Source: a virus
Taxonomy: Duplodnaviria; Caudoviricetes
Length of the DNA stretch: 64,000 bases
Reading direction: 5' to 3' (one strand)
Virus record (IMG/VR): IMGVR_UViG_3300035517_000383
Location: 88,103 to 152,102 of that record
This document shows positions 1 through 64,000 of the stretch, one piece after another. The notes beneath the pieces are model-generated. The model was not told the DNA's origin and did not search any database. It saw nothing but the letters and a program-made list of their open reading frames with translations. Position numbers and translations under genes: made by a program. Numbering within the stretch: position 1 is the stretch's first letter; every line of letters starts with the position of its first letter.

Positions 1-2
1 AC

Positions 3-1997
3 GGAAAAGAAAAGACCTTAAGAGAAATTTACGAGGAAGCAATTGGAGTCTATAATATCGAAAGAGATAGTGAAAAAATGTGGAAAATGCTTCACGAGCA
101 TAAGGTTCAAGCATTATTTCAAATGGAACAGCAGAGTGGAATAAAAGGTATCGAATTAACAAAACCAACTACAGTTGAGGAATTAGCGGCTATCAATTCG
201 GTAATGAGACTTATGCCGCCAGAGAAAGGAGCAGAACAACCACTTGATACTTTCGCAAAGAGAAAGAAAGATTCTACAATTTGGGAAAAAGAAATGATTA
301 GTTATGGACTTAATAACCATGAAAGACAATGGTTACATAGTTGGCTTGATACAAGTTATGGAATTTGTGAAACACAGGAAACTATGATGAGTATGTTACA
401 GGATAAGGAAATTGGTGGACATTCATTACTTTTTGCAGATAGAGTTCGTAAAGCTGTGGCAAAGAAAAAGCCAAAGGAATTCCTTGAATGTCAGGCCGAA
501 TATTATCAAACAGCAAAAGAACAAGGATTAAGTGAAAAACTCACTCATTATTGTTGGGATGTTATTTTTAGTAGTAGTAGAGGATATTCATTCTGTATGG
601 CTCATACACTTGCTTATTCAATTGTTGGTCTACAAGAACTAAATCTTGCATATAAATACCCTATTATTTTTTGGAATACAGCTAATTTGATAGTGGATTC
701 TGGCTCAATGAATTTATCTCAAGAATTTAATTTTGACGAAGATAATGAGGATGAAAAAATTGAAAATTCTTCTGCTGATTATGGACGTATTGCTGCGGCG
801 ATAGGTAAAATGAAAAGTAGTGGTATTAAATTTACCCTTCCTGATATTAATGAATCTGATATTACCTATTCACCAAATGTAGAAAAAGATATGATTATTT
901 GTGGGCTTCGTGGTCTTACGAGAATTGGTAATCAACTTATTTATGATATTATCAAAAATAGACCTTATACTTCAGTTGAAGATTTTTTGAACAAGGTTAA
1001 AGTCAATAAAGTTCAAATGATTTCTCTTATTAAATCTGGTGCATTTGACTCTCTTTATAATGGTAATAGAAAAGAAGCAATGCAAATATATCTTGAACTT
1101 ATTGCAGACAAAAAGAAAAGAATCACTCTCCAGAATATGCAAATGCTTATTAACAAGAATATGATTCCAGAAGAGCTAAATTTTGAAAAAAAACTTTTTA
1201 ACTTTAATAAGTATTTGAAACAATTTAAAGAAGGAAATTATTATAGACTTGATAAGATTGCGATGAAGTTTTTTATTGAAAATTATGACGAAAATATTCT
1301 TGAAAATGTTGAAATTAATAATGAAGAAATGACTGCATTAATTAAACAAAGTATTTGGGATAATACCTATAAGAAAGGAATGGATGCAGTAAGAACATGG
1401 ATGAAAGCGAATCATAATATAATTCTAGATGCTCTTAACCAGTCATTACTTGATGATGTTGCTGAAAAATATACAGAGGGTAGTATTTCTAAATGGGAAA
1501 TGGATAGTCTTAATTTTTATTATCATGAACATGAACTTGCTTCTCTTAAAAATATAGCTTATGGTATTGTTGAATATACAAATTTACCAGATGAGCCAAT
1601 AATTGATAGAGAATTTACAACGAAAGATGGACATGAAGTTGTTATTTATGAAATTAATAGAATTGCAGGAACTGTTATTGATAAAGATAAAAATAAAGGT
1701 ATTGTAACTTTATTGACAACCTCTGGCGTTGTTACAGTTAAAGTTTGGAAATCACAGTTCTCTATATGGGATAAACAAATTTCAGCAAAGGATACAGATG
1801 GAACAAAACACGTTTTGGAAAAGTCTTGGTTTTCGAGAGGTACAAAATTAATTATCACTGGGATAAAAAGGGACGATACATTCATTCCTAAAAAATACAA
1901 AAATACAGAATGGCCGCTCTTTGAGAAAATTGAAGAAATTGATGAGAATGGATATATAACCAAATCATCAACAGAAAGAATTGAAATTGAAGAGTAA
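3..1997 (+). CDS. dnaE: DNA polymerase III alpha subunit (C-terminal part, 5' truncated by window edge)
   Basis: Frame is open from nt 3. DnaE motifs: YGICETQE, ADRVRKAVAKKK, GYSFCMAH..AY, LPDINES, GLRGL..IG, LIKSGAFD, C-terminal OB fold. No in-frame TAG in about 660 codons. Confidence 0.9.
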   Translation, partial: GKEKTLREIYEEAIGVYNIERDSEKMWKMLHEHKVQALFQMEQQSGIKGIELTKPTTVEELAAINSVMRLMPPEKGAEQPLDTFAKRKKDSTIWEKEMISYGLNNHERQWLHSWLDTSYGICETQETMMSMLQDKEIGGHSLLFADRVRKAVAKKKPKEFLECQAEYYQTAKEQGLSEKLTHYCWDVIFSSSRGYSFCMAHTLAYSIVGLQELNLAYKYPIIFWNTANLIVDSGSMNLSQEFNFDEDNEDEKIENSSADYGRIAAAIGKMKSSGIKFTLPDINESDITYSPNVEKDMIICGLRGLTRIGNQLIYDIIKNRPYTSVEDFLNKVKVNKVQMISLIKSGAFDSLYNGNRKEAMQIYLELIADKKKRITLQNMQMLINKNMIPEELNFEKKLFNFNKYLKQFKEGNYYRLDKIAMKFFIENYDENILENVEINNEEMTALIKQSIWDNTYKKGMDAVRTWMKANHNIILDALNQSLLDDVAEKYTEGSISKWEMDSLNFYYHEHELASLKNIAYGIVEYTNLPDEPIIDREFTTKDGHEVVIYEINRIAGTVIDKDKNKGIVTLLTTSGVVTVKVWKSQFSIWDKQISAKDTDGTKHVLEKSWFSRGTKLIITGIKRDDTFIPKKYKNTEWPLFEKIEEIDENGYITKSSTERIEIEE

Positions 1998-2010
1998 AGG
2001 GAGGAATTAA

Positions 2011-2928
2011 ATGGCTTCAATAGGAATAGTAGATTTAGACCTTTGGTCTAATATTAAATCATTTCCCAATTTAGAATTAATGAAAGTTTATAATTATTAT
2101 TATAATAAAAACAATATAGTTAGAATGGTGCGGCCAACTGACCCATTAACAACTTTTACTCATATTTACTTTTTTAAAGAAAATCCTAATACATCAATTT
2201 CAAAAAAAATTAATATGAGAATGGATAATAAAACTCTATATGGATATGGTTTCTATAAGAAATTTTTTCCTTTAAAAAATGAAATAAGCGAGGTGCCGCC
2301 GAGGTATCTCCCTTATGATTCTTTTGTGGAACGATTAGCTAATACAAAATCTTATGATACAATGAAACAGAGTTCCTATATAAGAGTGGAAAATAAGGAT
2401 TTTACAGACTATAAACCTGATAGAACAAATATTTATATTGCGGATTATGATTTTATTCATTTACAAGAATCTTTAGATTTTCTTTAGGAATATAAAAAGC
2501 ATAATTTTAAATTCACTCATGGGTTAAAAATTGATAACGAAATCCTTTATAATCAATTTATTAGATATAGTAATCTATTTGATAGAAGATTATATATTAC
2601 TTTTAATTACTCTAAGGACTTTTTATTAGAAAATTATTATGAGAATATAGTGCTAAACATTAACAAGCCCCTAAATGAAATAATACAAATTATTTTATTC
2701 TTAAAAAGTAAAGAAAATAGTAAGGCTATTCTAGAAAAAGTAAGTAATATTAATCAATTATAGGATTATGTCATTAAATGGGGTTATGCCGCGGCAAGAG
2801 AATCTTACTATGAATATTATAAGAAAAACAGGAACGCAATAAATCTTGCTGAAAAAAGTGACAGTAATATACGTCTACTTTTAAAGACAAAACCTAAAAA
2901 CTATAAATCCTCAAATATTGACTTTTAA
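2011..2928 (+). CDS. hypothetical protein, 305 aa reading through 2 TAG; N-terminus resembles the IGLxDxD..FPNLxLMK radical-SAM-associated family
   Basis: GGAGG RBS. Frame stays open past TAG at 2485 and 2761 to TAA 2926-2928. No Cys seen in the translation. Confidence 0.65.
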
Positions 2929-2946
2929 GATAAATTATGGTATAAT
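2918..2946 (+). promoter_or_regulatory. sigmaA/sigma70-type promoter with extended -10
   Basis: TTGACT-17 nt-TATAAT with TG at -15/-14, upstream of GAGGAGG RBS. Confidence 0.85.
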
Positions 2947-2977
2947 TATAATACAAAATAAAGAGGAGGGGAAGATA

Positions 2978-3181
2978 ATGGAAAAAGATGTTTTAACTCA
3001 AATTTCTGAAAGATATGAAACATTGTGTTTTTCTTTAGAAAGAAAACACTCAGAATTAGAGCAACTGAAAGTTGATATTTTTACACATAACCCTAAATTT
3101 CAAAAATTAATTACAGAAATTACGCAATTAGAAAATGAGAAAAATGATTTGGAGGATTTAATGAATGGAAGAAAAGATTAA
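2978..3181 (+). CDS. small coiled-coil hypothetical protein (67 aa)
   Basis: RBS GAGGAGGG then ATG 2978; heptad-like L/E/K pattern. Confidence 0.7.
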   Translation: MEKDVLTQISERYETLCFSLERKHSELEQLKVDIFTHNPKFQKLITEITQLENEKNDLEDLMNGRKD

Positions 3182-3914
3182 TCAACAAGACATAATATCA
3201 ATTTATAATGAAGATGGAACACTAAAAACTAAAGAAGAGTTTCTTAATCTTGTTGGACAAACCTATGATGTAATGCTAGAGGAAGAAAGTAAAAATATAG
3301 ATATTTTTGAAGAACTTACTAATTCTGAAAATCATATAGATGTAGAACAAACTCTTGAAACTTTTGATTTTATTGAACGTTCAATTTTTATTCAGGCAGA
3401 AATTACTCCAGACCATGCAAATCAAGTTTTTGAATTAATTAAATTTTGGAATAAAATTGATTCAGTCAATCAAACCCCAGTTGAAGAAAGAATTCCAATA
3501 AAAATTTATATTAATACACCAGGTGGCGACCTTAATGCAGTATTTAGTATAATTAGTTCTATTAAAATTTCTCAAACACCAGTTCATACAATTACAATTG
3601 GTACTGGATATAGCGGTGGATTCTTTATTGGAATTTGCGGTCATAAAAGATTTGCTTATCCTTATAGTTCGTTCCTTTTTCATGAAGGATGCTCAGCAAA
3701 CGAAGGTGACGCACATAAGTTTATTCAGAATGCAGAGTTCTATAAAACTCAATTATCTATTTTAAAAAAGATTACAATTGATAATACAAAGATTAAAGAA
3801 ACAAAATATGACAAACATCGCAAAGATGACTGGTATTTTGATGCTGAGGAAGCTTTAAAATATGGAGTCATTGATGAAATTATTACAAATTTTGATAAAC
3901 AAGGAGAGATATAA
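3165..3914 (+). CDS. clpP: ClpP-like serine protease
   Basis: IYINTPGG, catalytic Ser (GYSGG), His (FLFHEG), Asp (KDDWYFDAEEALKYGVIDEII). Confidence 0.85.
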   Translation: MEEKINQQDIISIYNEDGTLKTKEEFLNLVGQTYDVMLEEESKNIDIFEELTNSENHIDVEQTLETFDFIERSIFIQAEITPDHANQVFELIKFWNKIDSVNQTPVEERIPIKIYINTPGGDLNAVFSIISSIKISQTPVHTITIGTGYSGGFFIGICGHKRFAYPYSSFLFHEGCSANEGDAHKFIQNAEFYKTQLSILKKITIDNTKIKETKYDKHRKDDWYFDAEEALKYGVIDEIITNFDKQGEI

Positions 3915-3916
3915 GA

Positions 3917-4711
3917 ATGAAGAATGAAATTAGAGATACTTTTAAAAAGATAGCTAGCACATCTGGTAGTGATGGTACTATAGAACAGTTTATGGCAATT
4001 CTGGATTTACCAGATGAAAAATTTGATAGTGTTTATCCAACTTTTAAAGAAAAACTTTCAGAGATTTTTGAATCAAGTTCTTTTCAGAAAGAAGTTCTAG
4101 ATAATATTAATATGAACCCCAATATTAATATTGAAGAAGAGAGCGCAGCGATAAAGGAATTTATTGCGGAAATTAAAGCTGATGATTCATTGTCAGACAA
4201 TAAGAAAGATATGTTGATTACTTTAATTGATAAATCTCTTCTTTCTGTTTATGAACTCGTTAAAAACCCTAGAGAACGTATTTCAGTTAAGATTCAGAAG
4301 ATTAGTGAAGATGCAGTTATTCCTACTTATGCTCATGATTCTGATGCTGGCTGTGATGTTTATGCAATTGAAGAAACAGTTCTTAAGCCTCATGAAACAG
4401 TCCTTGTTAAAACGGGTATTAAAGTTGGTATTCCTCTCGGCTACGAGTTGCAGCTAAGACCTCGCAGTGGAACAAGTTTAAAAACAAATATAAGAATTGC
4501 AAATACACCGGGCACCATTGATGCTAACTATCGTGGAGAGGTTGGCGTTATCTGTACTAATACTGGTAATCTCTCTTATACAATTAACAAGGGAGATAAA
4601 ATTGCTCAGATGATTATTGCTAAGTCACCTATGATTAAGTGGGAGGAAGTTACTGAACTTGATGAAACAGATAGAGCAGAAAATGGTTTTGGTAGTTCAG
4701 ATAATAAGTAA
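3917..4711 (+). CDS. dut: trimeric dUTPase with about 120-aa N-terminal extension
   Basis: Motifs AGCDV, RPRSG, PGTIDANYRGE, IAQM, RAENGFGSS. Confidence 0.92.
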   Translation: MKNEIRDTFKKIASTSGSDGTIEQFMAILDLPDEKFDSVYPTFKEKLSEIFESSSFQKEVLDNINMNPNINIEEESAAIKEFIAEIKADDSLSDNKKDMLITLIDKSLLSVYELVKNPRERISVKIQKISEDAVIPTYAHDSDAGCDVYAIEETVLKPHETVLVKTGIKVGIPLGYELQLRPRSGTSLKTNIRIANTPGTIDANYRGEVGVICTNTGNLSYTINKGDKIAQMIIAKSPMIKWEEVTELDETDRAENGFGSSDNK

Positions 4712-4713
4712 TT

Positions 4714-5439
4714 ATGGCAAACAAAATTAAATTTGAAGATGTAAAATAGGATATAGAGAAAAATGGTTGGCTATTAAAGTCAACCGAATATCTTAATTTA
4801 AAAACAGATTTATTGGTTGAATGTCCAGAAGGTCATGAATGTCATGTATCCTATGAGAAGTGGCGGCGAAAGAACTATGAGTGTCCAACTTGTAAAAACA
4901 ATCCTTATGCCCATAGTGATAATATTGTAGTAAAGAAAACTGGTTTTAGAATTCTTGCTTTAGATTAGGCATCAATTACAAGTGGTTGGGCAATATTTGA
5001 TGATGGAAAATTAATTAAATTTGGTAAATGGACCTCAGATGGAAATAAAAGTACAGAAAGAATTGCAAAGACTAAATACTGGGTAGCCTCTATGATTGAT
5101 AAATGGAGGCCAGACCAAGTAGTACTTGAAGACATATAGCTTCAAAAGTTTGATAGTGGACAAGAAGGTGTTACTACTTTTAAGAAACTTGCTCATTTAC
5201 AGGGGGTTTTAAAAAATTATTTCTATGAATTGGGCTTACCTTATAAAGTCGTGCCGCCGTCAACATGGAGAGCTTTTAGTGAGATTAAAGGAAAAACTCG
5301 TTCAGATAAAAAGAAAAACGCTCAAATTAAAGTTAAGCGTTTTTATGATATAAGTGTAGACAATGATACAGCAGATGCAATTCTAATAGGTCACTGGGCA
5401 GTGCATGATAATGAAAGCAATAAAATAATTGAATTTTAA
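4714..5439 (+). CDS. ruvC: RuvC-like Holliday junction resolvase with N-terminal Zn-ribbon, reading through 3 TAG
   Basis: ATG 4714. CPEGH..CPTC, then ILALD*ASITSGWAIF, VVLEDI*LQ, PSTWR, DTADAILIG. TAG at 4747, 4966, 5137. Confidence 0.85.
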
Positions 5440-5471
5440 AAAGGGAGCAGAATAATCTGTTCCCTTTTCTT
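5439..5471. terminator. bidirectional intrinsic terminator between convergent modules
   Basis: AAAGGGAGCAGA-ATAA-TCTGTTCCCTTT hairpin flanked by A and T tracts. Confidence 0.75.
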
Positions 5472-5825
5472 TTACATTGATTTTAATTTGTCTATATGTC
5501 TTTTAATTATATCCTTTTCAGCACGAGTGCCAGTATAATTATAAAGTTCATAAATTAATTTATCTATATGGTCCATAATTTTATTAATCTGCTCATCTTG
5601 ACTTTCAGTTAAAAAATGTTCGCCATGAACTTCTTCTGATTCTACCCAATCTTCATATTTCTTAGCCTTAACTTCATAATAATGGGCCTCTTTAATATCT
5701 TTATAAATATCTATTAGTTTATAGGTAGTATCAAGATTAGAAGATGTTAAACCTTTATCCCCAATGTTTTCGAGTTCCTTACAAACTCTTTCTTCAAGTC
5801 TCTGCATTAGTCTCATCTCCTTCAT
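5472..5825 (-). CDS. helical hypothetical protein (cassette gene 5); true start may be ATG 5807
   Basis: Open ORF, AAGGAG RBS, overlaps the end of the upstream gene. Confidence 0.7.
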   Translation of the reverse strand: MKEMRLMQRLEERVCKELENIGDKGLTSSNLDTTYKLIDIYKDIKEAHYYEVKAKKYEDWVESEEVHGEHFLTESQDEQINKIMDHIDKLIYELYNYTGTRAEKDIIKRHIDKLKSM

Positions 5826-6219
5826 TATCTACTTTTGCAGTTGTAGTAGTTATTGGTAATGCTGCGGCCGCACCGCACATGGAACAATTTGATGTCCCCA
5901 GCATTTTAAAAACTCCAGACTAAATATTAGTATGAACTCTTACAGAATATCTTGTACGGCTATGAATTTGGCAAGCTTTCACATTCGTACAATCATTATT
6001 TACTAATGGATATGCTGTAGTACCAGTTCCTATTGTAATAACTGCATTTGCGGCGATAGTTGTAGTTAATGGAATTGACTACCCAACAACTATACAGTAT
6101 TTTTCATTATTCCCATAACTACCAGCTGGAATATTAATAATCAATTGACCATTGGAATAAGTAACACTTTGCGAAATAATTAAATGCTCACAAAGGCATT
6201 TAGTAGCTGAGCAACTCAT
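5794..6219 (-). CDS. Cys-rich beta-strand protein (cassette gene 4), 141 aa, 2 TAG
   Basis: MSCSATKCLCEHLIISQSV...GSYGNNEKYCIVVG*SIP...YPLVNNDC...RTRYSV. TAG at 6079 and 5920; ends TGA. Absent from the ORF track. Confidence 0.75.
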
Positions 6220-6229
6220 AAAGCATCAC

Positions 6230-7397
6230 TTAGCAGCAGCCGCAAGAATTTCCATTTGTAGGGAATACTCCGCCAAGGGGAATTGATTGATACGGTGAGG
6301 TTACTAGGTATGAAGGCTAAGGTGTGGGTTGAAGAGCATTTATAATATTACTTGTTTGTGAAAGTTGTGACAACTGGAAATTAGCGGACTGTAATTGAGT
6401 TCTTAAATTATCCATTTCAGACTGAACCATATGATTAATAATTCTATCTGTATTAGCATCTGCATTAGTCTTTAATTCACAAGCGGCCTGTGCAATAGCA
6501 TAATTAAGTTTTTCTTGTCCGTTCTGAACGCCGCAGAATCCAGACTGCATTTGAGATTGAATATTATTGAATGCGCTCTGATTATTGAAATTAGACTGCA
6601 TAATTGACTCTCTTGTCTCGCAGCAACAATCTTTCATGTTGTAGTTTGTATTAGCAATCGCACTTTGAATGTTGTCAAAACCGCAATTTAGTGACTGCTG
6701 AATTCCATTGACTCCAGAATTTACTGCGTTCTGTAATGCGAAATTATTTTGCATTGCATTAATTTCACTATTATAAGAATTTGCTTGTATCTGCGAACCA
6801 ATATTAGCAAGTTCTCCACTCATAGCATAGAAGCCTTGACATAAACCATTTTGTGCACCTCTAATGCTATTATTAAGACTATTGAAATTAAAGGCATCTG
6901 TCATGCCTTGCTGAGTTGCTGGTGTGCAACAAGCATTATATCCATTATTTTCATTGTTAGGAATTATTACTGTATTTGGACCACCGTTTCCACCACGATT
7001 TCCGTTCCATCCTCCTACTGCAAAGAAAAGAATTAATATAATCACCCCAATATGTTATCATATAAGCTTTTTATCTTATATTTCTATTACTTTCTATTCG
7101 TAATAGTTCAGCATAACTTTTCAACTATTTTTAATTAAATAGTGCCGCGGCCTCGTGGAAACATTATATCTTTTCAGTTTCTATGCGTTGCCCCTGACTT
7201 AACTTTGTTAAGTCTTCGGTTCGGATTAGCATTTCAGCCTTCCCGTTTAATTCCGCGGTTATTCAATATAAGTTACCTTATAAGGTGGCAGGAGTCTACC
7301 ATGCGCCACTGGCACCGCCAAAAGTATCATTACTATTCTGTCCATTTTTGTTTTGCAATGCCAAAGCATCTGCTACTGTTAAACCATTTTCTCCCAT
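6230..7397 (-). CDS. Asn/Gln/Cys-rich protein with one TM helix (cassette gene 3); exons 7298-7397 and 6230-7047
   Basis: GGAGG RBS, ATG 7397. Splicing gives ...FGGASGAW/WVIILILFF. CCC motif. Reads through TAG 6317 to end CGCC-TAA. Confidence 0.8.
7048..7297 (-). mobile_element. ORF-less group I intron (250 nt)
   Basis: 5' exon ends in U, intron ends in G. P1 UGGU/GCCA; P7 GCAUA/UAUGC. Removal restores the frame. Confidence 0.8.
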
Positions 7398-7431
7398 AAA
7401 TAATACCTCCTAAATATTATTTTATTATTGT

Positions 7432-7671
7432 TTATTTAAACATAGACATAAATGAGTTAAATTCCTGACCAAAATTTAACCCCTGTTGTCCAAAATAGTT
7501 TTCTGCCATTTTATTAAGACTTGAAATATCACCATTCTAAGCTAACGAAACCATTTCATTAATAGTAGGGTCATTTATATTATTTTCTTTTATAATAGAC
7601 CTTACTAGCTGTTCTGGGTTCATACCTCCTTTTAATAATCCTATCAATTGCATTGGATTAACATTCATCAT
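7432..7671 (-). CDS. small NPMQ-type hypothetical protein (cassette gene 2), 79 aa, 1 TAG
   Basis: MMNVNPMQLIGLLKGGMNPEQLV...LA*NGD; overlaps stop of upstream gene. Confidence 0.75.
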
Positions 7672-8102
7672 AATGGAAATTCACCACCATTAGGTTTAAT
7701 ATTTTTTTGAAGCTCATTAATTTGAGACTCAATTTTTACAAAACGATTATTAAATTCTTCTAATTGAGAAGAAGTAAGATTACTTATTTCTTCATTTACT
7801 TGATTACTGTTCTCTTTGGGTATATTATTGTAAGGTTCAATTTTATATGCCCAGAATAGAGGATTACCATTCTACATAGATTTAATATACATCAATCCTT
7901 CATTCAAACATAAAGCAACAGATATTCCAGCACCAGTTGGTACATTAGCAACTTCTAAGGTTGAATTTATGTTATATACATTACCTTGTGGCTGAGGAAA
8001 TAAAGGTTGTACGTTTTGCTGCTAAGCTTGAAAATTATAATTTTGCTATTGCGGCACAGCGTTCTAGATTAGCTGTTGATTCGCGTTATAATTATAAGCC
8101 AT
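7668..8102 (-). CDS. Gln/Asn-rich hypothetical protein (cassette gene 1), 144 aa
   Basis: GAGGTG RBS. MAYNYNANQQLI*NAVPQ*QNYNFQA*QQNVQP...YIKSM*NG, with TAGs embedded in poly-Gln context. Confidence 0.78.
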
Positions 8103-8160
8103 TATTTATCACCTCGTTTTATCTTATACTTACAAGTGAAAAATAAAATAGATTTTAGAA

Positions 8161-8226
8161 AATAAAAAAGTGATATATAGAAGTTTTTCTCTGTTTTATA
8201 CAAAATTCTATATATCACTTTTATTA
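8161..8226. terminator. long inverted repeat, probable terminator
   Basis: AAAAGTGATATATAGAA ... TTCTATATATCACTTTT stem between the lysis genes and the cassette. Confidence 0.6.
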
Positions 8227-8244
8227 AATTTTTACAATTTTATT

Positions 8245-8622
8245 TTATTTTATAAAAGGCATTAATATTTCAAGTTCTTTTAATGTCAAACCTAATTCAT
8301 TTAATTCATCTGTTGAAAAATATATATCTGGCAAGGAAATATTAAGATTATTTAACTGATTAATTTCTTGATTACATAGGTCAATATATTCTTTCTATAT
8401 TTTACAGCCACCTTTGTCGTCAGTTATAATATTTCCATTATCATCTTTCTCAAAATAATTTTCAATATTTTTAAACAATACATCTTGATAGATTAATTCT
8501 TCTTGTTCTAATGCTTGTTTAATTTTTAAGAATTTATATTGAGTTTGAATATTAAATTTCTTATTAGATAATTTCTCTATAATATATAAAATTGAAGAAA
8601 TTTGGCTAGACTTTATTATCAT
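8245..8622 (-). CDS. hypothetical protein (125 aa, 1 TAG)
   Basis: Frame continues past TAG 8395 to ...LEILMPFIK-TAA. Confidence 0.7.
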
Positions 8623-8635
8623 ATAAAATCACCCC

Positions 8636-10624
8636 TTATTTTGTAATATTTTCGTTAAATGAATAATTATCACCAGTCCATCTATAGAACAAATATTTAC
8701 CACTTCCATTTTCTGGAGTTCCAGTATCTATATCTTTTGAGACATTATAATTAACACAAAAAGCAATTGGAAGTTTATTATAAAAGTTAGAATCTGAGTT
8801 ATTGTATCTTGGCATTTTTCCGCAGGCATCTAGAATAGCCTTTTGATAATTTTTACTAAGTTCGCTAAAATCATCATCTAAAAATAACTAAGGATATTTG
8901 ATGTTTTTATAAATTAGCTAAGCCTATTTTAATGACTAGTCATTACTTGCTGTCCACTATTTCCAAGTTCCTGAATTGTAAAATTGGTCATCATTAAGAT
9001 TATCGAACCACTGTGTCATATTGTCTCCTTTCCAGCGGCTTTCTGAAATCATTTTTGTTCTAATTAATTTTGAATAACTTATCTAAGCAGAAGAGGTAAA
9101 ACCAGAATACTCAGTATCAGTACAAATAGCTGTAGCATATCTTAAACCAATATTATTGTTTAATTCATTTATACTATTAGGATAATTACCCATCCAACTA
9201 TCACTTATTATTCCATTGTAATAAAATTGAATAATATTACTAGGAACACTATCTAAACTACTATCATTCTAATAAGAGGATAAGTCCTAACCTCCACCTA
9301 CAGACAAGGATGATTCAAGATTACAAGTAAATAGTTCAGGTGTTCCACTAAAAATTCCATAACAATAATTTAAAGAATTGTTCTCAATGACTGGTAGGCC
9401 GCTAGAAGAACTACTTGATGACGCAATTGTTTTATTTTTTAAACTATCCCAATTTGGTATTGAGTAGTTTCCATTTTGAACTAATTTAATTGTTGAAGAG
9501 GGGTCACTACTATTTGTTCTAAAATGAATATGTACATGAACAAAATAACCATCTACCCCTTCCGTATTACCACTCGCGCCAATACCCCCAATGATAGACC
9601 CTTTAGAAATAGAATCTCCTTCTTTCCATGTTTTTGAAAGAGAATATGTGGTATCTTCTGGATTGATTAAATGAGCATATACAATATAAAAATTATCATC
9701 AATTAATTCGTTATATTTTGTATTAGTACATTTAACAATAACATGATTACCTAATCCGCCATTTTGTCCTTTTTCTTCACTGGTTTTTGCGATTGATTCA
9801 CAACCATACTTCGCAGCAGTTATAATTCCATCAGTCATTGAATACACGGGAGAGCCAACGGCATCGTTTCCATTTGAATATGAAACATCTACTGCGCCGC
9901 CATGACTAACATAAGAAGTAACTTTAGCTGTGTTTCCATTTAAACCAAGTGGGTGACAAAAATAATTAAATAATTGTTGCATAAAATCTAAATTAGAATA
10001 ATCTATATCCACTTTTCCGTTAATACCAGTAATTGTCCCATCTTCTGATGCCTAGTGAATATCATAATTGTAACCTTGATAGCTTGACGTGTCTTCTATT
10101 GAACTGGTCCAGTTTGCTACCCAAAGTGAACAGCTATCTGCTATTGTTTTAAATTTGTCTGATTGATACCATTTATCTATATGAGATTGAGATGAATAAA
10201 GGCCAATAGAATAAGAGGTATTGCTGAACTATTCTTTGAAACTATTAAAGAGTTCTGCTATTGTATCTCCTTCAGAATTTATATGATTACTTTCTTCCAT
10301 ATCATAATAAATTGGTAATTCCAAAGTGACTTCATTCTCTCCCAATTCTGAGGCTAAGTCGTTTAAAGCCAATAAGCACTATTGTCCTTCTTTTACAGAC
10401 TCTTCTGTGCTTGTACTATAAGAATACCAATATATTCCAATTGGAATCCCCAAGTTTCTAAACCCCTTAAAATTAGTAATATATTTTTTATCTTTTGAAT
10501 TCTCATAGCCATATCCACAACGAATTATTACAAAATTGACATCATTTTTTGAAATTAAATTAAAATCAATACTTCCTTGATGTTCCGAAACATCAATTCC
10601 CATATATTTTAACTATTTTGACAT
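8636..10624 (-). CDS. peptidoglycan hydrolase: GH25 muramidase + M23 peptidase + C-terminal domain (662 aa, about 11 TAG)
   Basis: GIDVSEHQG, IIRCGYG, PIYYDMEE, LWVANW, DIH*ASEDG (GH25 WQY position); then HGGAVD, YAHL, HVHIH (M23). Single frame from ATG 10624 to TAA 8636. Confidence 0.85.
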
Positions 10625-10635
10625 TTTATCACCTC

Positions 10636-13600
10636 TTATTCTATGATATCCTATAATCCATAACTCTAAGAGGAAGACATAGATGAACTAGAATCTAAAT
10701 CTTCTGTACCAACGTAATCTGTATAAGAATTTGAAAGATTAAAGGTATAAGAATTATTCTCGTTAATAGTTGCAATTTCATTAGACCATTGTAAAGCATA
10801 TCCTTTTTCACTACCACTAGGGGTATAACTATAAGAACCTTTTTCTAAAAGCTCTTGAATTAATAAAAATAAACGATAATAATTATCAGAATTCTCATCC
10901 TAAGAAATATGCTATAAACATTGTTTAAAATTCTCATAGCCGTTAATTTGTCCTTTTTTTGGTACATAATTTTTTACTCCAGAATAGGTGGATATAGACC
11001 CAGTTAAGGAAGATATAGAGTGTCTGTGCCGCAAGAGTGCACCCTAGCTATTTTCTAGAAAGAAGTTCAAAGAGTTTCCACTCATATCTTTTAAATTATC
11101 AAAATCAATTTGTAATCCATCTTTAGATAATCTCATGCTAGGATTATTAATTACGATGTTATTAGATAATTCCGTCAAAGCCGTAGAAGTTCCATCACTA
11201 TTTTGAATAGAACCACCTATATAAAGTACACCATCTTTTAATATACTTAATATATTTTCAATACCATTCGATGAAGAAGTGTTGTCTTGGTGGCCGCAAC
11301 AAAAGATTCTTTCATCCGCCTATCCATTTTCAGCACTTAGAGAAGTATTGTTAATATATAAAGCTACTGTCTAATCTTCTTGACTTTGATTAATATTACT
11401 GTTCTATGTCTTGTTTTTAAAATATTGATAGCTGGATAAATTAGAAACATAATAAAGATTCTCGGTTACTTTTTCTGCCTATCCAATGTCTTTTATTTTA
11501 TAGTAAGTAATTCTTGATAAACTCAAATTTTTTGTAATGGAATAAGTATTACTACTATTTTGTCCATTTAAAATATAGCAGCTTGAAACTGTAGAACTTC
11601 TAGTAAATATACTCTGTTCTTTTTCGTTTATATAGCATTTATATGTTTTTGTAAGACTATTATTCTTATCAAAAGTAAAAGTATCATAAGAAAAATAATT
11701 TGAATATAAATCGCTATTCAAAAAGCCCGTAGCAGGATTTTCATTAGTCTCCCAATTCTTATAGGTATAATAATCACTATTTGTTCCATCTGATATTTCA
11801 AAGGTAGTATCAAAAGGAGTTTCATTCTATAAAATATAAGAAATCATCATCAAATAAGGTGTTGAATCCGATTCAAAATCATTAAGCAGATAAACAAGTT
11901 TTTTTGTTGCTCCCTCTTCTGTGCTATATTCTATAGTATCAGTTATATCAGTATAAGTAGAATAGTTTGATTGTTTTATATCAAGAGCGTTAGAATATGA
12001 AAAATATATATTAGTAGATGTAATATTATCTAATATTTTGTTCGTAACAAATATTTCCCCTGTAAGAGATATTTTTGCAGTTTCTTCACTACTTTCTGCT
12101 TGCTACATTTCCAATAATTTCTATCCTTTTAATTTAAGAATTTCATCATCAGTTAAACCTTTAGCTTCATCTTCTGTTAGCTCTACATCGTTAATTGTTA
12201 AAGATGAGTTCGTTGCAGTTGTTGTGCTAAAAATCTTTTTACCTTCACTATTATAGAGATAAAAACCTATATTTCCTGTCGTATCATTTTCTGTAGACAT
12301 TACACCGTTATCTCCTGAGAAGTCATAGCCAGCTCTTAATCTAATAATACCATTTTCTACTAATGATAGGCCTTGTTTATTGAATTTAGCATAATCACTA
12401 AAACTAGATTCATCTTCTGTTGGCTCTCTGTATGCAGTTATACCACTCTTATCCCATAAGAAATATAAGTAATCATTATCAACAATTCTTATTTTTCCTG
12501 CGTCTAAAGTTCCAACTTTAATATAGTCCGCATTTATTCCGCTTGGCCCTACGCCTACATTCCAAGACTGACCACCATTATTAGAAAAGAAAAGTCCTTG
12601 TCCATTTAGTTTGTACTGATTATTATGATTATTAATATCACTGCCGCTCTGTCCAGCTGAATCAATATTAATATTACTTTCTTCTGTATTAATTAATGTT
12701 AAATCATTAGTATCTAAAGTTCCCTATAAACTATCTTGTTGAATGTTTTGAGTTGAAGTAAAATTAGAAGCTCTTTTATACAAATTTTCATTAAAACTTA
12801 AGGACTATACCGTAGCTGTAACCTATTGAAACAAATCCTCAAATTGAGTCGTATAATTTTGCACATTTATAGAATTATTTGTCGGAGTGTCTAAATCTTC
12901 TGTGATTTCAGAAATGATTACTTTTAATTTATTAGGTAATCCTGTTTTTTGATTGATACCAAACATACCTATATCTTCAATATAAGTTGTATCAGCAATT
13001 TCAAATTTATAATCTTCATATTCAGGTAAATCATATAAATCAACTACTGTAATTGAATAGCTAACCTTTGGAATTGCACCTTCTGCGGCGACCTCTTTTG
13101 CTCCAAAATAATAAGCATTATCAGTTAAATAATTACTATCAGTCCAAGTTCCTTCCTTTAGATAGGGTTCGTAATGTTGATAAAAAGCCAAGGATATTCT
13201 ATTTATATCTTTTAAATATTTAGAACGCTGTTTTTTCCAAGCTTGAATTTGTAGATATTCAGCGTTATATTGTCCTAATAATCCTAAAGTATATTTATGG
13301 GTATCTACCCAGTTTTCTTTTATTTGTGTAAAATTAGTATTATTATATTCCAAAAAGTTATCAATTGGAATCTCAGTTGAAATTACTAATTCTTTTAAGA
13401 TAGATGGGTCTAAACAAGAATTGTCACTGGAATAAAAAGTAGACTGAACTAAACCATTCAAAATATTTTTCTGTTCTTTCCATTTTGTAACATAATTTTT
13501 ATAAGTGTCATTCTAAGTATAACTAGTATATTGAGTAGCAATACCTTTATATCTATCCATCTGTTTTTTGATTTTGTTTAGTTCCTTTTGTGCGGTATCA

Positions 13601-16600
13601 ATACCTTCTAAGTTTACAGTAAGATTAGCCTCCAATTCTGTAAAAGACTAATTCTATAAATTAATAATTTTATTAGTTAATTCATCATATTTCGTATTAT
13701 AATACCCAAGTGTTTTTAAATATCCCTTATCATTCTCATTTATTCCATATAAATCTGCCTCTGTTGTGTCTTTATCAAGTAAACCTTTTGAAATATAGTA
13801 AGAAAAATCAATAATGAAACTATCTTTAGAGGGGTTATCTTCTGCTGTTTTTATAGAACATAATCCTGTTGAAGACAAATCACTATCAACATCTTCTACA
13901 TATAATTTTGTTACAATTGAATCACTAGCTAAAGTTCTACTAATATTAGAAAGATTTTTTTCATATCTAAATCCTAATTTATTTTCAGAGCCTTTTTCTG
14001 TTATATAAAAAACCTCTTTAATCATTTTACCGTTATCATCACATTTAATTTTTCCATTGGAATAATGTTCTATATAATAAATTGGATAAACTTCAAAAAC
14101 TTTACTGAGTTCTTGTGTTAAATTAAAACGATTAGATTTTTCTCCATTTAAGGTTCTTATTTTGCGGCAATGCTTCTGAGTTTTAAATAAATAAGGACAA
14201 TATCCATATTTCTAATATAAGCACACTTTATTTGGTTCATCGATACAACCATATTTACAATCAAAAGAATCCCTAGTGTTATCTTCAACATAATAAGAGC
14301 ATTTATTTAAATCAATATAATCTGTAATAATTTCATAATCATCATCTGTGTACTTTGCGGCGCTAAGTGGCAAGGTTGTAGAATCTTCATCTACATCATC
14401 TGAAAGATAAGAAGTTTGCATAAAAGTATCTGCATTTATTGTATCTTTGACCTTTAATTGTTGAACAAAATATCGTAAATAAGAATAGGTATCACCCTCT
14501 ATAACATCATCTTCAAATAAAATATAATTACGAATATTAGATTCGTTGTAACATCCATAATGATAAGATTGCTATCTTTCTGTCTAAATAGAATGAGTTA
14601 CTATAGGAACATATTTAGAGAATAAATCTCTACCACTATATTTAAAATTTCCTTCTTCAAAAAAATCTTGTCCTTTAGTGTATGCTTCAAATAAATAGCA
14701 ATGTTTTATTTGAATTTCTTCTTCTGAGTAAATACAAAAATATGGATTATCAATATTTTTAGAAGGTTTAAAGAGTAGATAATTATTATTTTTATTAAAT
14801 AATATTGTATTATTAGACTCTGCATAATAAGTAAAAGTTAAAATGTTACTTTTTTGCTCTTGTAATCCATAATCACCCTAAGATATTAAAAGACCTTCTC
14901 CAATTTCAATGGTAACATTTTTGTTAGGTGTCTTATTAAATTCAATACCTAAACAATAGATTTTATCTTTTTGAATTGTTTCTTCTTGTCCTGATATTCC
15001 AAAATTAATAAAAGTGTTGTATGCTTTTGTATATTCTTCATTTGTTAATTCAACTGTTGTTGGTGTAAAAGTTAAATAAGAATTCTCAATACCTTCTACT
15101 AAATCACTATCACTTTCGTTAACTTTCTCTTCTATAGTTACTTCTAATTTAGCAGAAGATTCTGTTATATTCGCGCCAGAATATAATTTCATAACTTCCC
15201 AGCCATCTGTAGAAGTTATTTCAATACCATTTTGTACCAAGTTTCTAGCTAGTTGCGGCACAATCTAACGAGTATCTGTTTTTGAACAAACTCTATATCC
15301 GTCGTGACTACCCTGCCAATCATCATTACTATATTTATCTTCATATTCTTTAGAATCATTTTGATATACAGTTACATATTGGTCAATCTCTTCACTAATA
15401 TTAATCTCGGTTCTATCGGTAATTGAAATCTTCTTACCATAGACTACTTCAATATCATTTATACTATCCAAATATCCAGAATATCCAGCGATTCTATTAC
15501 CATGAATCTTCCAGTTATTACTATTGGGAATTGTTATTTCTTTTTTATCAACATCTTCCCATAGATAAACCTAAGAATTTTTATTAAGAGAATTCCATTG
15601 TTCCACCGTCATTATGTAAGAATAATTTTTATTAATAATGACACTAGCTTCATCTATATCGACTTCCGCTCCTGTTGGGATGGCTATGAATTGAATTAGT
15701 GCGGTAGGGTCTACAGATGACGGTGCAATTGCATAAGAAGAAATACCATTGGCATTATAATATGCCGCCTCCTCTGTTGCGGCCAAGCTTGAACCGCTAC
15801 TAGTTGTTATATAACAAAAATCTAAGCAAGAATAGGGTATATAAATATACCCATCGTTCTCTATATTTTCTACTAATTTTTCTGTTAAAGAGAACCCCTT
15901 GTCATGAGAACCATTATCCCAAAAATAACCTAGTTCTCTAGCTTTATCATCACTCATTTCGAGGTTTCTTTTTTTACCAGTAAAAACATTTTTTATACAA
16001 TCTTTTTCTTCAGGAATTTCAAACTCTAATTTATAGCCGCAAATTGAAGAAAATTGGCTTACTGGGATTTTAAACAATTTTTCCTCAGAATACTCAGTAA
16101 AATCACCACTATTATAACTAGAATTATATTCCCAAATACTATCTTCTAAAATTTCTTCTGTAAAAGTGCCAATTTCTTCAACATTATTATATAAATCAGT
16201 ACTAAAAGTAATACCATATCCATTTCTAGAAAGCTCATCTATGAATGCATCTTGACAAGTATAACTATTCATATAGCTTTTAAAATTTTTACTTTCCTAA
16301 ATATTTTTAATATAAAATTCAAGCCACTCATCTTTATATTTTAATTTTAGTTTTCTTTCATTAAAAAGATAGTCAATTAAGTCATTGTGAATGTATTCTC
16401 CCTTTTCACTATCAAAATATTTATCTGGCATTTGAAAAGTAAGAGAATGAGTACCATTTATTTTAGTCTATAATTTTACAGATGTTGCTTTACCGAGATA
16501 AGTCATATCATGTGCTCCAATTATAGCTAATTTCTTTTCAATTTTACTACCATTCTCTCCAAGTATTTCATTCCAAACACTTAACTCGTACTCTTTCTTT

Positions 16601-16611
16601 TTAATTGCCAT
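10636..16611 (-). CDS. large tail-tip/baseplate hub (Tal-like) protein, about 1990 aa, many TAG
   Basis: Seven ORF-track fragments share one frame separated by TAG. Position after Dit. PKVSYSI..VDL and I.DTTYIED..F motifs. Only spot-checked for TAA/TGA. Confidence 0.7.
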
Positions 16612-16623
16612 TCTTTTCACCTC

Positions 16624-19107
16624 TTAATAAAATAGTGGTATATATTTAATCTATAGCTAATTTAATAAATCTGCATATCCCCAGTATAAAGGTGGAAAAT
16701 TATTCCAAATATAATCATTTGCATACCACCACCAATCATCTATATCTCCAATCGGTTGTCCGTTTTCATCTAAGTGATTAACTCTCCAATAATCGGCTAA
16801 AAGCTTTAAATACCCATATTCAGCAGATTCTACTCGTTTTCTTTGAATTTCATATCCTAAACCATAAATGGTATTTTTTACAGTTTGATAATATTCATCC
16901 ATAGTACCATATTTTTCAAAAATAGACTGTCCCTCATACCATCTCCGAAATTGGATATAGTTTTCTATATCATCAGAATAAGTCAAATTATTTAAATATT
17001 TCTTTAGACCAGCCGCACTATAATCTGTTGGTGCGCCGCCCTGCTTATCTGCATATTGTTTAATTTGAAAAACAGATTTAGGACAGTTCTAAGCTATATA
17101 CTCAGTCGCCGCAGCTTTATAGACACTATTAAAATCTTCTCTAAAGGATTCATCTGGAGTACCCCAATAAAATGGTCTTCCATCTAACCATCTTTTGCCG
17201 CCCCATAGGTCTTCATCAACAATAGGACTAATATCAATTAATGACCAACCCGGCGGTATTTTAAACCAATGACCACGTATAATATTGTCATTTAAAATAT
17301 TCTTTGTTGGTTTAAAATTATAGAAATTATCTATTAACTTAGGATTCTCATCTATCCACTTCTCATTATTTTTCCATTCTGGTTCTTCAATATTATACAA
17401 CATTCTTTCTTCTGTGTCAAGAAATAAAGGTACTGTAGTCGAACGATTGGCTATAGGAGTTTTTTCACAGGTGTCTGCGCCGCAACATCCAGAAAGAATT
17501 TCCTTAAAATTCTCGCTACTTATATCAAAATAATCATAAGTATAATAAGAAGGCAATTGGGTATTATTAAACTGAAATTGTCCATAGTCCTAATTTCCAT
17601 TATCTCTTATATATTCTGGAGGATTGTAAATATAGTCATATACAAAATCTTCATAAGTATAATCATCATTAAAGATAGCTAATGACTCATCTTCATCTGA
17701 TAAAATCTAATTAACTTTATTATATTGCTATAATATCGCCTATTCTAAAGTCTGCCAATATAATTCATATTTTTCTTCTTCTGTAATACAAAGATTATAT
17801 AGTTCTTCATATCTATCAGCATATCGCTTGCCTTCTTCATAGTCACATAAGCAATTTGAATTACCATTTTTTAATAGCTAAGACTACCAATAAAAAAGTT
17901 TAATGAAATCTCCTAAATGTTCTTTTGGTATTGGCTCTACTACATATGTATGGTGAGGATGGGATTTTTTTAGGCTTTTATAAATAGGCTCTTTATTATC
18001 TGTTTTACTATTTTCAAGAATAGTAAAATAGCGATTACCATATTTATAATCACTATCATCATCTCTATTGTATGTTTTTAATCCAGTCCAATCTACAGCT
18101 TGTTCAATCGTAAGTCTTTGAACATTATATCTGCTTATTCTAAAAGTATAATTATCTAAATTCTTTCTAAATTCTGAACTTAAATTTCCTAGTCTTAACT
18201 CAAAATCGACAGGTAAATCGCCGGGATTATAAACTAAGATTCTACTACCAATTAATCCATTCTATCTATTTAAACCTGTATCCATATTAATGTAATTGGT
18301 CTTACTATATTGAGGTAGATAAATAAGTTCTTTATCAAAATCAAGAGTTGGCGTAGTTAATAGTTTTGCTGTCCCTTGCCATTCTGGAATATTTTCCCAG
18401 TAATTCCGAACATCAATAATCATTTTATCTTCATTTGTGTTGCTATCTTTAAAATATAGTTCTCCCCATTGAACCTATTCTTTGGATGGATAACCTCCTG
18501 TCCACGGAGTATTCATATTAGGAGCAACATTATAATGGTCTTTTATTAAACCTGTTAATAACTTAGGTTTTTTCTTACGTCTATAAGGGCTATCCTCAAT
18601 TGAATTAGTGATAATCTCTGCTGGTTGTAAGCATTGATAATAGTCAGCCGCGTGCACAACATATTTATTAAATCCAAATGCATATGGAAAATAGCAAATA
18701 AAATTTAAAGTTCCTTCACCTTTATAAACTCTTTCACCGCTGTCTCTATCAGTAAAACAAATGAATTTAAATTCTGGTTTTGCTCTTAATTTTGCTCTAA
18801 AAGTTTTGTATGGCATTTCATCAAAAACTAAATCTTGAAGTTTGTCTGTAGAAAATAACTAAGAAATTTGTCTAAAATTTTGTTCACTTACTTTATTAAA
18901 AGCAACATTTACTGTAAAAGTTCTATTTTTATAAGTCTAGCCAAAATAGTATTGTCCATCTGACCCCGGCACATCAGTTGTGTAATCTGTTGGGTCTGGA
19001 AGTAAATTTTTTTCATATCTGTTACTTGAAGATACAACCACAAGATTTAAGTCAGTTGAATGAATATTACCAAATCTAAAACCTTGAAAATCTTTCGTTT
19101 TTGTCAT
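16624..19107 (-). CDS. distal tail protein (extended Dit-like), 827 aa, many TAG
   Basis: GFRFGNIHSTDLNL..VPGSDGQYYFG*TY..LVFDEMPYK..FICYFPYAF; directly after the tape measure gene. Confidence 0.75.
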
Positions 19108-19121
19108 TATCTCACCCCATA

Positions 19122-19163
19122 TTAAGGAGAGAGTTCCAATTAAGGAACTCTCTTTTTATTTTT
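19122..19163 (-). terminator. hairpin after tape measure gene
   Basis: GAGAGTTCC-AATTAA-GGAACTCTC inverted repeat. Confidence 0.5.
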
Positions 19164-22100
19164 ATTTAGTTAGTATAACCGAAGTTCCAGTAGGTTTTGA
19201 AACATCTACTATATCTTGTTTAACTCTTTCAATCATTTGGTCTACATCATAATCATCTGAAATATTTTCTACATTAATGTGAATTTCAATAGAGGTATCT
19301 CCAATATTTGAAGATACAGCATTAGATGCATTTGAGGTAGAATTGAGAATTGGAAGATTTGCAAGGAGTTGTGCGGCTTGACCTATACGTTCGGTATCTT
19401 GTGCGGAAAGGAAAGCTTCAGGTTTTTGGGGTGTGCCGTCTACCCAAGCTGGACCTGTATAGTCTACAAGACCGCCTGTTTTATATGAACTATAAGATGT
19501 CCTTCTATTCAAATAACCGAGAAGACTTGACCATTTGTGGTGACCAACTTGAGATTCTATTGTACCTTCATCGTTAGAGATATAATTATTTTCTCTAGCC
19601 CAATCCACATTTTTTTTAACTTCTTCCTCTGTATCTCCATATATACACAATTTACTATTAGGGTCACACCATCTAAATGACATAGTAGACTCTCCATTTA
19701 TCATATTATTCCATTTGGTCTCTTTTTCTAAAGTCTGTTTTACATCATTATCAAGAGGAAAAGGTCCCATTTGAACTGAGGGAGAATCTACAACTGTATT
19801 TGTATCTTTATTTTTTGCAGAATCTACATAGTCTCCATTTGAAAGTGTGAAACCCTCTGAATGAGCTTGTCTATCAATCTCATCCCTTTCCATATCTGAT
19901 TTAGCAGTATTGTATGCCCAAGTAAACTCCTCTGCTCTACTAAGATTAGACGACAAACTCTCCTTAGTCATACTGTCGTCACTATCTAACCCATAATCCT
20001 TACTTGAACTGGTACTTGTGCTATCTGTTTCAAGAAGTTCATCATATGCTTCTTGTGCTTTAGTGATAGCATCTACTATATCTTTTGTAGATTGTTCTAA
20101 AGATGAAGTTCCGCTATTTGTTGCAGTTTCCGAAACTCTTTCTTGAACAGAATCAATCTCATTTTGTGAAGCCTCTATTTGACTAGTTAAATCAGTATTT
20201 AAAACTTCATCTGCTAACTATTTAGCAGTAAACAAATCTGTCCAAGAATTTATTTGTTCTTCTAGTTTCGCATCTGACCAAGATTCTGTTTCGGTACTAT
20301 TTTCCATCATCCAAGCAATCATATCGTCTGAACTTTTCCAGTTTGAAATTATAGAGACGGCTTCTGCTGTTAAAGATTCTTCATTTAAAGACAATTCCAT
20401 TAGTTCAAGCTATTGTTCATTTTGTTCTTTCTATTCTTCATATTTTTCTTTCATAGTTTCAAGAATATCATCTACTGTATCATCTAATAATTGTTGTCTA
20501 TCATCTTCAATTTCATCTTGTAAACTTAAAATATTGGCTTGGTTTGCTCCAGAAGTGTCTCTTTGTAAGAGAGATAATTTCTTTTCTTTTTGTGCTAAAT
20601 CATCCCACTGGTTTTGTCTATCTCTTAAATCTCTTTCCTTTTGAATTGCATCTTCTAAGGCATCTAAATATTCATCATTTGCGTCTGCTAATGCGTCATA
20701 TTTATCTTTTGCATTATCTATCTCTTCTTGGTATTTTTCCTTTAAAGTAGAAATAACTTCGTCTTCAATTGCAACAGTATTTTTTAAAGCGTCTTCTTGT
20801 AATTTTTTAATTTCATCGGCTCTTTTCTTTTCCTATTCTAAGTTTTCAGTTTGTACATCTTCATATTTCTATAATTGTTGAATTTGTTCTTCAATCCATT
20901 TCTTAAAATCATCAGAGAACTGTGCTGAATTTATAGCTTCATAATTAGCCATCCATGTTTTAGAAATATCATCATAATACACATAGTCAGACGTATCTGA
21001 GCTAAGTTGATAATTAGGATTCATTGCATTAATTTCATCTATTTTAGATTGTAATCCTGAAGTTAATGCTTCCTAAATATTTTGAATACCCTATTTAGCA
21101 ACATTATTTTCTGCTTGTCTATATGCAGATTCTTGTCGTGCGGCAGTGGTATAATCAGAAAGAGCTTCTGCTATATTCGTATCGGCATCTAGGTTATCAA
21201 GAACATCTTTTGCGTTAGATGCGGCATCTGATAAATTGTTGATTGCAGTTGTATAGTTATATAAGTAATCTAAACTATTTTTATATGTATCTGTACCATA
21301 TAATGCTTCATTTAAAGCTTCTAATTTCTCTGTTAATTCTTCTACTTCATCAGATGTATCAGAGATACTATCTCGTGTATCTGTAAATTTATTGTCTATT
21401 TCTTTAAGTGCCGCAAGTCTTTCTGGTTCAGATAATGCTTCCCATAAAGCATCATCATCGTTTATTAAAGAATCGAGATAATCTACTTGTTCAGATAATT
21501 TATCTATATAATCTGATACATCATTACCATTTAAGGAACTTAGAAAATCTTCTACTGTTGTTGTACTTGTTATCTCGGAAGTATCTTTACCCATTAGTGT
21601 AGCTAAATCTTTCCAAACTGAAAGACGGGCATTATCAATGAGTAATAGGTCTTTTTGCAGGTCTGTTTCATTCTACAATCCTATAAGTGCGTCAAGCTGA
21701 GCTTGAATTTTATCCCTTTCTACAGTAAGTTGTTCTTTTGCAGTTGTAATTAAATAATCTTCACTAGTAATCTATTCTTCAATTCCAGTTTGTAAATCAT
21801 CTGTTCTTAATGTTATGCCATCCTCAGTTATATCTACATAATCTTCAATAGACATATTAACTTCTTCTAATGTTTCCGCTAAATCTCTATATGTTGAATA
21901 TTTTATATTTCCATTTTCTAGCTGCTCTTCTACTGCGTCCTAAACATCTTCTGCTGTCTATACTGCGGTATCGTATATAGTTTCCATTGATTCTTTAAAA
22001 CTTTTAACTGCCGTTTCATTATTAAAATTAAATTCAATAGCTAAATCTTGTTTACCTTCGTTAACAACTTTTTCAAAATAATCAGACCAAAATTCTTCAT

Positions 22101-25100
22101 CATAAGTATCTCCAACACTTTCCTCCACAATAGAAAGGAATTGGTCTTTAAGAGAAGTCATTGTGGATAAATCTAGGTCTTGCCAAGCTATATTATTAAA
22201 AATATTGGAAATTGCATTAGCGTCTAACCCTTGTGTTTCTAAGTTCTTAGCAAGTAAACTGTAAAATTCAGTTGCAGATTTTTCAGACACTCCAGAATCA
22301 ATAGCATTACCAACTGCTGTCGTATAAGAGCTTAATTGTTTTGTATTCCATTTTTGAGACTATGATGTAAGAAGTCCATAATTCTTAGCGTCTTCTTGTG
22401 CCGATTTGAGAGATTCCTCAAAACTACCTAATATATCAGCAATAGCATCTTCCTCTACACCAAGTGTTCCTAAAATGTTATTAAGTTTTTCAAGATTGGC
22501 CTCAGAAGTATCTTCGGCTAATGTTTCATAAGCTTTATTAGCTTCACGATTTTCTCCAATTTTTTCAGCTTTTTCTGTTGCGTCTGTGTCTTGAAAATCA
22601 GATAAATAGATAAGAACATTTGATAATATTTCCGCCTCCGCCGCATCTGTATTATCATCGCCATATTTCTCTTTTATTTCGTCTATTGCTGCTTTTACTG
22701 AACTATCGCCTCCATATAGTTCCTCAAGGGCGCTGTTAAGAATATTTTCGGTTAATTGAATAAATTCTCCTTGCTCATTATAGTACCCCAAACCCTCAAC
22801 TGGACCTTTTATAGTAAAGCCTGCTGTACCATATTCATTGGCATATAATTGAATTTTATTTTCATTTTTGGTGTCACTTTCTACTATATCAAATACTTCA
22901 TCGGCATAATTTTTTTCTTGACTTTCAATTTCTCTTGCCTAAACAGCCGCATAAACCAAAGATTCAAGACTAGAAGAATTAGCATTTATTAATTCATATT
23001 CTTCCTTTAAATTATTAATTCTAGCTTGATGCTATTCGTTTAATGCATCTATATACTCTTGATTATATCCTTCTATCTTAGAATAAGTTGTCTCTAAGTC
23101 AGTATATGATGATAATAATTTTAACAAATCTTCCGCGTCTGTTTGATAGAAAAAATCATTTAGAGAAGAATAACCCATATTAGCCACCTAATCTGAAAGG
23201 AGCTTACGTACCCCCTAAAAATTCCCAGAATTTACAAAATCTTTGTATACTACATTTTCATCTTCTGGACCACTTAATGTGTATTCTCCCCTTAATTTAT
23301 CATAAAAGAAATCTAAATCTAAGTTTCTCTAATAATTACTTGATTCCGTATCATTTAGAATGTCAGATAAGGTGTTTTTTATTATTTCTATATCTTCTAG
23401 ATTTTCTTCAATCTATTCATTGTCGAAAAAATCTTCTGCTATGAAAGTGCCTTGTTCAGATAACTTTGATTCTATTTTTGTAGCTGAAAGTCCAATTAAA
23501 GAAGAGATATTTTTAATCTAATCATTTTTCGCATCTGCTTCATTTAACTGAATAGAAGTTTCACCTTGTACTGCGGCGGCCTTTGCAGATATATCAGCTG
23601 ATTCTTTCTATTGCTCTAAAATCCTATCCCATAATGAAGTCTGTACCTATAACTCTCCAGTAACTTCGTTATAATAAGTTACAACTTCTGGATATTGTTC
23701 TTGAATTTCTTCAACTAAAGAATTATAAGTTTCTTGTTCTTCGGTTGTTAATGTTTGTTTTTTATTTAATTCTTCAAAATTCTTTTTGAGCTTTTTCCCA
23801 GAAGTTACAAGATTTTCAGCTTCTTGTGCCGCAGAATCTAAATTATCAGCTAATTCTTTTGCAGCTTCTGCTGATTCTTTTAATGCAGCGGCCTAATTTT
23901 CCCAAATCTCTTCGTCTGATAAAGAATCCTTAGCGGATGCCCATGCATAAATTAGAACGCCTGCTATAGCAGCTCCCACAAGAGCTATTGCAACAGGACC
24001 ACTTAGAACAGTAACAAGACCTGTTATCATTTTCTCTGCTGCAAAAGATATTATAGATGGTAATGCTGATAAAAGCATGGATTTCCAAATTGTACTAAAA
24101 TCAGAACCAGAAATTGCCATCATTAATCCAGTTGTTATTGCTCCAGAAACAGCATTTGATATAGTTGAAGTTAATGGATTAGTTATTTGCTGTGCTCTGT
24201 CAGCTGTATCACGAAGTTTATCTGAATTCTAACCAGTTCTTATTGCTCTCTCAGCCTCTGCCGCACCAGCCTCCTTTATTTTATTAGCTAATTTCTAATA
24301 TTCAGTAATTTGGTCTGCAACTTCTTGCGTAATTTCACCATTTTCTACTTTTGTTTGAAGAGCGTTTTGTAATATATCTCCCCCTAAAAGGTATTCTCTT
24401 TCTAATCCATTAATTGCTTCCTAAATTTCACTAGGCATCTGAGCATATGTAATCAACATATTTGTTGTTTTTGTCTTTAAATTATCAGTAGTTACTCCAG
24501 CATCTTGTAAAGCTGTTTTAAATTTATTAATTGACGTTTCATCATATGTGGGGGTTATATTAAAATTGAGTTTAAATTTTTTTGTAACTTTATTAAGAGT
24601 ATTTTGTATTCTTAACTGTAATTTATTTACTTCTGTCTATATCTATCTAGTTCCTTGTTGAATTCCTTTTATAAAGTTAGTAATAACACTCTTTCCAAGT
24701 GTCATACCTATTAATCCAATAGATATAAGTTGCTTAGCATCTAATGAACTAATTTTTTCAACAAGCTTTGTAATTCCATCTATAGCGTTCTTAAAAGTAT
24801 CACTCTTTAAAAAACTTTGTCTTAATTCTTCCCATGCTACTTTTAATTTATTAAGTTTATTTTCAATTGTATCTTGATATTTTGCAAATTGTTCTTCTGA
24901 TTTTCCTGCGGAATTCTATGCAGTTTCTACTAGTTCCATGGTTCTGTCATAGTCTTCCATTAACTTTATTTTTTAAAGCTATTCGTTAAATAACTTCCCA
25001 TTTGGCTTATAGTTTCCTATAAGAAAAGGTCATATCTTATCTTTTCAGAAATTCTCCACTTCGGGACACTTATCCCTACAAATGACCGTCGAACCTTCAC

Positions 25101-28100
25101 CCTAACGGTGCTTGGATGCTGATTGTCCAATCCTAATAATTTTCAAACTTTCACACTTAAGATTTCTCTTTATGTTGTAGTTTATTAGGCTCTAAGGAGT
25201 TTCCAGCAATTCAAATATTATAGCCTTAATTTAAGCTATGAATCTACTTTGCTGCAAGTAGATTATTTAATATGTTTTTTCCAATAATAATTATGGGTTT
25301 TGTTTCCATTTCTTATTGCCCGTCTTATAAGTGCAGGCTAGCATTTCATTTCTTTTGCCGCCGCAGCAATAGATGGAAAAATTTTAATGATATTTCCCTC
25401 AATATCAATTTGTTCTACAGGTATCATATTTCTGTGACCATTATTCATTGCGTTATTCATATTTTCTGAATGAGAAATGTCTCTTAAATTTGTATAATGA
25501 TTATTCAATTTATTACCATCTATATGGTCTATTTCATTAAAAATTATATTATTAACAAAAGCTTTGTAGACTAAAATATGAGCAGGAATTGTTTTCAATT
25601 CATTATTAATATAAATCGAATAACGTAAGTACCCATCTTTTTTAGGTCTTAGCTTTATTCTTGTATTGGAATTATAAATTTCTCCATTTTCAGAAATATA
25701 ATACTAAGTATTTTCAATCTATCTCCATTGTTTACTGTTTAGTTCTTTCTCTGTAATATATTGTTTAGTAGTATTACTTGTTTTGCGGCCAGCAATATAC
25801 GCTTCTTTTAAGTTTGTAGAAAAATCAACCCATTCTAAATTATTTTTATGATTATTAAGACGATTACCGTCTTTATGATGAACACATGAAAAATTATTAT
25901 CATTACTTAAAAAATATTCTGCAACTAATCTATGAGCTAGTTTATTATAATACTTCCCTTTAATCGTTAACTAATAAGTTCTATAACCTGTTGAATTAAC
26001 ACTCCCTTTTAAATAATGATTTGTTTTTTTGTTAAATAAACGTCCATCATCAAAAATTAGATAGTTTGTTTCCTAATCATTAATTATTATTGTTTTATAC
26101 ATATTATCACCTTCTTATATTTTTCAATAAAGCTCGACTATATAATTTACTATTAGTAATTCTCTTTTAAGTCTGTGAACCTTCACCTTAGCGGTGCTTG
26201 GATGCTGATTATCTATTTTATAGTAACCTATAAATCCAATCATTTTTTAGAACCATCACACTTAAGATTTCTCTTTATGTTGTGGTATAATTGGCTTTAA
26301 GACGTTCCAGCATTTGAAAGAATTGTGTTTTTTTAGGCCGTACACTTCGCCAGCATTTTAACGAGAACCGGCCGCCGTAGTTGCTATCAGTTTTTCCTAT
26401 TATCTTTCAATAATAGCTAGACTATATCATAAGTTAATATTTAATTAACTTCCCACTACTTCGATTTTCTAAAATCTACTCTACTTATAATTTCGATAGT
26501 CGTTGAACGGTTTATTTACTATAGTAAATAAGTTCGCTGCGGATTGTCCAAAATAACACGATATTACCATACCTTAGTCATTACCTTCGCCGCAACTCTT
26601 AGAATTGTTTGGTTGTGTTATTTTTAAGGAGATTCCCGCAATTCAATGGGTTACGTTACCTAGCTTTATTATTTTTTATTTAAGAATTCATCATATTCTG
26701 CTTTTGAAATTTCCCTCCAATAATAACCGTGACTAATGCCGCCAGTTTTCATTGCACGAGAGAGATTCGAGCAATTGTTTAATCCAAGACTTCTTGCAGC
26801 TTCTGAGGTACTAGGAAAAACTTGAATTAAATTCATCTCTAAATCATATTGTCCAGTCAGTTTTGTTTGTTTTGTTTTTGTTTGATAATAACTTTTTATA
26901 ACATTCTCTCTTTGAGAAACATTCTCTAAATTACTTAATCTATTATTGCCTCTGTTAGAATCAATATGATTAATAACATTGATTTTTTCATCTGGGTGGA
27001 AAACCATATAAACAGCTCTATGAGCTTGAATTTCTTGTCGATTTCCATCTAAATCGTTATATGTCCACCTAATATAACCACTATTTTTATTCCTACTACC
27101 AAAAGTTATCTTTCCAGTCTGTAAATTTTTAATTCTACCCATATTGGATACTTCATATTTACTATTTTGTAAAGGTTTCCATTCTTCCTCTTCTAATTCT
27201 TCTGATGTTAATTTCTCAGTTATTTTATGTTCAACTGGATTAATAATTTTATTAAGATTTTCTTCTTGGCTTACCCATTCTAAATTATCTAAGGCATTAT
27301 TTCTTGGACACCCATCTTTATGATGAACAATAGGTTTGTTTTCAGGGTTTGGAATAAATAATCGCGCCATTAATTGATGTTTATAAATGCCTATCGTTTC
27401 TCCGTCAATTTCAAGAGTAAATCTTATATACCCTTGGTTTATTGCACCTTGTGCAATTCTATGCGTATTTTCATTATATAAATCTCCATTCTTAAATAAA
27501 AAATACTGTGTTTCCTTTCCATTAATTATGACTGGTTTTCCTTCAACCATTTTTATATCACTCCTAGCTATAATATTTAGTAAAGATTTTCCTTTACTAA
27601 TAATATTATATCACAAAATATTATTAAAGTCAATATTTTAAAAATGTTTTTCTTGTGATACAAGCATATTTTTAAAAATGGAATGGTATCCGATAACGCT
27701 ATGTATTGCGGTCAAGTGTATTCCATTTAGCACTCAACTCTAAAAATACATCATCTAAGTCTCTAAATTGTCCTGTGGTATCTTTTAATGAAATACCTAC
27801 AGATTTTAACGCAGTATCTACGTCATTATAATCTAAGTCGTCAAATTCTGAATCAGAGGCCGAGACATTTTCCTTTAATTCTGTGAATCTGGCGATTATT
27901 GTTTTCATTCGTTTTATGTTCCTTTATAAAGTCGCAATTTTTATAAAGACCCAATAGGGTTTTCTTTATGTTACCATAAAGACCAGACTATATCTTCATC
28001 TTATTTTTAAAATAAGAGTCTCCCATTTCGAGGTCATTCACTTACCTCTATCGGCATTTCAGCCGTTAGTCTTTGAACCTTTAATTAGGGAATTAGTATA

Positions 28101-31100
28101 ATTTAGTTTCTTATTATATAAATACCAATTATACCTTCCTTTTATTACTTGGCTGCTGATTATCTTGTTGTAGTATAATTATACGATACCATAAGACTTC
28201 CCAGCAATTAAGGAGATTTCAAATATATTTCACAATATATTAGGGTTAATGATTAGCCGTACCAATGTTTTCCTTTTTATTCAGATGGTTCGTTATTCCA
28301 TCCCGTTTATTAAACTGCTATAGGCTTTCCCTATAGAATAGACTATATCTTCTTCCTTTTCTCTAAAAGGAAGTATAATACTTCGGTATCACTTGATACC
28401 TATCAGAGCCAATCCTGATAGTCGTTGGACGTTTTACTTAGAATTCTAAGCAACTTCGCTGCGAGTTATCCAATCTCTTACTTTTTTACTTTACCAAGCT
28501 GATTAGACTTGCCGCCGCCCTATCACTAAGGCGGTTTAGTAGTAAAAGCTCTAAGGATTTTCTCGTCAATTCATTATATTCTACTATAATAATTGCTTAT
28601 TATAGACCCCGACTTAAAAATAAGTTATTGAATATTTTTTCTTCATAGTCGTCTTTTGTTTCCTTCTAATTGATTGTCTTAAAATTCGTGCGTCTATTTC
28701 TGGATATAATTTTGTTAAGTTATTTATTTCATCATAATTAAAATATAATTTAATATTTTCATTTGATAACATATATTGAGTTTGTCTTTCTTTCTCGAAT
28801 TTGTCATCTTTATCTGTGTTAATAATAGGATTTTCGATTATTTTTTCAGCAACAGGACTTTTTCCTTCTCTTTCTGTTGGAAAAAAATGATTATCTGATA
28901 TTAAATCCCACTGCACTTCGATTTCCTTTCCACTTTCAATAAGATAACCGTTAAAAGAGTACTTTTCTATTTTATTAGTAGCCTCTTTATAATGACCATT
29001 TAATTCTGCTTTAACTTCATCTATTTTTATATATTTAGTTTTATATGAAGTTTTGTTTTTATAGTTTAAAATCCAATTTAAGGCATCTGTCGAGATAGGA
29101 TATTCTTCATACCAGAAAATACAATCCTTGTGTGTTACTCTTTGACCAGAAAGAACATTAAAGATACATCCTCTTGAAAAATTATTATCCTTGCAGAATT
29201 GTGTTAAATTATTAAAAACTTTTGTTATATTTTTCTTTAAATCATAGCAAACAATATTTTTTAAATTTACACCTCTTAAATTATTCTCATTATAGTAATT
29301 TGATTGGTCACTGTTTGATGTCGCCAAATTTTTATTATAAAAATGAGGATTTGGAATTTTATAATATTCCAAATAGTATTTTTCAAGCCATGATAATTCA
29401 TTCCCATCCTTAGCGGCGGCCAAATAATGAACAGAAAAATTTTCTCTACCAAATTTTTTGAAAGCTTTTTGCAATTCTACTCCACTACCCTTATAACCAT
29501 GCCAATAGAATAGCTAATTAGAATTTACTTTTCCAATATACATCATTCCATTAATTTCATTTCTTACATAATAAATATAACCATAATCCATTTTATTTTT
29601 GCCTCCTGTAGTTTTAATCTGCGGTTTATCCGCTCACAGGATAAGTAAAAATAGAAAAATCCACATCTAATACTTTGAAACCAAAAACGAATCAAATTCT
29701 TATTTTTATAGACAAGGGGCCTCCTACGTTGTCTCAATCATTTGTGTTAAGAACGCAGAAGTTGTTTCAAAGCTCATACCTGCCGAGTTAGCAATCGCTT
29801 ATAAAAATGTCTATTTTAGACATTTAGACTATATCTTTTTCAAATATCACTTCGGAATATTTATCCCTACTCTCTGTCGAGATAGTCGTTGAGCTTTAGT
29901 TTAAGATAATTATTTAAATTCTTTATTTCCCAATAAGGAACTTCAATTAAAGGTATATTGTTAGCTAGACAATATTCTCTTTTTATAGTATCTCTTCTTT
30001 TCTAATCTTCTATTGTGCCTAAATAAGCATCATTTACCGTATAATAATGTTGTTGTCCTTGAACTTCAATTAAAATTTCTTTTTTATCTTTTGTAAAAAC
30101 ACAAAAATCAAAACTAAAAGATTTTAAATCTTCATATCTTTTTTGAAAAACAAAATCATATCCATTGTTAATTAAAAAATTTCTTACTTTCTATTCTAAT
30201 AGTGACATTTTAGAATAGCATTTTGGACAACCTCTTCCAAGTTCAGAAATCCTTTTAGAAAAAACAAAACCACAATTATGTTTTATTAAAGATTTATTAT
30301 TTGTTCCAGTAAACTATAGTAATTCATATTCATTATTTCCAACTTGATTTAAAAATTCTTGACCCTGTTTAAAATCGAATTTATTATAGACTTTAAAACA
30401 ATTGGGACATATTTTACCATCAAAATTTCCTCGAACTTTTTTTTCAAAAATATGGCCGCATCTTTTACATTTAAATTTAGAATAGTCATTAGTACCTTTC
30501 CATTCTAACAATTCAAGATAACCTTTTTTCAGTTCTTTTTGTATATGATTATAGATTTTGTTTTTATCTTTTTCACAGTTACTACAAAAAAATTCCTTCC
30601 GTCCTATTATTACAGCTTCAATATTATTAATTATTTCAATCTTGCCGCACTTATTGCATTTAATTTTACAGGACTTTCTCAATCCTTGATAGTTTAATAA
30701 AACAAAATCTGAATTTGGAAATAACAATTCTAATCGTTCTTGTAATCTCTCCTTATTCCATCTTGAATATGGTTTATAGCATTTAGAACATAATGTTATT
30801 TTAGTTAATAAATTTCTTGCATTTTTATAATTATAAATTTCACCACATTCTATACATTTATATTTGATAGAAGATTTTTCACCATTAAATTCTAAAATTT
30901 CTATTTTATTTTTATTAAATACTCTTTTTAATGTTTCTACAAAATCATACATATTTTTTCTCCTTTTATCTTAAACTCTTAGCTGCTGATTATTCATTAT
31001 TTAGTACTTAGGTTAGCAATTCCATATACCATACTATTACTTTTTTCTACTTTCGTAACCATTATGGTGTAATAGTCATTAGAATGTTCCAGCAATTCAA

Positions 31101-32826
31101 TATTTTAAACGCCGATTGACGCTGTTTTACTCATAGCATAAGCAATATCTTCAACACTAGCAGCGGCATTAGCAGCAAGCTCAGAGTAAACATCTGTTAC
31201 GTGAGAGCCTTCTTCCATTTCTAATTTAAACCCGCGCAAGGCCGCCGTCATTTCAGAAGTGGCTGTACTAAAATCTAGACCAGCCAAAGTAGCAAGTTTC
31301 ATTGTGTCTTCTGTAAGTGATAAAGCTTCATTTGTATCAAGGCCTTGTTGGTAGAATAAAGCAGAAGCTTCAATAACGCTTTTAGTTTCCTGTCCTAAAT
31401 TTTTTGCCATATCGGCATAATCACTATAACTATCCCACATTTCTGATACAGAATAATCAGTAACCATTGCAATGGATGCAAAAGCACTATCTAATTCTTT
31501 TACGTCCTAAAATGTTTCTTGTATAGCTTGTTTTACTAGTCTCCATGCAGACCCAATTGAAAGTATTTGTTTTACAGTGTTTTGTAAATTACTAAATGCG
31601 TTGTTAACATTTTCCTAAGCTTCTGCCCATTCTAAGTTTGCCTAAACTGTGTCATGTGCGGCACCTCTAACGTTTTCCTGAGCCTCTACATTTCTGTCTA
31701 GTTGCTAATTAAAGTTCTCAACATTCTATCCAGCTAATGCCATTGCAGAGGACAAAGTACTTTCCAATTGTTGTGTAATCTATTCAACTTGTTGTAAATT
31801 CTAAGTTAAAGACTAAACATCACTATTATTAACGAGATTTTGTCCTGCTTCACTTAGTTCAAATTCACCTTGTGCATTACTTTGGCCAAGAACCATTGAA
31901 TTTCTTGCTCTAGTAATTTGTCCTTTAATACCACTTTCTGTTGCAGCATTAGTCATTGCATTTAAATCTCTAGTAAAGTCCTCTTGGAGTTCATCTGTAC
32001 TTGTAATAGCAACTCCATATTTTTTCATTTCTGCTTGTAGTCTTGCAACAGCATCAGCCGCAGTTTTGCCGCTATTTCCAATTTCTTTTAATACCTTAGA
32101 ATACTCTTCTGTTAATGCAGACTAAACATTGGATGCTTCTACCGTCCTATTAGCAGTTACTCCAGTACCACTTCTTAAGTCTGTTCCTCCGTGAGTACCC
32201 CTTCTGTCAGTTGCGGCATAAGTATATTTATTAGCATCAACAGTTACATTCTCTGCGTATGATTGAGCATTTGCACTTTTAGCAACTTGTTTACCAATGC
32301 TTTTTCTTGCGGCTTCTTCTTTTGCTTGACCGACCTTTTTAATTGCTGCTTCAAGCTGTTCTTGATTTTTAATTTCACCAGTAATAGATTTAATTTCTTT
32401 ATCGTTTAGTTTTAAACTTTTAGCTTGTTCAGTCAAACTATCTTTAGCTGTCTTAACTAAATCTTCTTGTTTACTGTTTAGATTGTCAAGCTAGGTTCTA
32501 TATTTCTGAACCTCAGCGGCATTTACATTGAAATTACCAGCTTGATTAACTTGTCTTAATCCAACCTAAATTTTAGCAATAACTGTATCAAGTTTATCAA
32601 ATTGTTTACCAAAATTTTGCACGTCTTTGCTTCCAGAAAATCCTTTTTGTACATGAGCAAGAAGTTCTTGCACCATTTTATCTGCCGAAGCAATATCTTT
32701 ATCTACTTGAGTAAACATACTATTCTATGCGCCAGCCTATGACATAGCCTGACGAACTTGTTTTAAGGCATTAAGTATATTACTAACATCTAAATTACCT
32801 TTTATAGTATAATTTCTATCTGCCAA
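19162..32826 (-). CDS. tail tape measure protein, about 2624 aa, 7 exons (32826-31119, 29797-29715, 28272-28256, 27909-27693, 26387-26361, 25254-25234, 24963-19162)
   Basis: TTG start with GAGGTG RBS. Spliced core reads AMSKTA/SIANSAGMSFETTSAFLTQMIETT*EAP/ENIGTA/MKTIIARF...LDRNT*RY/IATTAAGSR/QQSRFIA/LMEDYDRT. Exon sum 7875 nt is a multiple of 3. C-terminal YKTGGLVDYTGPAWVDG motif. Confidence 0.85.
24964..25233 (-). mobile_element. group I intron TMP-I6, ORF-less (270 nt)
   Basis: U|...G boundaries, P1 AUAGCU/GGCUAU, AAUUGCUGGAA and AAUCAGCA core elements. Confidence 0.8.
25255..26360 (-). mobile_element. group I intron TMP-I5 with HNH gene near its 3' end
   Basis: Core UGCUGGAA, AAUCAGCA, CAGACU, AUAUAGUC; boundaries restore GSR/QQS. 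Confidence 0.8.
25263..26102 (-). CDS. double-HNH homing endonuclease (279 aa, several TAG)
   Basis: HRLVAEYF..VHHKDGNRLNN, HILVYKAF..IDHIDGNKLNN, C-terminal F.SIAAAAK (NUMOD1-like). Confidence 0.8.
26669..27550 (-). CDS. double-HNH homing endonuclease (293 aa, no TAG)
   Basis: VHHKDGCPRNN..NLEW, INHIDSNRGNN..NLE, FPSTSEAAR. Confidence 0.88.
   Translation of the reverse strand: MVEGKPVIINGKETQYFLFKNGDLYNENTHRIAQGAINQGYIRFTLEIDGETIGIYKHQLMARLFIPNPENKPIVHHKDGCPRNNALDNLEWVSQEENLNKIINPVEHKITEKLTSEELEEEEWKPLQNSKYEVSNMGRIKNLQTGKITFGSRNKNSGYIRWTYNDLDGNRQEIQAHRAVYMVFHPDEKINVINHIDSNRGNNRLSNLENVSQRENVIKSYYQTKTKQTKLTGQYDLEMNLIQVFPSTSEAARSLGLNNCSNLSRAMKTGGISHGYYWREISKAEYDEFLNKK
27605..27633 (-). promoter_or_regulatory. 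intron-internal sigmaA-type promoter for the HNH gene
   Basis: TTGACT-17 nt-TATAAT with TG extension, followed by a hairpin and AGGAG RBS. Confidence 0.8.
27910..28255 (-). mobile_element. group I intron TMP-I3, ORF-less (346 nt)
   Basis: AAUUGCUGGG, AAUCAGCAG, AAAGACUA, AAGAUAUAGUC; ends ...AAAACG. Confidence 0.8.
28273..29714 (-). mobile_element. group I intron TMP-I2 with GIY-YIG gene upstream of the core
   Basis: Core at about 28300-28570 (CAACGACUA, AAGAUAUAGUC); boundaries restore EAP/ENIG. Confidence 0.78.
28614..29591 (-). CDS. GIY-YIG homing endonuclease (325 aa, 1 TAG)
   Basis: GGAGG RBS; MDYGYIYYVRNEINGMMYIGK..YKGSG..E..Y..FYN. Confidence 0.85.
29798..31118 (-). mobile_element. 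group I intron TMP-I1 with endonuclease gene
   Basis: P1 and P10 (CAAUCG pairs with exon CGAUUG), AAUUGCUGGAA, CAACGACUA, AAGAUAUAGUC. Confidence 0.82.
29861..30952 (-). CDS. Zn-ribbon repeat + Vsr/DUF559-like PD-(D/E)XK homing endonuclease (363 aa, 4 TAG)
   Basis: Repeated CxxC pairs, then FSFDF..LIEVQGQQHY..*KRRDTIKREYC..LIEVPYW. Confidence 0.8.
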
Positions 32827-32840
32827 ATTAACTCACCTCA

Positions 32841-34604
32841 TTATATTGATAAAGCTGAAATAGAAATTAATTTTAAAATGTTCTCGATTTCAGTTTCTTT
32901 TATTTTATGAATTTTTTTTGTACTCTATCCCACGACATTATTTCTTCCTGTGTCGTTAATTTCTTTTACGGTATAAAAATCTCTAATAATATTCGTATTA
33001 TTTAATACTTTTGATTTCTCTAATATATCAGCATATCTCTAAGCTAAAATAGCCGAGGCGGGATAGAAATATCCAGAAATTTTGAATATAGGGCTATATA
33101 AAATGTCCTTTTCTTTTATTTTTTGCAATGCCCTATTTTTCATTCCTTCGTAAGTTGCTGCTCTTATCTGACCCAAATCCGCCTAAGATAAAACTGCATT
33201 TATATATGTTTTATCTTCGTCATATAACTCTATTAAAGAAGTTAATATTTCAATTTGCTATACTGATAATAGCTAAACAGCTTCTTTAATTGATAAATTA
33301 TCTATATTTAAATTTTTAGTTGAATATAGTCCTGTATTTATGCCTTTAGTCTTTCCTGTAATATTTATCAAATTAAACTCTTTATCCTATATTCCGTAAT
33401 AATGACCCTTTATCTTTATTATTTCATCAACACCAGATTTAGCTTTCCCCATAACTGTTGGATTGAGTGAGCGTTCTCCAACACTAGTTGTTTTAATTCC
33501 GACAATTTTGTTTATATAAGTAGTTAATATTTCTCCATAATCACCTTTGAATGCTCTACTTATATAACCCTTATTTTCTTTGTTTGAAACATAAGTAATT
33601 TTTACAAGTTCATATCCTGATGCAATTAATTTTTTATGCATTTTTTGCCAATATTCTTTGTTATTTAATATTTTTTCTAATTTGCCTATTAATTTCTTAC
33701 TTCTGCTAAGTTTTGATTTTACGGCGCGTAAATATTCCTATTGAATTGGAATAACCACATATTTTTTAAACATCTCATAATTTTTTGAAAATTCATCTAT
33801 CTACTTTTTATAATCTTCGGTATCTAAAGACTATGTTTTATTGTTTTTTTTATTCTATTTGTTATCACATATATTTTTTATTGCTGTTCCAGTGGCTTCT
33901 CTTAATGCTTCATTCAATTTTTTACCGAATTCTTCAAAATTATTAGCATTAATTGGAGTAGTTTGGAGATTATTTTCTAATTGTGTATTGAGTGACTAAA
34001 TTTCTTTCATATTTTTATTTAAATTTACAATATCATCGTTTGTTATATAAAATTCGCCCTATGTAATAGTAAAACCTCCAGCCTTACTAATTAAAAACAA
34101 TAAATACGCAAAATTTTTTTCATTATCAAAGTCGTCTTCATCTACAATTTCTTTGAGTTCCTGTCGAATGCTATCTTTGCTTCCTTTTATTTTTACCTCA
34201 TTGTCTGTATTTAAAAATTTTTCTTCTCTACCAAAATAAAATTGACTAAAATAATTATTAAAATCATTAGCATATTTGTTTGCAACCTGTCTTAATTTAT
34301 TTATATTATTACAATAATCAACCGATGGTTTTTTAAAATTACAATCGGGATTGTCTTTTTTAATATCCTCAATTAATGTTTTCTCTACATTTAACAAAGT
34401 ATTTAAAGGAATTTTTATTAATTCTTCCTTGTCGTTAAAATTTGTATTGCTTTTTTCTTGATGCAAGGCCTCGTTTGTAAGATTTTTTTCATATTTAAGA
34501 GTTTTATCACATTTTAAAAAATTATCAAATTTTTCTTTGTTTTTTATATAAAAACCGTATGGTTCGGAAGATTCTTCTATTTGTCCGAAATTATAAATAT
34601 TCAT
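32841..34604 (-). CDS. hypothetical protein (587 aa, multiple TAG)
   Basis: GGAGGTG RBS, ATG 34604. Fragments 34059-34604 and 33387-33641 are in one frame. Confidence 0.6.
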
Positions 34605-34623
34605 TTTTCTCACCTCCAAAAAT

Positions 34624-34650
34624 AAAAATGAGCGACCTTTGCCGCTCCTT
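34624..34650 (-). terminator. intrinsic terminator
   Basis: GAGCGGC-AAAG-GTCGCTC followed by ATTTTT. Confidence 0.7.
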
Positions 34651-35551
34651 AAATATAATCTCCAGTTAATTCCGTATCTAAAAAAGTTATATATGCTATA
34701 GTCTACCCCTCTCTCCTTCTATTTTCATCTGGATAACCAGTAAAATAGAAATCACTAACAGTAGACATATCATAACTTTTTCCCAATTTCACTGATAAAC
34801 TCGAAGATAATTTAATTTTTGGCATCTCCAATATCGCAGTGGTCACTTCTCCACTCTTTTCATCCTTTACACTCATTTTCCCATTTAATCTGAGAAAACC
34901 ATTAAAAAGTCGGTTTCCGACTTCAATTACCTTAATCTTATCTTCATAAGTAAAAGTATAATCGACCAAAACATTTCTATATTGCTCTTGAAAGAAAATT
35001 CGATTTTGATAAATTTCAAAATCTCTAATTCGCAGACCCGTATCTGCATCGTAACAGAAAATCCATTTTGTCTTTGAAGGCAGCAATGGTTTCAGCATCA
35101 ACTCTGGTCTACGTCCCATTGGCAATGGTTCATTATATGGATTAGGTTGTGCGCCAATCTTACAATCGCAATTATTTGGTCTATATTTCAAATCAACATA
35201 GCAATAGTTACCATCATCTATTGTATGCAAAGTCTCATAATACTATACCGATTTGATATTCGGTTCCTTTAACTATGAGTTACTTAGTAATGCCCAACTT
35301 GTAGGAGATAATACTCCATGAGTAATAGCAAAACTAGCTTCTCTATCAATTTCCCAATTTACTAATGCCGGATTATGATAGCCACCACTTGCTTGTACAG
35401 TTCTCTTTTGTTCTTGGAACTATGCAATCTCAGCGGTAGAAAAAGATAATATCGTTTCATTAATATCATATTTTCGTTCACCAATTTCAAGTGGATTATT
35501 TAGCCTTAGAGTAACGTCATAAAGTTCTTTCATACCAGCAAAATTCTCCAT
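34649..35551 (-). CDS. divergent tail-tube-like protein (300 aa, 4 TAG)
   Basis: FAGMKELYDV..ASGG..NPALVNWE..LEMPKIKLSSSLS echoes the motifs of the four upstream paralogs. Confidence 0.6.
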
Positions 35552-35611
35552 TAGATATTTCACCTCCTTTTACTCCTTCTTTTAATAAAGTAAAGATTGT
35601 TAGTTTCTAGT

Positions 35612-35649
35612 ATAAAAAAATAAGACGACCTTGCGGCCGCCTTAAAAAA
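35612..35649 (-). terminator. intrinsic terminator
   Basis: TAAGGCGGCC-GCAA-GGTCGTCTTA followed by a T tract. Confidence 0.75.
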
Positions 35650-37047
35650 TTAATAAATTTCTGGATTGTCGATTCCAGTTGTCTCTGCAATTTCGATTTG
35701 TGTAGGTGTATATGTATAACGAGATTTCTGTGGTACAACTCTTGTGCCGCCATGTACGTTATCATCATCTACATCAAACTGTTTCAATTCAATCATAATA
35801 TCATTTGGAGGAGTTAGAACATCAATGCTCATACTAAAAGTTGTTGGGTCGCCCTCTGCTTCTAATGTTAAGCTTGTATCTGATGATACTTGTGCTCTAT
35901 GGATTGTGAATTGATAACGCTGGTCTTTACCTGTTTTCTGGTCACGAATATAGGTTTCACCAACAATTTTATAAGTCTCAGGGAATGTTTCTGCATCAAT
36001 TACCAATGTTTTTCCAAGAATACCATCATCAGTACCCTCCTTGCGTTTTACAGTACGTGACCACTTATAATAAATAGTACCAATTTTAAGTTTAAAAGTA
36101 TCGGAATCAGTTACTCTATCAAAGTTCTTATCATAGTGTTCGTCTGAATCATTGTCCCAACCTTGAATGAAACCTTCGTCAGAAACACTAAGTAAAGGAA
36201 GCATTGTCTTTGCATCATAATAGATTACATAAGAAGAAGTTTGGTCATCACGATAGTATTTAAGTAAATTCTCTTTCTGCTCTTTTGTACTGATAGTAAG
36301 TCCATTTCTATCTTTCACAATGCACTTTTCCATTCTATCAATTACCTCTAAATCATACATTTCAGTTTCAATTGTGCCAAGTTTATTTAACTCATTAATG
36401 TAAGTTAAAATCTTATCACAAACTACCTGTGGCATAGCCTATTGAGAATTTCTTTCTTCTTCATCTGTTGGTATCATTGCTTTTGCATATTCTTCATTAG
36501 AAAGCCAAATTCTTTTAAAATAACCTTTTCTTAATCGTGTTCTTGCTTCTTCAATTTGCGGCTCATCTTCATTATAATTATTCTTCCAGTAAATTGTACT
36601 GTTGCCACCAGTTGAAATGTTTTCTTCGGTTGCGGCCTTAAAAATAATTTCCCATTCTTCATCAGTTAAAGCTGGGGAAGGATAAGCTTTTGTAGAATAA
36701 TGTAACTTTCCATATTTGTTAGCCATATTAATTTTAACAATTGCAGACGTATAAGGAGAAAGCTTGGCTTGAAGTTCTCCGCCCCAAATCATGCTCATAG
36801 AAGCAGGAGAAAACAAAGCATCTTCAAGAGACAAGGTGATTTCCTTACCAAAATTCCAAGTAATTAATTTTTTGTTACCTTTACCACCCTCAGCACTAAC
36901 TTTCTCTGCCGATTTTTCTATTGTAGAAACCTTTAAAGTATCAAGAAGAAGGACTGGTGTATAGAATTCTTCGTCGCCCACTGTCGTAATACTGTAAAAA
37001 ACTACGTCAGCCACTTCTTTAATACCATATTTTTGGAATAAGTTCAT
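35650..37047 (-). CDS. tail-tube-like paralog 4 (465 aa, 1 TAG)
   Basis: MNLFQKYGIKEVADV...FPETYKIVGETY...TLEAEGDPTTF; two track ORFs joined at TAG 36439. Confidence 0.75.
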
Positions 37048-37060
37048 TTAATTCACCTCT

Positions 37061-37459
37061 TTAATTTGTTTCTTTTATCTACAAAATAATTTCATCATCA
37101 GAAGTATTTATTACTATGTTCTCTGGTGAAATTATTTTAGATGTAGATTTAATTTGTAATTCTCTTTGCTATCCCGTAGGCTCACTCTTTACACCATCAA
37201 CTAAATAATATTCAATTTGCGGCTAGTAAACTTTATAATAAAGTTTTACTACTAAATTTGATTCATCAATTAAACTATTATTACTTACTGTAATAGATGT
37301 AATATTAGATATTGGATTAGCCTCGTTATCATCTAAATAATACACCTGATTATCTTCAGGACTTACGATTTCTATCTTTGTATATGTATTATATTGCTTA
37401 CCTTCGTTATACCAAGATTTTGTTATTACTGGAATATGTTCTGGAGTATCATCACTCAG
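37061..37459 (-). other. 132-codon open frame without a canonical start, overlapping the stop of paralog 3
   Basis: Open (3 TAG) from CTG 37459 to TAA 37061; fills the gap between genes. Confidence 0.5.
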
Positions 37460-39708
37460 TCAGACCCATCAATATCTTCATATGTTGGGTCTGTGGGCAT
37501 CACCCCATCACTAGGAACTATTTCAGTACTACCACTAGCATAATTGTCGTACTTCTTAGTAGAAACATCGTACTGAGTAAGTTTCATCATTACACCATCC
37601 TCTCTACGTAATACTTTCAGATTCATAGTGAAAGTTGTTGGGTCACCTGCTGCTTCTAGTGTTAAATTAGTATCACTACTCATTTTACAAAGTGGAATCT
37701 CAAACTAAAGTCTTTGGTCTTTACCATTATCTCTCGCACGAGCATAAGTTTCTCCCACTAAACGATAGGTACCGGGATAATGAATTGCATCTACAATTAC
37801 CTAATGTCCAAGTGTTGTATATTCAGGCGCACGACTACGAGTCCATTTATAATAAACCTCATACTGTTTAATTACACGAAGATTTCCTTGAATAATTTGC
37901 CCATTCTTCCTATAATATTCATCAGTATTTGGCTCATAAGGTTTCATTGTTTTGGGGTCAATAAATACTGTTATTTCAGATTGAGCATATTCTGGCATAT
38001 AACGATAATTACCAAGACGAATATTACTATCAGTATTGATACAAAACGTCTGACTAGCCTTACATTTTTCCATTCTATCTAAATAATAAACATCTTCAAT
38101 ACCGCTGTTAATAGGATAAATTAAATCTTGTGGAGGAACATTGTTATTATTCCAGTCAGAAATAATATAGAAAGTACCAACTTTAACTCTTGTTATATAA
38201 GTGCTATTAATATTACTTAATGCTGTTGGAACAGACCAGTCAAGATTTAAATAAAAATCAATTTTTGAACCATATTGTTCGTAGAACCAACCATAACTTT
38301 GCTCTGCAACTTCTTGATTTTTTAGCTTATCATATGAAAAAATTTCTTTATCACTTGATTTATCCCAAGAGTCTGTAGATTCATTATGAACCGTCTCGTA
38401 CAACCCTTGTCTAGCAATCATAATTTCTTTATTAATATTGTCTTCTGGTACTCTAAAACGTACACTTGCATTTTCAATATAATAGCAATCTTGCTCTCCT
38501 TCTAAAGAAGTCATTTTCAAATCCGTTTTATTCCAAAGATAGCTGTAAATTCTGTCATTCGCATCAGCACAATAAATATTGTTTTCACCCAATTCTTGAT
38601 AATAACATTGTTCATCATTATCTGTTTTTGGTGCAAACTTATACGTTTTATAATCAAAATCTCCAAAAGCATCAATTATTATTTCTGCTTTTTCTGGACG
38701 TTTTTTATTTACCCATTTGTTTAGTTGAAGTTCTATTTCAGAATATTTCCAAAGAGGTTCTTCATCGTCTTCGTTTTCAAAAATCTCTTTTCCTAAAGGA
38801 CAAATTGATGAGGTACCTTCTAATTCTCCAGTTCCACTCTTCTTAAGATATTTATAAACCCCATCATTTTCAACATAACGAATAAGCTTAATTTCTCCAT
38901 CACATGGACATTCAAAAATTACATAACCTTCTTCTAAGTAACTATTGATTATATCTAAGCAAGAAATCATATCATCATTATTAATAACAGAATCTATTAA
39001 ACTATCTTTTTCATTCAAACTAAAATAAGAGTTTGAATTTTCTTCATCCTCAATTAAACTCAAAGATTGTCTTATCTTAGAAACAATAGTTGCTGTTGAT
39101 GGATGAGAAGAATCCTGTCCCAAAAGTCCATTTTGTGCGGCCTTAAGCAATTTTGTATAAGCATTCTTTACTAAATCATTATTCTTAATATATTTATTAC
39201 CATTAGTATCTATAAAAACACCAATATTATCAAAATTATAAGTCCAAAGTAAAGAATTTTCTTCTTCATCATAAATTTTCACAAAAAGAGACTCATAACC
39301 CGTAATAATATTGCTGGAAATTTCCGCTAAAGAAACAACTTCCTTCTTAAGATATAGTGTTCTTCCATATCTATCCTTTGGATATACATAAGGATTCCAA
39401 ACACCGTAAATCTTAGAATTCTTTGTGCCAAATTTTCCTCCCCACATTAAACTTTGACTTGCAGGAGTGTAAAGAGCATCTTCCAAAGTAACAGAAATTT
39501 CCTTACCGTAATCCCACATAATAAGCTCTGGATTGCCCAAGCCGCCGCGAGCAGAAGTCTGCTCGGCGGTTTGTTCAACTGTAGAGACTTTTAATGTGTC
39601 AAAGTATAACACTGGAACATATATTTCATCGTCATTTTTATCAAGTTCAATAGCATAAAGCGTTACATCTGCAACTTCTTTAATACCATATTGGTCAAAT
39701 ATGTTCAC
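37456..39708 (-). CDS. tail-tube-like paralog 3 (750 aa, 2 TAG)
   Basis: NIFDQYGIKEVADV...YPGTYRLVGETY..KDQRL*FEIP..TLEAAGDPTTF. Confidence 0.78.
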
Positions 39709-39724
39709 TTATTTTCGCCTCCTT

Positions 39725-41608
39725 TTACTCACTTAACACTTCTGTTGAGCCATCTTTGATTTCAAAGTTACCTTCATCATTCATTACCATTTTATCAGCA
39801 GTCTCATAAGTAGTAATTTCCATCATAAGTCCACTGCGCGGGCGTGCAACTTCAAGTTCAAGGTTAAAAGTTGTAGGGTCACCTGCTGCTTCTAATGTTA
39901 AACTATGTTCTGACTTAACCTTACATAATGGAAATTTAATTTGCATACGCTCATCTTCACCAGTATCTCTCGAACGAATATAAGTCTCTCCTACCATCAT
40001 ATACATACCGGGAAATTGTCCTGCTGTAACAGTAATTTTCTGAGCCTTTAACTTTTTCTTACCCTCTGCTAACGTTAATGATTTTATATAATATGGTTCA
40101 CCCTGATGGAACCAATAATCATCTGGATAAGGAGTCATTGTCTGAGGATTTACAAAAGCCCAGAGTTTATTCTTCTAGCGACTTACTTCTGAGGAAGAAA
40201 GTTCTTCTTGTTCATATTGTGTAGCCATATCTCCTGTATTAATAAGGGGATGAATTGAAATAATATCATCTTCATATTTAGTAATCAAGAAATAAATCAA
40301 TTCATTAATACTTTGGAATCTAAGCCACATATCAATACCCTTGAACTGAGAAACATCGACCGTAGGAGCTTTTTGCCAAGCAATTTTATAATTAGAAATG
40401 TAAGCCGTATAATTATCTTCATTGTCAACTTGAATCATAAGATATTGAGCATTACATAAGTAAGCCTCGTCTGAAATTAAAGTAATATCACTATCTGAAT
40501 CCCAATATAAAAGAAAATCTTCACTAGAAGAAGTATCAGTATCTGTCTGCCCCTTTCCAACAATAATATGTCGGTCTAAATGACTCAAAAGTCCCGAAGA
40601 GCCGCCCCATGGAAGTCCCCATTCTATATCTCCACTTTCAGAATGAGCAATCTTTACAGTAGAAATTTTTTCTTTATTCTCATCAAGAATAATTCCTGTC
40701 CAATAATTATCAAAAACTTCATTTGGAGGATTCCAGTCAGTAATAGAATCATCTAAATTAACTAATAAATAATAAGTTTTCTTTTCCTCAGAATCAACAA
40801 GATGCCCGTTAAGTTTAAGAATAATTTGATATTGAGACTCTTCTCCAAAATCAGTTTCATCTAAGATAATAACAGCGGGGGGTTTTTGTAAATCTCCGCT
40901 ATTCTCGTTAATTCTATAAATTACACTAAAGTAATCGTTTGTATAAGTTGGTGTTGTAACTTCTATTGGTCTATTATAGCTAATAGGATAAGACTTCCCA
41001 TTATAATCAAAGAACCTGTCTGGAATAACTGCCGCAGATTTAACAGATGATTCAATAGCCATTTTCCATTTGTAAGAATGATTTTTAACGTTTCCGAAAC
41101 CTCTTATATCTGTACCATCTACAACAGAAGATTTCATTAATACCAAATCATCCTTCTTAAACTCGTCGTCCATTCTAGGTAACAAATTACTAATAGTAGC
41201 TTTTTCCCTATTATTCTTAGGATAAAATGCTTTTTCTATTCTTGAAATTTTTTCAACAGGATTATCATTATCCCAAGTAATTCCAACATCATGTTTAATC
41301 TCAGCATCTTTCCAATCAGAACTAAGTATACCACCCCAGCACAAACCAAGAGAAGCAGGAGTACATAAAGCATCTTCAAGAGATACATTAATCTGTTTAC
41401 CATAATCCCAACAAATTAATCTACTATTACCTAAGCCACCTTCTGCCCAAACATTATCTGCCGTTTTCTCAGCCGAAGAAATCTTCAAAGTATCTAAATA
41501 CAAGGCGGGAACATAGTAAAGGTCTCCACTACCATCCTTTTTCTTATGAATACTATAAAGAGTTACATCAGCCACTTCTTTTATACCATATTGGTCAAAA
41601 AGATTCAC
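39725..41608 (-). CDS. tail-tube-like paralog 2 (627 aa, 1 TAG)
   Basis: NLFDQYGIKEVADV...FPGMY..GETY..DERMQI..TLEAAGDPTTF; joined at TAG 40175. Confidence 0.78.
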
Positions 41609-41636
41609 CTATATTCACCTCTTTTGTTCTATTAGT

Positions 41637-41680
41637 AAAATTGGCTATTGAACTATTACATTCAATAGCCAACTTTATTT
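41637..41680 (-). terminator. intrinsic terminator after major tail gene
   Basis: TTGGCTATTGAA ... TTCAATAGCCAA inverted repeat with T tract. Confidence 0.7.
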
Positions 41681-41692
41681 ATGTTAACTTAA

Positions 41693-44600
41693 TTAATATT
41701 CAGTTGCTCCGATATAAATTTCTTCATCTTCACTATCAGCACTTACCTTAAAGAGTTCAGCATCATCAAGTAGATTCAAGTTCTCAGTATCCTTAACCAT
41801 TGTAGAACCATCATTCTCTTCCTCATTTTCAACAACATTGTACTGAATGAATCTCATCATTACACCATCATCTGGACGAAGAACAGTACCATTTAAATCA
41901 AACCAATTTTCTTATACAGATTATTAATCTGTTCTCTATATTTCTATAGAAGTTGAGACTATATCTTCACATTTTTCTGTGATTGCCACTTCGAATTTAT
42001 TTAAACTCTACACCGCTACATTCATCACGGTTAGTCGTTGAACCTTAATCTAAATTCTTAGATTCTTGGTTGCTGATTGCCCAATTTTAATAATTTTCAA
42101 ACATTCACGTTTAGAATTACTTCTTACGTTGTAGTTTATTAAACTCTAAGGGTTTTCCAGCAATTAAGCAATTTTTACCGCGGCATTTGATAAAATGTTT
42201 ACCGCGGGGTCTCCATCAGCTTCAAGTGTAATTGTCTGTTCTGAGCCCACCTTGAACTGAGGAATAACAAACTGGAATCTCTCATCCTCACCAGTTTCCT
42301 TAGAACGTACAAATGTATCACCTACAATCTTGTATGTGCCGGGGAACTTATCAGCAGAGATTTCAATCATATGACCAATAGACTGACCTTCATAAGCTAC
42401 AGAACGAGTAAATTTATAGAAAATTTCTCCCTCTGCGATTGGAGTTCCGTCTGCATAAGGCTCCATTGTATTGGGGTCATAGAATACAGCCTGTGCAGTT
42501 TTATCTGCCTCAGTAGGAGTTCCGTTGCTATTGCCAGCAGGAACAATAAAGCTTCTTTTTGCAATAACTTTTTCCATTCTGTCAATTGTCTTAGCTTCCT
42601 TAACACCATTTCTAAAGTCTGCACCCTCGTAACTACCAAACATAGCACTCATTGACGCAGGAGTAAATAGAGCATCTTCAAGACTTACTGTAATTTCCTT
42701 ACCATAATCCCAACCAATAAGATTTGCGTTGCCGCGGCCACCAGTTGCATAAACTTCTTCAGCAGTCTGCTCAATAGTGGAAATCTTTAATGTATCGAGG
42801 AATAATACAGGAATATAATGATTTGTCTTTTTCTTAGTCTTATGAACCTTTAGGTTCTTAACTGTGCAAGTTGCTTCAAAAGTTTCATCATTAACTGTAA
42901 TATCTGTAGTATGAATAAGACCATTTCTTACTAAAGCTTTAGTACGAGAATCTGCAACATAGCCGTTCTCATTAATCATCCATGCAATTCTATCTACGTC
43001 TCTTGAACCATGACGATTTACAACAAAGATAAGACCCTTATTACCAATTACTACGAGAGCAAGCCACTCGGTTTTCTTAAATACCTTATCCTGATAATAG
43101 AGAGTATTACCTTTCTTATCTTCGAATGAGAATACACCATTTTCATCAGAACTTAAACGCTTATAGTTTTTATTATGAAGTAAATAGATATATGCACCTG
43201 CCGCAACATCAATTGCTCCATCTACTCTTACATAAACAGCTCTATTTGATTCGCCGCCGTTATAATTAACTCTAATATCTTGGTCAATAGCCTTTTCATT
43301 ATAAGCAATTTCATTTAATGCATCAAGTACATTATCAAGAGGATAAGTATCAGAAGGAGATGTTACTTCCAATTCTGAACCATTTGCAGTGTACTCATAT
43401 TTTGCATTATAATCAATATCTTCCTTACCATACTTAGGAATCGGATTCTGACTTACATCATTCATGCTATCAGTTACTTTGTAGCCACCGAAAATAGAAT
43501 TAACACCTGCTAATCCATTAGTTTCACTAGCGTCAAGAACTTTCTTCTTCTGTCTTAAAGCGTCAATAGCATCATTAATACTATAATGCTCATCTTTACC
43601 CCACATGGTAACTGTAGCAATTGCCTTATCAACGCCTTTATTTTTCATTGCCCATTTCATATAAGGTTCTTTAATAGTTGCTGTAGTAGCAGGATAATCC
43701 TTAACAAAAGGAACTATAGAACCAGAAGCCTTTACAAAATCGCCGCCGAGGAAATAAGGATTGAAATATCCCATTTCATCTTCTACAACTAACTCTGCAT
43801 AATCTTCATAAACAACATCATAAGCCTTAGCTTGGAATGTCTGAGTTAAATTCTTAATAGTTTCATTAATTTCAGAAATATCATAAGTATTCTCAGTAAA
43901 TTTACCATCTAATCCTACTACAACAATTTTCTCTGTTGAGTTAGGAGCGGCTGCAAAATTATCATTAAAAGTAATTTCACCAAAAATAGAATCTGCACCT
44001 GAGAACTGATAACGTACACCAGTCTTACTAATCAAATTCTGATTTTTAGCAAAAAGCATAAGAACTTGCTGAGCATAAGAATATTCATGAGTACCAACAA
44101 TTCTCTTTTCATCAGGAACAGTAGAATCGTCATTACTATAAACACCTTTTTCAGAATCTTCTTTGTTGGAAGCTGTAATACCTGTTAAAGTAATTTTTAC
44201 AGTATATGTATAAACTCTCTTAGTTGCTGGTTCAGTTTCCTCATCTGTTGCCGCATCTTCATCAACTACATCTTCCCAAGTTTCATCTAAATATTTATAA
44301 TTTGCTGTTGCAGAATCTTTATTAACGGTATAATATTCATCAAGAATTAAACTAGAAATTTCAGTTTTAGTCTTACTATTATATATAATAGGTTCATCTA
44401 AATCGTACTGTTCAATTTCATCTCCAAGCTTACTATCTTCGGGGAAAGTTAATCCCTTTTGATAGTGGTCTGTAATTCTTGTTTCAGTTTTAAAAGTACC
44501 TTCATAAACTTCTGTAAGAGCAATTTCATCATCACAGTCATAATTAGTGCCAGTAATTAAATCTGCATCTGTAAATACATAAGCCTCAAAACCATCTTCT

Positions 44601-44779
44601 GCGCCCATTCCTCTTTCTAAAGGATATACAGTTCTTAACTCAACTGCACCTTTAAGAATTGAGGCAACACTAATGGTTCTCTGAGACTCATAAGTCTCTT
44701 CTTTCTTTTCTATACGATAAAAAGTTACGTCAGCGACTTCCTTAATACCATATTTTTCAAAAAGGTTCTCTGTAGCCAT
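41693..44779 (-). CDS. probable major tail (tube) protein, 929 aa; exons 44779-42201 and 41903-41693
   Basis: NLFEKYGIKEVADV. Spliced GDPAV/FDLNGTVLRPDDGVMM matches paralog GDPTTFTMNLKVLRREDGVMM. No TAG. Confidence 0.75.
41904..42200 (-). mobile_element. ORF-less group I intron (297 nt)
   Basis: P1 CCGCGGU/GCCGCGG, AAUUGCUGGAA, CAACGACUA, AAGAUAUAGUC, terminal G. Confidence 0.85.
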
Positions 44780-44791
44780 TCTTTAACCTCC

Positions 44792-45544
44792 TTAATCATC
44801 TTTAGAGCTTTCGCCCCAGTATTTTGTTTTTAGCTTTTTCGAGTCCGCACCAGCACAAAGCATTTGAATATCCTAATCCCATTTTTCCTTTAACTGGTGT
44901 CTACGAATTAAACTATAAAAAGAATATAGTGTACATTTTGATATATCAATTCCAAAGGTTTCAGCAATTTCAAGCAAATCAACTAAAGATTGGCCGTCAC
45001 CGCCTTTCTTTTGAGCTTGTTTTCTTTTAGTTTCAGCAACTTTTTCTCTTAATAGTCTCATTTTTCTCTAGCCGGGAGACTCATCTTTTGGTGGTGCTTC
45101 CTTGACTTCTTTTCTATTCTAAATCCTTAGAATATCCTAAAGTTCTGAAAAATTTTCATTTGTAATTAATCGTTTTTCAGAGGGGCTACCAACCAAAACG
45201 GAATTGATTTTAGGAAGTACCATAACTTCTTCCTTTAAAAAAGTAGAAAAAGCAGTTTGTAATTCTAATAAAAACGTATCATCCATCGCCGCACTTTGAA
45301 TTAAATATTGTAATGGATGAATATCTTCAATTGGAATATCATCACCTGTTTTTTCTTTGATTAAATTTACTATGTCAACCTCAGTTAAAAGCAATAAACC
45401 AAGTCTTCCATTATATAAACCCGTACCCATTTCTATTATCTCTGTTAGTTTCATAGGATAAACTTTACAAATTTTTTCTAAAGGACTAGGTACACCTATA
45501 TAAGCCTATTCTTTAATTTCTTCAATTTTATTAGCTGAAAGCAT
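44792..45544 (-). CDS. hypothetical neck/tail-module protein (250 aa, 5 TAG)
   Basis: Single frame from ATG 45544 to TAA 44792 joining two track ORFs. Confidence 0.7.
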
Positions 45545-46031
45545 TGATACTAAACCTCATTACATAAGCACCCATTTCCTCAGTTAAAGTAGAAATACTA
45601 AAACCTAAGTATCTAATTTCTCCAAGACCATTTATACGTTTATCCTAAAGTGATTTTCTAATTTCAGACATAATAGCAAAAGGACGAAGCTAATCACCAG
45701 CAATAAGCCATTCTTTAAAAGGACAATAGACATTTATAAGTAAAGATATATTTTCATTGTCTAAATTTGAACTATTAACGTCTCCTCCATCGAAAAGTAT
45801 TACAATTTTTGAAGTAGTGGTCTGTTCCTCAGCTGTAAGCAGCGGCACAACACGAATTTGTTTATTCATTAATGAATAACCATCAATGACATCCTTATGC
45901 TTATCTGGATTTAAAGGGTCTAAATCAGTATTGATTAAGAGCTTTAATAAATTCTAATTATCAAGCAATTTCTTAGAAATTTTAATTAAATTTCTACCAT
46001 GCTCTTGTCCATATTTAACCGTCGAATCCAT
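45531..46031 (-). CDS. putative tail terminator/completion protein (166 aa, 3 TAG)
   Basis: INVYCPFKEW..LRPFAIMSEI..INGLG; synteny; absent from the track. Confidence 0.6.
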
Positions 46032-46036
46032 TTAAA

Positions 46037-46768
46037 TCACCTACCATTCAAGAAGAAATTATTATTCTCTCCAACAAGAATATCCTCAGAACTTTTTGGT
46101 TCAGACTCTGTTACAAGTCTTTCATTAATAGTTACATAACTAACATTATTAATACTAATATTGTCCTTGCCGCTTATTTCCCAGCCTTTATGTTTATATT
46201 CAAAATATCGACCTTTTGTAAGAAAATCAAAATCGGCTGTAATAAACTATCTATCACCTTGCGGTTCTCTATAACCAAGATTGCTCTTTGAATAGGAAAA
46301 AGTATCTATGATTAGATTAGCATGGGCATTAACAAATTTAACAGGAATAGTAAATTCTGTATCTCCATATTCATTTGTTAAATTAATCTCTTCATCTAAA
46401 CAAACAATCTTAAATAACTAATAACCTTTAGTCAAATTTTCTTCGACGAAAAGAACTAACCAAATCTTATCCTATTCTTGTTCTTTAATCTTTTGCCTTA
46501 TATGTAAAATGTCCCCTGTTTTTAATGGCGCGGCTTTTGTGGACATCAATAAATTACTTAAAAGATTGCTTTCATTCCATGCACTAGGCTGTAAAGAACA
46601 TATATCATACCGGTCTTCTTCATTCACTTGATAAAGACAACACTAATATTCTGTCTTTTTTAAAAACAATCTATCAAACTCAATTTCCTTTCGAGTTTTA
46701 ATTCTATCTTGCTATGTTTGACCATTTCTATTTATTCTTTTTAAATATACTTCATCAAAATAACTCAT
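46037..46768 (-). CDS. putative head-closure/adaptor protein (243 aa, several TAG)
   Basis: MSYFDEVYLKRINRNGQT*QDR; overlaps upstream stop (ATGA); synteny. Confidence 0.6.
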
Positions 46769-47040
46769 GGTAAATCAATCCTGTCAAAAAGATTCATACA
46801 TTCAAAAATTGTTTTACGATAATATTTAAAAGATAAATATTTGCAGGCCGCAAGTTTACTATAAAGAGTATAATATTCAATTGTTTTATTATTATCTTGA
46901 TAACCAATTAGTTCAACTAAAATAGTATCTAAAAACTTTTCCCATTCACCATCTTTTTCTCTTTCTCTTAGAAGTCCATAAAGCTTTTTCTTCATCTTAT
47001 CTCTATAAGCTTCTTGTACTAGCTCATTATTATTTACCAT
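46765..47040 (-). CDS. hypothetical protein
   Basis: Open ORF coupled to both neighbours. Confidence 0.7.
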   Translation of the reverse strand: MVNNNELVQEAYRDKMKKKLYGLLREREKDGEWEKFLDTILVELIGYQDNNKTIEYYTLYSKLAACKYLSFKYYRKTIFECMNLFDRIDLP

Positions 47041-47498
47041 GATTTTCGACTTCTCCCACCTGCAAGGCGGCCGTATTTAAAAGGCTTTTTCTTTACAGAA
47101 CGATAATAAGTTCTTTCTAAATCCTGAGCCTCCTCAATAACTTGTTCTTTAAGAGAAATAAAAGTTTTTAAAAGATTGGCTTGTGAAAAATCTTTTTCAT
47201 CATATTGTGTTTTTATATTTTCCCATGAATCAATTGTACGTTTTAACCATTCTTGCTTCATAAATGTTGAAATAACAGCGACTTCATCTGCACCCATTTT
47301 TGGGTCAGTAAATGTCTAAGTCTCTTCATCTATCTCTAGGCCGCAACGAGGAAATTTAAAATATGGTAGTGCAGATTTTAGAAAAGCATACCAGTCTTTA
47401 ATGAACCATTCTAAATCCTCCTAAGAATAGCAATGCGACCAATCATCTTCGTTTACCTTACTTAAAAAAGCATCATAAACATCTGTCAATGTTACCAT
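47034..47498 (-). CDS. putative head-tail connector (154 aa, 2 TAG)
   Basis: MVTLTDVYDAFLSKV...KDFSQANLL; synteny after capsid genes. Confidence 0.65.
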
Positions 47499-47512
47499 TT
47501 GTCATCACCCTA

Positions 47513-48049
47513 TTAGATTCGTCTACCCTCAACGGCATTTGACTGTTTATTCTTTTCCGCTCTATCTAAAGCTTCCATATCTTCTTTTCTGGAAATAGCT
47601 AACAGTATATCTCTTTTTGTTTTTTCCTTAAGATAACTGCATTTTGCAGTATCAACTATTTTCTTTTCTATTGCATAGTCAATTAAATTGTCTATCTGTG
47701 TATCTGATAATTTTTTAAGTTCAATCTTAAATACAGACAGCGGCATATTTTTCCACATATTCTCCATTTGAAGTTCTGTTAAGGAAATAATATTTGTAGG
47801 TTCAGTTGCTTCTTCTGGTTCAAGACCTAAATCCTTTTTAGTCTGTAAATCATCTATATAAAGAATTCCTTTATGAATCATATTACTAAAACCCTCAGTC
47901 CAAAGCAATTGCTCTACGACTTCAAAAGGAAGAGCTTGCGTTTGTCCTCTCTTATTCCATTTACGATTTACACCAAACTCAGGTTTCTTTACACTTACTG
48001 TCGCATTTACCATATTTTTAAGATATACCATTCTTGTTGTTTCTGCCAT
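47513..48049 (-). CDS. hypothetical head-module protein
   Basis: AGGAGG RBS, open ORF. Confidence 0.75.
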   Translation of the reverse strand: MAETTRMVYLKNMVNATVSVKKPEFGVNRKWNKRGQTQALPFEVVEQLLWTEGFSNMIHKGILYIDDLQTKKDLGLEPEEATEPTNIISLTELQMENMWKNMPLSVFKIELKKLSDTQIDNLIDYAIEKKIVDTAKCSYLKEKTKRDILLAISRKEDMEALDRAEKNKQSNAVEGRRI

Positions 48050-48070
48050 ATTTTATTCCTCCTTTTAACT

Positions 48071-48108
48071 CAAAAAATGGCAAGTGAGTAAACCTCACTC
48101 ACCATTCT
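48071..48108 (-). terminator. intrinsic terminator after major capsid gene
   Basis: ATGGTGAGTGAG-GTTTA-CTCACTTGCCAT followed by TTTTT. Confidence 0.75.
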
Positions 48109-48133
48109 TCCAATAGTTTCTATTTAATTAAAA

Positions 48134-49231
48134 TTAGTCACCAATGCCGGGATACTTAGTGTTCTCATAATCCAACTCTGTATTTACATATACACACCAG
48201 TTGTAGTTTGTAAGAACTGCAACACCAACCTTACCATAAACTTCAATTTCGAAGCTTCTGTCTCTGTGCTGCCAATCATCAATTCTCATGTCACCCTCAA
48301 ATACAATCTTAACAGGTTTTGTCTGTCCATTAGGGAAGATATAAGCAAATGCAGGGTTCATAACTGTTGTCTCATTTGTCTCATCAGTGAATGACTGAGG
48401 AATCTGAACGATAGGATTGCCACGGAAAGTCTTGATATAACCAGTATTAGCAATATCCTCAATATCTCTAGGAGAATAAACAGGAGTTGCATAACCATAA
48501 GCCTGACCAGCAGTTGTTGAATTTGGTGCATAAATAGGAAGACCAATTGCATCAGGACCCATTGCAGCAACGAATTCAGGTGTAGCAAAAATTGTTACGC
48601 CGCCGTTACCATAAGAACCTGCTACTGCGCAAAGCTGAGCCATAGCGTCTGCATCAAATCCAGCGCCAATATGCTTATTCTTAGCGGGTCTATCATCTGC
48701 ATTTACAGAAGCAATAAGAGCCTTCTGAACTTCACCAAGAATAGCTTCCTGATAACCCTCAATAAGGATTTCTGTAGACTCTGCAATATCTTCATCGCCG
48801 CTAATATATCTCTCGAAGTCAATATATGCTGTGCCGCCGATAGCCTTAGCACCAACTTCAAAGGTATTCTTATCAAGACGGAAACTCTCATAAACACCAG
48901 AAAGTGCAACCTCAGTAATAAACTGCTTAGCACGTCTACGTCCAGTATTAATTACAAACTGAGCCTTTTGTCCATTAGGAACTGTCTTAATTTCTGCAAA
49001 AGAACCCATAAAATCTTCAACCTTACGAGGTACGATTTCTGTATAAGCTTCTTGCATAATCTCAAAAAGGTCGTATTTATTTCTACGATAGCTGTCATAG
49101 TCATGAGCAATCTTATGAATCTCTTCTCTTAAAGCGCTCTTAACATCAGCACTTGAAAATTTAGAAGGGTCTGGATTTGTACCATAAAAAGAACAAAGAA
49201 CCAAATCCTTTACTGTATTCTTATCTACCAT
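48134..49231 (-). CDS. major capsid protein (probable)
   Basis: 365 aa, after scaffold and decoration genes, highly-expressed-type codon bias, followed by terminator. No TAG. Confidence 0.75.
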   Translation of the reverse strand: MVDKNTVKDLVLCSFYGTNPDPSKFSSADVKSALREEIHKIAHDYDSYRRNKYDLFEIMQEAYTEIVPRKVEDFMGSFAEIKTVPNGQKAQFVINTGRRRAKQFITEVALSGVYESFRLDKNTFEVGAKAIGGTAYIDFERYISGDEDIAESTEILIEGYQEAILGEVQKALIASVNADDRPAKNKHIGAGFDADAMAQLCAVAGSYGNGGVTIFATPEFVAAMGPDAIGLPIYAPNSTTAGQAYGYATPVYSPRDIEDIANTGYIKTFRGNPIVQIPQSFTDETNETTVMNPAFAYIFPNGQTKPVKIVFEGDMRIDDWQHRDRSFEIEVYGKVGVAVLTNYNWCVYVNTELDYENTKYPGIGD

Positions 49232-49257
49232 TATTTTCTTACCTCCTTGTCCTTAAA

Positions 49258-49917
49258 TTATTCAGCAGGCTTGTCAATAAACATAATTTTAAATGACAAG
49301 GTTGTATCTGCGTTATGATATGCTTCTGTTACGATTGCATATACGTTACCAATTGCGTCTGCGGGTTTAGCACCAATTACAAGCTTACCCTTTGAATCCT
49401 TAGTTACAACAGCATAAATAGGTTCTGCAGGCTTAGTTGCGAGAGCCTCTTTTACCTGATTGTACATCTGTACAGATTCAGGAGTAGAATCTCCAGCATC
49501 TACAGTAAATACTGTATCATCCCATGCTACTGCATTTGTACAAATTCTCATACCAGATTCAACAAAACCAATTCTAGGGAGAAATTCGCCTGCAATCATG
49601 CAGAAATTTCTGCGGCCGGGTGTAAACTGATTATAGATTTTCTCAGTTGAATAATTAACACCCATTTTATATCCAAGTTTACTCATATCCTCATTAGGAA
49701 TAGTTGCAATCTTGTTCTGCTTGTCAATCATTAAAAATGCACCATTTTCTGCATAGATTTTTTCGTCAGCAGTTTCTGTTGCTGTCATTGGATAGTGACT
49801 TGCAAACTTATCGGGGTCTAACTTGCACTGAGATTCTGACATACCAGCACGAGTAAACCATACCTGACTAGGCTCAATTTGGCCATAGCCCTTACAATCA
49901 AAAAACTTAATTGCCAT
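49258..49917 (-). CDS. putative head decoration/structural protein
   Basis: Between scaffold and capsid genes; YGQIEP..ENG motif. No TAG. Confidence 0.55.
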   Translation of the reverse strand: MAIKFFDCKGYGQIEPSQVWFTRAGMSESQCKLDPDKFASHYPMTATETADEKIYAENGAFLMIDKQNKIATIPNEDMSKLGYKMGVNYSTEKIYNQFTPGRRNFCMIAGEFLPRIGFVESGMRICTNAVAWDDTVFTVDAGDSTPESVQMYNQVKEALATKPAEPIYAVVTKDSKGKLVIGAKPADAIGNVYAIVTEAYHNADTTLSFKIMFIDKPAE

Positions 49918-51410
49918 TACTTATTACCTCCGTTTTTGTATTTATTTAATAATCTAACAAGACCAGATTCACCTTTCTCGATGTCTGTGTCTCCGCCTTT
50001 ATAGTAAATGTTGGGTTCTGACTTACTAAAAATAGAAGGGTCAGATTCAACAGCAGCGGTACAAACTTCTTTCTTGAATTCCTCAACGGAGAAATTCTCA
50101 ATGTTATTCTTAAACTCAGAAATAGTAGTTTCTGTTAGATGTGATTCATATTTAGAAAGAATAGCTTCTTTCTTTTCTGTTTCAACAGTTTTCTTGAAAG
50201 ATAATAAAGATTCTTTCTCATTAGTTAAGTCTGAAATTTCTGTCTCCATTCTAATTTTTTCAGTTTCAAATTCACTAACCTTTGTCTCAAATTCAGTTGT
50301 CTTTTCAACAATTTGATTTTCAAGATTAGTCTTAACTGTTTCAAACTCTGCACTTGCAGTTTCAAGTTCAGTCACTTTAGTTTCGAGTTCAGTTACTTTA
50401 GTCTCAAATTCTGTCTTTTCAGATTCAAGAGATTCTACTTTAGCAGTAGCATCTGTATAAGCGGTCTGTGCGGCCTCAAATGAGCCACCAACAGCTTTCA
50501 TAGCTTCAAGAGCTGTATATTCTGTAGCAGTTACATCTACAATTTGAACATCAACCATATCACCAAGCACAACAGAATTTGATGTGTCGTCTTTAGTATA
50601 ATAAACTCTTGCATAGCTTCTTTTTTCAATGCTTTTACAAAGTGCGTAATCATCATATACATCACATATCATGTATTCTACGTTCCAATTTCCTTCCTCA
50701 TTGAAATTTGGATTTAAAGCATCAAATAAAGCATCTGCTTTTTCACTATCGGAAAGTCTAAACATACTCTTATCCATGCGTACTTTCTCCTCCTTTTTCT
50801 TACAAAAATTTTTTATATAATCAGCCATTTCTTTGACATCTTTGTATAAACTAAAGAAAGCAGAACCCTCAAAACAAGGTTCTGTCTCATCTCCAAGAAC
50901 TTGAAGACCCACTAGTCCACCAGTTATAAAATGATAATATGGTTGATTATCTTGTTCACTAATTCGCCACTCGCCTACAAGAGTCTTTCTATAAATCTCC
51001 ATAGATTGCGACTTATCAGGAATAATCTTTGCTTCGGGGTATAAACCAGTAAATAAATAGACATCACAACAAGCATAATCTCTTGTTTCGCCGTCATCAT
51101 CTTGATGCTCTTCCCAAGCAAAATTAGGATTTTCTGGTACAATACCATAAATTCGTCCGTCCGTATTATCTTCACCATGGTCCTCGTAATCAAGGGTATC
51201 ATTATCAAAGATACCCTTAATTGGAGTATATGGCAATGAGGTAATAAGCTAATTTGCAAAATCCTCTGATATAAAAGTGCGGTTTCTATTCATACCTTTA
51301 TAAAAAATTCGGACACGACATTTAGATAAAGTATCAGTAATTTTTTCTGTAGCTCCATACAAAGTCACGTCAAGAGTGGTCGGAATTTTAGCAAAGTTTT
51401 CATTAGCCAT
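49917..51410 (-). CDS. prohead protease-scaffold fusion (497 aa, 1 TAG)
   Basis: NRNRTFIS..LPYTPIKG..SQSMEI..LG..EPCFEGS, then acidic coiled coil with ETKVTEL repeats. Confidence 0.72.
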
Positions 51411-52969
51411 TATTCCTTCACCTCAGTTTTATTATTATCCTTTTCATCTTCTTCACTTTCATCGTTTGTATCTTCTTCATCTTGTTTTTGATTATCATTA
51501 CTATTATCTTTATCTGTATCTTCTTCATTATTTTTAGTATCACTAATTGGTTCACCTTGTGATTTACCAGATTGAGTATAAGAAGATTGAAGAGGTTTAA
51601 GAACTTCATCAAGATTAAGCAAATCATTTTCAAGAGATTTAAGGGCCGCAAGATTTGTTTGGTCAATACCTGTGGATAAAACAGGAGTTAAGAAACAATA
51701 TCCAAATGACGCAAGCTCTCTTGCTCTTGAAGTATAGTCTGCACTATTATAATAACTAATAGGCAAAATTAATAGCTTAAACTTAGTTTTTTTATTCTCA
51801 AATTTATAATTTAAAAGAGCAGTAAAGAAATGAGCAAATTTTTGTCCCAGAATCATAGTCATAGCTAAGTCGTTGTTAAGAGAATAATTAATACCTGCTT
51901 CTGTTGTTGCAGAAAATAATTCTTTTGATACACCAGCAGACTAATAAATTAAATCTTGAACATCTTCAACTTCGGTTTTTTCATCGTCATCACTACTCAT
52001 ATCTAACAATGACACGTTTGTATAAGTAGTTAGAACATCAATATCTGGATTACTAGAAAGCATTTCTAATGCACCTTCGTGCATTTCTTCTGCTTCATCT
52101 GGTTCAAAAACCAATTTCATACCATCGTGCGGCACAGTCTAAACCAGAATTCTTTTTAATGCCTAAAGATTACGTTCTTTATCAATCTCCTTATAATCAT
52201 CTAAATCATCGAGTAAAGGAATTAAATCAAGAAAGAACGGCCGCTCTTCAAAGTAATTAAAATAAATTCCCATTTCAGCGGGAAGAAAAACCCAAGCAGG
52301 TCCATCATGGTATTTATATTTATTATATCCTTTCTACACTATCTTTGGATAAGTATTAAGAATTTCTTTTCTTAATTGTTCATCTCTAATAGTATCAAAG
52401 AATTTCATATTAAACTCAACTATATCAATATCTTGTGCATTTTTAAATCTACTGCGGCAATAGTCAAAAGGTAAATCTTGAATTACAACATTGTCTCCAT
52501 TATCATGAAGCAAACCATAATACCCACCTTTAACCAAAATATCCTTAGCAAATAAAGCGCATTTTCTATCAATTTGAAAAGTTGTACAAAAATCTGATGC
52601 ATCATAATAAGCAGATGAAACTTTTTTATCTGTAATTGTAGTTTTCTAGTTTTTAACATATGGCACTAAAATCCAAGAATAAGTTAAAAAAGTTGCATAG
52701 TGAAGAATAATACGTTTATAAACCCCATTAGTTGCAAAAAAGAATTCAGAGAGTGCCGCTTGTTCTACGGGGTCGCCGCGCTGCACGATATTGTTAATTT
52801 CCTCTTTACTATAAACTAATCTACGTTCTCTAACTGATTTTTTATCGGATTTTTGATACGCGGCCTTAGAAGTAGCAATCATATCTTTAAAAGCTTTTTT
52901 AAAATCAGTAATACGTTCTTTTTGTAAATCCTTTAATTGTCCAGTAGTAATATTTATATTCTCATCCAT
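51410..52969 (-). CDS. portal protein (519 aa, about 5 TAG)
   Basis: Four track fragments in one frame directly after terminase; PLQSSYTQSG then acidic tail. Confidence 0.72.
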
Positions 52970-52976
52970 TTACTTC

Positions 52977-55900
52977 TCACCTCCCTTTTTTAAAGAAAGT
53001 TAATTTGCGGCCTAAGCCGCGATTGCGACAACGGGACATTTCTTCTTCTTCAATTTTGGCAACTCTATAAGTTCCCATTTCCAAAGCAGAGAATTTATCT
53101 TTGGTCATTCTTTTATTAATTTGTTCTACAGCAATGAGATTATTTGCACCCGCAGGTTTAACCTTTAAGTTCATCATTTCATTGATTAAAATTGTTGTTA
53201 ATTCGTGCGGCATTAGACGTGCAATTCTCTATTCTGGAGACATCTTCTGTCCAACCTTAGTACTTATTAATTTTACTTGTCCTTCTTGTTCTGAAATTAA
53301 GAAATTAAGTTTACCATTATCTATTTTAGCATATAGAATAGAGTGCATCTCACTGTTAATTTGTGAATTAGCTTTTATACCATAGAGAATTTTAATAGCA
53401 TTCTTTGGCTGGATTTCTTCGTATTCATCACGATTGAAAAATCCATAGGCTGGATAAATTTTTCCTGTTTTTACATCATAGGTTTCTTTAATCATACAAT
53501 CAGCAAATCCAATACCTAATCCATTAATATCTATCACAACTTCTCTGGGATTAAATTTCTCAATAAGTTCTTTTAATGCTAACGCCTGTCTATCAAATAA
53601 CTTTTCATCTTCTGTTTTACCTAGTACAAATAAGTTAACCAAATTACAACGATATTCAGCATCTGGGAATACTTTTAAAACCGTAGCAACAGTCTAGCAC
53701 CCCCTTCTAGCTATATCCACACTTATAATGTAGAAACTATTTACATCAGCTCTAACAGATTCCTTCGTTTCGGGATTCATTAAACGTCTATGAAGTTTAA
53801 TTCTCTCGTAATTAAACCAAGCATCGCTTGAACTGCCGACAAACTGACTTAAGTACTCTTTAGCGAAAGATTCTTCACTAAATGTCTGAGAGGTTTTTAT
53901 TTCATTTAAAAAGTTTTTAGGTAATAGACCTACCTACATTGGAACTCTATAATCACAACCAAAAACGAAGCACTTGTTCGGATTGATAATTGAAAGTTCC
54001 ATCATTTCAATTGCTTTGTCATAACAAAATGTATTTTTATCTGACGCTGAACTCATCCATAACTGAATCTGCTGTGGTTCAGAATCGTTTTTTAATCCAT
54101 TTGCCATCTTTCTATCAACATTCATAAGCGGCAAAACGACATTATTAAGTTTATCTGCATCATGGTCCATTAGTACCCTCGGTTTCCCGATATTTATTAA
54201 GGGGATTAGACTATACCATACATTATAAAATGTTCACTATTATAATTAAATATTTAATGGTAAAAAATTGATTTTTTTTCTTTTATATTTTAAATCTAAT
54301 TTATAATACATAGATGGAAAATTATGCCAAATTATAGGAGCAACTATTTCTAAAAATTTTATTGTGTTTTTTGTATTACACCATAAACGAGGATTGTTTT
54401 TATCATAAGTTAAATGAAAATCAAGTCCCCATTTAGATAATAAATACGATTGTAACATTTTTACCTCTTCAAGTGTGAAAGATTGTACGTTTAAATGTAT
54501 TTCTCTTGACTTGTATGTATTGGGGTGATTGGGGTCTTTGTGTAGTCCCAAACATCCATCATCCATATACATAATTGCTAAAGTAATTTCATCAAAACGA
54601 TTTAATATAGTTTTTGTTAATTGCTTTTTCCCATTCATGTAGATATCTTTATATAAATTTTTTAATCTTTCATTATTATAATACGCATATCTATAAAGAT
54701 ATCCTTTATTATCAGTTGATGTTCTTAAAGAAGTTGGAGTTAAATATTTATTAATAAAAGAAACTTTTTCGTCTACATAGTTTAATTGTTTTCCACCATG
54801 ACGAATATATAAATATTTTTCTCCATTCATAGAGCCATCAAACAAAATCATTCCAATTAATGCACTATTTAATTTATGTGCTGTATCAATTTTTACCATT
54901 ATAAAATCCTCCTGTACTAAAAGTAATACGAGTTTTCAAATATTTATTAGTCGTTGAACGTCTCTCCAAATTGGAGATTTCGCTGCGTTTGATTGCCCAA
55001 TCTTTAGTGATTTTACTATACCGACTCCGTTACTAGTCGCCGCATTATTATTGCTAATAATGTTTAGTTACTAAAGCTCTAAGGACTTCCCCGCAATTTA
55101 AGTGATTTTAGACCCGCAAATCATGATGCTCGTCTTACTTTACGGGTCTCGTCTATTAATCCCAAATGTTATCATATAGACTTTTTATCCTATATTTCTT
55201 ATAGTTTCCTATAAGGTCGGCATATCTTTTCAGTCTTTACTGTTGCGGCCTCTTGGAGAGATTATATCTTTTCACTCTCTATGCTCTGCCCCTGACTTAA
55301 TTTTATTAAGCCTTCGGTTCGGATTCCCATATCAATTAGAAGATATTGACTTAGGCTTTCCGCTTAATTCCGCAATTTTTAAACGGCCGATTAATAGATT
55401 TTTCTCGTTTTCCGTTAATTTTTTGTATATTTCTTTTTCTTTTTTTCTTGACCTACCACTAAACCAATCTTTTACTGTTGTTGGCTTAATTCCCAAATAT
55501 TTAGCTACACAAGTGTATCCATATCCGAGTTCCTGTGCGCAAAAAGCAAAATTATAATCATCTTGAGTTAAAGAATAAGCTTTTATACATCCACCCTGTT
55601 TTAATTGACGTTTATCGTAGACTTTCAACAACTCTGTATTATAAAAATTTTCTGCAATTTGTTTTATTTCATCTTTGTTCATCTTATCAAATTTTTCTAA
55701 TTGTTCTATATAACCTAATCTTCTTTTAATTCGACTGGCAGTTCCTTTTGACCAACCAAAAATTTCTTCGCAACTTTTTCCATAGCCACTCCCATAAACA
55801 TCTAATATACATAAGAAAGTAATAATATCTTTTTCTTTTGCTTTTTGATGTAAAGGAGGTTTTCCACCGCCTTCTGCAATATTGAAGCCATCTTCAATAG

Positions 55901-58416
55901 AATTAAATTTTTTGATATACTCACATTCAAGTTTATCTAATTCTTCAAGACTATTTATATTAAATTCCCAAACTCTAAAATGGAACTCTTGCTCTCCATA
56001 TTTATTCCAAGCATTTTGTAATTTAATGTTATCATGAATATTTTGATTTAATTTTCTAATGTGAGTATTTTTTCTACGCTTATAGTCAACTGTTTGTCCT
56101 ATGTAACTTTTTCCGTTTTGTAAACATTGTATCTAATATATATATCCAATCATTTATATCAACCTCCTTGGTTGTCTTCTGCATATAAGTGATTTTTTAT
56201 ATACATATCTTTAAAATTTTCAGAGGTGGAAGAAGTAGAAGTATTAACTTCTATATAATTCTAAACCGTTCCTTCTTCCTCCACGTTGAGAGTTCAAAGC
56301 AGATACAACGTCAAATATAGAACCATTTCGGAAACTTAATCTCGTTTATGTTATGTAAGTTTGTTATACTTACTCTTAATATTTCTATTAAGACCAGACT
56401 ATATCTTCTTCCTTTCGGAAGGATTCTATTTCGAGACTTTTGCCTCTACTCCCTTGTAGGATAGTCGTTGAACTTTCCGCTTAGCGGCTTGGCTGCTGAT
56501 TGTCCATTTAATAAGTTTTAGGATTTAGCCATGACTCATCTATTTTATTTTTTCTACTTTCGTAACTATTTTCTATATCAAGGAAAAATATAGAATGTAG
56601 TTAAAATAGCTTTAGGATGTTCCAGCAATTAAGAATCTTTTATTTTATCATATCATTTCTGATACGTATGTCGTATTAATCTCAACATAATCGTTTCCGA
56701 AGTTTCCGTCTCCAATAATTTCTCTTTTTAGTAGAGGAAATAAATTCCAAATTTCCAGAATTTTTTCCCTAGCAATTTTGGCTGATTCTAAAAATGTTTA
56801 ATTAAGGTCGCTAGCCTTAATCCATATGGCTCATAGTTTCCTATGAGAACAGACTATATCACTATCTTTATAAGATACCTATTGTTAACTTTGCTTTAAA
56901 GTATTTAGTCGTTGAGCCACAAAAATGATAAAATATTTTCAATATCATTGTATTGAATATATTTTATTTCTAATAATGAGTACTTATTTTCTTCACAAAA
57001 TTTCCTTTTTATTTTGTCGTTGTCTTGTTGTTTTTTAAATTTTTCTTCTCCACCAAAATGTTTAATTGGCATAAAATGTTGTTCTCCTTGATATTCAATA
57101 AGTAAATTAAATTGCGGTATATAGAAATCAAAAGATAATAATCCCAATTCTGAAAAATGTTTTTGGGTTTCAAACTCTATATTGTTTTCAGTAAGAATTT
57201 TATTTATTTTAATTTCGCCTTTGGAATTAAATCTTTTACATTTCGGACAAGGAGCTTTTAACAATATATTATGTGGCTTATTGTAAAAGATAAAACCACA
57301 GTCATTGTGTTTGAATAAAGTTTTCTTATTTGTTCCCAAATATTCTCCGACTAGAGTGTATTCATCTTTATATAAATTATAAAGTTGTTGTTCAAAAACT
57401 TCTTTTGTTTTAAATGCTGAGAATGTTTCGCAAAGTGGACATTTTTGTGATTTTAAAAATACTTGTGGTTTTCTTTTAAAAACGCTACCGCATTTTAAAC
57501 ATTTTAATTCTAAGTCATCAGTAATTTTAGTATAACTATTTAATAATTCAATATTTTTATTATTTTTTAATACATAATTAACTTTATTCCCAAGTTCAAT
57601 AGTATCTTTTCTTGGAACGCATTTTTTACAAATCTTTTCTTTTGTAGGATTTAAAAAATTATATGCTCTTTTTAACGTATAAACTTCTCCACATTTATTG
57701 CATTTAATTATTCCTAAATTTAAAGAGCCAGTATATTCTACTACCGTTAAATTTTCATTCGGATATTTCTCTTTTATTCTATTACAAAAATATTCAAATT
57801 TATCTTTTACATAACTCATTATTATTCCTCCTTTTTTTATGGTCGCTGATTATCCATTATGACAAACTTAGGCTTTTACCTTATTTGATTCCAACACTTG
57901 TTTCTGACTTTCATCTCTATTCTATCTTATCGAGGAAAATAAGATAATAGCAGTTGGACTTTAGGACGTTCCAGCTTTAAAATAGGTTATTCAAGCCGTC
58001 TCACGACGACAGGGCGCAATCTTTCGCGCTTTTCCGGGTGCAACAATAAAATATTTTCCATTAGGCTTAAACATACATATTAAGTATAAAGCCAAAATTG
58101 AAATAAAAGACTTACTAAACGCCCTAGGTGCAATAACAAAAAGTCTTGGATACCGCAAAGCAAGTCTTATAAACAATCTCTGATAAAAAAACAATTGAAA
58201 GTGAGAATTTAGCGGTTTAATAAAATCCAAGAACAAATCTGGATATTGAATCCAGAAATTAAAATAAGTCTCATAAAGTTTTCTGTTTTTCTCGATGCGT
58301 CGAGATGTCATTACCGCACCCTTTTCCATCTCAACACCATTTCTATAAATCTTTTTAGCGGTATTAGTAACCACATAGTGAACAGTATTTAGCATTACTT
58401 CTGGCATTTCTATCAT
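52977..58416 (-). CDS. terL: terminase large subunit, 594 aa, 5 exons (58416-58026, 56787-56684, 56342-56265, 55162-55142, 54167-52977)
   Basis: LFFYQR, APRAFSKSF (Walker A), APGKAQ/SAKIA, DYV/RLSFRNG, RGGRRNG/GLIDETR/DHD (Walker B), VDIAR, IDINGLG, KDKFSA. Exon sum 1785 nt. Confidence 0.88.
54168..55141 (-). mobile_element. group I intron TerL-I4 with LAGLIDADG gene
   Basis: AAUUGCGGGG, CAACGACUA and GUAUAGUC flank the ORF; U|...G boundaries. Confidence 0.82.
54246..54899 (-). CDS. LAGLIDADG homing endonuclease
   Basis: ALIGMILFDG and LAIMYMDDG motifs. Confidence 0.85.
   Translation of the reverse strand: MVKIDTAHKLNSALIGMILFDGSMNGEKYLYIRHGGKQLNYVDEKVSFINKYLTPTSLRTSTDNKGYLYRYAYYNNERLKNLYKDIYMNGKKQLTKTILNRFDEITLAIMYMDDGCLGLHKDPNHPNTYKSREIHLNVQSFTLEEVKMLQSYLLSKWGLDFHLTYDKNNPRLWCNTKNTIKFLEIVAPIIWHNFPSMYYKLDLKYKRKKINFLPLNI
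55163..56264 (-). mobile_element. group I intron TerL-I3 with GIY-YIG gene in the P1 loop
   Basis: Exon AACGGU pairs with IGS GCCGUU near 55383-55388; P7 GCAUA/UAUGC. Confidence 0.8.
55332..56153 (-). CDS. GIY-YIG homing endonuclease (273 aa, 1 TAG)
   Basis: MIGYIY*IQCLQNGKSYIGQT..R..H..LQNAWNKYG..FN...GG. Confidence 0.82.
56343..56683 (-). mobile_element. group I intron TerL-I2, ORF-less (341 nt)
   Basis: P1 AUGUU/GACAU, AAUUGCUGGAA, CAACGACUA, AAGAUAUAGUC. Confidence 0.85.
56788..58025 (-). mobile_element. group I intron TerL-I1 with endonuclease gene
   Basis: GCUGGAA, AAUCAGCG, CAACGACUA, GAUAUAGUC; splicing restores KAQSAK. Confidence 0.8.
56905..57819 (-). CDS. Zn-ribbon repeat + Vsr/DUF559-like homing endonuclease (no TAG)
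   Basis: CxxC repeats, SKGE..FDFYIP..LIEYQGEQHF..QQDND; paralog of 29861-30952. Confidence 0.85.
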   Translation of the reverse strand: MSYVKDKFEYFCNRIKEKYPNENLTVVEYTGSLNLGIIKCNKCGEVYTLKRAYNFLNPTKEKICKKCVPRKDTIELGNKVNYVLKNNKNIELLNSYTKITDDLELKCLKCGSVFKRKPQVFLKSQKCPLCETFSAFKTKEVFEQQLYNLYKDEYTLVGEYLGTNKKTLFKHNDCGFIFYNKPHNILLKAPCPKCKRFNSKGEIKINKILTENNIEFETQKHFSELGLLSFDFYIPQFNLLIEYQGEQHFMPIKHFGGEEKFKKQQDNDKIKRKFCEENKYSLLEIKYIQYNDIENILSFLWLND

Positions 58417-58427
58417 ACTACTTCACC

Positions 58428-59378
58428 TTACATCTCAATTTTAAACTCTTCTTGGTCGGCAAGAGTATCCTTATCGGACTGGTCAGCTATATAAGCGCGG
58501 AGTTCCTGTTCATCAAACTCTTCACCTTCGAGTTGTGCCGCAACCTTAAGATTGTTAATACGTTGCTCAATTTCTTCCGCAACACCAGTTTCATTTACAT
58601 ATAATCTTTGATTCCAAAGTTGAATATTACGTTGAACACAGTCAACTTCATCCCTTTGTGCGCCCTAATAATATTTAGCAACCCAACCAGTTTTCTCTAA
58701 ATATGCTCCAGCCTCAGCAAAACTACTGAATTCTTCTGCATCCTTAACGTTTTTTGGAGTTAGGTTAGAAAGCTTAGCGAGGTCATCATAAGACTTTAAA
58801 TCCTTAGAAAAATCTTGACCACCACGAATCTTCTCCTCAATAATTAAAGAAATCTTACAAAGTTTAAGTGCTTGGTCTTCGTTGAGTGCGCCAACAACAT
58901 TCTAAGAATTTAGAAGTCCCTAGTGTAAGTTCTCCAAATATTCAAGGTCTTGTTGGTCATATTGTACACCCCATTTCTTCTGCATCTTCTTGAAGTTCGC
59001 TTCTCTTAGTTCTGCGATACCATCACTAACTCTATTCTCTTCCTAAAGTTTTAAATATGCATTATTATAATCCTCCCATTCTAAAGTATTATATGGAGTT
59101 TCTCTAAACATGGCCGCATAGACACCAATCGCATCTTTTCCATGTCCATCATAAATCTTCTACCACTCAGCTGGCACGAATGGGATATCCGCCCACTAAC
59201 AAATTTTATCAGCTATATCCCAAGTTAAACCATCATGTTTTGTAGCTTCTTGTTCAATTTGTGTTGCTAAGCATTGACGACAAATTGGAAGAACTCCACC
59301 ATGAATTGGAGAATTAGAAGCAATATAATTAGCCGTTGTTTTTTCTTGCTAACAACGCTAACAAATTCTTTTAGCCAT
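58428..59378 (-). CDS. Zn-finger protein upstream of terL, candidate terminase small subunit (316 aa, about 8 TAG)
   Basis: MAKRIC*RC*QEK..PICRQC..C*WADIPF..KKWG..Y; absent from the track; synteny. Confidence 0.6.
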
Positions 59379-59544
59379 TTATTTATTTCACCTCTTTTTT
59401 TAATTTTGTTGCGCCGCGCCATTTATTTTAATTCTCTAAAATCGACTCGGTGGCACAAGGTAATTTTTAAATAAAGAAGAATAAAATCTTCTACAAAATA
59501 GACAATTCTATTTTTTAAGAACCTAAAACTATTTTAAAAAGTTT

Positions 59545-59805
59545 TTAACGCCCCTCCCCAGAGGTCTATTCTTCTTTTTCTATCCCTTTAATTATATCCT
59601 TGTTCGCCGCCGCAACGTCTTTTGCAAGTTTTAAAAGTTTTTTTCTCTTAAACCTCGACTCCTCTTGAAAACCCATCAAAATCTCAGTAACATAATCCTC
59701 AAAATTATCTTGTTCCTCAATTCCAAGTATATTTCCAAAAGCAAGTATATCAACAAAGTTAAGCTTAGAAAAATATTCTAAAAGTTGTTTTAGTTGTTTT
59801 TCCAT
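59545..59805 (-). CDS. hypothetical protein (86 aa if TAG 59566 is read through)
   Basis: AGGAGGAG RBS. Confidence 0.65.
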
Positions 59806-59820
59806 TATATCTTCTCCTCC

Positions 59821-61017
59821 TTACTTAAATCTTTGTCTTTCTTCCTTATCACATCTCTTACACTTATTTGTAAGCCCATCAGATGATTTTGTCTTTTTAA
59901 CAAAATTTCTAGAATCTCTCAAAAGCTCTCGGCCGCACTTCGTACAAACTTTCCATCCCTTATCATAATCTTTCATCAACCATTCATCATAATTAAGAAT
60001 TGCGGCCTCATTAATAAGTCCTATAGACTTATTAAAAATTGTACTAATATAGTTCTCTGAGTGATAAATCCCTAACTCCCTTTTTAGGTGTTTTGTAATT
60101 TCTCTATTGGGAACTCTTAATTTCTTATCTCTAATAATTAAAAGCTATTGTTTACTTAATTCTGCCTTTTCAATATAAAAGTCTAAAGTCCAAATTAATC
60201 CGTGTAAAGGAGAATCTGGAATTTCCTTAATACTATCTACAATATCCCAATAATTCTAAATTAAACAGTAAATGTGTTCTTTTTCTCTAAAATCAAAGTA
60301 ATATTTTCCTGACTATTTTAATTGTTCTAATTGTTCTTCTGTAAATGCTGTTGCAGTGCGGCCACTGCTCTAACTTCTAGGATTTTTAAATTCCCAATCA
60401 TTTTCCTCTTTCATAACTCCTCTAGGTAACACTAAGTAATTCATCTAAGAATCAACAATACTACCGTGAAATTCTGCCTTGTTCTTTTGTCCAAGAATAG
60501 TCTAGAACTCACTATCCCATAAGTAGTATTGTTGGGTTCTTAGTTCAATTAAGGAATGCTTTAATTGGTAAAGTTCTTTTTGAGAAAGAATTGGAGTAGA
60601 TGAACGTTTCTCTTTTTTCCCTAAGTTCTCATCAATTATATCCTATAAATTCTAAATTTGTTCCCATAATTCTTTCATACCGGGTATGTCTTTTGCTTTT
60701 TCCTTATCAATTGTTGGCTTAACTTTCTTATAAATTGTCTAGTTTTTGGATAATTGTGCTTCATCAAAAGTAGGAGACTCTATCATTTCATCAAGACTTA
60801 TAAATTTTTCTTTATTATAAGAATTATACTTAGTTTTAATCTAAATTTCTCCTCTATCAACAACTGATGTGCCGTCCTCCTAATCTTTACCATATAATAT
60901 ATAATTTGAAACGGTTTCTAATTCAGATTTATTAAGGGTTTCTAAAGGGATTTTTCGAATTGCTTCTAACCTATCTTTAGAAGAATAGATATTAAAATCT
61001 AATATAAATTTTTGCAT
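59821..61017 (-). CDS. putative DNA-binding regulator with HTH-like segment and C-terminal Zn finger (398 aa, many TAG)
   Basis: AGGAG RBS; LETVSNYILYGKD..NREITKHL..HSENYISTI..CTKC..CKRC; absent from the track. Confidence 0.6.
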
Positions 61018-61073
61018 TGTATTTTCAACTCCTAATAGAATTACTATTATTATTTTTAACCCCTACTATATAT

Positions 61074-61102
61074 ATTATACAATAAATTCAGACGAAAGTC
61101 AA
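61074..61102 (-). promoter_or_regulatory. sigmaA-type promoter
   Basis: TTGACT-17 nt-TATAAT. Confidence 0.8.
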
Positions 61103-61750
61103 GTTGTTAGATTTAATTTTTAAAAATTTTAGTATCTATGAAAATTTAAGACCTATGAAAATTTGTTGTCAATATTTGCTTTACTACCTTTAAAAATTTA
61201 CTTCATGAAAATTTGTTATCAGCCTTTAGCACTTTAAAGCGCTAAAGTGCTAAAGCGTCCTGAGATACCCCCTATATCCTATAGGTTTAGTAGGTATTCA
61301 TATCCGAGTAAACTAGTAGGAATAGTAGGAGAGGCATATATATTTTAATTTAACCGAGGGTGTTAAATATTTAAATTTAAGGTGATAGACAACTTGGCAT
61401 ATAATTTAAAATTTTAATTAATAGGAACTATTGGGTTGAACTAAAGTAAAATAATTAACTTATTAATTATTTATTAATATTTTAAGATAATTTTATTTTA
61501 TTAAAAATAAAGATATATTTTATAAATATATTTGAGCATTTAGTTAAAAATTTTAATCAATTCAAATTTATCAAATAGGTTTTTCTTTTTATATAAAAGT
61601 CATTTTAACATTAAAATAAATGTAAAAATATTATATAATTCGCCTGCTCCGTGTGACAGAATGAAAGCACATAATATAATATCGTATTGTATTAATATTT
61701 TAAAAAGATAGTATTTAGATTATTACTTTTTATCAATATATGTAGTAAAA

Positions 61751-61898
61751 TGTTAGTATATACTAACAATTTCAAATATGATTTAGTTAGATATTATAAT
61801 TATTATGTATTGTATTGTTAGTATGTACTAACAGCATACTATAATAAAGAGTACATATTGTATTGTAGTATGTAGCAATTTATTAGTGTATACTAACA
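61751..61898. repeat. three 18-bp palindromes TGTTAGTATATACTAACA at 65-bp spacing
   Basis: Copies start at 61751 (perfect), 61816 (1 mismatch) and 61881 (2 mismatches). Confidence 0.8.
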
Positions 61899-62360
61899 CA
61901 AAACATTTAAACAAATACAAATATATATAAGAGTACAACGTAACATATAATATATACATAATAGCATATATAATATAATACATATAACTTCAACACATAA
62001 ATAATATACTATAATACAATTGCATTATATTATAATAATATGATTAATGATAATGTTTATATTGATATAATATAATTGTATTGTGTTATATTTAATAGTA
62101 CAGTATACATTACTATTATTTCAGTTTTTTAGAATATCATGTACGATTTAGTTAAAAAAATATTTTATTTTCCTGCTCCTACTGGCAACATATAAGCATT
62201 TATATCCACATAATAATACTACACATACATACACTATAGCACAATGTACTATTGCATTAATACATATAATACAACACATACACAACATATATACACAACA
62301 CACATATACATATTATTGTATTATATGTATTAATGCAATAGTACAGCACACACATAACAA

Positions 62361-62484
62361 CACACAACAATAACACACAACAACATACACAACAATAACA
62401 CACACAACAATAACACACAACAACATACACAACAATAACACACACAACAATAACACACAACAACATACACAACAATAACACACA
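62361..62484. repeat. 3 perfect 40-bp tandem repeats inside a G-free CA-rich tract
   Basis: CACACAACAATAACACACAACAACATACACAACAATAACA x3. Confidence 0.9.
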
Positions 62485-62653
62485 TATACAATACACAACA
62501 TTACAACATACAACAACACACATATACAACATACATATACATAATATAACATATAATATACTAACATATGAATATATACATATACTATACTATAGTGTAT
62601 AGATATGTCATTTTTTCTACTGTCTCAATAGGATTAATAAAGTATATAAAAAG

Positions 62654-62691
62654 GTAAAATTAAAGCCCTTTTTTGAGGGCTTTAATTTTAC
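62654..62691 (-). terminator. intrinsic terminator
   Basis: 16-bp stem GTAAAATTAAAGCCCT / AGGGCTTTAATTTTAC. Confidence 0.75.
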
Positions 62692-62709
62692 TTAAGTTTC
62701 GGGCGGGAT

Positions 62710-62973
62710 TTAATCATCCTCGTTCATCTCTGAGCCGTCATTTGTATAATTCAACTCAACATCCCACACAATATTATTTTCATCAAAGTCGAAAGTATAA
62801 GAGTTAAAAGAAGAACTATCCTCCGTGATAATATATCCTAAAGTTTCCCACCCGTCCGCATCAATATTAGTAGGAACGGCTGTTATAATCTCAATACCGT
62901 TGTTCTTGAGGGTTGCAAGAACCTCATTAAATGTCATGCCAACAAAGTTTACGTTTTTAATAAAGTTTTTCAT
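62710..62973 (-). CDS. small acidic hypothetical protein, monocistronic
   Basis: GAAAGGA RBS, own promoter and terminator, no TAG. Confidence 0.75.
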   Translation of the reverse strand: MKNFIKNVNFVGMTFNEVLATLKNNGIEIITAVPTNIDADGWETLGYIITEDSSSFNSYTFDFDENNIVWDVELNYTNDGSEMNEDD

Positions 62974-63023
62974 AAAAATCAAATCCTTTCAAATTAGGTA
63001 CTCCGTACCTTTACTGTACTTAT

Positions 63024-63052
63024 ATTATACCATGCTTTTATATGTTTGTCAA
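63024..63052 (-). promoter_or_regulatory. consensus sigmaA promoter
   Basis: TTGACA-17 nt-TATAAT with TG extension. Confidence 0.9.
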
Positions 63053-63120
63053 GGGGTTTTTGAGATTTTTAGAAAAAATTTTCTTTTACTTAAATTCGCC
63101 TGCTCCGTTACCTTTATTTT

Positions 63121-64000
63121 CTGAATGCTGAATTCTGAAATCTGAATGCTGAATTCTGAATGCTGAATGCTGAAATCTGAAATCTGAATGCTGAATTCTG
63201 AATGCTGAATGCTGAAATCTGAAATCTGAATTCTGAATTCTGAATGCTGAAATCTGAAATCTGAATGCTGAATTCTGAATGCTGAATGCTGAATTCTGAA
63301 ATCTGAATGCTGAATGCTGAAATCTGAAATCTGAATGCTGAATTCTGAATGCTGAAATCTGAATGCTGAATTCTGAATGCTGAATTCTGAATGCTGAATG
63401 CTGAATTCTGAAATCTGAATGCTGAATTCTGAATGCTGAAATCTGAATTCTGAAATCTGAATGCTGAATTCTGAATGCTGAATGCTGAATTCTGAAATCT
63501 GAATGCTGAATTCTGAATGCTGAAATCTGAATTCTGAAATCTGAATGCTGAATTCTGAATTCTGAATGCTGAATTCTGAATGCTGAATGCTGAAATCTGA
63601 ATGCTGAATTCTGAATGCTGAATGCTGAAATCTGAAATCTGAATGCTGAATTCTGAATGCTGAAATCTGAATTCTGAAATCTGAATGCTGAATTCTGAAT
63701 GCTGAATTCTGAATGCTGAATGCTGAAATCTGAATGCTGAATTCTGAATGCTGAATGCTGAAATCTGAAATCTGAATGCTGAATTCTGAATGCTGAATTC
63801 TGAATGCTGAAATCTGAATTCTGAATGCTGAATTCTGAATGCTGAATGCTGAATTCTGAAATCTGAATGCTGAATTCTGAATGCTGAAATCTGAATGCTG
63901 AAATCTGAATTCTGAAATCTGAATGCTGAATTCTGAATTCTGAATGCTGAATTCTGAATGCTGAATGCTGAAATCTGAATGCTGAATTCTGAATGCTGAA
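63121..64000. repeat. heptamer tandem array CTGAA(TG/TT/AT), at least 125 units, runs off the window
   Basis: 880 nt = 125 x 7 + 5, so the phase is kept from start to window end; only three variants seen. Confidence 0.95.

What the first reader, a model, noticed from the sequence alone, without database searches (positions are those of the whole stretch)
186..60363. GCSGC (GCCGC/GCGGC) is strongly enriched in an AT-rich genome
Seen: about 120 copies by manual count, in both orientations and in different reading frames (Val-Pro-Pro, Cys-Gly, Trp-Pro-Leu, Ala-Ala). It also occurs in introns and terminators. None were noticed after about 60.4 kb. At an eyeballed GC content of about 28%, a simple base-composition model predicts fewer than 10. 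Inference: this looks like a HIP1-like dispersed motif. It could be a binding or packaging site for a phage protein, or the footprint of a GCNGC/GCSGC cytosine methyltransferase with biased very-short-patch repair. No gene annotation here explains it, so it is a candidate undescribed system.
Basis: partly seen in the sequence, partly recalled or inferred. Interest (0 to 1): 0.75.

Follow-up and report, generated by a model that had tools for sequence, protein, structure and literature searches.

The report
Phage lineage over-uses the word GCSGC
A 152-kb uncultured gut or rumen phage, and its whole lineage, carries the five-base DNA word GCCGC/GCGGC about 13 times too often; this excess is maintained at the DNA level, is absent from the likely host, and has no known reader.

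Summary
The window holds 124 GCSGC sites where base composition predicts about 11. The whole 152-kb phage holds 315, about 2 per kb.

The excess is specific to this word:
- Every one-base neighbour sits at about 1x.
- It survives a protein-preserving codon shuffle (289 against 68±6).
- It is equally strong in non-coding DNA (27 against 1.7).
- 152 of 204 Ala-Ala dipeptides are spelled GCS-GCN.

Among close strains, synonymous changes that complete the word are 3-8 times commoner than control, and changes that break it are 2-3 times rarer. This holds across positions of the word rather than at one cytosine, so the force is still acting and behaves like selection on the whole word.

All close relatives examined share the excess. 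The one sister-clade genome read in full enriches the overlapping word CCGCA instead, equally on both strands.

The methylase/Vsr reading is not supported. This phage has a C5 methylase, but 17 of 19 relatives have none. No Vsr was found, and GTSGC/GCSAC are not depleted. A co-binned candidate host and its bacterial family lack the excess, and three cultured outgroup phages lack it.

My best guess, weakly held, is a phage "self" recognition word read by a conserved phage protein; a Chi-like role is the main rival. The scan found the same word earlier in a related 179-kb phage.

The parts
186..60362 (.). 124 dispersed GCSGC sites (70 GCCGC, 54 GCGGC on the + strand), about 1.9 per kb, with Poisson-like spacing
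   Evidence: Gap CV is 1.00. Per-gene counts fit a Poisson distribution (chi-square 161 for 160 genes).
5864..5871 (.). Overlapping double site GCGGCCGC (NotI-type). A second copy lies at 35633-35640. There are 8 in the whole genome against about 0.04 expected.
2788..2795 (.). Overlapping double site GCCGCGGC, also at 7144-7151 and 42731-42738
35621..35644 (-). Terminator-like hairpin plus T-run in an intergenic gap. It contains GCGGCCGC.
34630..34647 (-). Terminator-like hairpin plus T-run containing GCGGC
28318..28627 (-). Group I intron carrying two overlapping sites (28511, 28514)
41934..42265 (-). Group I intron carrying one site (42180)
60363..64000 (.). 3.6-kb site-free end of the contig. 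This is within the range of the longest gap expected by chance.
1..1997 (+). Context only: 3' part of the phage DNA polymerase III alpha gene, the end of the replication module. That module also holds the DnaG-type primase, the helicase and gyrase A/B, all upstream of the window.

Best explanation
GCSGC is a recognition word of this phage lineage that is maintained on the DNA duplex itself. It is a viral counterpart of the iterated words of cellular genomes such as HIP and Chi.

Shown:
- A directional force, behaving like weak selection on each of about 300 sites (odds about 20-fold per site), favours changes that complete the word and disfavours changes that break it.
- It acts across positions of the word, in coding and non-coding DNA, and in both orientations.
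- It keeps about 2 sites per kb despite rapid turnover of individual sites.
- The word is about 19 times denser in the co-binned clade phage's DNA than in the candidate host's DNA.

Inferred:
The word would then work as a 'self' mark that directs that activity to phage DNA rather than host DNA.
- The most concrete candidate is the DnaG-type zinc-finger primase of the core replication module. It would start G-initiated, GC-rich primers at GCSGC, or at CCGCA in the sister clade.
- A nuclease-taming or loading signal for the phage's own helicase/RecJ/Sak4 recombination set is equally possible.
For: - Specificity and size of the excess.
- Independence from protein sequence and codon usage.
- Ala codons are GCC/GCG in 75% of cases before GCN, against roughly 4-26% (mostly 10-20%) before other codons. 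152 of 204 Ala-Ala dipeptides carry the word.
- Non-coding DNA shows a 16x excess.
- GCWGC is not depleted outside the Ala-Ala frame, so the excess is not a by-product of avoidance.
- Ongoing bias among 88-99% identical strains: S to W 6.3% against 23.4%, and W to S 20.8% against 3.6%. Losses run at 4-9% against 14.6% at all five positions. Gains run at 11-35% against 4.1% at positions 1, 2, 3 and 5.
- Between G000 and its nearest full relative (75% nucleotide identity), 46% of sites stay GCSGC against 20% for other all-GC pentamers. This includes 14 central C/G flips.
- The excess is lineage-wide: 3-23x over other all-G/C pentamers in 42 close relatives. One sister-clade genome read in full has CCGCA at 442 against 76 expected, equal on both strands.
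- No signal extends beyond the 5 bp.
- Bacterial contigs of the candidate host have 13 sites in 152 kb, against 64 in 39.5 kb of co-binned phage contigs. Both share avoidance of GATC, CCAGG and GAGAC.
- The bacterial family is at about expectation. Cultured outgroup phages lack the excess.
- The primase (CHC2 zinc finger, weak Toprim match), helicase, PolIII alpha, gyrase, RecJ and Sak4 are conserved in all five full genomes.
Against: - No reader was identified, and nothing links any particular protein to the word.
- For the primase idea: spacing is Poisson rather than regular. In the sister clade the asymmetric word shows no bias to one strand relative to gene or replication direction. As far as I know, no primase is known to demand a 5-nt all-GC site or to shape a genome this way.
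- The host assignment rests on one metagenomic bin.
- Singleton differences among strains are mostly losses, about 3:1. That fits weak purifying selection but would also fit slow decay.
- Selection and a word-wide biased repair process cannot be formally separated from sequence alone.
Confidence: 0.35

Rival explanations
1. Chi-like signal for the host's AddAB/RecBCD-type helicase-nuclease. The word, read as GCGGC (or TGCGG in the sister clade), would switch the enzyme from degrading linear phage DNA to recombination, so phages accumulate it in both orientations.
For: - The word is 5 nt and GC-rich, and it contains the GCGG core shared by the reported B. subtilis (AGCGG) and S. aureus (GAAGCGG) Chi sequences.
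- The excess is uniform and orientation-free.
- The word differs between clades, as host Chi sequences differ.
Against: - In the candidate host's bacterial contigs GCSGC is not over-represented. It is among the most depleted pentamers by a Markov model: 13 observed against 19 by composition and 51 by Markov, z -7.4.
- The phages disfavour A before GCGGC (15%), so they do not mimic AGCGG. AGCGG is depleted in the sister clade.
- Cultured outgroup phages do not enrich their presumed hosts' reported Chi: Sophrita 6 against 15.8, PMBT69 0 against 0.5.
- The near-palindromic form is not expected of Chi.
Confidence: 0.17
2. HIP-type footprint of a cytosine methylase. A GCSGC or GCNGC methylase, from phage or host, together with methylation-biased mismatch repair or very-short-patch repair, ratchets near-miss sequences into the word. 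This is the model proposed for cyanobacterial HIPs, including GCsGC in Cyanothece PCC 7822.
For: - GCsGC is a documented HIP associated with GCsGC methylases, and HIPs occur at 1000-2000 per Mb (PMC4390886). The density here is 2071 per Mb.
- This phage carries a C5 methylase and a second methylase-like gene next to it.
- A word-wide repair bias would, like selection, act at all positions.
Against: - Only 2 of 19 relatives have PF00145. None of the five full genomes has PF01555, and PF02086 is present in 2 of 5. G003, without a C5 methylase, still has 330 sites.
- No Vsr, MutH or MutS was found.
- The one-off T-containing words are not depleted.
- A host-encoded system should imprint the host too, and the candidate host and its family lack the excess.
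- The methylase's specificity could not be determined. Its best solved relative is M.HhaI (GCGC), and its homologues carry no informative names.
Confidence: 0.12
3. Site for a host factor other than AddAB. Examples are a decoy or titration site for a defence nuclease, or a site whose occupation or modification by a host protein shields phage DNA.
For: - The phage is under heavy restriction pressure: GATC 0 against about 716 expected, CCAGG 2 against 54, and GGCGCC and CTCGAG at 0. Interaction with host DNA-targeting systems clearly shapes its sequence.
- Two cultured outgroup phages avoid GCSGC, at 0/9.5 and 1/8. The word is therefore a real target of enzymes in Firmicutes.
Against: - There is no candidate factor.
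- The excess is conserved across relatives whose restriction-avoidance spectra, and so presumably hosts, differ.
- More sites would raise the risk from any cognate nuclease.
Confidence: 0.1
4. No DNA-level function. The excess would be a by-product of amino-acid or dipeptide content, codon-pair preference, avoidance of GCWGC, or the host's oligonucleotide signature.
For: More than half of the coding sites (152 of 289) lie in Ala-Ala dipeptides. GCWGC is below the shuffle expectation overall, 77 against 171.
Against: - The protein-preserving shuffle gives z about 35.
- There is an 8-11x excess in the two frames that cannot be Ala-Ala, in both orientations.
- GCWGC is normal in those frames.
- Non-coding DNA shows a 16x excess.
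- The candidate host and its bacterial family lack the excess.
Confidence: 0.02

Closest known systems
Highly iterated palindromes (HIPs) of cyanobacteria, especially the alternative HIP GCsGC of Cyanothece PCC 7822 (Elhai 2015, PMC4390886)
   Same: The word is the same (GCSGC). It is 100% G+C, hugely over-represented, and dispersed through coding and non-coding DNA at 1000-2000 per Mb (2071 per Mb here). Its function is unknown.
   Different: HIPs are described in cellular genomes, and each is accompanied by a cognate methylase. Here the carrier is a phage lineage, most members lack any recognisable methylase, and the candidate host lacks the word. A sister clade uses a non-palindromic variant, CCGCA.
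Chi sites of RecBCD/AddAB (E. coli GCTGGTGG; B. subtilis AGCGG; S. aureus GAAGCGG) and their enrichment in phage P1
   Same: A short GC-rich word, over-represented and dispersed, with a shared GCGG core. There is precedent for a phage carrying more copies than its host.
   Different: Chi is asymmetric, over-represented and replication-oriented in the host chromosome. Here the candidate host is poor in the word, and the word is nearly palindromic and orientation-free.
Dcm/Vsr very-short-patch repair footprint (CCWGG excess and CTAG deficit in E. coli)
   Same: A pentamer with a degenerate centre that a C5 methylase could recognise. This phage encodes a C5 methylase.
   Different: No Vsr was found, and the T-containing precursors are not depleted. 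The bias acts on several positions, and the effect size (13x) is far above my recollection of the E. coli case (under 2x).
Pentanucleotide primase recognition sites of T7-like phages (5'-GGGTC, TGGTC, GTGTC; from my own knowledge)
   Same: A five-base template word read by a zinc-finger primase encoded by the phage. The word here ends in C, so a primer would start with G.
   Different: No genome-wide enrichment of primase sites is known. No lagging-strand bias or regular spacing is seen here. The link to the primase is purely inferential.
DNA uptake sequences (DUS/USS) of Neisseria and Haemophilus
   Same: Self-marking words kept at about 1 per kb by a sequence-biased process, at far higher density than in foreign DNA.
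   Different: Those words are 9-12 nt long, belong to competent bacteria and act through an uptake receptor. No such process is known for phages.

Membership tests
HIP (highly iterated palindrome) sequences | Short GC-rich (near-)palindromic word, the most over-represented of its length, at about 1000-2000 per Mb | tested here: met
   GCSGC is the top pentamer at 12.9x, with 2071 sites per Mb. Definition taken from PMC4390886.
HIP (highly iterated palindrome) sequences | A methylase able to methylate the word is present in every genome that has the excess | tested here: not met
   PF00145 is present in only 2 of 19 relatives. PF01555 is in 0 of 5 and PF02086 in 2 of 5. The specificity of this phage's own methylase is unknown.
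HIP (highly iterated palindrome) sequences | A property of a cellular (cyanobacterial) chromosome | tested here: not met
   The carrier is a viral record with portal, tape measure, terminase and TAG recoding. The candidate host lacks the excess.
Chi sites | Over-represented in the host chromosome | tested here: not met
   Candidate host bacterial contigs have 13 sites against 19 by composition and 51 by Markov model. The host assignment is tentative.
Chi sites | Recognised by, and changes the activity of, RecBCD/AddAB | not testable with these tools
   This needs biochemistry with the host enzyme.
Chi sites | Asymmetric word with orientation-dependent action | tested here: inconclusive
   The word and its complement are equally enriched once G/C skew is allowed for. 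The sister-clade word CCGCA occurs 237 and 205 times on the two strands. This is compatible with protection from both ends, but it is not evidence for it.
Methylase + very-short-patch repair footprint | Vsr-type T:G mismatch endonuclease | tested here: not met
   PF03852 gave no match at E<=0.1. The intron ORF that another note called 'Vsr-like' shows only a sub-threshold DUF2726 match.
Methylase + very-short-patch repair footprint | Deficit of the deamination products (GTSGC/GCSAC) | tested here: not met
   GTCGC is at 0.78x and GCCAC at 1.41x of composition.
Methylase + very-short-patch repair footprint | Bias confined to the methylated cytosine position | tested here: not met
   Among close strains, gains are raised at positions 1, 2, 3 and 5, and losses are lowered at all five.
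Primase recognition sites | Phage-encoded primase with a zinc-binding domain | tested here: met
   G000:81773-82831 matches phrog_47 (DNA primase), has a CHC2-like motif and a weak Toprim match. It is conserved in 5 of 5 genomes.
Primase recognition sites | Enrichment on the lagging-strand template, or spacing on the scale of Okazaki fragments | tested here: inconclusive
   There is about 1 site per kb per strand, but spacing is Poisson and there is no strand bias.
Restriction-avoidance by-product | The excess is explained by avoidance of the alternative spelling GCWGC | tested here: not met
   GCWGC is at 1.0-1.9x of the shuffle in frames 1 and 2.

The most novel reading that the evidence does not exclude
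The word is a sequence-encoded 'self' label of a phage lineage. A core phage enzyme (a primase, a helicase-nuclease regulator or similar) would read GCSGC, or CCGCA in the sister clade. Replication, recombination or protection would then be directed to phage DNA, where the word is about 20 times denser than in the host chromosome. Word and reader would co-evolve across the lineage. This would be a phage counterpart of Chi or DUS-type self-recognition, achieved without base modification.
Probability: 0.25. Interest if true: 0.85.

Novelty: new variant of a known kind. Interest (0 to 1): 0.62.

Why it matters
Iterated words such as Chi, uptake sequences and HIPs are among the few cases in which a genome-wide sequence statistic points to a specific molecular machine. 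All well-known examples are cellular.

Here a whole clade of large, mostly TAG-recoded gut/rumen phages maintains a 5-bp word against strong AT mutation pressure. It recodes three quarters of its Ala-Ala dipeptides to do so, while its likely host does not. That implies an undescribed sequence-reading activity important for phage DNA.

The finding also offers:
- a simple in-silico marker for this lineage;
- a route to separating phage from host contigs in AT-rich bins;
- if methylation proves irrelevant, a challenge to the methylase-centred model of HIP-like words.

Tried and rejected
1. Codon or dipeptide artefact: rejected by the synonymous and codon-order shuffles and by the non-coding excess.
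2. By-product of GCWGC avoidance: rejected. GCWGC is low only in the Ala-Ala frame.
3. Longer hidden motif or extended footprint: there is no information beyond about ±3 bp. The flanks show only 'not A' before the word and 'not T' after it.
4. Paired sites forming hairpins, or regular spacing: spacing is Poisson. A few terminators carry the word.
5. Strand bias: the sense-strand excess of GCGGC matches the G>C skew, and per-frame enrichments are equal.
6. Phage methylase as cause: the methylase is sporadic among relatives. Its specificity could not be inferred from PDB relatives or homologue names.
7. Vsr, MutH and MutS: absent.
8. Host search with the endolysin: found nothing. NrdD led to a Clostridia metagenome bin that contains clade phage contigs.
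9. Chi of known Firmicutes: not enriched in this phage or in cultured outgroup phages.
10. Megablast against the phage collection: no match.
11. Purifying selection at about 1% divergence: too few events. Comparison of whole words at 5-10% divergence was uninformative until restricted to synonymous positions.
12. Thirty-four genes are shared by all five full genomes.


Full report
**What the window is.** The window is bases 88103-152102 of a 152,102-bp IMG/VR virus record estimated 92% complete. GC content is 30.3%.
- TAG is read as a sense codon. Treating TAG as sense raises coverage by ORFs of at least 100 aa from 70% to 89%. It also yields ORFs of 1994 and 1932 aa with 26 and 28 in-frame TAGs.
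- The window encodes a portal, tape measure, Dit, endolysin, a terminase split by homing-endonuclease ORFs, and a sigma-like protein.
- Three group I introns reach Rfam's threshold.
- The rest of the genome encodes NrdD/NrdG, gyrase B and A, a DnaB-like helicase, a DnaG-type primase, RecJ, DNA polymerase III alpha, a ligase, a Sak4-like annealase and others.
- The nearest named relative is phage phAss-1 ('Caudoviricetes code 15 clade'), at about 30% portal identity. Its authors predict a Clostridia host (PMC10607447).

**The observation.** The window has 70 GCCGC and 54 GCGGC, 124 in all, from 186 to 60358. Base composition predicts about 10.8.
- Genome-wide there are 315 sites against 24.5 expected, spread evenly at about 8 per 4 kb.
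- The excess belongs to this word alone. Each of the 15 single-substitution neighbours lies between 0.78x and 1.96x. The other all-G/C pentamers have a median of 30, and those that are higher overlap the word.
- GCCGC is the top pentamer, and CGGC/CCGC are the top tetramers, under a maximal-order Markov model.
- The same analysis shows classical restriction avoidance: GATC 0 against about 716, CCAGG 2 against 54, CCGG 70 against 231, and GGCGCC and CTCGAG at 0.

**It is not a coding artefact.**
- With genes called under TAG=Q (160 genes, 88.6% coding), 289 sites lie in CDS, in all three frames and both orientations.
- Shuffling synonymous codons within each gene keeps every protein and each gene's codon usage. 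It gives 68.2±6.4 sites (z about 35). This test is conservative, because 44% of all GCG codons and 34% of all GGC codons sit inside the word.
- By class, the enrichment over the shuffle is 7-11x in frames 1 and 2 for both GCCGC and GCGGC. It is about 3x in frame 0, where the shuffle is limited by codon supply.
- Of 204 Ala-Ala dipeptides, 152 are spelled GCS-GCN. The first Ala codon is GCC or GCG in 75% of cases before GCN, against roughly 4-26% (mostly 10-20%) before other codons.
- GCWGC is low only in that frame, where it is the mirror image of the excess. It is at 1.0-1.9x in the other frames, so the excess is not a side effect of avoiding GCWGC.
- Non-coding DNA (17.3 kb, 27.5% GC) has 27 sites against 1.7 expected.

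**Anatomy of the sites.**
- Spacing is Poisson-like, with a CV of 1.00. Per-gene counts fit a Poisson distribution, and position within genes is flat.
- There are 29 overlapping pairs (GCSGCSGC), including 8 NotI sites.
- GCGGC outnumbers GCCGC on the sense strand, as expected from the G>C skew of that strand. Per-class enrichments are equal, so the word has no intrinsic orientation.
- The flanks show only a dislike of A before the word and of T after it. No information extends beyond about 3 bp.

**The force is acting now, and on the whole word.**
- Against the nearest full genome (G012, about 75% nucleotide identity over 71 kb), 72 of 156 aligned sites (46%) are still GCSGC. Other all-G/C pentamers are retained at 20%. 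Fourteen of the retained sites have the central base pair flipped, and only 7 have it changed to A/T.
- I then compared sets of loci that are 88-99% identical, using only synonymous third positions with conserved context:

| Ala codon | Next bases | Change | Rate |
|---|---|---|---|
| GCS | GC (completes the word) | S to W | 6.3% |
| GCS | other | S to W | 23.4% |
| GCW | GC (would complete the word) | W to S | 20.8% |
| GCW | other | W to S | 3.6% |

- The product of the two ratios is about 21. That matches the roughly 20-fold equilibrium odds seen in codon choice.
- Broken down by position in the word, losses are 4-9% at all five positions against a 14.6% control. Gains are 11%, 35%, 22% and 18% at positions 1, 2, 3 and 5 against a 4.1% control. 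Position 4 had 0 of 24.
- A repair process tied to one methylated cytosine would not give this pattern. Selection on the whole word would, and so would a word-wide bias.
- Singleton differences are mostly losses, about 3:1, by ordinary GC-to-AT changes at every position. That is what weak purifying selection under AT pressure predicts.

**The excess is a lineage trait with a drifting word.**
- A portal search found 78 related loci.
- On the portal tree, all 42 members of the close clade carry 1.0-4.0 GCSGC per kb. That is 3-23x over other all-G/C pentamers, and it holds whether or not they recode TAG. The excess is strongest in this phage's own subclade.
- Full genomes:

| Genome | Clade | GCSGC sites | Other |
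|---|---|---|---|
| G012 | close | 370 | |
| G003 | close | 330 | |
| G001 | close | 207 | preference for GCGGCC |
| G017 | sister (about 32% portal identity) | 181 (131 of them GCCGCA) | CCGCA/TGCGG 442 against 76 expected |

- In G017, CCGCA occurs 237 times on one strand and 205 on the other, all along the genome and regardless of gene direction.
- Among the 20-kb sister-clade loci the picture is mixed. CCGCA tops L077, L081 and L079, while L073 still favours GCCGC.
- The shared core is CCGC. This phage adds a strict 5' G and a 48% preference for 3' A, and GCCGCA satisfies both variants.

**The methylase and repair hypothesis.**
- This phage has a C5 methylase (G000:57795-58763, PF00145, E about 1e-54) beside a second methylase-like ORF. 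Its best solved relative is M.HhaI, and no homologue carries an informative name, so its specificity is unknown.
- Only 2 of 19 related records have PF00145. No N4/N6 methylase is shared by the five full genomes. G003, with no C5 methylase, has as many sites as this phage.
- No Vsr, MutH or MutS was found.
- The intron ORF that another note called Vsr-like shows only a sub-threshold DUF2726 match, and it sits in an intron-rich stretch as a homing-endonuclease candidate.
- GTSGC/GCSAC are not depleted.

**The host.**
- NrdD led to a 1.4-Mb 'uncultured Clostridia' metagenome bin (G019). It holds contigs of a clade member (73% portal identity, 68% NrdD identity) and bona fide bacterial contigs carrying GroEL, PFOR, UvrA, UvrB, tRNA synthetases and GidA.
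- Bacterial and phage contigs share avoidance of GATC, CCAGG and GAGAC, which supports the pairing.
- GCSGC is 13 in 152 kb of bacterial DNA. Composition predicts 19 and a Markov model 51, and the word is among the most depleted pentamers there. The phage contigs have 64 in 39.5 kb.
- Twenty genomes of the same bacterial family total 177 against 105 expected.
- Three cultured outgroup phages lack the excess. Enterococcus EF1 has 18 against 7.7. Lactococcus PMBT69 (0 against 9.5) and Bacillus Sophrita (1 against 8) avoid the word.
- The 'host shows the same bias' refutation therefore fails, with the caveat that the host link rests on one bin.

**What it most likely is.** The data require a reader of a 5-bp word that is indifferent to orientation, acts everywhere on the phage genome, is conserved through the lineage with slowly shifting specificity, and does not shape the host.
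- I favour a phage-encoded reader, with the word acting as a 'self' mark. The conserved zinc-finger primase is the most concrete candidate: there is about one site per kb per strand, and the word ends in C so that a primer would start with G. Poisson spacing, the absence of strand bias and the lack of precedent keep this at low confidence.
- A Chi-like role for the host's AddAB is attractive because of the GCGG core shared with reported Firmicute Chi sequences and the precedent of P1. It is weakened by the word-poor candidate host and by outgroup phages that do not enrich known Chi.
- A HIP-type methylase mechanism (PMC4390886) shares the word and the density, but not the methylase requirement.

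**Novelty.** Library searches for the word in phages found nothing relevant. The closest described case is the cyanobacterial HIP GCsGC. This scan had already reported the same word in a related 179-kb phage (note e1-5823854). The present work agrees with that note and adds the per-position substitution test, the CCGCA sister variant and the outgroup comparison.

Noticed in passing
window 8636-24960 and most late genes: TAG is read as a sense codon, presumably Gln. ORFs of 1994, 1932, 827 and 662 aa carry 26, 28, 13 and 12 in-frame TAGs, while early and replication genes carry few or none.
   Followed up: partly
whole genome; window throughout: Extreme restriction-site avoidance: GATC 0 against about 716 expected, CCAGG 2 against 54, CCGG 70 against 231, GGCGCC and CTCGAG 0, and CTGAAG, CTGCAG and GATATC low. 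Relatives differ in which sites they avoid (for example CCWGG is 0-1 in G003, and GCGC and CTAG are nearly absent in G012).
   Followed up: partly
window 52977-57819 (minus strand): The terminase large-subunit region is interrupted by three homing-endonuclease ORFs: LAGLIDADG at 54246-54899, GIY-YIG at 55332-56153 and HNH at 56905-57819. The major virion-protein family phrog_2729 is spread over three large ORFs (37456-44779), with a group I intron at 41934-42265.
   Followed up: no
G000:12165-13601 (minus), upstream of the window; L107:12165-13601: The phage encodes a BrxL-like protein (BREX Lon-like ATPase plus N domain, E 1e-97) that appears to lack the protease part. It could be an anti-BREX decoy or a DNA clamp.
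   Followed up: no
G000:69950-74498 (L110:9950-14498): The phage encodes its own gyrase B and gyrase A, with the C-terminal beta-propeller. It also has PolIII alpha, a DnaB-like helicase, RecJ, NrdD/NrdG, ThyX, two RNA ligases with a kinase-like protein, and a UvrD helicase carrying a LAGLIDADG intein (G000:36897-39068).
   Followed up: partly
G000:75147-75437 (L110:15147-15437, protein P0001): A 96-aa acidic protein in the replication module is conserved in all five full genomes (46-75% identity). It has only a sub-threshold match to the LexA winged-helix DNA-binding domain and is an unexamined candidate sequence reader.
   Followed up: no
G017 (loci L133-L141) and loci L077, L079, L081: Sister-clade phages enrich the non-palindromic word CCGCA/TGCGG (442 against 76 expected in 178 kb), equally on both strands. 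L079 prefers TTCCGCA.
   Followed up: partly
L172 (Lactococcus phage PMBT69) and L173 (Bacillus phage Sophrita): These cultured large siphoviruses avoid GCSGC (0 against 9.5 and 1 against 8 in 30 kb) and GATC (0). This suggests that GCNGC-type restriction is common among their hosts, the opposite of the clade studied here.
   Followed up: no
G019 bacterial contigs (L115-L119, L122, L126, L129, L130, L132): The candidate host (small-genome Clostridia, about 29% GC) is itself depleted in GATC (112 against 800), GCNGC, GAGAC and CCAGG. GATC depletion runs through its whole family (234 against 1119 in 20 genomes).
   Followed up: partly
G000:64000-66129 (NrdD), 21571-22950, and 120943-122721 (= window 32841-34619): Three long genes carry 0-1 GCSGC sites where 3-4 are expected. 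This may reflect later acquisition or tighter protein constraint.
   Followed up: no

Follow-up and report, generated by a model that had tools for sequence, protein, structure and literature searches.

Introduction

Gut and animal phages that use genetic code 15, in which TAG is read as glutamine, have been described in several studies (Borges et al., preprint, 10.1101/2021.08.26.457843; PMC10607447), and for crAss-like phages the reassignment has been proven with peptides (PMC9523058). The crAss-like and Lak code-15 phages carry TAG at glutamine columns with a bias towards structural and lysis genes, and their tRNA(CUA) lies in a TAG-poor region. They keep TAA and TGA as stops and have no aminoacyl-tRNA synthetase of their own. 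A further group, phAss-1 and the proposed Phassvirus (Babkin et al. 2023, PMC10607447; OQ749652), consists of siphovirus-like gut phages of 130–150 kb with TAG in the TerL, tape-measure, portal and tail genes, and likewise encodes tRNA(CUA) but no aminoacyl-tRNA synthetase.

Here we analyse a 64,000-nucleotide stretch, hereafter the window, from the 152-kb genome of an uncultured tailed phage. The window covers the late half of the genome, with lysis, tail, head and packaging genes. All of the listed features of the crAss-like and Lak phages are shared by this phage. It differs from both in lineage, being siphovirus-like with tape-measure and Dit proteins, and in its suppressor tRNA, which has C33 and an extra arm of 6 bp with a GAGA cap; unlike in Lak phages, an RF2 gene was not found here. 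It resembles phAss-1 in form, in the kinds of gene that contain TAG and in its tRNA(CUA) without a synthetase. Among GenBank phages, phAss-1 gives the second-best match to the portal of this phage, but at roughly 30% identity, which places the phage outside the phAss-1 genus. Members of Phassvirus share 80–86% nucleotide identity (PMC10607447); the high nucleotide identity and synteny expected of a member were not seen, as a 20-kb megablast query gave, among GenBank phages, matches of 50–65 nt only, with no long match and no close cultured relative. IMG/VR holds many relatives of the lineage, 150–180 kb in size. TAG-to-glutamine recoding is already known in several phage groups, distant relatives included (PMC10607447), and this phage is a clear new example.

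The reassignment was originally predicted from the window alone. Homologue alignments, the joining of open reading frames and a genome-encoded tRNA(CUA) all support it, and from these sequence data we consider it highly probable that TAG is a glutamine sense codon in this genome, with TAA and TGA as the working terminators.

Reading frames across TAG in the window

Under code 11 the window breaks into short pieces that share one frame, and long ORFs appear once TAG is read through. When genes were re-called with code 15, as the original prediction had proposed, coverage by ORFs of at least 150 residues rose from 0.31–0.56 to 0.72–1.0 in bins spanning most of the window; treating TGA as sense gave nearly no gain. 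With TAG as sense, 149 of 149 ORFs terminate at TAA or TGA, and in-frame TAGs total about 195 over the window ORFs and 278 genome-wide. TAG makes up only about 21% of the stop trinucleotides in the genome, and all 26 stops in one 1994-codon frame are TAG, which excludes chance.

The predicted joining of fragments across TAG into genes ending in TAA or TGA was therefore borne out by the long ORFs recovered, but TAG is not the only thing that separates fragments: three group I introns and several homing-endonuclease genes also split the genes for the tape measure, the terminase and one of the tail paralogues. Two of the introns lie in the tape-measure region (27964–28265 and 28318–28627, minus strand; RF00028, 76.2 and 66.7 bits), flanked by homing-endonuclease genes. 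The third (41934..42265, minus strand; RF00028, 78.7 bits) ends an 871-residue tail paralogue ORF, a break that TAG does not cause, and in the alignment of the tail paralogues homology is lost at the last residues of that ORF.

The recoded genes span the window; all are on the minus strand except the first. The RuvC-like Holliday junction resolvase gene (4714..5439, plus strand; phrog_159 at 2.8e-20) has three TAGs, and four of four relatives align on either side of each. Writing X for TAG, two of them occur in the predicted contexts ALD-X-AS (4966–4968) and EDI-X-LQ (5137–5139). A small glutamine-rich protein gene, recognised from its translation (7668..8102), has four TAGs, of which those at residues 13, 19 and 27 fall within its glutamine-rich N-terminus, where the prediction had placed TAG, and the fourth at residue 77. 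The lysin gene (8636..10624; 662 residues, 12 TAGs) combines GH25 (PF01183 at 3.3e-16) with an M23-like region and matches endolysin PHROGs; the TAG cited for GH25 is present where the domain ends, as IH-X-AS (10052–10054). Next to it, the 1994-residue tail-module gene that contains the 26 TAGs (10636..16620; ORF calls) gave no PHROG or other family match. It is followed by the distal tail protein gene (16624..19107; 827 residues, 13 TAGs; phrog_202 and phrog_33). The tape-measure protein is encoded by a large downstream exon (19162..24960; 1932 residues, 28 TAGs; phrog_4211) and an upstream exon (31105..32826; 573 residues, 13 TAGs; eight tape-measure PHROGs). The string NT*RYIAT, which had been cited for the tape-measure protein, was not found. 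A late gene of 592 residues with 12 TAGs (32841..34619; ORF calls) lies beyond the upstream exon.

A tail or virion paralogue (37456..39708; phrog_2729 domain) offers an internal comparison, in that its TAG at 37705–37707 stands opposite glutamine in three paralogues; as the prediction had it, GKDQRL-X-FEIP aligns with GKDQRYQFTI, GEDERMQIKF and GEDERFQFVIP. Four head-tail joining genes (44792–45544, 45531–46031, 46037–46768 and 47034–47498) have five, three, five and two TAGs, and flank a small TAG-free ORF (46765–47040). The probable major head protein gene (48134..49231; phrog_4088), although late, is TAG-free, and the portal protein gene (51410..52969; phrog_2739 at 4.3e-61) has five TAGs. 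Two further genes are heavily recoded: one matching phrog_3314 (58428–59378; 8 TAGs) and a sigma-factor-like gene (59821–61017; 11 TAGs).

Distribution of TAG between late and early genes

TAG accounts for 23–25% of glutamine codons in the late modules and 6–9% in the early and replication modules. In late genes the first TAG falls at a median of residue 47, and eight late-module genes, among them that for the probable major head protein, are TAG-free. The concentration of TAG in late genes agrees with the published model, where recoding serves to hold back late genes. Early in infection, host release factor 1 would stop at TAG and late genes would yield short stubs; later, the phage tRNA(CUA) would be made, loaded with glutamine by host enzymes and outcompete termination, so that late proteins could be completed.

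A few TAGs situated 1–4 codons upstream of a TAA or TGA could be real terminators. The topoisomerase II gene ends in S-TAG-E-TAA; relative G004 stops exactly at the TAG position, and in relative G003 that position is likewise a stop codon, after which come three codons and then more stops. In another two early ORFs, a single TAG or two consecutive ones (TAG-TAG) precede the stop by 3–4 codons. Over the last five codons of ORFs, TAG occurs 7 times against 4.4 expected, while CAA and CAG together are depleted (13 against 22). TAG may therefore have a dual meaning, acting as a stop with a nearby TAA or TGA backup in some early genes and as glutamine after the suppressor has built up. Such a timed, partial reassignment would refine the glutamine reading, and it fits the stage-switch model (10.1101/2021.08.26.457843). 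The excess of TAG at gene ends is small and not significant, however, among the ORFs involved several are short, lack conservation or are doubtful, and most early genes finish at TAA or TGA without any TAG. We regard dual meaning as a tentative possibility, with the balance leaning somewhat against it.

A candidate suppressor tRNA outside the window

That the window contains no recognisable tRNA was confirmed with ARAGORN, which found none there. The suggested search of the rest of the genome yielded one tRNA(CUA) (C1 27510–27603 in genome coordinates, minus strand; ARAGORN and Rfam, 47.7 bits against a threshold of 29). It is the sole tRNA of the genome with a CUA anticodon, and is situated in a TAG-poor region, 60 kb upstream of the window. 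The same search had been proposed for GlnRS and release-factor genes, and neither was found: PF00472, PF03462 and PF00749, for release factors and Gln/Glu tRNA synthetases, are absent from the 152-kb contig, which leaves no RF2 to favour termination at TAA and TGA. Such accessory genes accompany the code change in some recoded lineages only. As the phage lacks its own GlnRS or GluRS, a host enzyme must load the tRNA(CUA), and the route may be host GlnRS, or a non-discriminating GluRS followed by GatCAB.

The genome encodes six or seven tRNAs; an ARAGORN call of tRNA-Leu(CAA) at C1 25674–25750 was not confirmed by Rfam. phAss-1, in contrast, has 36 tRNAs including three suppressors, Gln-type by tRNAscan-SE, against the one atypical suppressor here. 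Theta (HDV-like) ribozymes adjoin tRNAs in recoded gut phages (PMC10879173), and in the tRNA cluster of this genome a weak HDV-like match (31.6 bits, below the gathering score of 44) lies directly 3′ of tRNA-Leu(UAA); it is not beside the suppressor tRNA.

The tRNA(CUA) has U1-A72, C33, a 6-bp extra arm with a 4-nt GAGA loop, and an encoded CCA. Its minimum free energy fold is a clean cloverleaf with the 6-bp arm, and in the orthologue of the closest relative the arm is kept through three double compensatory changes, as judged from these two sequences. A tRNA(CUA) is present in 5 of 5 relatives examined, although that of G002 shows CUA only after removal of an insert. In similarity to other phage tRNAs it scores 0.74 for Gln and 0.72 for Glu, and a 21-nt D-arm stretch is common to it and the tRNA(UUC) of another phage contig. 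GatCAB reads U1-A72. As a mark of glutamine identity this pair lends weak support, since several other tRNAs in the AT-rich sets of these phages also begin U-A. U33 is near-universal in tRNAs, and to our knowledge a class-II-like extra arm is absent from every normal tRNA-Gln. The loop of the arm, here and in the orthologue of the closest relative, is the 4-nt GAGA and not a 7-nt anticodon-like loop with CUG or UUG. Our literature searches did not find a paper on long-arm Gln suppressors. The activity and glutamine identity of this tRNA(CUA) are thus predicted rather than proven, with C33 and the class-II-like arm counting against them.

These features could together represent a new decoder design: a Gln-accepting amber suppressor with a class-II-like body, a 6-bp GNRA-capped arm, C33 and U1-A72, loaded without the normal Gln anticodon (for example by a non-discriminating GluRS and GatCAB). 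In such a design a tRNA-shaped insert would hold inactive a suppressor of the lineage, or here an ordinary tRNA-Gln, and tRNA maturation, not mere transcription, would time the code switch. We put this forward as a speculative proposal that is rather unlikely to hold in full. It is less likely still that C33 and the odd arm disable the tRNA(CUA), and that the decoder is a suppressor supplied by the host, by a co-infecting phage or by a part of the genome outside the contig, which is estimated to be 92% complete. Many recoded phages do lack a detectable suppressor (10.1101/2021.08.26.457843; PMC10607447). The score well above the Rfam threshold, the encoded CCA, the clean cloverleaf, the compensatory changes in the arm and the presence of a tRNA(CUA) in every relative examined argue instead for a functional molecule.

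tRNA-shaped inserts

Lak megaphage tRNAs carry ‘enigmatic’ tRNA-shaped introns (Devoto et al. 2019, PMC6784885; also PMC13037316). The same kind of anticodon-loop insert occurs in the Gln-type tRNA of this genome (50 nt) and in the tRNA(CUA) of its closest relative (46 nt); in this genome the insert lies outside the window and is not on the tRNA(CUA). Each insert has the shape of a tRNA top half, a stacked minihelix of 7 bp and 5 bp, and ends in NCCA. Across seven parsed inserts, that of the genome's Gln-type tRNA included, 47 of 49 outer-stem and 34 of 35 inner-stem positions pair, and removal of the insert gives a canonical 7-nt loop in all seven.

ARAGORN had called the Gln-type tRNA a ‘tRNA-Stop(UUA)’ with a 50-nt intron, a candidate ochre suppressor. 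Under the NCCA rule its loop becomes CUUUGAC and the exons form an ordinary tRNA-Gln(UUG), so a TAA suppressor is not claimed. Because the tRNA(CUA) of this genome has no insert, the insert is not needed for TAG reading here. A link to RNA ligases was considered and rejected, as genes resembling Rnl1 and kinases are found both in relatives that have insert-bearing tRNAs and in relatives that do not. A scan for the insert-loop pattern returned mostly chance matches, with insert-bearing tRNAs in only 2 of 120 loci.

Homologue residues at TAG sites

Homologue alignment had been named beforehand as a possible refutation of the glutamine assignment, and it favours glutamine at TAG. We placed X at each in-frame TAG and aligned the products against four complete relatives and 78 related loci from IMG/VR; glutamine was best by 43.5 nats. 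Among the 131 window TAG sites with at least three aligned homologue residues, glutamine is the majority residue at 44 (34%), compared with 38% at genuine glutamine sites. Against the closest relative, 43% of TAG sites are aligned to glutamine, compared with 46% of real glutamine sites. Of the 52 sites with at least ten aligned residues, seven have columns that are at least 90% a single residue, and in all seven that residue is glutamine (91–100%). In the head-tail joining genes, the TAGs at 45137–9, 44873–5, 45645–7 and 47316–8 stand in columns that are 91–100% glutamine in relatives, and in the portal gene those at 52163–52165 and 52139–52141, residues 269 and 277, are opposite glutamine in 75 of 76 and 76 of 76 relatives, respectively. 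The glutamine codons aligned to TAG are CAA in 571 cases and CAG in 150; this ratio matches general glutamine usage (997 to 338), and so the pattern does not merely reflect the one-step closeness of TAG and CAG. Conversely, where the relatives have an in-frame TAG, this phage most often has a glutamine or a TAG. For roughly 70 of the 278 TAG sites no homologue aligns, and the amino-acid inference covers the remainder.

These profiles also bear on what the tRNA might otherwise carry. A long variable arm, as in the ARAGORN drawing, suggested a Ser, Leu or Tyr suppressor, and the D-arm stretch shared with tRNA(UUC) suggested Glu. In per-site log-likelihood over the window sites, however, glutamine is ahead of Glu by 68 nats, Ser by 78, Leu by 169 and Tyr by 180. 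Each of the four complete relatives taken on its own also puts glutamine best, by 62–160 nats, with the other residues ordered as in the window, and the deep single-residue columns all hold glutamine. On the homologue profile we reject Ser, Leu or Tyr as the identity of the suppressor, and we consider it very improbable that TAG encodes any amino acid other than glutamine. That the TAGs are real stops without read-through, in pseudogenes or misassembled genes, has the code-11 ORF picture alone in its favour and can be set aside with near certainty, given that the frames are broken by TAG alone and never by TAA or TGA, that homology extends to both sides of the TAGs, that 180 TAG-to-TAG alignments link the phage to relatives from independent samples, and that the genome encodes a cognate tRNA(CUA).

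Significance

A large siphovirus-like lineage is hereby added to the phages that use TAG as glutamine. Gene callers set to code 11 would shatter about two-thirds of its late genes, and code 15 is needed to recover the tail, lysin, portal and regulator proteins. With the atypical suppressor tRNA, the loading of glutamine onto a stop-codon reader by host enzymes can be studied on an actual molecule.

Genome and relatives

The phage is represented by a single contig (C1) of 152,102 bp, estimated to be 92% complete and of about 30% G+C, of which the window comprises bases 88103–152102. By PHROG and Pfam, the window opens with plus-strand genes (the end of the DNA polymerase III alpha gene, a Clp protease, a dUTPase and a RuvC-like resolvase) and continues with a long late block on the minus strand: lysin, a 1994-aa tail protein, Dit, tape-measure protein, a five-member virion paralogue family, head-tail proteins, a probable capsid gene, portal, terminase pieces and a sigma-factor-like gene. 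Among GenBank phages, the nearest portal proteins, at about 30% identity, are those of human faecal phage contigs and phAss-1, followed by those of large Enterococcus, Bacillus and Lactococcus siphoviruses. IMG/VR relatives are closer and many, with portal identities of 60–84% and genomes of 150–180 kb. The contig also encodes a BrxL-like Lon protease/ATPase (C1 12165–13601, minus strand; PF13337, 1.4e-97, plus BrxL_N). BREX is a bacterial defence system of which BrxL is one component, so a phage-borne BrxL-like gene is unusual.

TAG is read through

Under the standard code the late block breaks into short ORFs in one frame; with TAG as a sense codon these merge to give ORFs as long as 1994 aa, every one terminated by TAA or TGA, as the original prediction had described. 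The proposed comparison of coding density points the same way: stop-to-stop ORFs of at least 150 aa cover 56% of the genome under the standard code versus 79.5% with TAG as sense, and average 290 and 375 aa, respectively. Over most of the window, coverage per bin increases from 0.31–0.56 to 0.72–1.0, while reading TGA as sense changes almost nothing in the same bins. In-frame TAGs number 278 in 149 ORFs genome-wide, about 195 of them within the window. Because TAG makes up only about 21% of the genome's stop trinucleotides, frames with 26–28 TAGs and no TAA or TGA lie far beyond chance. The individual TAGs reported earlier were located at 37705 in a tail paralogue, at both RuvC sites, within the Gln-rich tract and at the GH25 site; a search for the string quoted for the tape-measure protein (NT*RYIAT) did not find it.

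TAG aligns with glutamine

We translated all ORFs with a placeholder at each TAG and compared the proteins with 78 related IMG/VR loci (tblastn) and four complete relatives. The residue facing TAG in relatives was Gln 721 times and TAG itself 180 times, followed by Lys, Glu, Asp and Asn. The Gln codons opposite TAG were CAA in 571 cases and CAG in 150, a normal ratio for these genomes (997 to 338 in general usage), so the signal is no mutational echo of TAG-to-CAG. Likelihoods were scored with a substitution table derived from these alignments themselves. Gln was the best fit by 43.5 nats for the 78 loci, by 62–160 nats against each whole relative separately, and by 68 nats at the 131 testable window sites alone, where Ser, Leu and Tyr trailed Gln by 78, 169 and 180 nats. 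In the closest relative, Gln stands opposite 43% of TAG sites versus 46% of genuine Gln sites. Seven of 52 deep columns were 91–100% a single residue, Gln in all seven; among them are portal residues 269 and 277, both TAG here and Gln in 75/76 and 76/76 relatives. Homologue alignment, named in the original prediction as its critical test, thus favours Gln, and these sequence comparisons support TAG as a Gln codon in this phage.

Introns, TAG-free genes and residual termination

Fragmentation is partly intron-based rather than due to TAG, since Rfam identifies three group I introns in the window, and HNH, GIY-YIG and LAGLIDADG homing endonucleases lie inside the tape-measure and terminase regions. 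One intron (window 41934–42265, minus strand) breaks the 3′ end of an 871-aa virion paralogue (42164–44779), and the final residues of that ORF are read-through of the intron. The terminase large-subunit region (52977–58416, minus strand) appears split into, in order, a TerL-like short piece (57991–58416), HNH (56905–57819), GIY-YIG (55332–56153) and LAGLIDADG (54246–54899) genes, and a 397-aa ORF (52977–54170). Stretches of 50–65 nt at about 54166–54224 and 55167–55232 match many unrelated phages at 90–94%.

Recoding is selective among late genes, as eight genes within the heavily recoded block are free of TAG despite 3–19 Gln each (window 26669–27550, 42164–44779, 47513–48049, 48134–49231, 49258–49917, 54246–54899, 56905–57819 and 57991–58416). 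They comprise the probable capsid gene, the 871-aa paralogue, two more ORFs, three homing endonucleases and the terminase piece. For the 871-aa gene, with 19 Gln, the chance of zero TAG is about 0.5% at the block's 24% TAG share.

A few early genes carry TAG 1–4 codons ahead of TAA or TGA. The topoisomerase II gene (C1 72243–74498, plus strand) ends S-TAG-E-TAA; its stop in the relative G004 falls exactly at this TAG position, and another relative likewise has a stop codon there, then three codons and further stops. TAG may therefore still end some early genes, topoisomerase II for example, with a back-up stop behind.

An unusual suppressor tRNA

ARAGORN found no tRNAs in the window, in agreement with the original prediction. 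A small tRNA cluster lies outside it (C1 25.6–28 kb, minus strand; locus L079), and there the suggested search for a tRNA-CUA yielded the genome's sole CUA anticodon (C1 27510–27603, L079:2510–2603, minus strand). This tRNA has U1-A72, discriminator A, an encoded CCA and the anticodon loop CC-CUA-AA, with C33 in place of U33. Its minimum-energy fold is a cloverleaf with a class-II-like extra arm of 6 bp capped by GAGA, a GNRA-type tetraloop, so the arm does not present a second, spare Gln anticodon. In the closest relative's orthologue (L089:1632–1771), three double compensatory changes (GGGAAA/UUUCCC versus GGAAGG/CCUUCC) preserve the arm, indicating that the arm is real; this orthologue also carries a 46-nt insert between nucleotides 32 and 33. 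The tRNA(CUA) of the remaining relatives (74–81 nt) lacks such an arm, and one has a typical Gln D arm.

Domain searches of the genome for the other genes proposed, encoding release factors or GlnRS, recovered neither a release-factor domain nor a GlnRS/GluRS catalytic domain, so charging must come from the host. Sequence similarity of the tRNA (Gln 0.74, Glu 0.72) and U1-A72 are consistent with, rather than proof of, a Gln or Glu-then-amidation route. A near-identical sequence of about 60 nt lies upstream of both tRNA(CUA) and an insert-bearing tRNA-Gln (L079 ~2604–2680 and ~2936–3000, minus strand); a promoter or a processing signal may have been duplicated here.

That Gln-type tRNA (C1 27810–27935, L079:2810–2935, minus strand), called tRNA-Stop(UUA) by ARAGORN, carries between U35 and G36 a 50-nt insert (L079:2852–2901), an acceptor/T-arm-like minihelix ending in ACCA. 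Together with six related inserts, found in Leu(UAA), Gln(UUG) and CUA-suppressor tRNAs of relatives and other phage contigs (n=7), it shares, 5′ to 3′, a 7-bp outer stem, a linker, a 5-bp hairpin with a 7-nt loop, an unbroken 3′ strand and NCCA. The outer stem forms 47/49 pairs despite unrelated sequences, and the hairpin 34/35. Excision from the first stem base through CCA regains a canonical 7-nt loop in 7/7, leaving Leu(UAA) in three, CUA suppressors in G001 and G002, both related phages, and Gln(UUG) here instead of an ochre reader. The insert corresponds to the tRNA-shaped intron called 'enigmatic' in Lak phages (PMC6784885; also PMC13037316).

Adjoining the cluster, all on the minus strand and without TAG, are genes for an Rnl1-like RNA ligase (PF09511, C1 16711–17835), a kinase-like AAA_33 protein (18800–19720) and an Rnl2-like RNA ligase (PF09414, 20564–21562). 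Together they make up a tRNA repair kit of the T4 type that might seal tRNA halves as well; such genes occur in relatives both with and without insert-bearing tRNAs. Directly 3′ of tRNA-Leu(UAA), a segment (C1 25841–25911, L079:841–911, minus strand) weakly matches HDV-like ribozymes, with 31.6 bits against a gathering score of 44; it is possibly a theta-type ribozyme, a kind that adjoins tRNAs in recoded gut phages (PMC10879173).

Late-gene bias and implications

In the two late modules about 24% of all Gln codons are TAG, versus 6–9% in the early and replication modules, and the tRNA cluster sits in a TAG-poor module. Late genes reach their first TAG soon after the start (median, residue 47). 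This distribution matches a published model (10.1101/2021.08.26.457843) in which host RF1 would cut late proteins short at TAG until the phage suppressor builds up; we infer both this timing of read-through and the charging route. TAG-to-Gln recoding has peptide proof in crAss-like phages (PMC9523058) and was inferred in phAss-1 (PMC10607447), a distant relative. The recoding is of a known kind, and the phage is a well-documented additional member; the unusual suppressor tRNA is the single feature possibly worth an experiment.

Follow-up and report, generated by a model that had tools for sequence, protein, structure and literature searches.

The locus described here raises the question of why the tape measure protein (TMP) gene of a phage should be broken into seven exons, some of them shorter than 30 nt, and whether such an arrangement serves the phage or the introns themselves. 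The gene lies in the window, by which we mean the whole 64,000-nt stretch of DNA that was analyzed, and belongs to an uncultured siphovirus-like phage with a genome of ~152 kb and a portal, Dit and TP901-type TMP module; all genes of the region are on the minus strand. TAG is recoded in this phage, as the earlier note had recognized, and is read as Gln: the genome encodes a tRNA with anticodon CTA, and TAG codons align with conserved Gln in the TTQEAP and NxQRY motifs of homologs. We consider it very likely that six independent mobile group I (IA2-like) introns, predicted to be self-splicing, have accumulated in the PF10145 core of TMP, and the array is best interpreted as selfish DNA that is tolerated rather than as a regulatory device.

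An independent spliced protein-to-DNA alignment by dynamic programming, with residues 560-810 of the intron-less homolog P0004 as the query, places six introns within a 6155-nt span that retains 365 nt of internal exon (83, 17, 217, 27 and 21 nt), reproducing exactly the boundaries that the earlier note had drawn. Exon 1 (31119..32826, 1708 nt; minus strand, as are all features below) is open when TAG is read as Gln, with 13 in-frame TAG codons, and aligns with P0004 residues 1-649. It is followed by intron I1 (31118-29798, 1321 nt, phase 1), exon 2 (29715..29797, 83 nt, ..IANSAGMSFETTSAFLTQMIETTQEAP, 89% identical to homologs), intron I2 (29714-28273, 1442 nt) and exon 3, a 17-nt micro-exon (28256..28272) encoding ENIGT and 2 nt of an Ala codon. 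Intron I3 (28255-27910, 346 nt, without an ORF) precedes exon 4 (27693..27909, 217 nt, 85-88% identity to homologs), and the PF10145 match falls into two parts, profile positions 2-106 in exon 1 at 49.3 bits and positions 151-191 in exon 4. Downstream lie intron I4 (27692-26388, 1305 nt), micro-exon 5 (26361..26387, 27 nt), which encodes IATTAAGSR where homologs have IATIAAGSR, intron I5 (26360-25255, 1106 nt), micro-exon 6 (25234..25254, 21 nt, QQSRFIA), intron I6 (25233-24964, 270 nt, again without an ORF) and exon 7 (19162..24963, 5802 nt including the stop codon), which is open under the same code with 28 TAG codons and aligns with P0004 residues 769-2633. Precise in-silico excision restores the conserved TMP reading frame, including the tape-measure core that the earlier note had rebuilt, as a CDS of 7875 nt and 2624 aa with 43 in-frame TAG codons and no internal stop if TAG is Gln. 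More than 100 intron-less TMP homologs of ~2630 aa contain the peptide of every micro-exon; the segments ENIGTA, IAT(I/T)AAGSR and QQSRFIA, on which the earlier proposal hinged, are present in all homologs inspected, and the joined peptide matches them.

The assignment of all six introns to group I is likewise borne out in silico. I2, I3, I4 and I5 pass the 50-bit cut-off of the Rfam group I model RF00028 (66.7, 76.2, 61.7 and 50.3 bits, respectively), whereas the score of I6 is 20.6 bits and I1 gives no complete match to the model, only a weak one to its 3' half at 15.1 bits. Both I1 and I6 lack the P8 hairpin, which a group I core normally includes. We assign these two to group I on the basis of their P1/P10 guide pairings and of the compensatory changes that relatives show; I6 in addition resembles the I-TwoI-bearing nrdE intron of Staphylococcus phage Twort (85.7% identity over 105 nt of core) and sequence between the TMP fragments of Vibrio phage ICP1 (~78% over 95 nt). 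P7.1 is also missing from I6. The final nucleotide of each intron is G, and the U preceding five of the six can pair with a guide-sequence G just ahead of P2/P3; the exception is I3, whose 5' exon ends in C, placed opposite A in P1, and whose P10 is a 5-bp UCAUU/AAUGA pairing. When the P1/P10 score was compared with that of 5000 random junctions, an equal score was reached by 9 for I1, 40 for I5 and 7 for I6, the introns in which adjacent P10 and P1 sum to 9-11 bp (in I1, a 5-bp P1 and a 6-bp P10 at intron nt 1-11), while I2 and I3 did no better than random junctions in this test. In I2, P1 comprises just 3-4 bp and P10 is weak; the guide GGGG stands directly ahead of the P2 GNRA hairpin, and the ribozyme core lies at 28318-28627. 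The cores of I4 and I5 lie at 26398-26694 and, at the 5' end of the intron, at 26115-26376, and I5 also forms a hairpin across its 3' splice site.

In relatives, whose loci carry L numbers below, the guide pairings vary together with synonymous changes in the exons. Compensatory changes are seen in P1 and P3 of I1 (L004, L016 and L025), in P1 of I6, and in L020 and L027, where they keep P1, P10 and the 3'-splice-site hairpin of I5 paired (for P1/P10, exon CAG becomes UAG and the guide G becomes A). The long-range P1 of I4 reads GCGUUAU/GUAACGU in the window versus GAGAUAU/GUAUCUU in L005, two pairs being changed on both sides, and in the consensus fold of I6 both partners differ in eight pairs. 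In sequence, the introns of the array are for the most part unrelated to one another, which points to separate arrivals rather than tandem duplication.

Homing endonuclease ORFs, all intact, occupy I1, I2, I4 and I5, and Pfam and PHROG matches together with a GIY-YIG motif support the one Vsr-like, one GIY-YIG and two HNH enzymes of the earlier note. The I1 ORF (29861..30952, 363 aa, 4 TAG), placed in the P6 loop with its 3' end overlapping P6'-P7.2, combines zinc ribbons with a Vsr-like DUF2726 domain (22.4 bits, under the Pfam cut-off of 24.7) and matches PHROG 559, 9084 and 7140, annotated as homing or intron-encoded nuclease, with E values as low as 1e-44. The I2 ORF (28614..29591, 325 aa, 1 TAG), which follows the 5' splice site and precedes the guide sequence, has a GIY-YIG-type N-terminus, the GIY...YIG motif being read from the sequence, and matches the homing endonuclease PHROG 314 (E 7.8e-16); a Pfam search with it gave no match. 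The I4 ORF (26669..27550, 293 aa, no TAG; HNH_3 at 64.3 bits with NUMOD4 and NUMOD1; PHROG 59, E 2e-55) is enclosed by the long-range P1, and the I5 ORF (25263..26102, 279 aa, 5 TAG; HNH_3 at 43.6 bits with NUMOD1; PHROG 59, E 1.6e-58) is positioned after P9. Upstream of the I4 ORF, at 27605..27633 on the minus strand, a promoter-like TTGACT-17-TATAAT site with a TG element is the sole 11/12 match in the region, in which the total count of promoter-like sites is not above that of shuffled sequences.

The distribution of introns among relatives suggests how the array arose. At the TMP block, ~61 of 80 related viral loci are intron-less, and the other 19 carry one to nine introns each, at no fewer than 14 sites. 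All of these sites fall within a single conserved block, in which the proportion of homologs identical to P0004 is 0.70-0.84 versus 0.06-0.3 over most of the remaining protein. The I2 site is occupied by orthologs in nine loci, the I3 junction is also found in L004 and L005, and the stretch corresponding to exon 3 is split further in L004, L005 and L025, into exons of 8 and 9 nt or of 21 nt. Rfam matches in relatives lie within the predicted introns, and the intron-less L006 and L029 have none. Homing would cause such a pile-up: endonucleases need targets common to co-infecting relatives, and residues 500-800, judged from this distribution, would be the sole such stretch in an otherwise fast-evolving TMP. 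The ORF-less I3 and I6 are separated from introns with endonucleases by just 17 and 21 nt and probably travel with these neighbors by co-conversion, as their distribution suggests; in the window, L005, L016/17, L020, L023 and L027, the 771 intron has the 764 endonuclease intron 21 nt upstream of it, L026 being the exception. Each ribozyme would fold on the pre-mRNA, take up guanosine, cut at P1 and ligate through P10 independently of its neighbors, giving a single mRNA that would be translated with the phage suppressor tRNA.

An alternative, put forward in the earlier note, that we regard as unlikely is that the micro-exons make neighboring ribozymes interdependent, so that splicing is ordered or yields in-frame isoforms lacking 27 or 21 nt, with the array timing tail assembly at the RNA level. 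Group I exon skipping is documented for the polymerase gene of SIOphi, 47% of whose transcripts are exon-skipped (PMC11878797; PMC3073962), and for Twort orf142, a tail tube gene with three group I introns (Landthaler and Shub, 1999, cited through PMC11878797 and PMC3073962). In addition, all but one nucleotide of the 21-nt exon 6 takes part in RNA pairing (nt 1-5 in I5 P10, nt 6-14 with the I5 3' end and nt 16-21 in I6 P1), the cores of I5 and I6 are 72% identical along 144 nt, and in relatives with micro-exons as short as 8-9 nt P10 and P1 must overlap. However, on the 17-, 27- and 21-nt exons of the window the two footprints are separate, P10 of the upstream intron using the first 2-6 nt and P1 of the downstream intron the last 3-7 nt, so that obligatory ordered splicing, which the earlier note had deduced from the sharing of micro-exons, is unsupported. 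Skipping would also require poorer pairings, since I4 P10 forms 4 bp with exon 5 versus 1 with exon 6, and I5 P10 forms 5 bp with exon 6 versus 2 with exon 7. IATxAAGSR and QQSRFIA, the two peptides that skipping would remove, are conserved in every homolog inspected, and the array is dispensable, given that about three quarters of relatives have no intron here. A splicing checkpoint on tail assembly is speculation.

Less probable still is that the gene is decaying, with at least one intron defective in splicing and the contig representing a defective phage or a pseudogenized TMP. The absence of P8 from I1 and I6, their low Rfam scores and the non-canonical 5' splice site of I3 (C at -1) could be taken as signs of decay, but P8-less I1 and I6 and the C-ended exon recur in several independent contigs, and the compensatory changes that these show in P1, P3 and other helices argue for selection on structure. 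Moreover, the endonuclease ORFs are undamaged and the seven exons join in frame without a stop. An artefact is scarcely credible, whether the contig is taken to be chimeric or the endonuclease genes to stand free among pieces of the gene that are translated separately, because although the record is a metagenome-assembled contig in which gene callers report the TMP region as fragments only, 17-27-nt exons cannot be separate genes, each exon is flanked by ribozyme cores, and the same layout in other samples (I1, I2, I4, I5 and I6 are common to the independent contigs L004, L005, L016 and L017) excludes misassembly.

The selfish accumulation that we favor has several counterparts. The view in the earlier note that phage group I introns reside mostly in DNA-metabolism and terminase genes is partly outdated, TMP being a documented host (PMC2504315; PMC10448857) and described as "frequently interrupted" (PMC10448857). 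The ICP1 TMP gene, whose four exons are separated by three introns and whose splicing was demonstrated by RNA-seq and RT-PCR (Barth et al., 2023, PMC10448857), resembles the window in its group I-type introns with HNH endonucleases, and among ICP1 isolates endonuclease content varies while the junctions stay fixed. ICP1 has three introns against six in the window and up to nine in its relatives, and it is a standard-code myovirus rather than a TAG-recoded siphovirus-like phage; the two TMP proteins are too divergent to establish homology of insertion sites. Prophages of the Bacillus cereus group have IA1/IA2 introns, some with GIY-YIG or HNH genes, at three sites of a conserved TMP (TMP-IVS1/2/3), and P1/P10 is the means by which different introns adapt to one site and similar ones to different sites (Tourasse and Kolsto, 2008, PMC2504315). 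In the examples given there, however, at most two of the three sites are occupied per prophage, the sites are far apart, and the TMPs have neither micro-exon arrays nor recoding. Twort orf142, as portrayed in the sources cited above, also has several close group I introns in a tail structural gene and offers the skipped-exon precedent, but its three introns are similar, unlike the six mostly unrelated ones here, and the Twort intron that resembles I6 is that of nrdE, not orf142. Zeta-group crAss-like phages, with up to 14 group I introns per genome and stop-codon recoding (PMC7886860), and Jug phages, with a mean of 18.5 per genome and 37 of 76 predicted introns confirmed in metatranscriptomes (PMC12880540), are likewise uncultured, intron-dense gut phages with core genes in several pieces. 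They are different lineages from the phage with the module described above, and in the available portions of these reports their most fragmented gene is that of the capsid, in five pieces, with micro-exon arrays unmentioned. The array in the window is a very dense example of an already known kind of selfish-element pile-up. Although its genomes are organellar rather than viral and its splicing is often assisted by proteins (maturases), fungal mitochondrial cox1 offers the same picture, with many endonuclease-bearing group I introns crowding the most conserved part of the gene and leaving very short exons between them.

Read on the minus strand with TAG translated as glutamine, the window yields long genes, among them two that encode opposite ends of a tape measure protein (TMP) of the TP901 type: a 5′ frame of 573 codons (31105-32826, minus) and a 3′ frame of 1932 codons (19162-24960, minus). 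The first exon matches Pfam PF10145 (PhageMin_Tail) at 49.3 bits, against a cut-off of 33.2 bits, over profile positions 2-106, a middle piece of 72 codons (27693-27908, minus) covers profile positions 151-191, and a Dit gene lies directly downstream of the TMP gene. Public data hold more than 100 uninterrupted TMP homologs of about 2630 aa, roughly 70% identical over residues 400-573 of the query, P0001. Using one intron-less homolog, P0004, as the query of a protein-to-DNA spliced aligner that allows three intron phases and softly prefers U before an intron and G at its end, we placed six introns on the minus strand, I1 to I6 in order of transcription: I1 at 31118-29798 (1321 nt), I2 at 29714-28273 (1442 nt), I3 at 28255-27910 (346 nt), I4 at 27692-26388 (1305 nt), I5 at 26360-25255 (1106 nt) and I6 at 25233-24964 (270 nt). 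These borders are identical to those that the earlier note had proposed from the sequence alone. They leave internal exons of 83, 17, 217, 27 and 21 nt, and the joined coding sequence of 7875 nt (2624 aa) has no stop when TAG is read as glutamine, with 43 in-frame TAG codons. Predicted removal of the introns restores the TMP frame at sites that are uninterrupted in the homologs, and the comparison with intron-less homologs that the earlier note had suggested as a check bears it out: all those inspected carry the exon peptides (...TASIA(S/N)SAGM.FETTSAFLTQMIETTQEAPENIGTAMKTIIARF...RYIATIAAGSRQQSRFIAMME...).

In the homolog alignment, TAG lines up with conserved glutamines in the motifs TTQEAP and NxQRY. 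A tRNA with anticodon CTA, labelled 'Pyl' by ARAGORN, lies outside the window at 27510-27603 of the whole genome (C1), clustered with tRNA-Leu, Met, Ile and Lys, and is likely the TAG suppressor. Genome size, recoding and intron density led us to consider a crAss-like identity (zeta group), which we rejected in view of the portal, Dit and TP901-type TMP module.

Just upstream of P2/P3, each intron has a guide complementary, with wobble pairs allowed, to the ligated exon junction. Its P10 and P1 parts read CAAUCG and GCGUU in I1 (6 and 5 bp), UCAUU-A and ACC in I3 (5 and 3 bp), GCUA-G and GUAACGU in I4 (4 and 7 bp), UGCUG and GCGA in I5 (5 and 4 bp), and AUUAA and GGCUAU in I6 (5 and 6 bp); the guide of I2, GGGG, forms a P1 of 4 bp and a weak P10 of 2 bp. 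When the 60 nt before P4 were scanned, with random junctions from the same coding sequence as the null (5000 trials), random junctions scored as well in 9 trials for I1, 40 for I5, 7 for I6 and 466 for I4, and the guides of I2 and I3 were indistinguishable from random junctions in that same interval. Scanning whole introns, which are long and AU-rich, gave no discrimination. All six introns end in G and the preceding exon base is U in five, I1, I2, I4, I5 and I6, where it can pair with the guide as a U-G wobble. The 5′ exon of I3 ends in C, opposite A in P1 (GGC/UAA against UUA-A-CC; borders 28256/28255 and 27910/27909): of the junctions with a terminal G, just one stays in frame, and it has C as the last exon base, whereas U at –1 together with omega-G, the terminal intron G, would shift the frame. 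The same C-A pair is found in two related viral loci, at L004:7618-7999 and L005:2974-3355.

At the 3′ end of I5, a hairpin (AAUCUACUU/AAGUAGAUU, window 25241-25264) joins the last 9 nt of the intron to nt 6-14 of the 21-nt exon, and its loop holds omega-G and the P10 bases CAGCA. Related loci L020 and L027 keep this hairpin with other letters (GUGAC/GUCAC) because their Ser-Arg codons differ, and we suggest that the co-varying hairpin presents the distant 3′ splice site.

Evidence for the predicted junctions also comes from orthologous introns, in which compensatory changes follow synonymous exon changes. In I1, P1 is AGCGU/GCGUU in the window and AGCAU/GUGCU in a relative, and P3 is AAAUAUU/GAUAUUU and AAUGUUC/GAACAUU, respectively. 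P1 of I4, whose strands span a 1-kb ORF, changes from GCGUUAU/GUAACGU to GAGAUAU/GUAUCUU. Position –4 of P1 is U-A in the window and C-G in a relative for I5, and A-U and C-G for I6. P10 of I5 is CAGCA/UGCUG in the window and UAGCA/UGCUA in the relative: the exon's glutamine codon turns from CAG into UAG, and in the guide G turns correspondingly into A. Across the I6 family, eight pairs of the consensus fold differ in both partners. On this comparative reading, the pattern is one of selection on RNA structure at the exact junctions. An assembly artefact is ruled out, since the relatives' contigs with matching junctions come from different samples.

The earlier note had assigned all six introns to group I. 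By the Rfam covariance model RF00028 (gathering cut-off 50 bits) the assignment holds for I3 (76.2 bits), I2 (66.7 bits), I4 (61.7 bits) and I5 (50.3 bits), which align to the full model, but I6 reaches only 20.6 bits and I1, which is split by its ORF, 15.1 bits in its 3′ half, with no group I match in its 5′ half. Both I1 and the window's I6 have P3, P4-P6, P7 and P9, but between P3′ and J8/7 the P8 hairpin is missing. P7.1, kept by the I6 orthologs in L020, L026 and L027, is absent from the window's I6 as well (alignment A1); the I1 orthologs in L004, L016 and L025 are likewise P8-less, yet their P3 co-varies. In support of I6, its P3-P6 core matches the I-TwoI-bearing intron of Twort nrdE at 85.7% identity over 105 nt and, at about 78%, a stretch of Vibrio phage ICP1 that lies between its two TMP fragments.

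With the exon-4 peptide as the query we found 80 related viral contigs; the exon-1 protein as the query returned no related loci. The TMP core is uninterrupted in about 61 of the 80, and the other 19 carry insertions, with 1-9 introns each at no fewer than 14 sites (P0004 codons 574, 608, 648, 668, 676, 678, 680, 681, 685, 755, 761, 764, 768 and 771). Nearly all of these introns have U/G borders, and the Rfam matches in relatives lie within predicted introns; two intron-less loci gave no Rfam matches. A 1448-nt insertion at codon 764 of L028 has neither the U nor the G border and was left out of the intron count. The densest locus, L016 (4247-11203), which is the same as L017, has nine introns and exons of 12, 17, 18, 9 and 21 nt, with three Rfam-positive ribozymes head to tail at 7064-7981, and L025 (2324-8945) has eight introns, including an 8-nt exon among its exons. 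The window's 17-nt exon is split further into 8 and 9 nt in L004 and L005; for L004 these two exons, and for L005 its truncated start, were resolved by eye.

Such short exons had been taken in the earlier note to imply ordered splicing, a view that the footprints in the window do not sustain. In the 27-nt exon, P10 of I4 occupies nt 2-5 and P1 of I5 nt 22-27; in the 21-nt exon, P10 of I5 occupies nt 1-5, its 3′ hairpin nt 6-14 and P1 of I6 nt 16-21; in the 17-nt exon I3 alone pairs, taking up the final 3-6 nt. The P10 and P1 footprints are therefore separate in all three micro-exons and nothing forces an order of splicing. In the relatives with 8-9-nt exons, the two footprints must overlap. 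As to skipping of the 27- and 21-nt exons, also raised there, the cognate P10 helices have 4 and 5 bp against 1 and 2 bp with the skipping partners, and the peptides that skipping would remove are conserved in all inspected homologs. Published precedents for exon skipping are Twort orf142 and SIOphi pol, the latter with 47% of its transcripts skipped (PMC11878797, PMC3073962). A splicing checkpoint on tail assembly, suggested there as well, is speculative; about three quarters of the relatives are without any intron at this position.

All four intron ORFs match homing-endonuclease families, as the earlier note had supposed, and two are HNH_3 proteins (PF13392, cut-off 24.8 bits; I4 ORF 64.3 bits, I5 ORF 43.6 bits). 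The Vsr-like ORF of I1 matches PF10881 (DUF2726) over residues 273-344 at 22.4 bits, below the 24.7 cut-off, and PHROG nuclease families at E values of 1e-44 to 1e-12. The GIY-YIG label of the I2 ORF comes from a motif read from sequence (YIYYV...MYIGK); this ORF matches PHROG 314 'homing endonuclease' (E 7.8e-16) and has no match in Pfam or among PDB sequences. The ORFs of I1, I2 and I5 contain four, one and five TAG codons and so need TAG read-through; that of I4 contains none. The I4 HNH ORF (26669-27550, minus) lies behind the region's best sigma-70-like site (TTGACT-17-TATAAT, 27605-27633, minus), a single consensus match and weak evidence, and its product could be made before the suppressor tRNA acts.

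The six introns show mostly no sequence kinship and are therefore separate arrivals. Resemblance is limited to I5 and I6, at 72% over 144 nt, and to the two HNH genes, at about 72%. Measured as pairwise BLASTP identity to P0004 per position over 70 distinct homologs, TMP residues 501-800 form the conserved block, with a fraction identical of 0.64-0.76 per 100 residues, compared with 0.06-0.3 for most of the rest; locally the value is 0.70-0.84 at each of the 14 sites. This location fits the usual homing logic, in which endonuclease targets would be common to co-infecting relatives. The ORF-less introns each have an endonuclease-bearing intron upstream, 17 nt away for I3 and 21 nt for I6, and in every locus with the ORF-less intron at site 771, except L026, an endonuclease intron at site 764 lies 21 nt upstream, a pairing that would fit co-conversion.

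A wider scenario, which we regard as possible though rather unlikely as a whole, is that the array acts as a single linked homing unit when related phages compete. The endonucleases of I1, I2, I4 and I5 would cut intron-less TMP alleles of co-infecting relatives, and co-conversion would copy the ORF-less introns 17-21 nt away along with them. A newly inserted intron would abolish the site that its neighbour's nuclease recognises, and the resulting arms race would end with 6-9 introns in an array and with exons of 8-27 nt, which would then be almost fully constrained by RNA pairing (P10, the 3′-splice-site hairpin and P1) and by coding. If this linked homing unit exists, it would have produced naturally minimised ribozymes, namely the P8-less I1 and I6 and I3 with its C-A splice-site pair.

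Further RF00028 matches lie in the window at 41934-42265 (minus, 78.7 bits), 56375-56693 (minus, 58.9 bits) and 56830-56931 (minus, 23.6 bits), and in the genome at C1:72093-72333 (plus, 58.8 bits) and C1:78453-78680 (plus, 74 bits). One of the further matches falls between virion-structural-protein ORFs and two are in the terminase region. With I1 and I6 included, the whole genome has at least 10 introns in 152 kb. Three large neighbouring minus-strand ORFs (35650-37047, 37456-39708 and 42164-44779) all match PHROG 2729 'virion structural protein', which suggests paralogous tail or head-decoration proteins. In a cultured 125-kb lactococcal siphovirus, Lactococcus phage AM2 (L083, KY554769.1), the annotation breaks the 9.6-kb TMP gene into two parts, and between them lie an I6-like intron core and a gene for a 'zinc-ribbon-containing protein' (locus 7001-8545); AM2 probably offers an unannotated TMP intron in a testable isolate.

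An essential gene is here missed completely by gene finders: table 11 gives fragments only, and even with TAG as glutamine exons of 17-27 nt are invisible. As this clade shows, a phage can bear 6-9 ribozymes one after another in the gene for the protein that sets tail length. The locus and its relatives form a natural test set for the shortest exon that can serve P10 of one intron and P1 of the next, for interference between neighbouring ribozymes, for the dispensability of P8 and of the U-G splice-site pair in nature, and for how homing endonucleases shape hot spots.

We found no description, in open-access text, of six or more introns or of arrays of 8-27-nt exons in one phage gene. A spliced alignment of the TMP core with the ICP1 locus gave spurious introns only. 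The statement in the earlier note that phage introns are mostly found in genes of DNA metabolism and in terminase genes is out of date, since introns in TMP genes have been published (PMC2504315, PMC10448857). They were described in 2008 at three sites in prophages of the B. cereus group (PMC2504315), and the TMP of ICP1, a protein type termed 'frequently interrupted', is split by three introns into four exons, as RNA-seq and RT-PCR have proven (PMC10448857). Among intron-dense gut phages, the zeta crAss-like group has up to 14 introns per genome (PMC7886860) and Jug phages average 18.5 (PMC12880540). There is no new mechanism here; TMP introns, multi-intron phage genes and intron-dense gut phages have all been published. 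Judged from sequence, the array would work by ordinary group I self-splicing and homing, and the locus is well supported as a real and very dense instance of a known element type in a known type of host gene.
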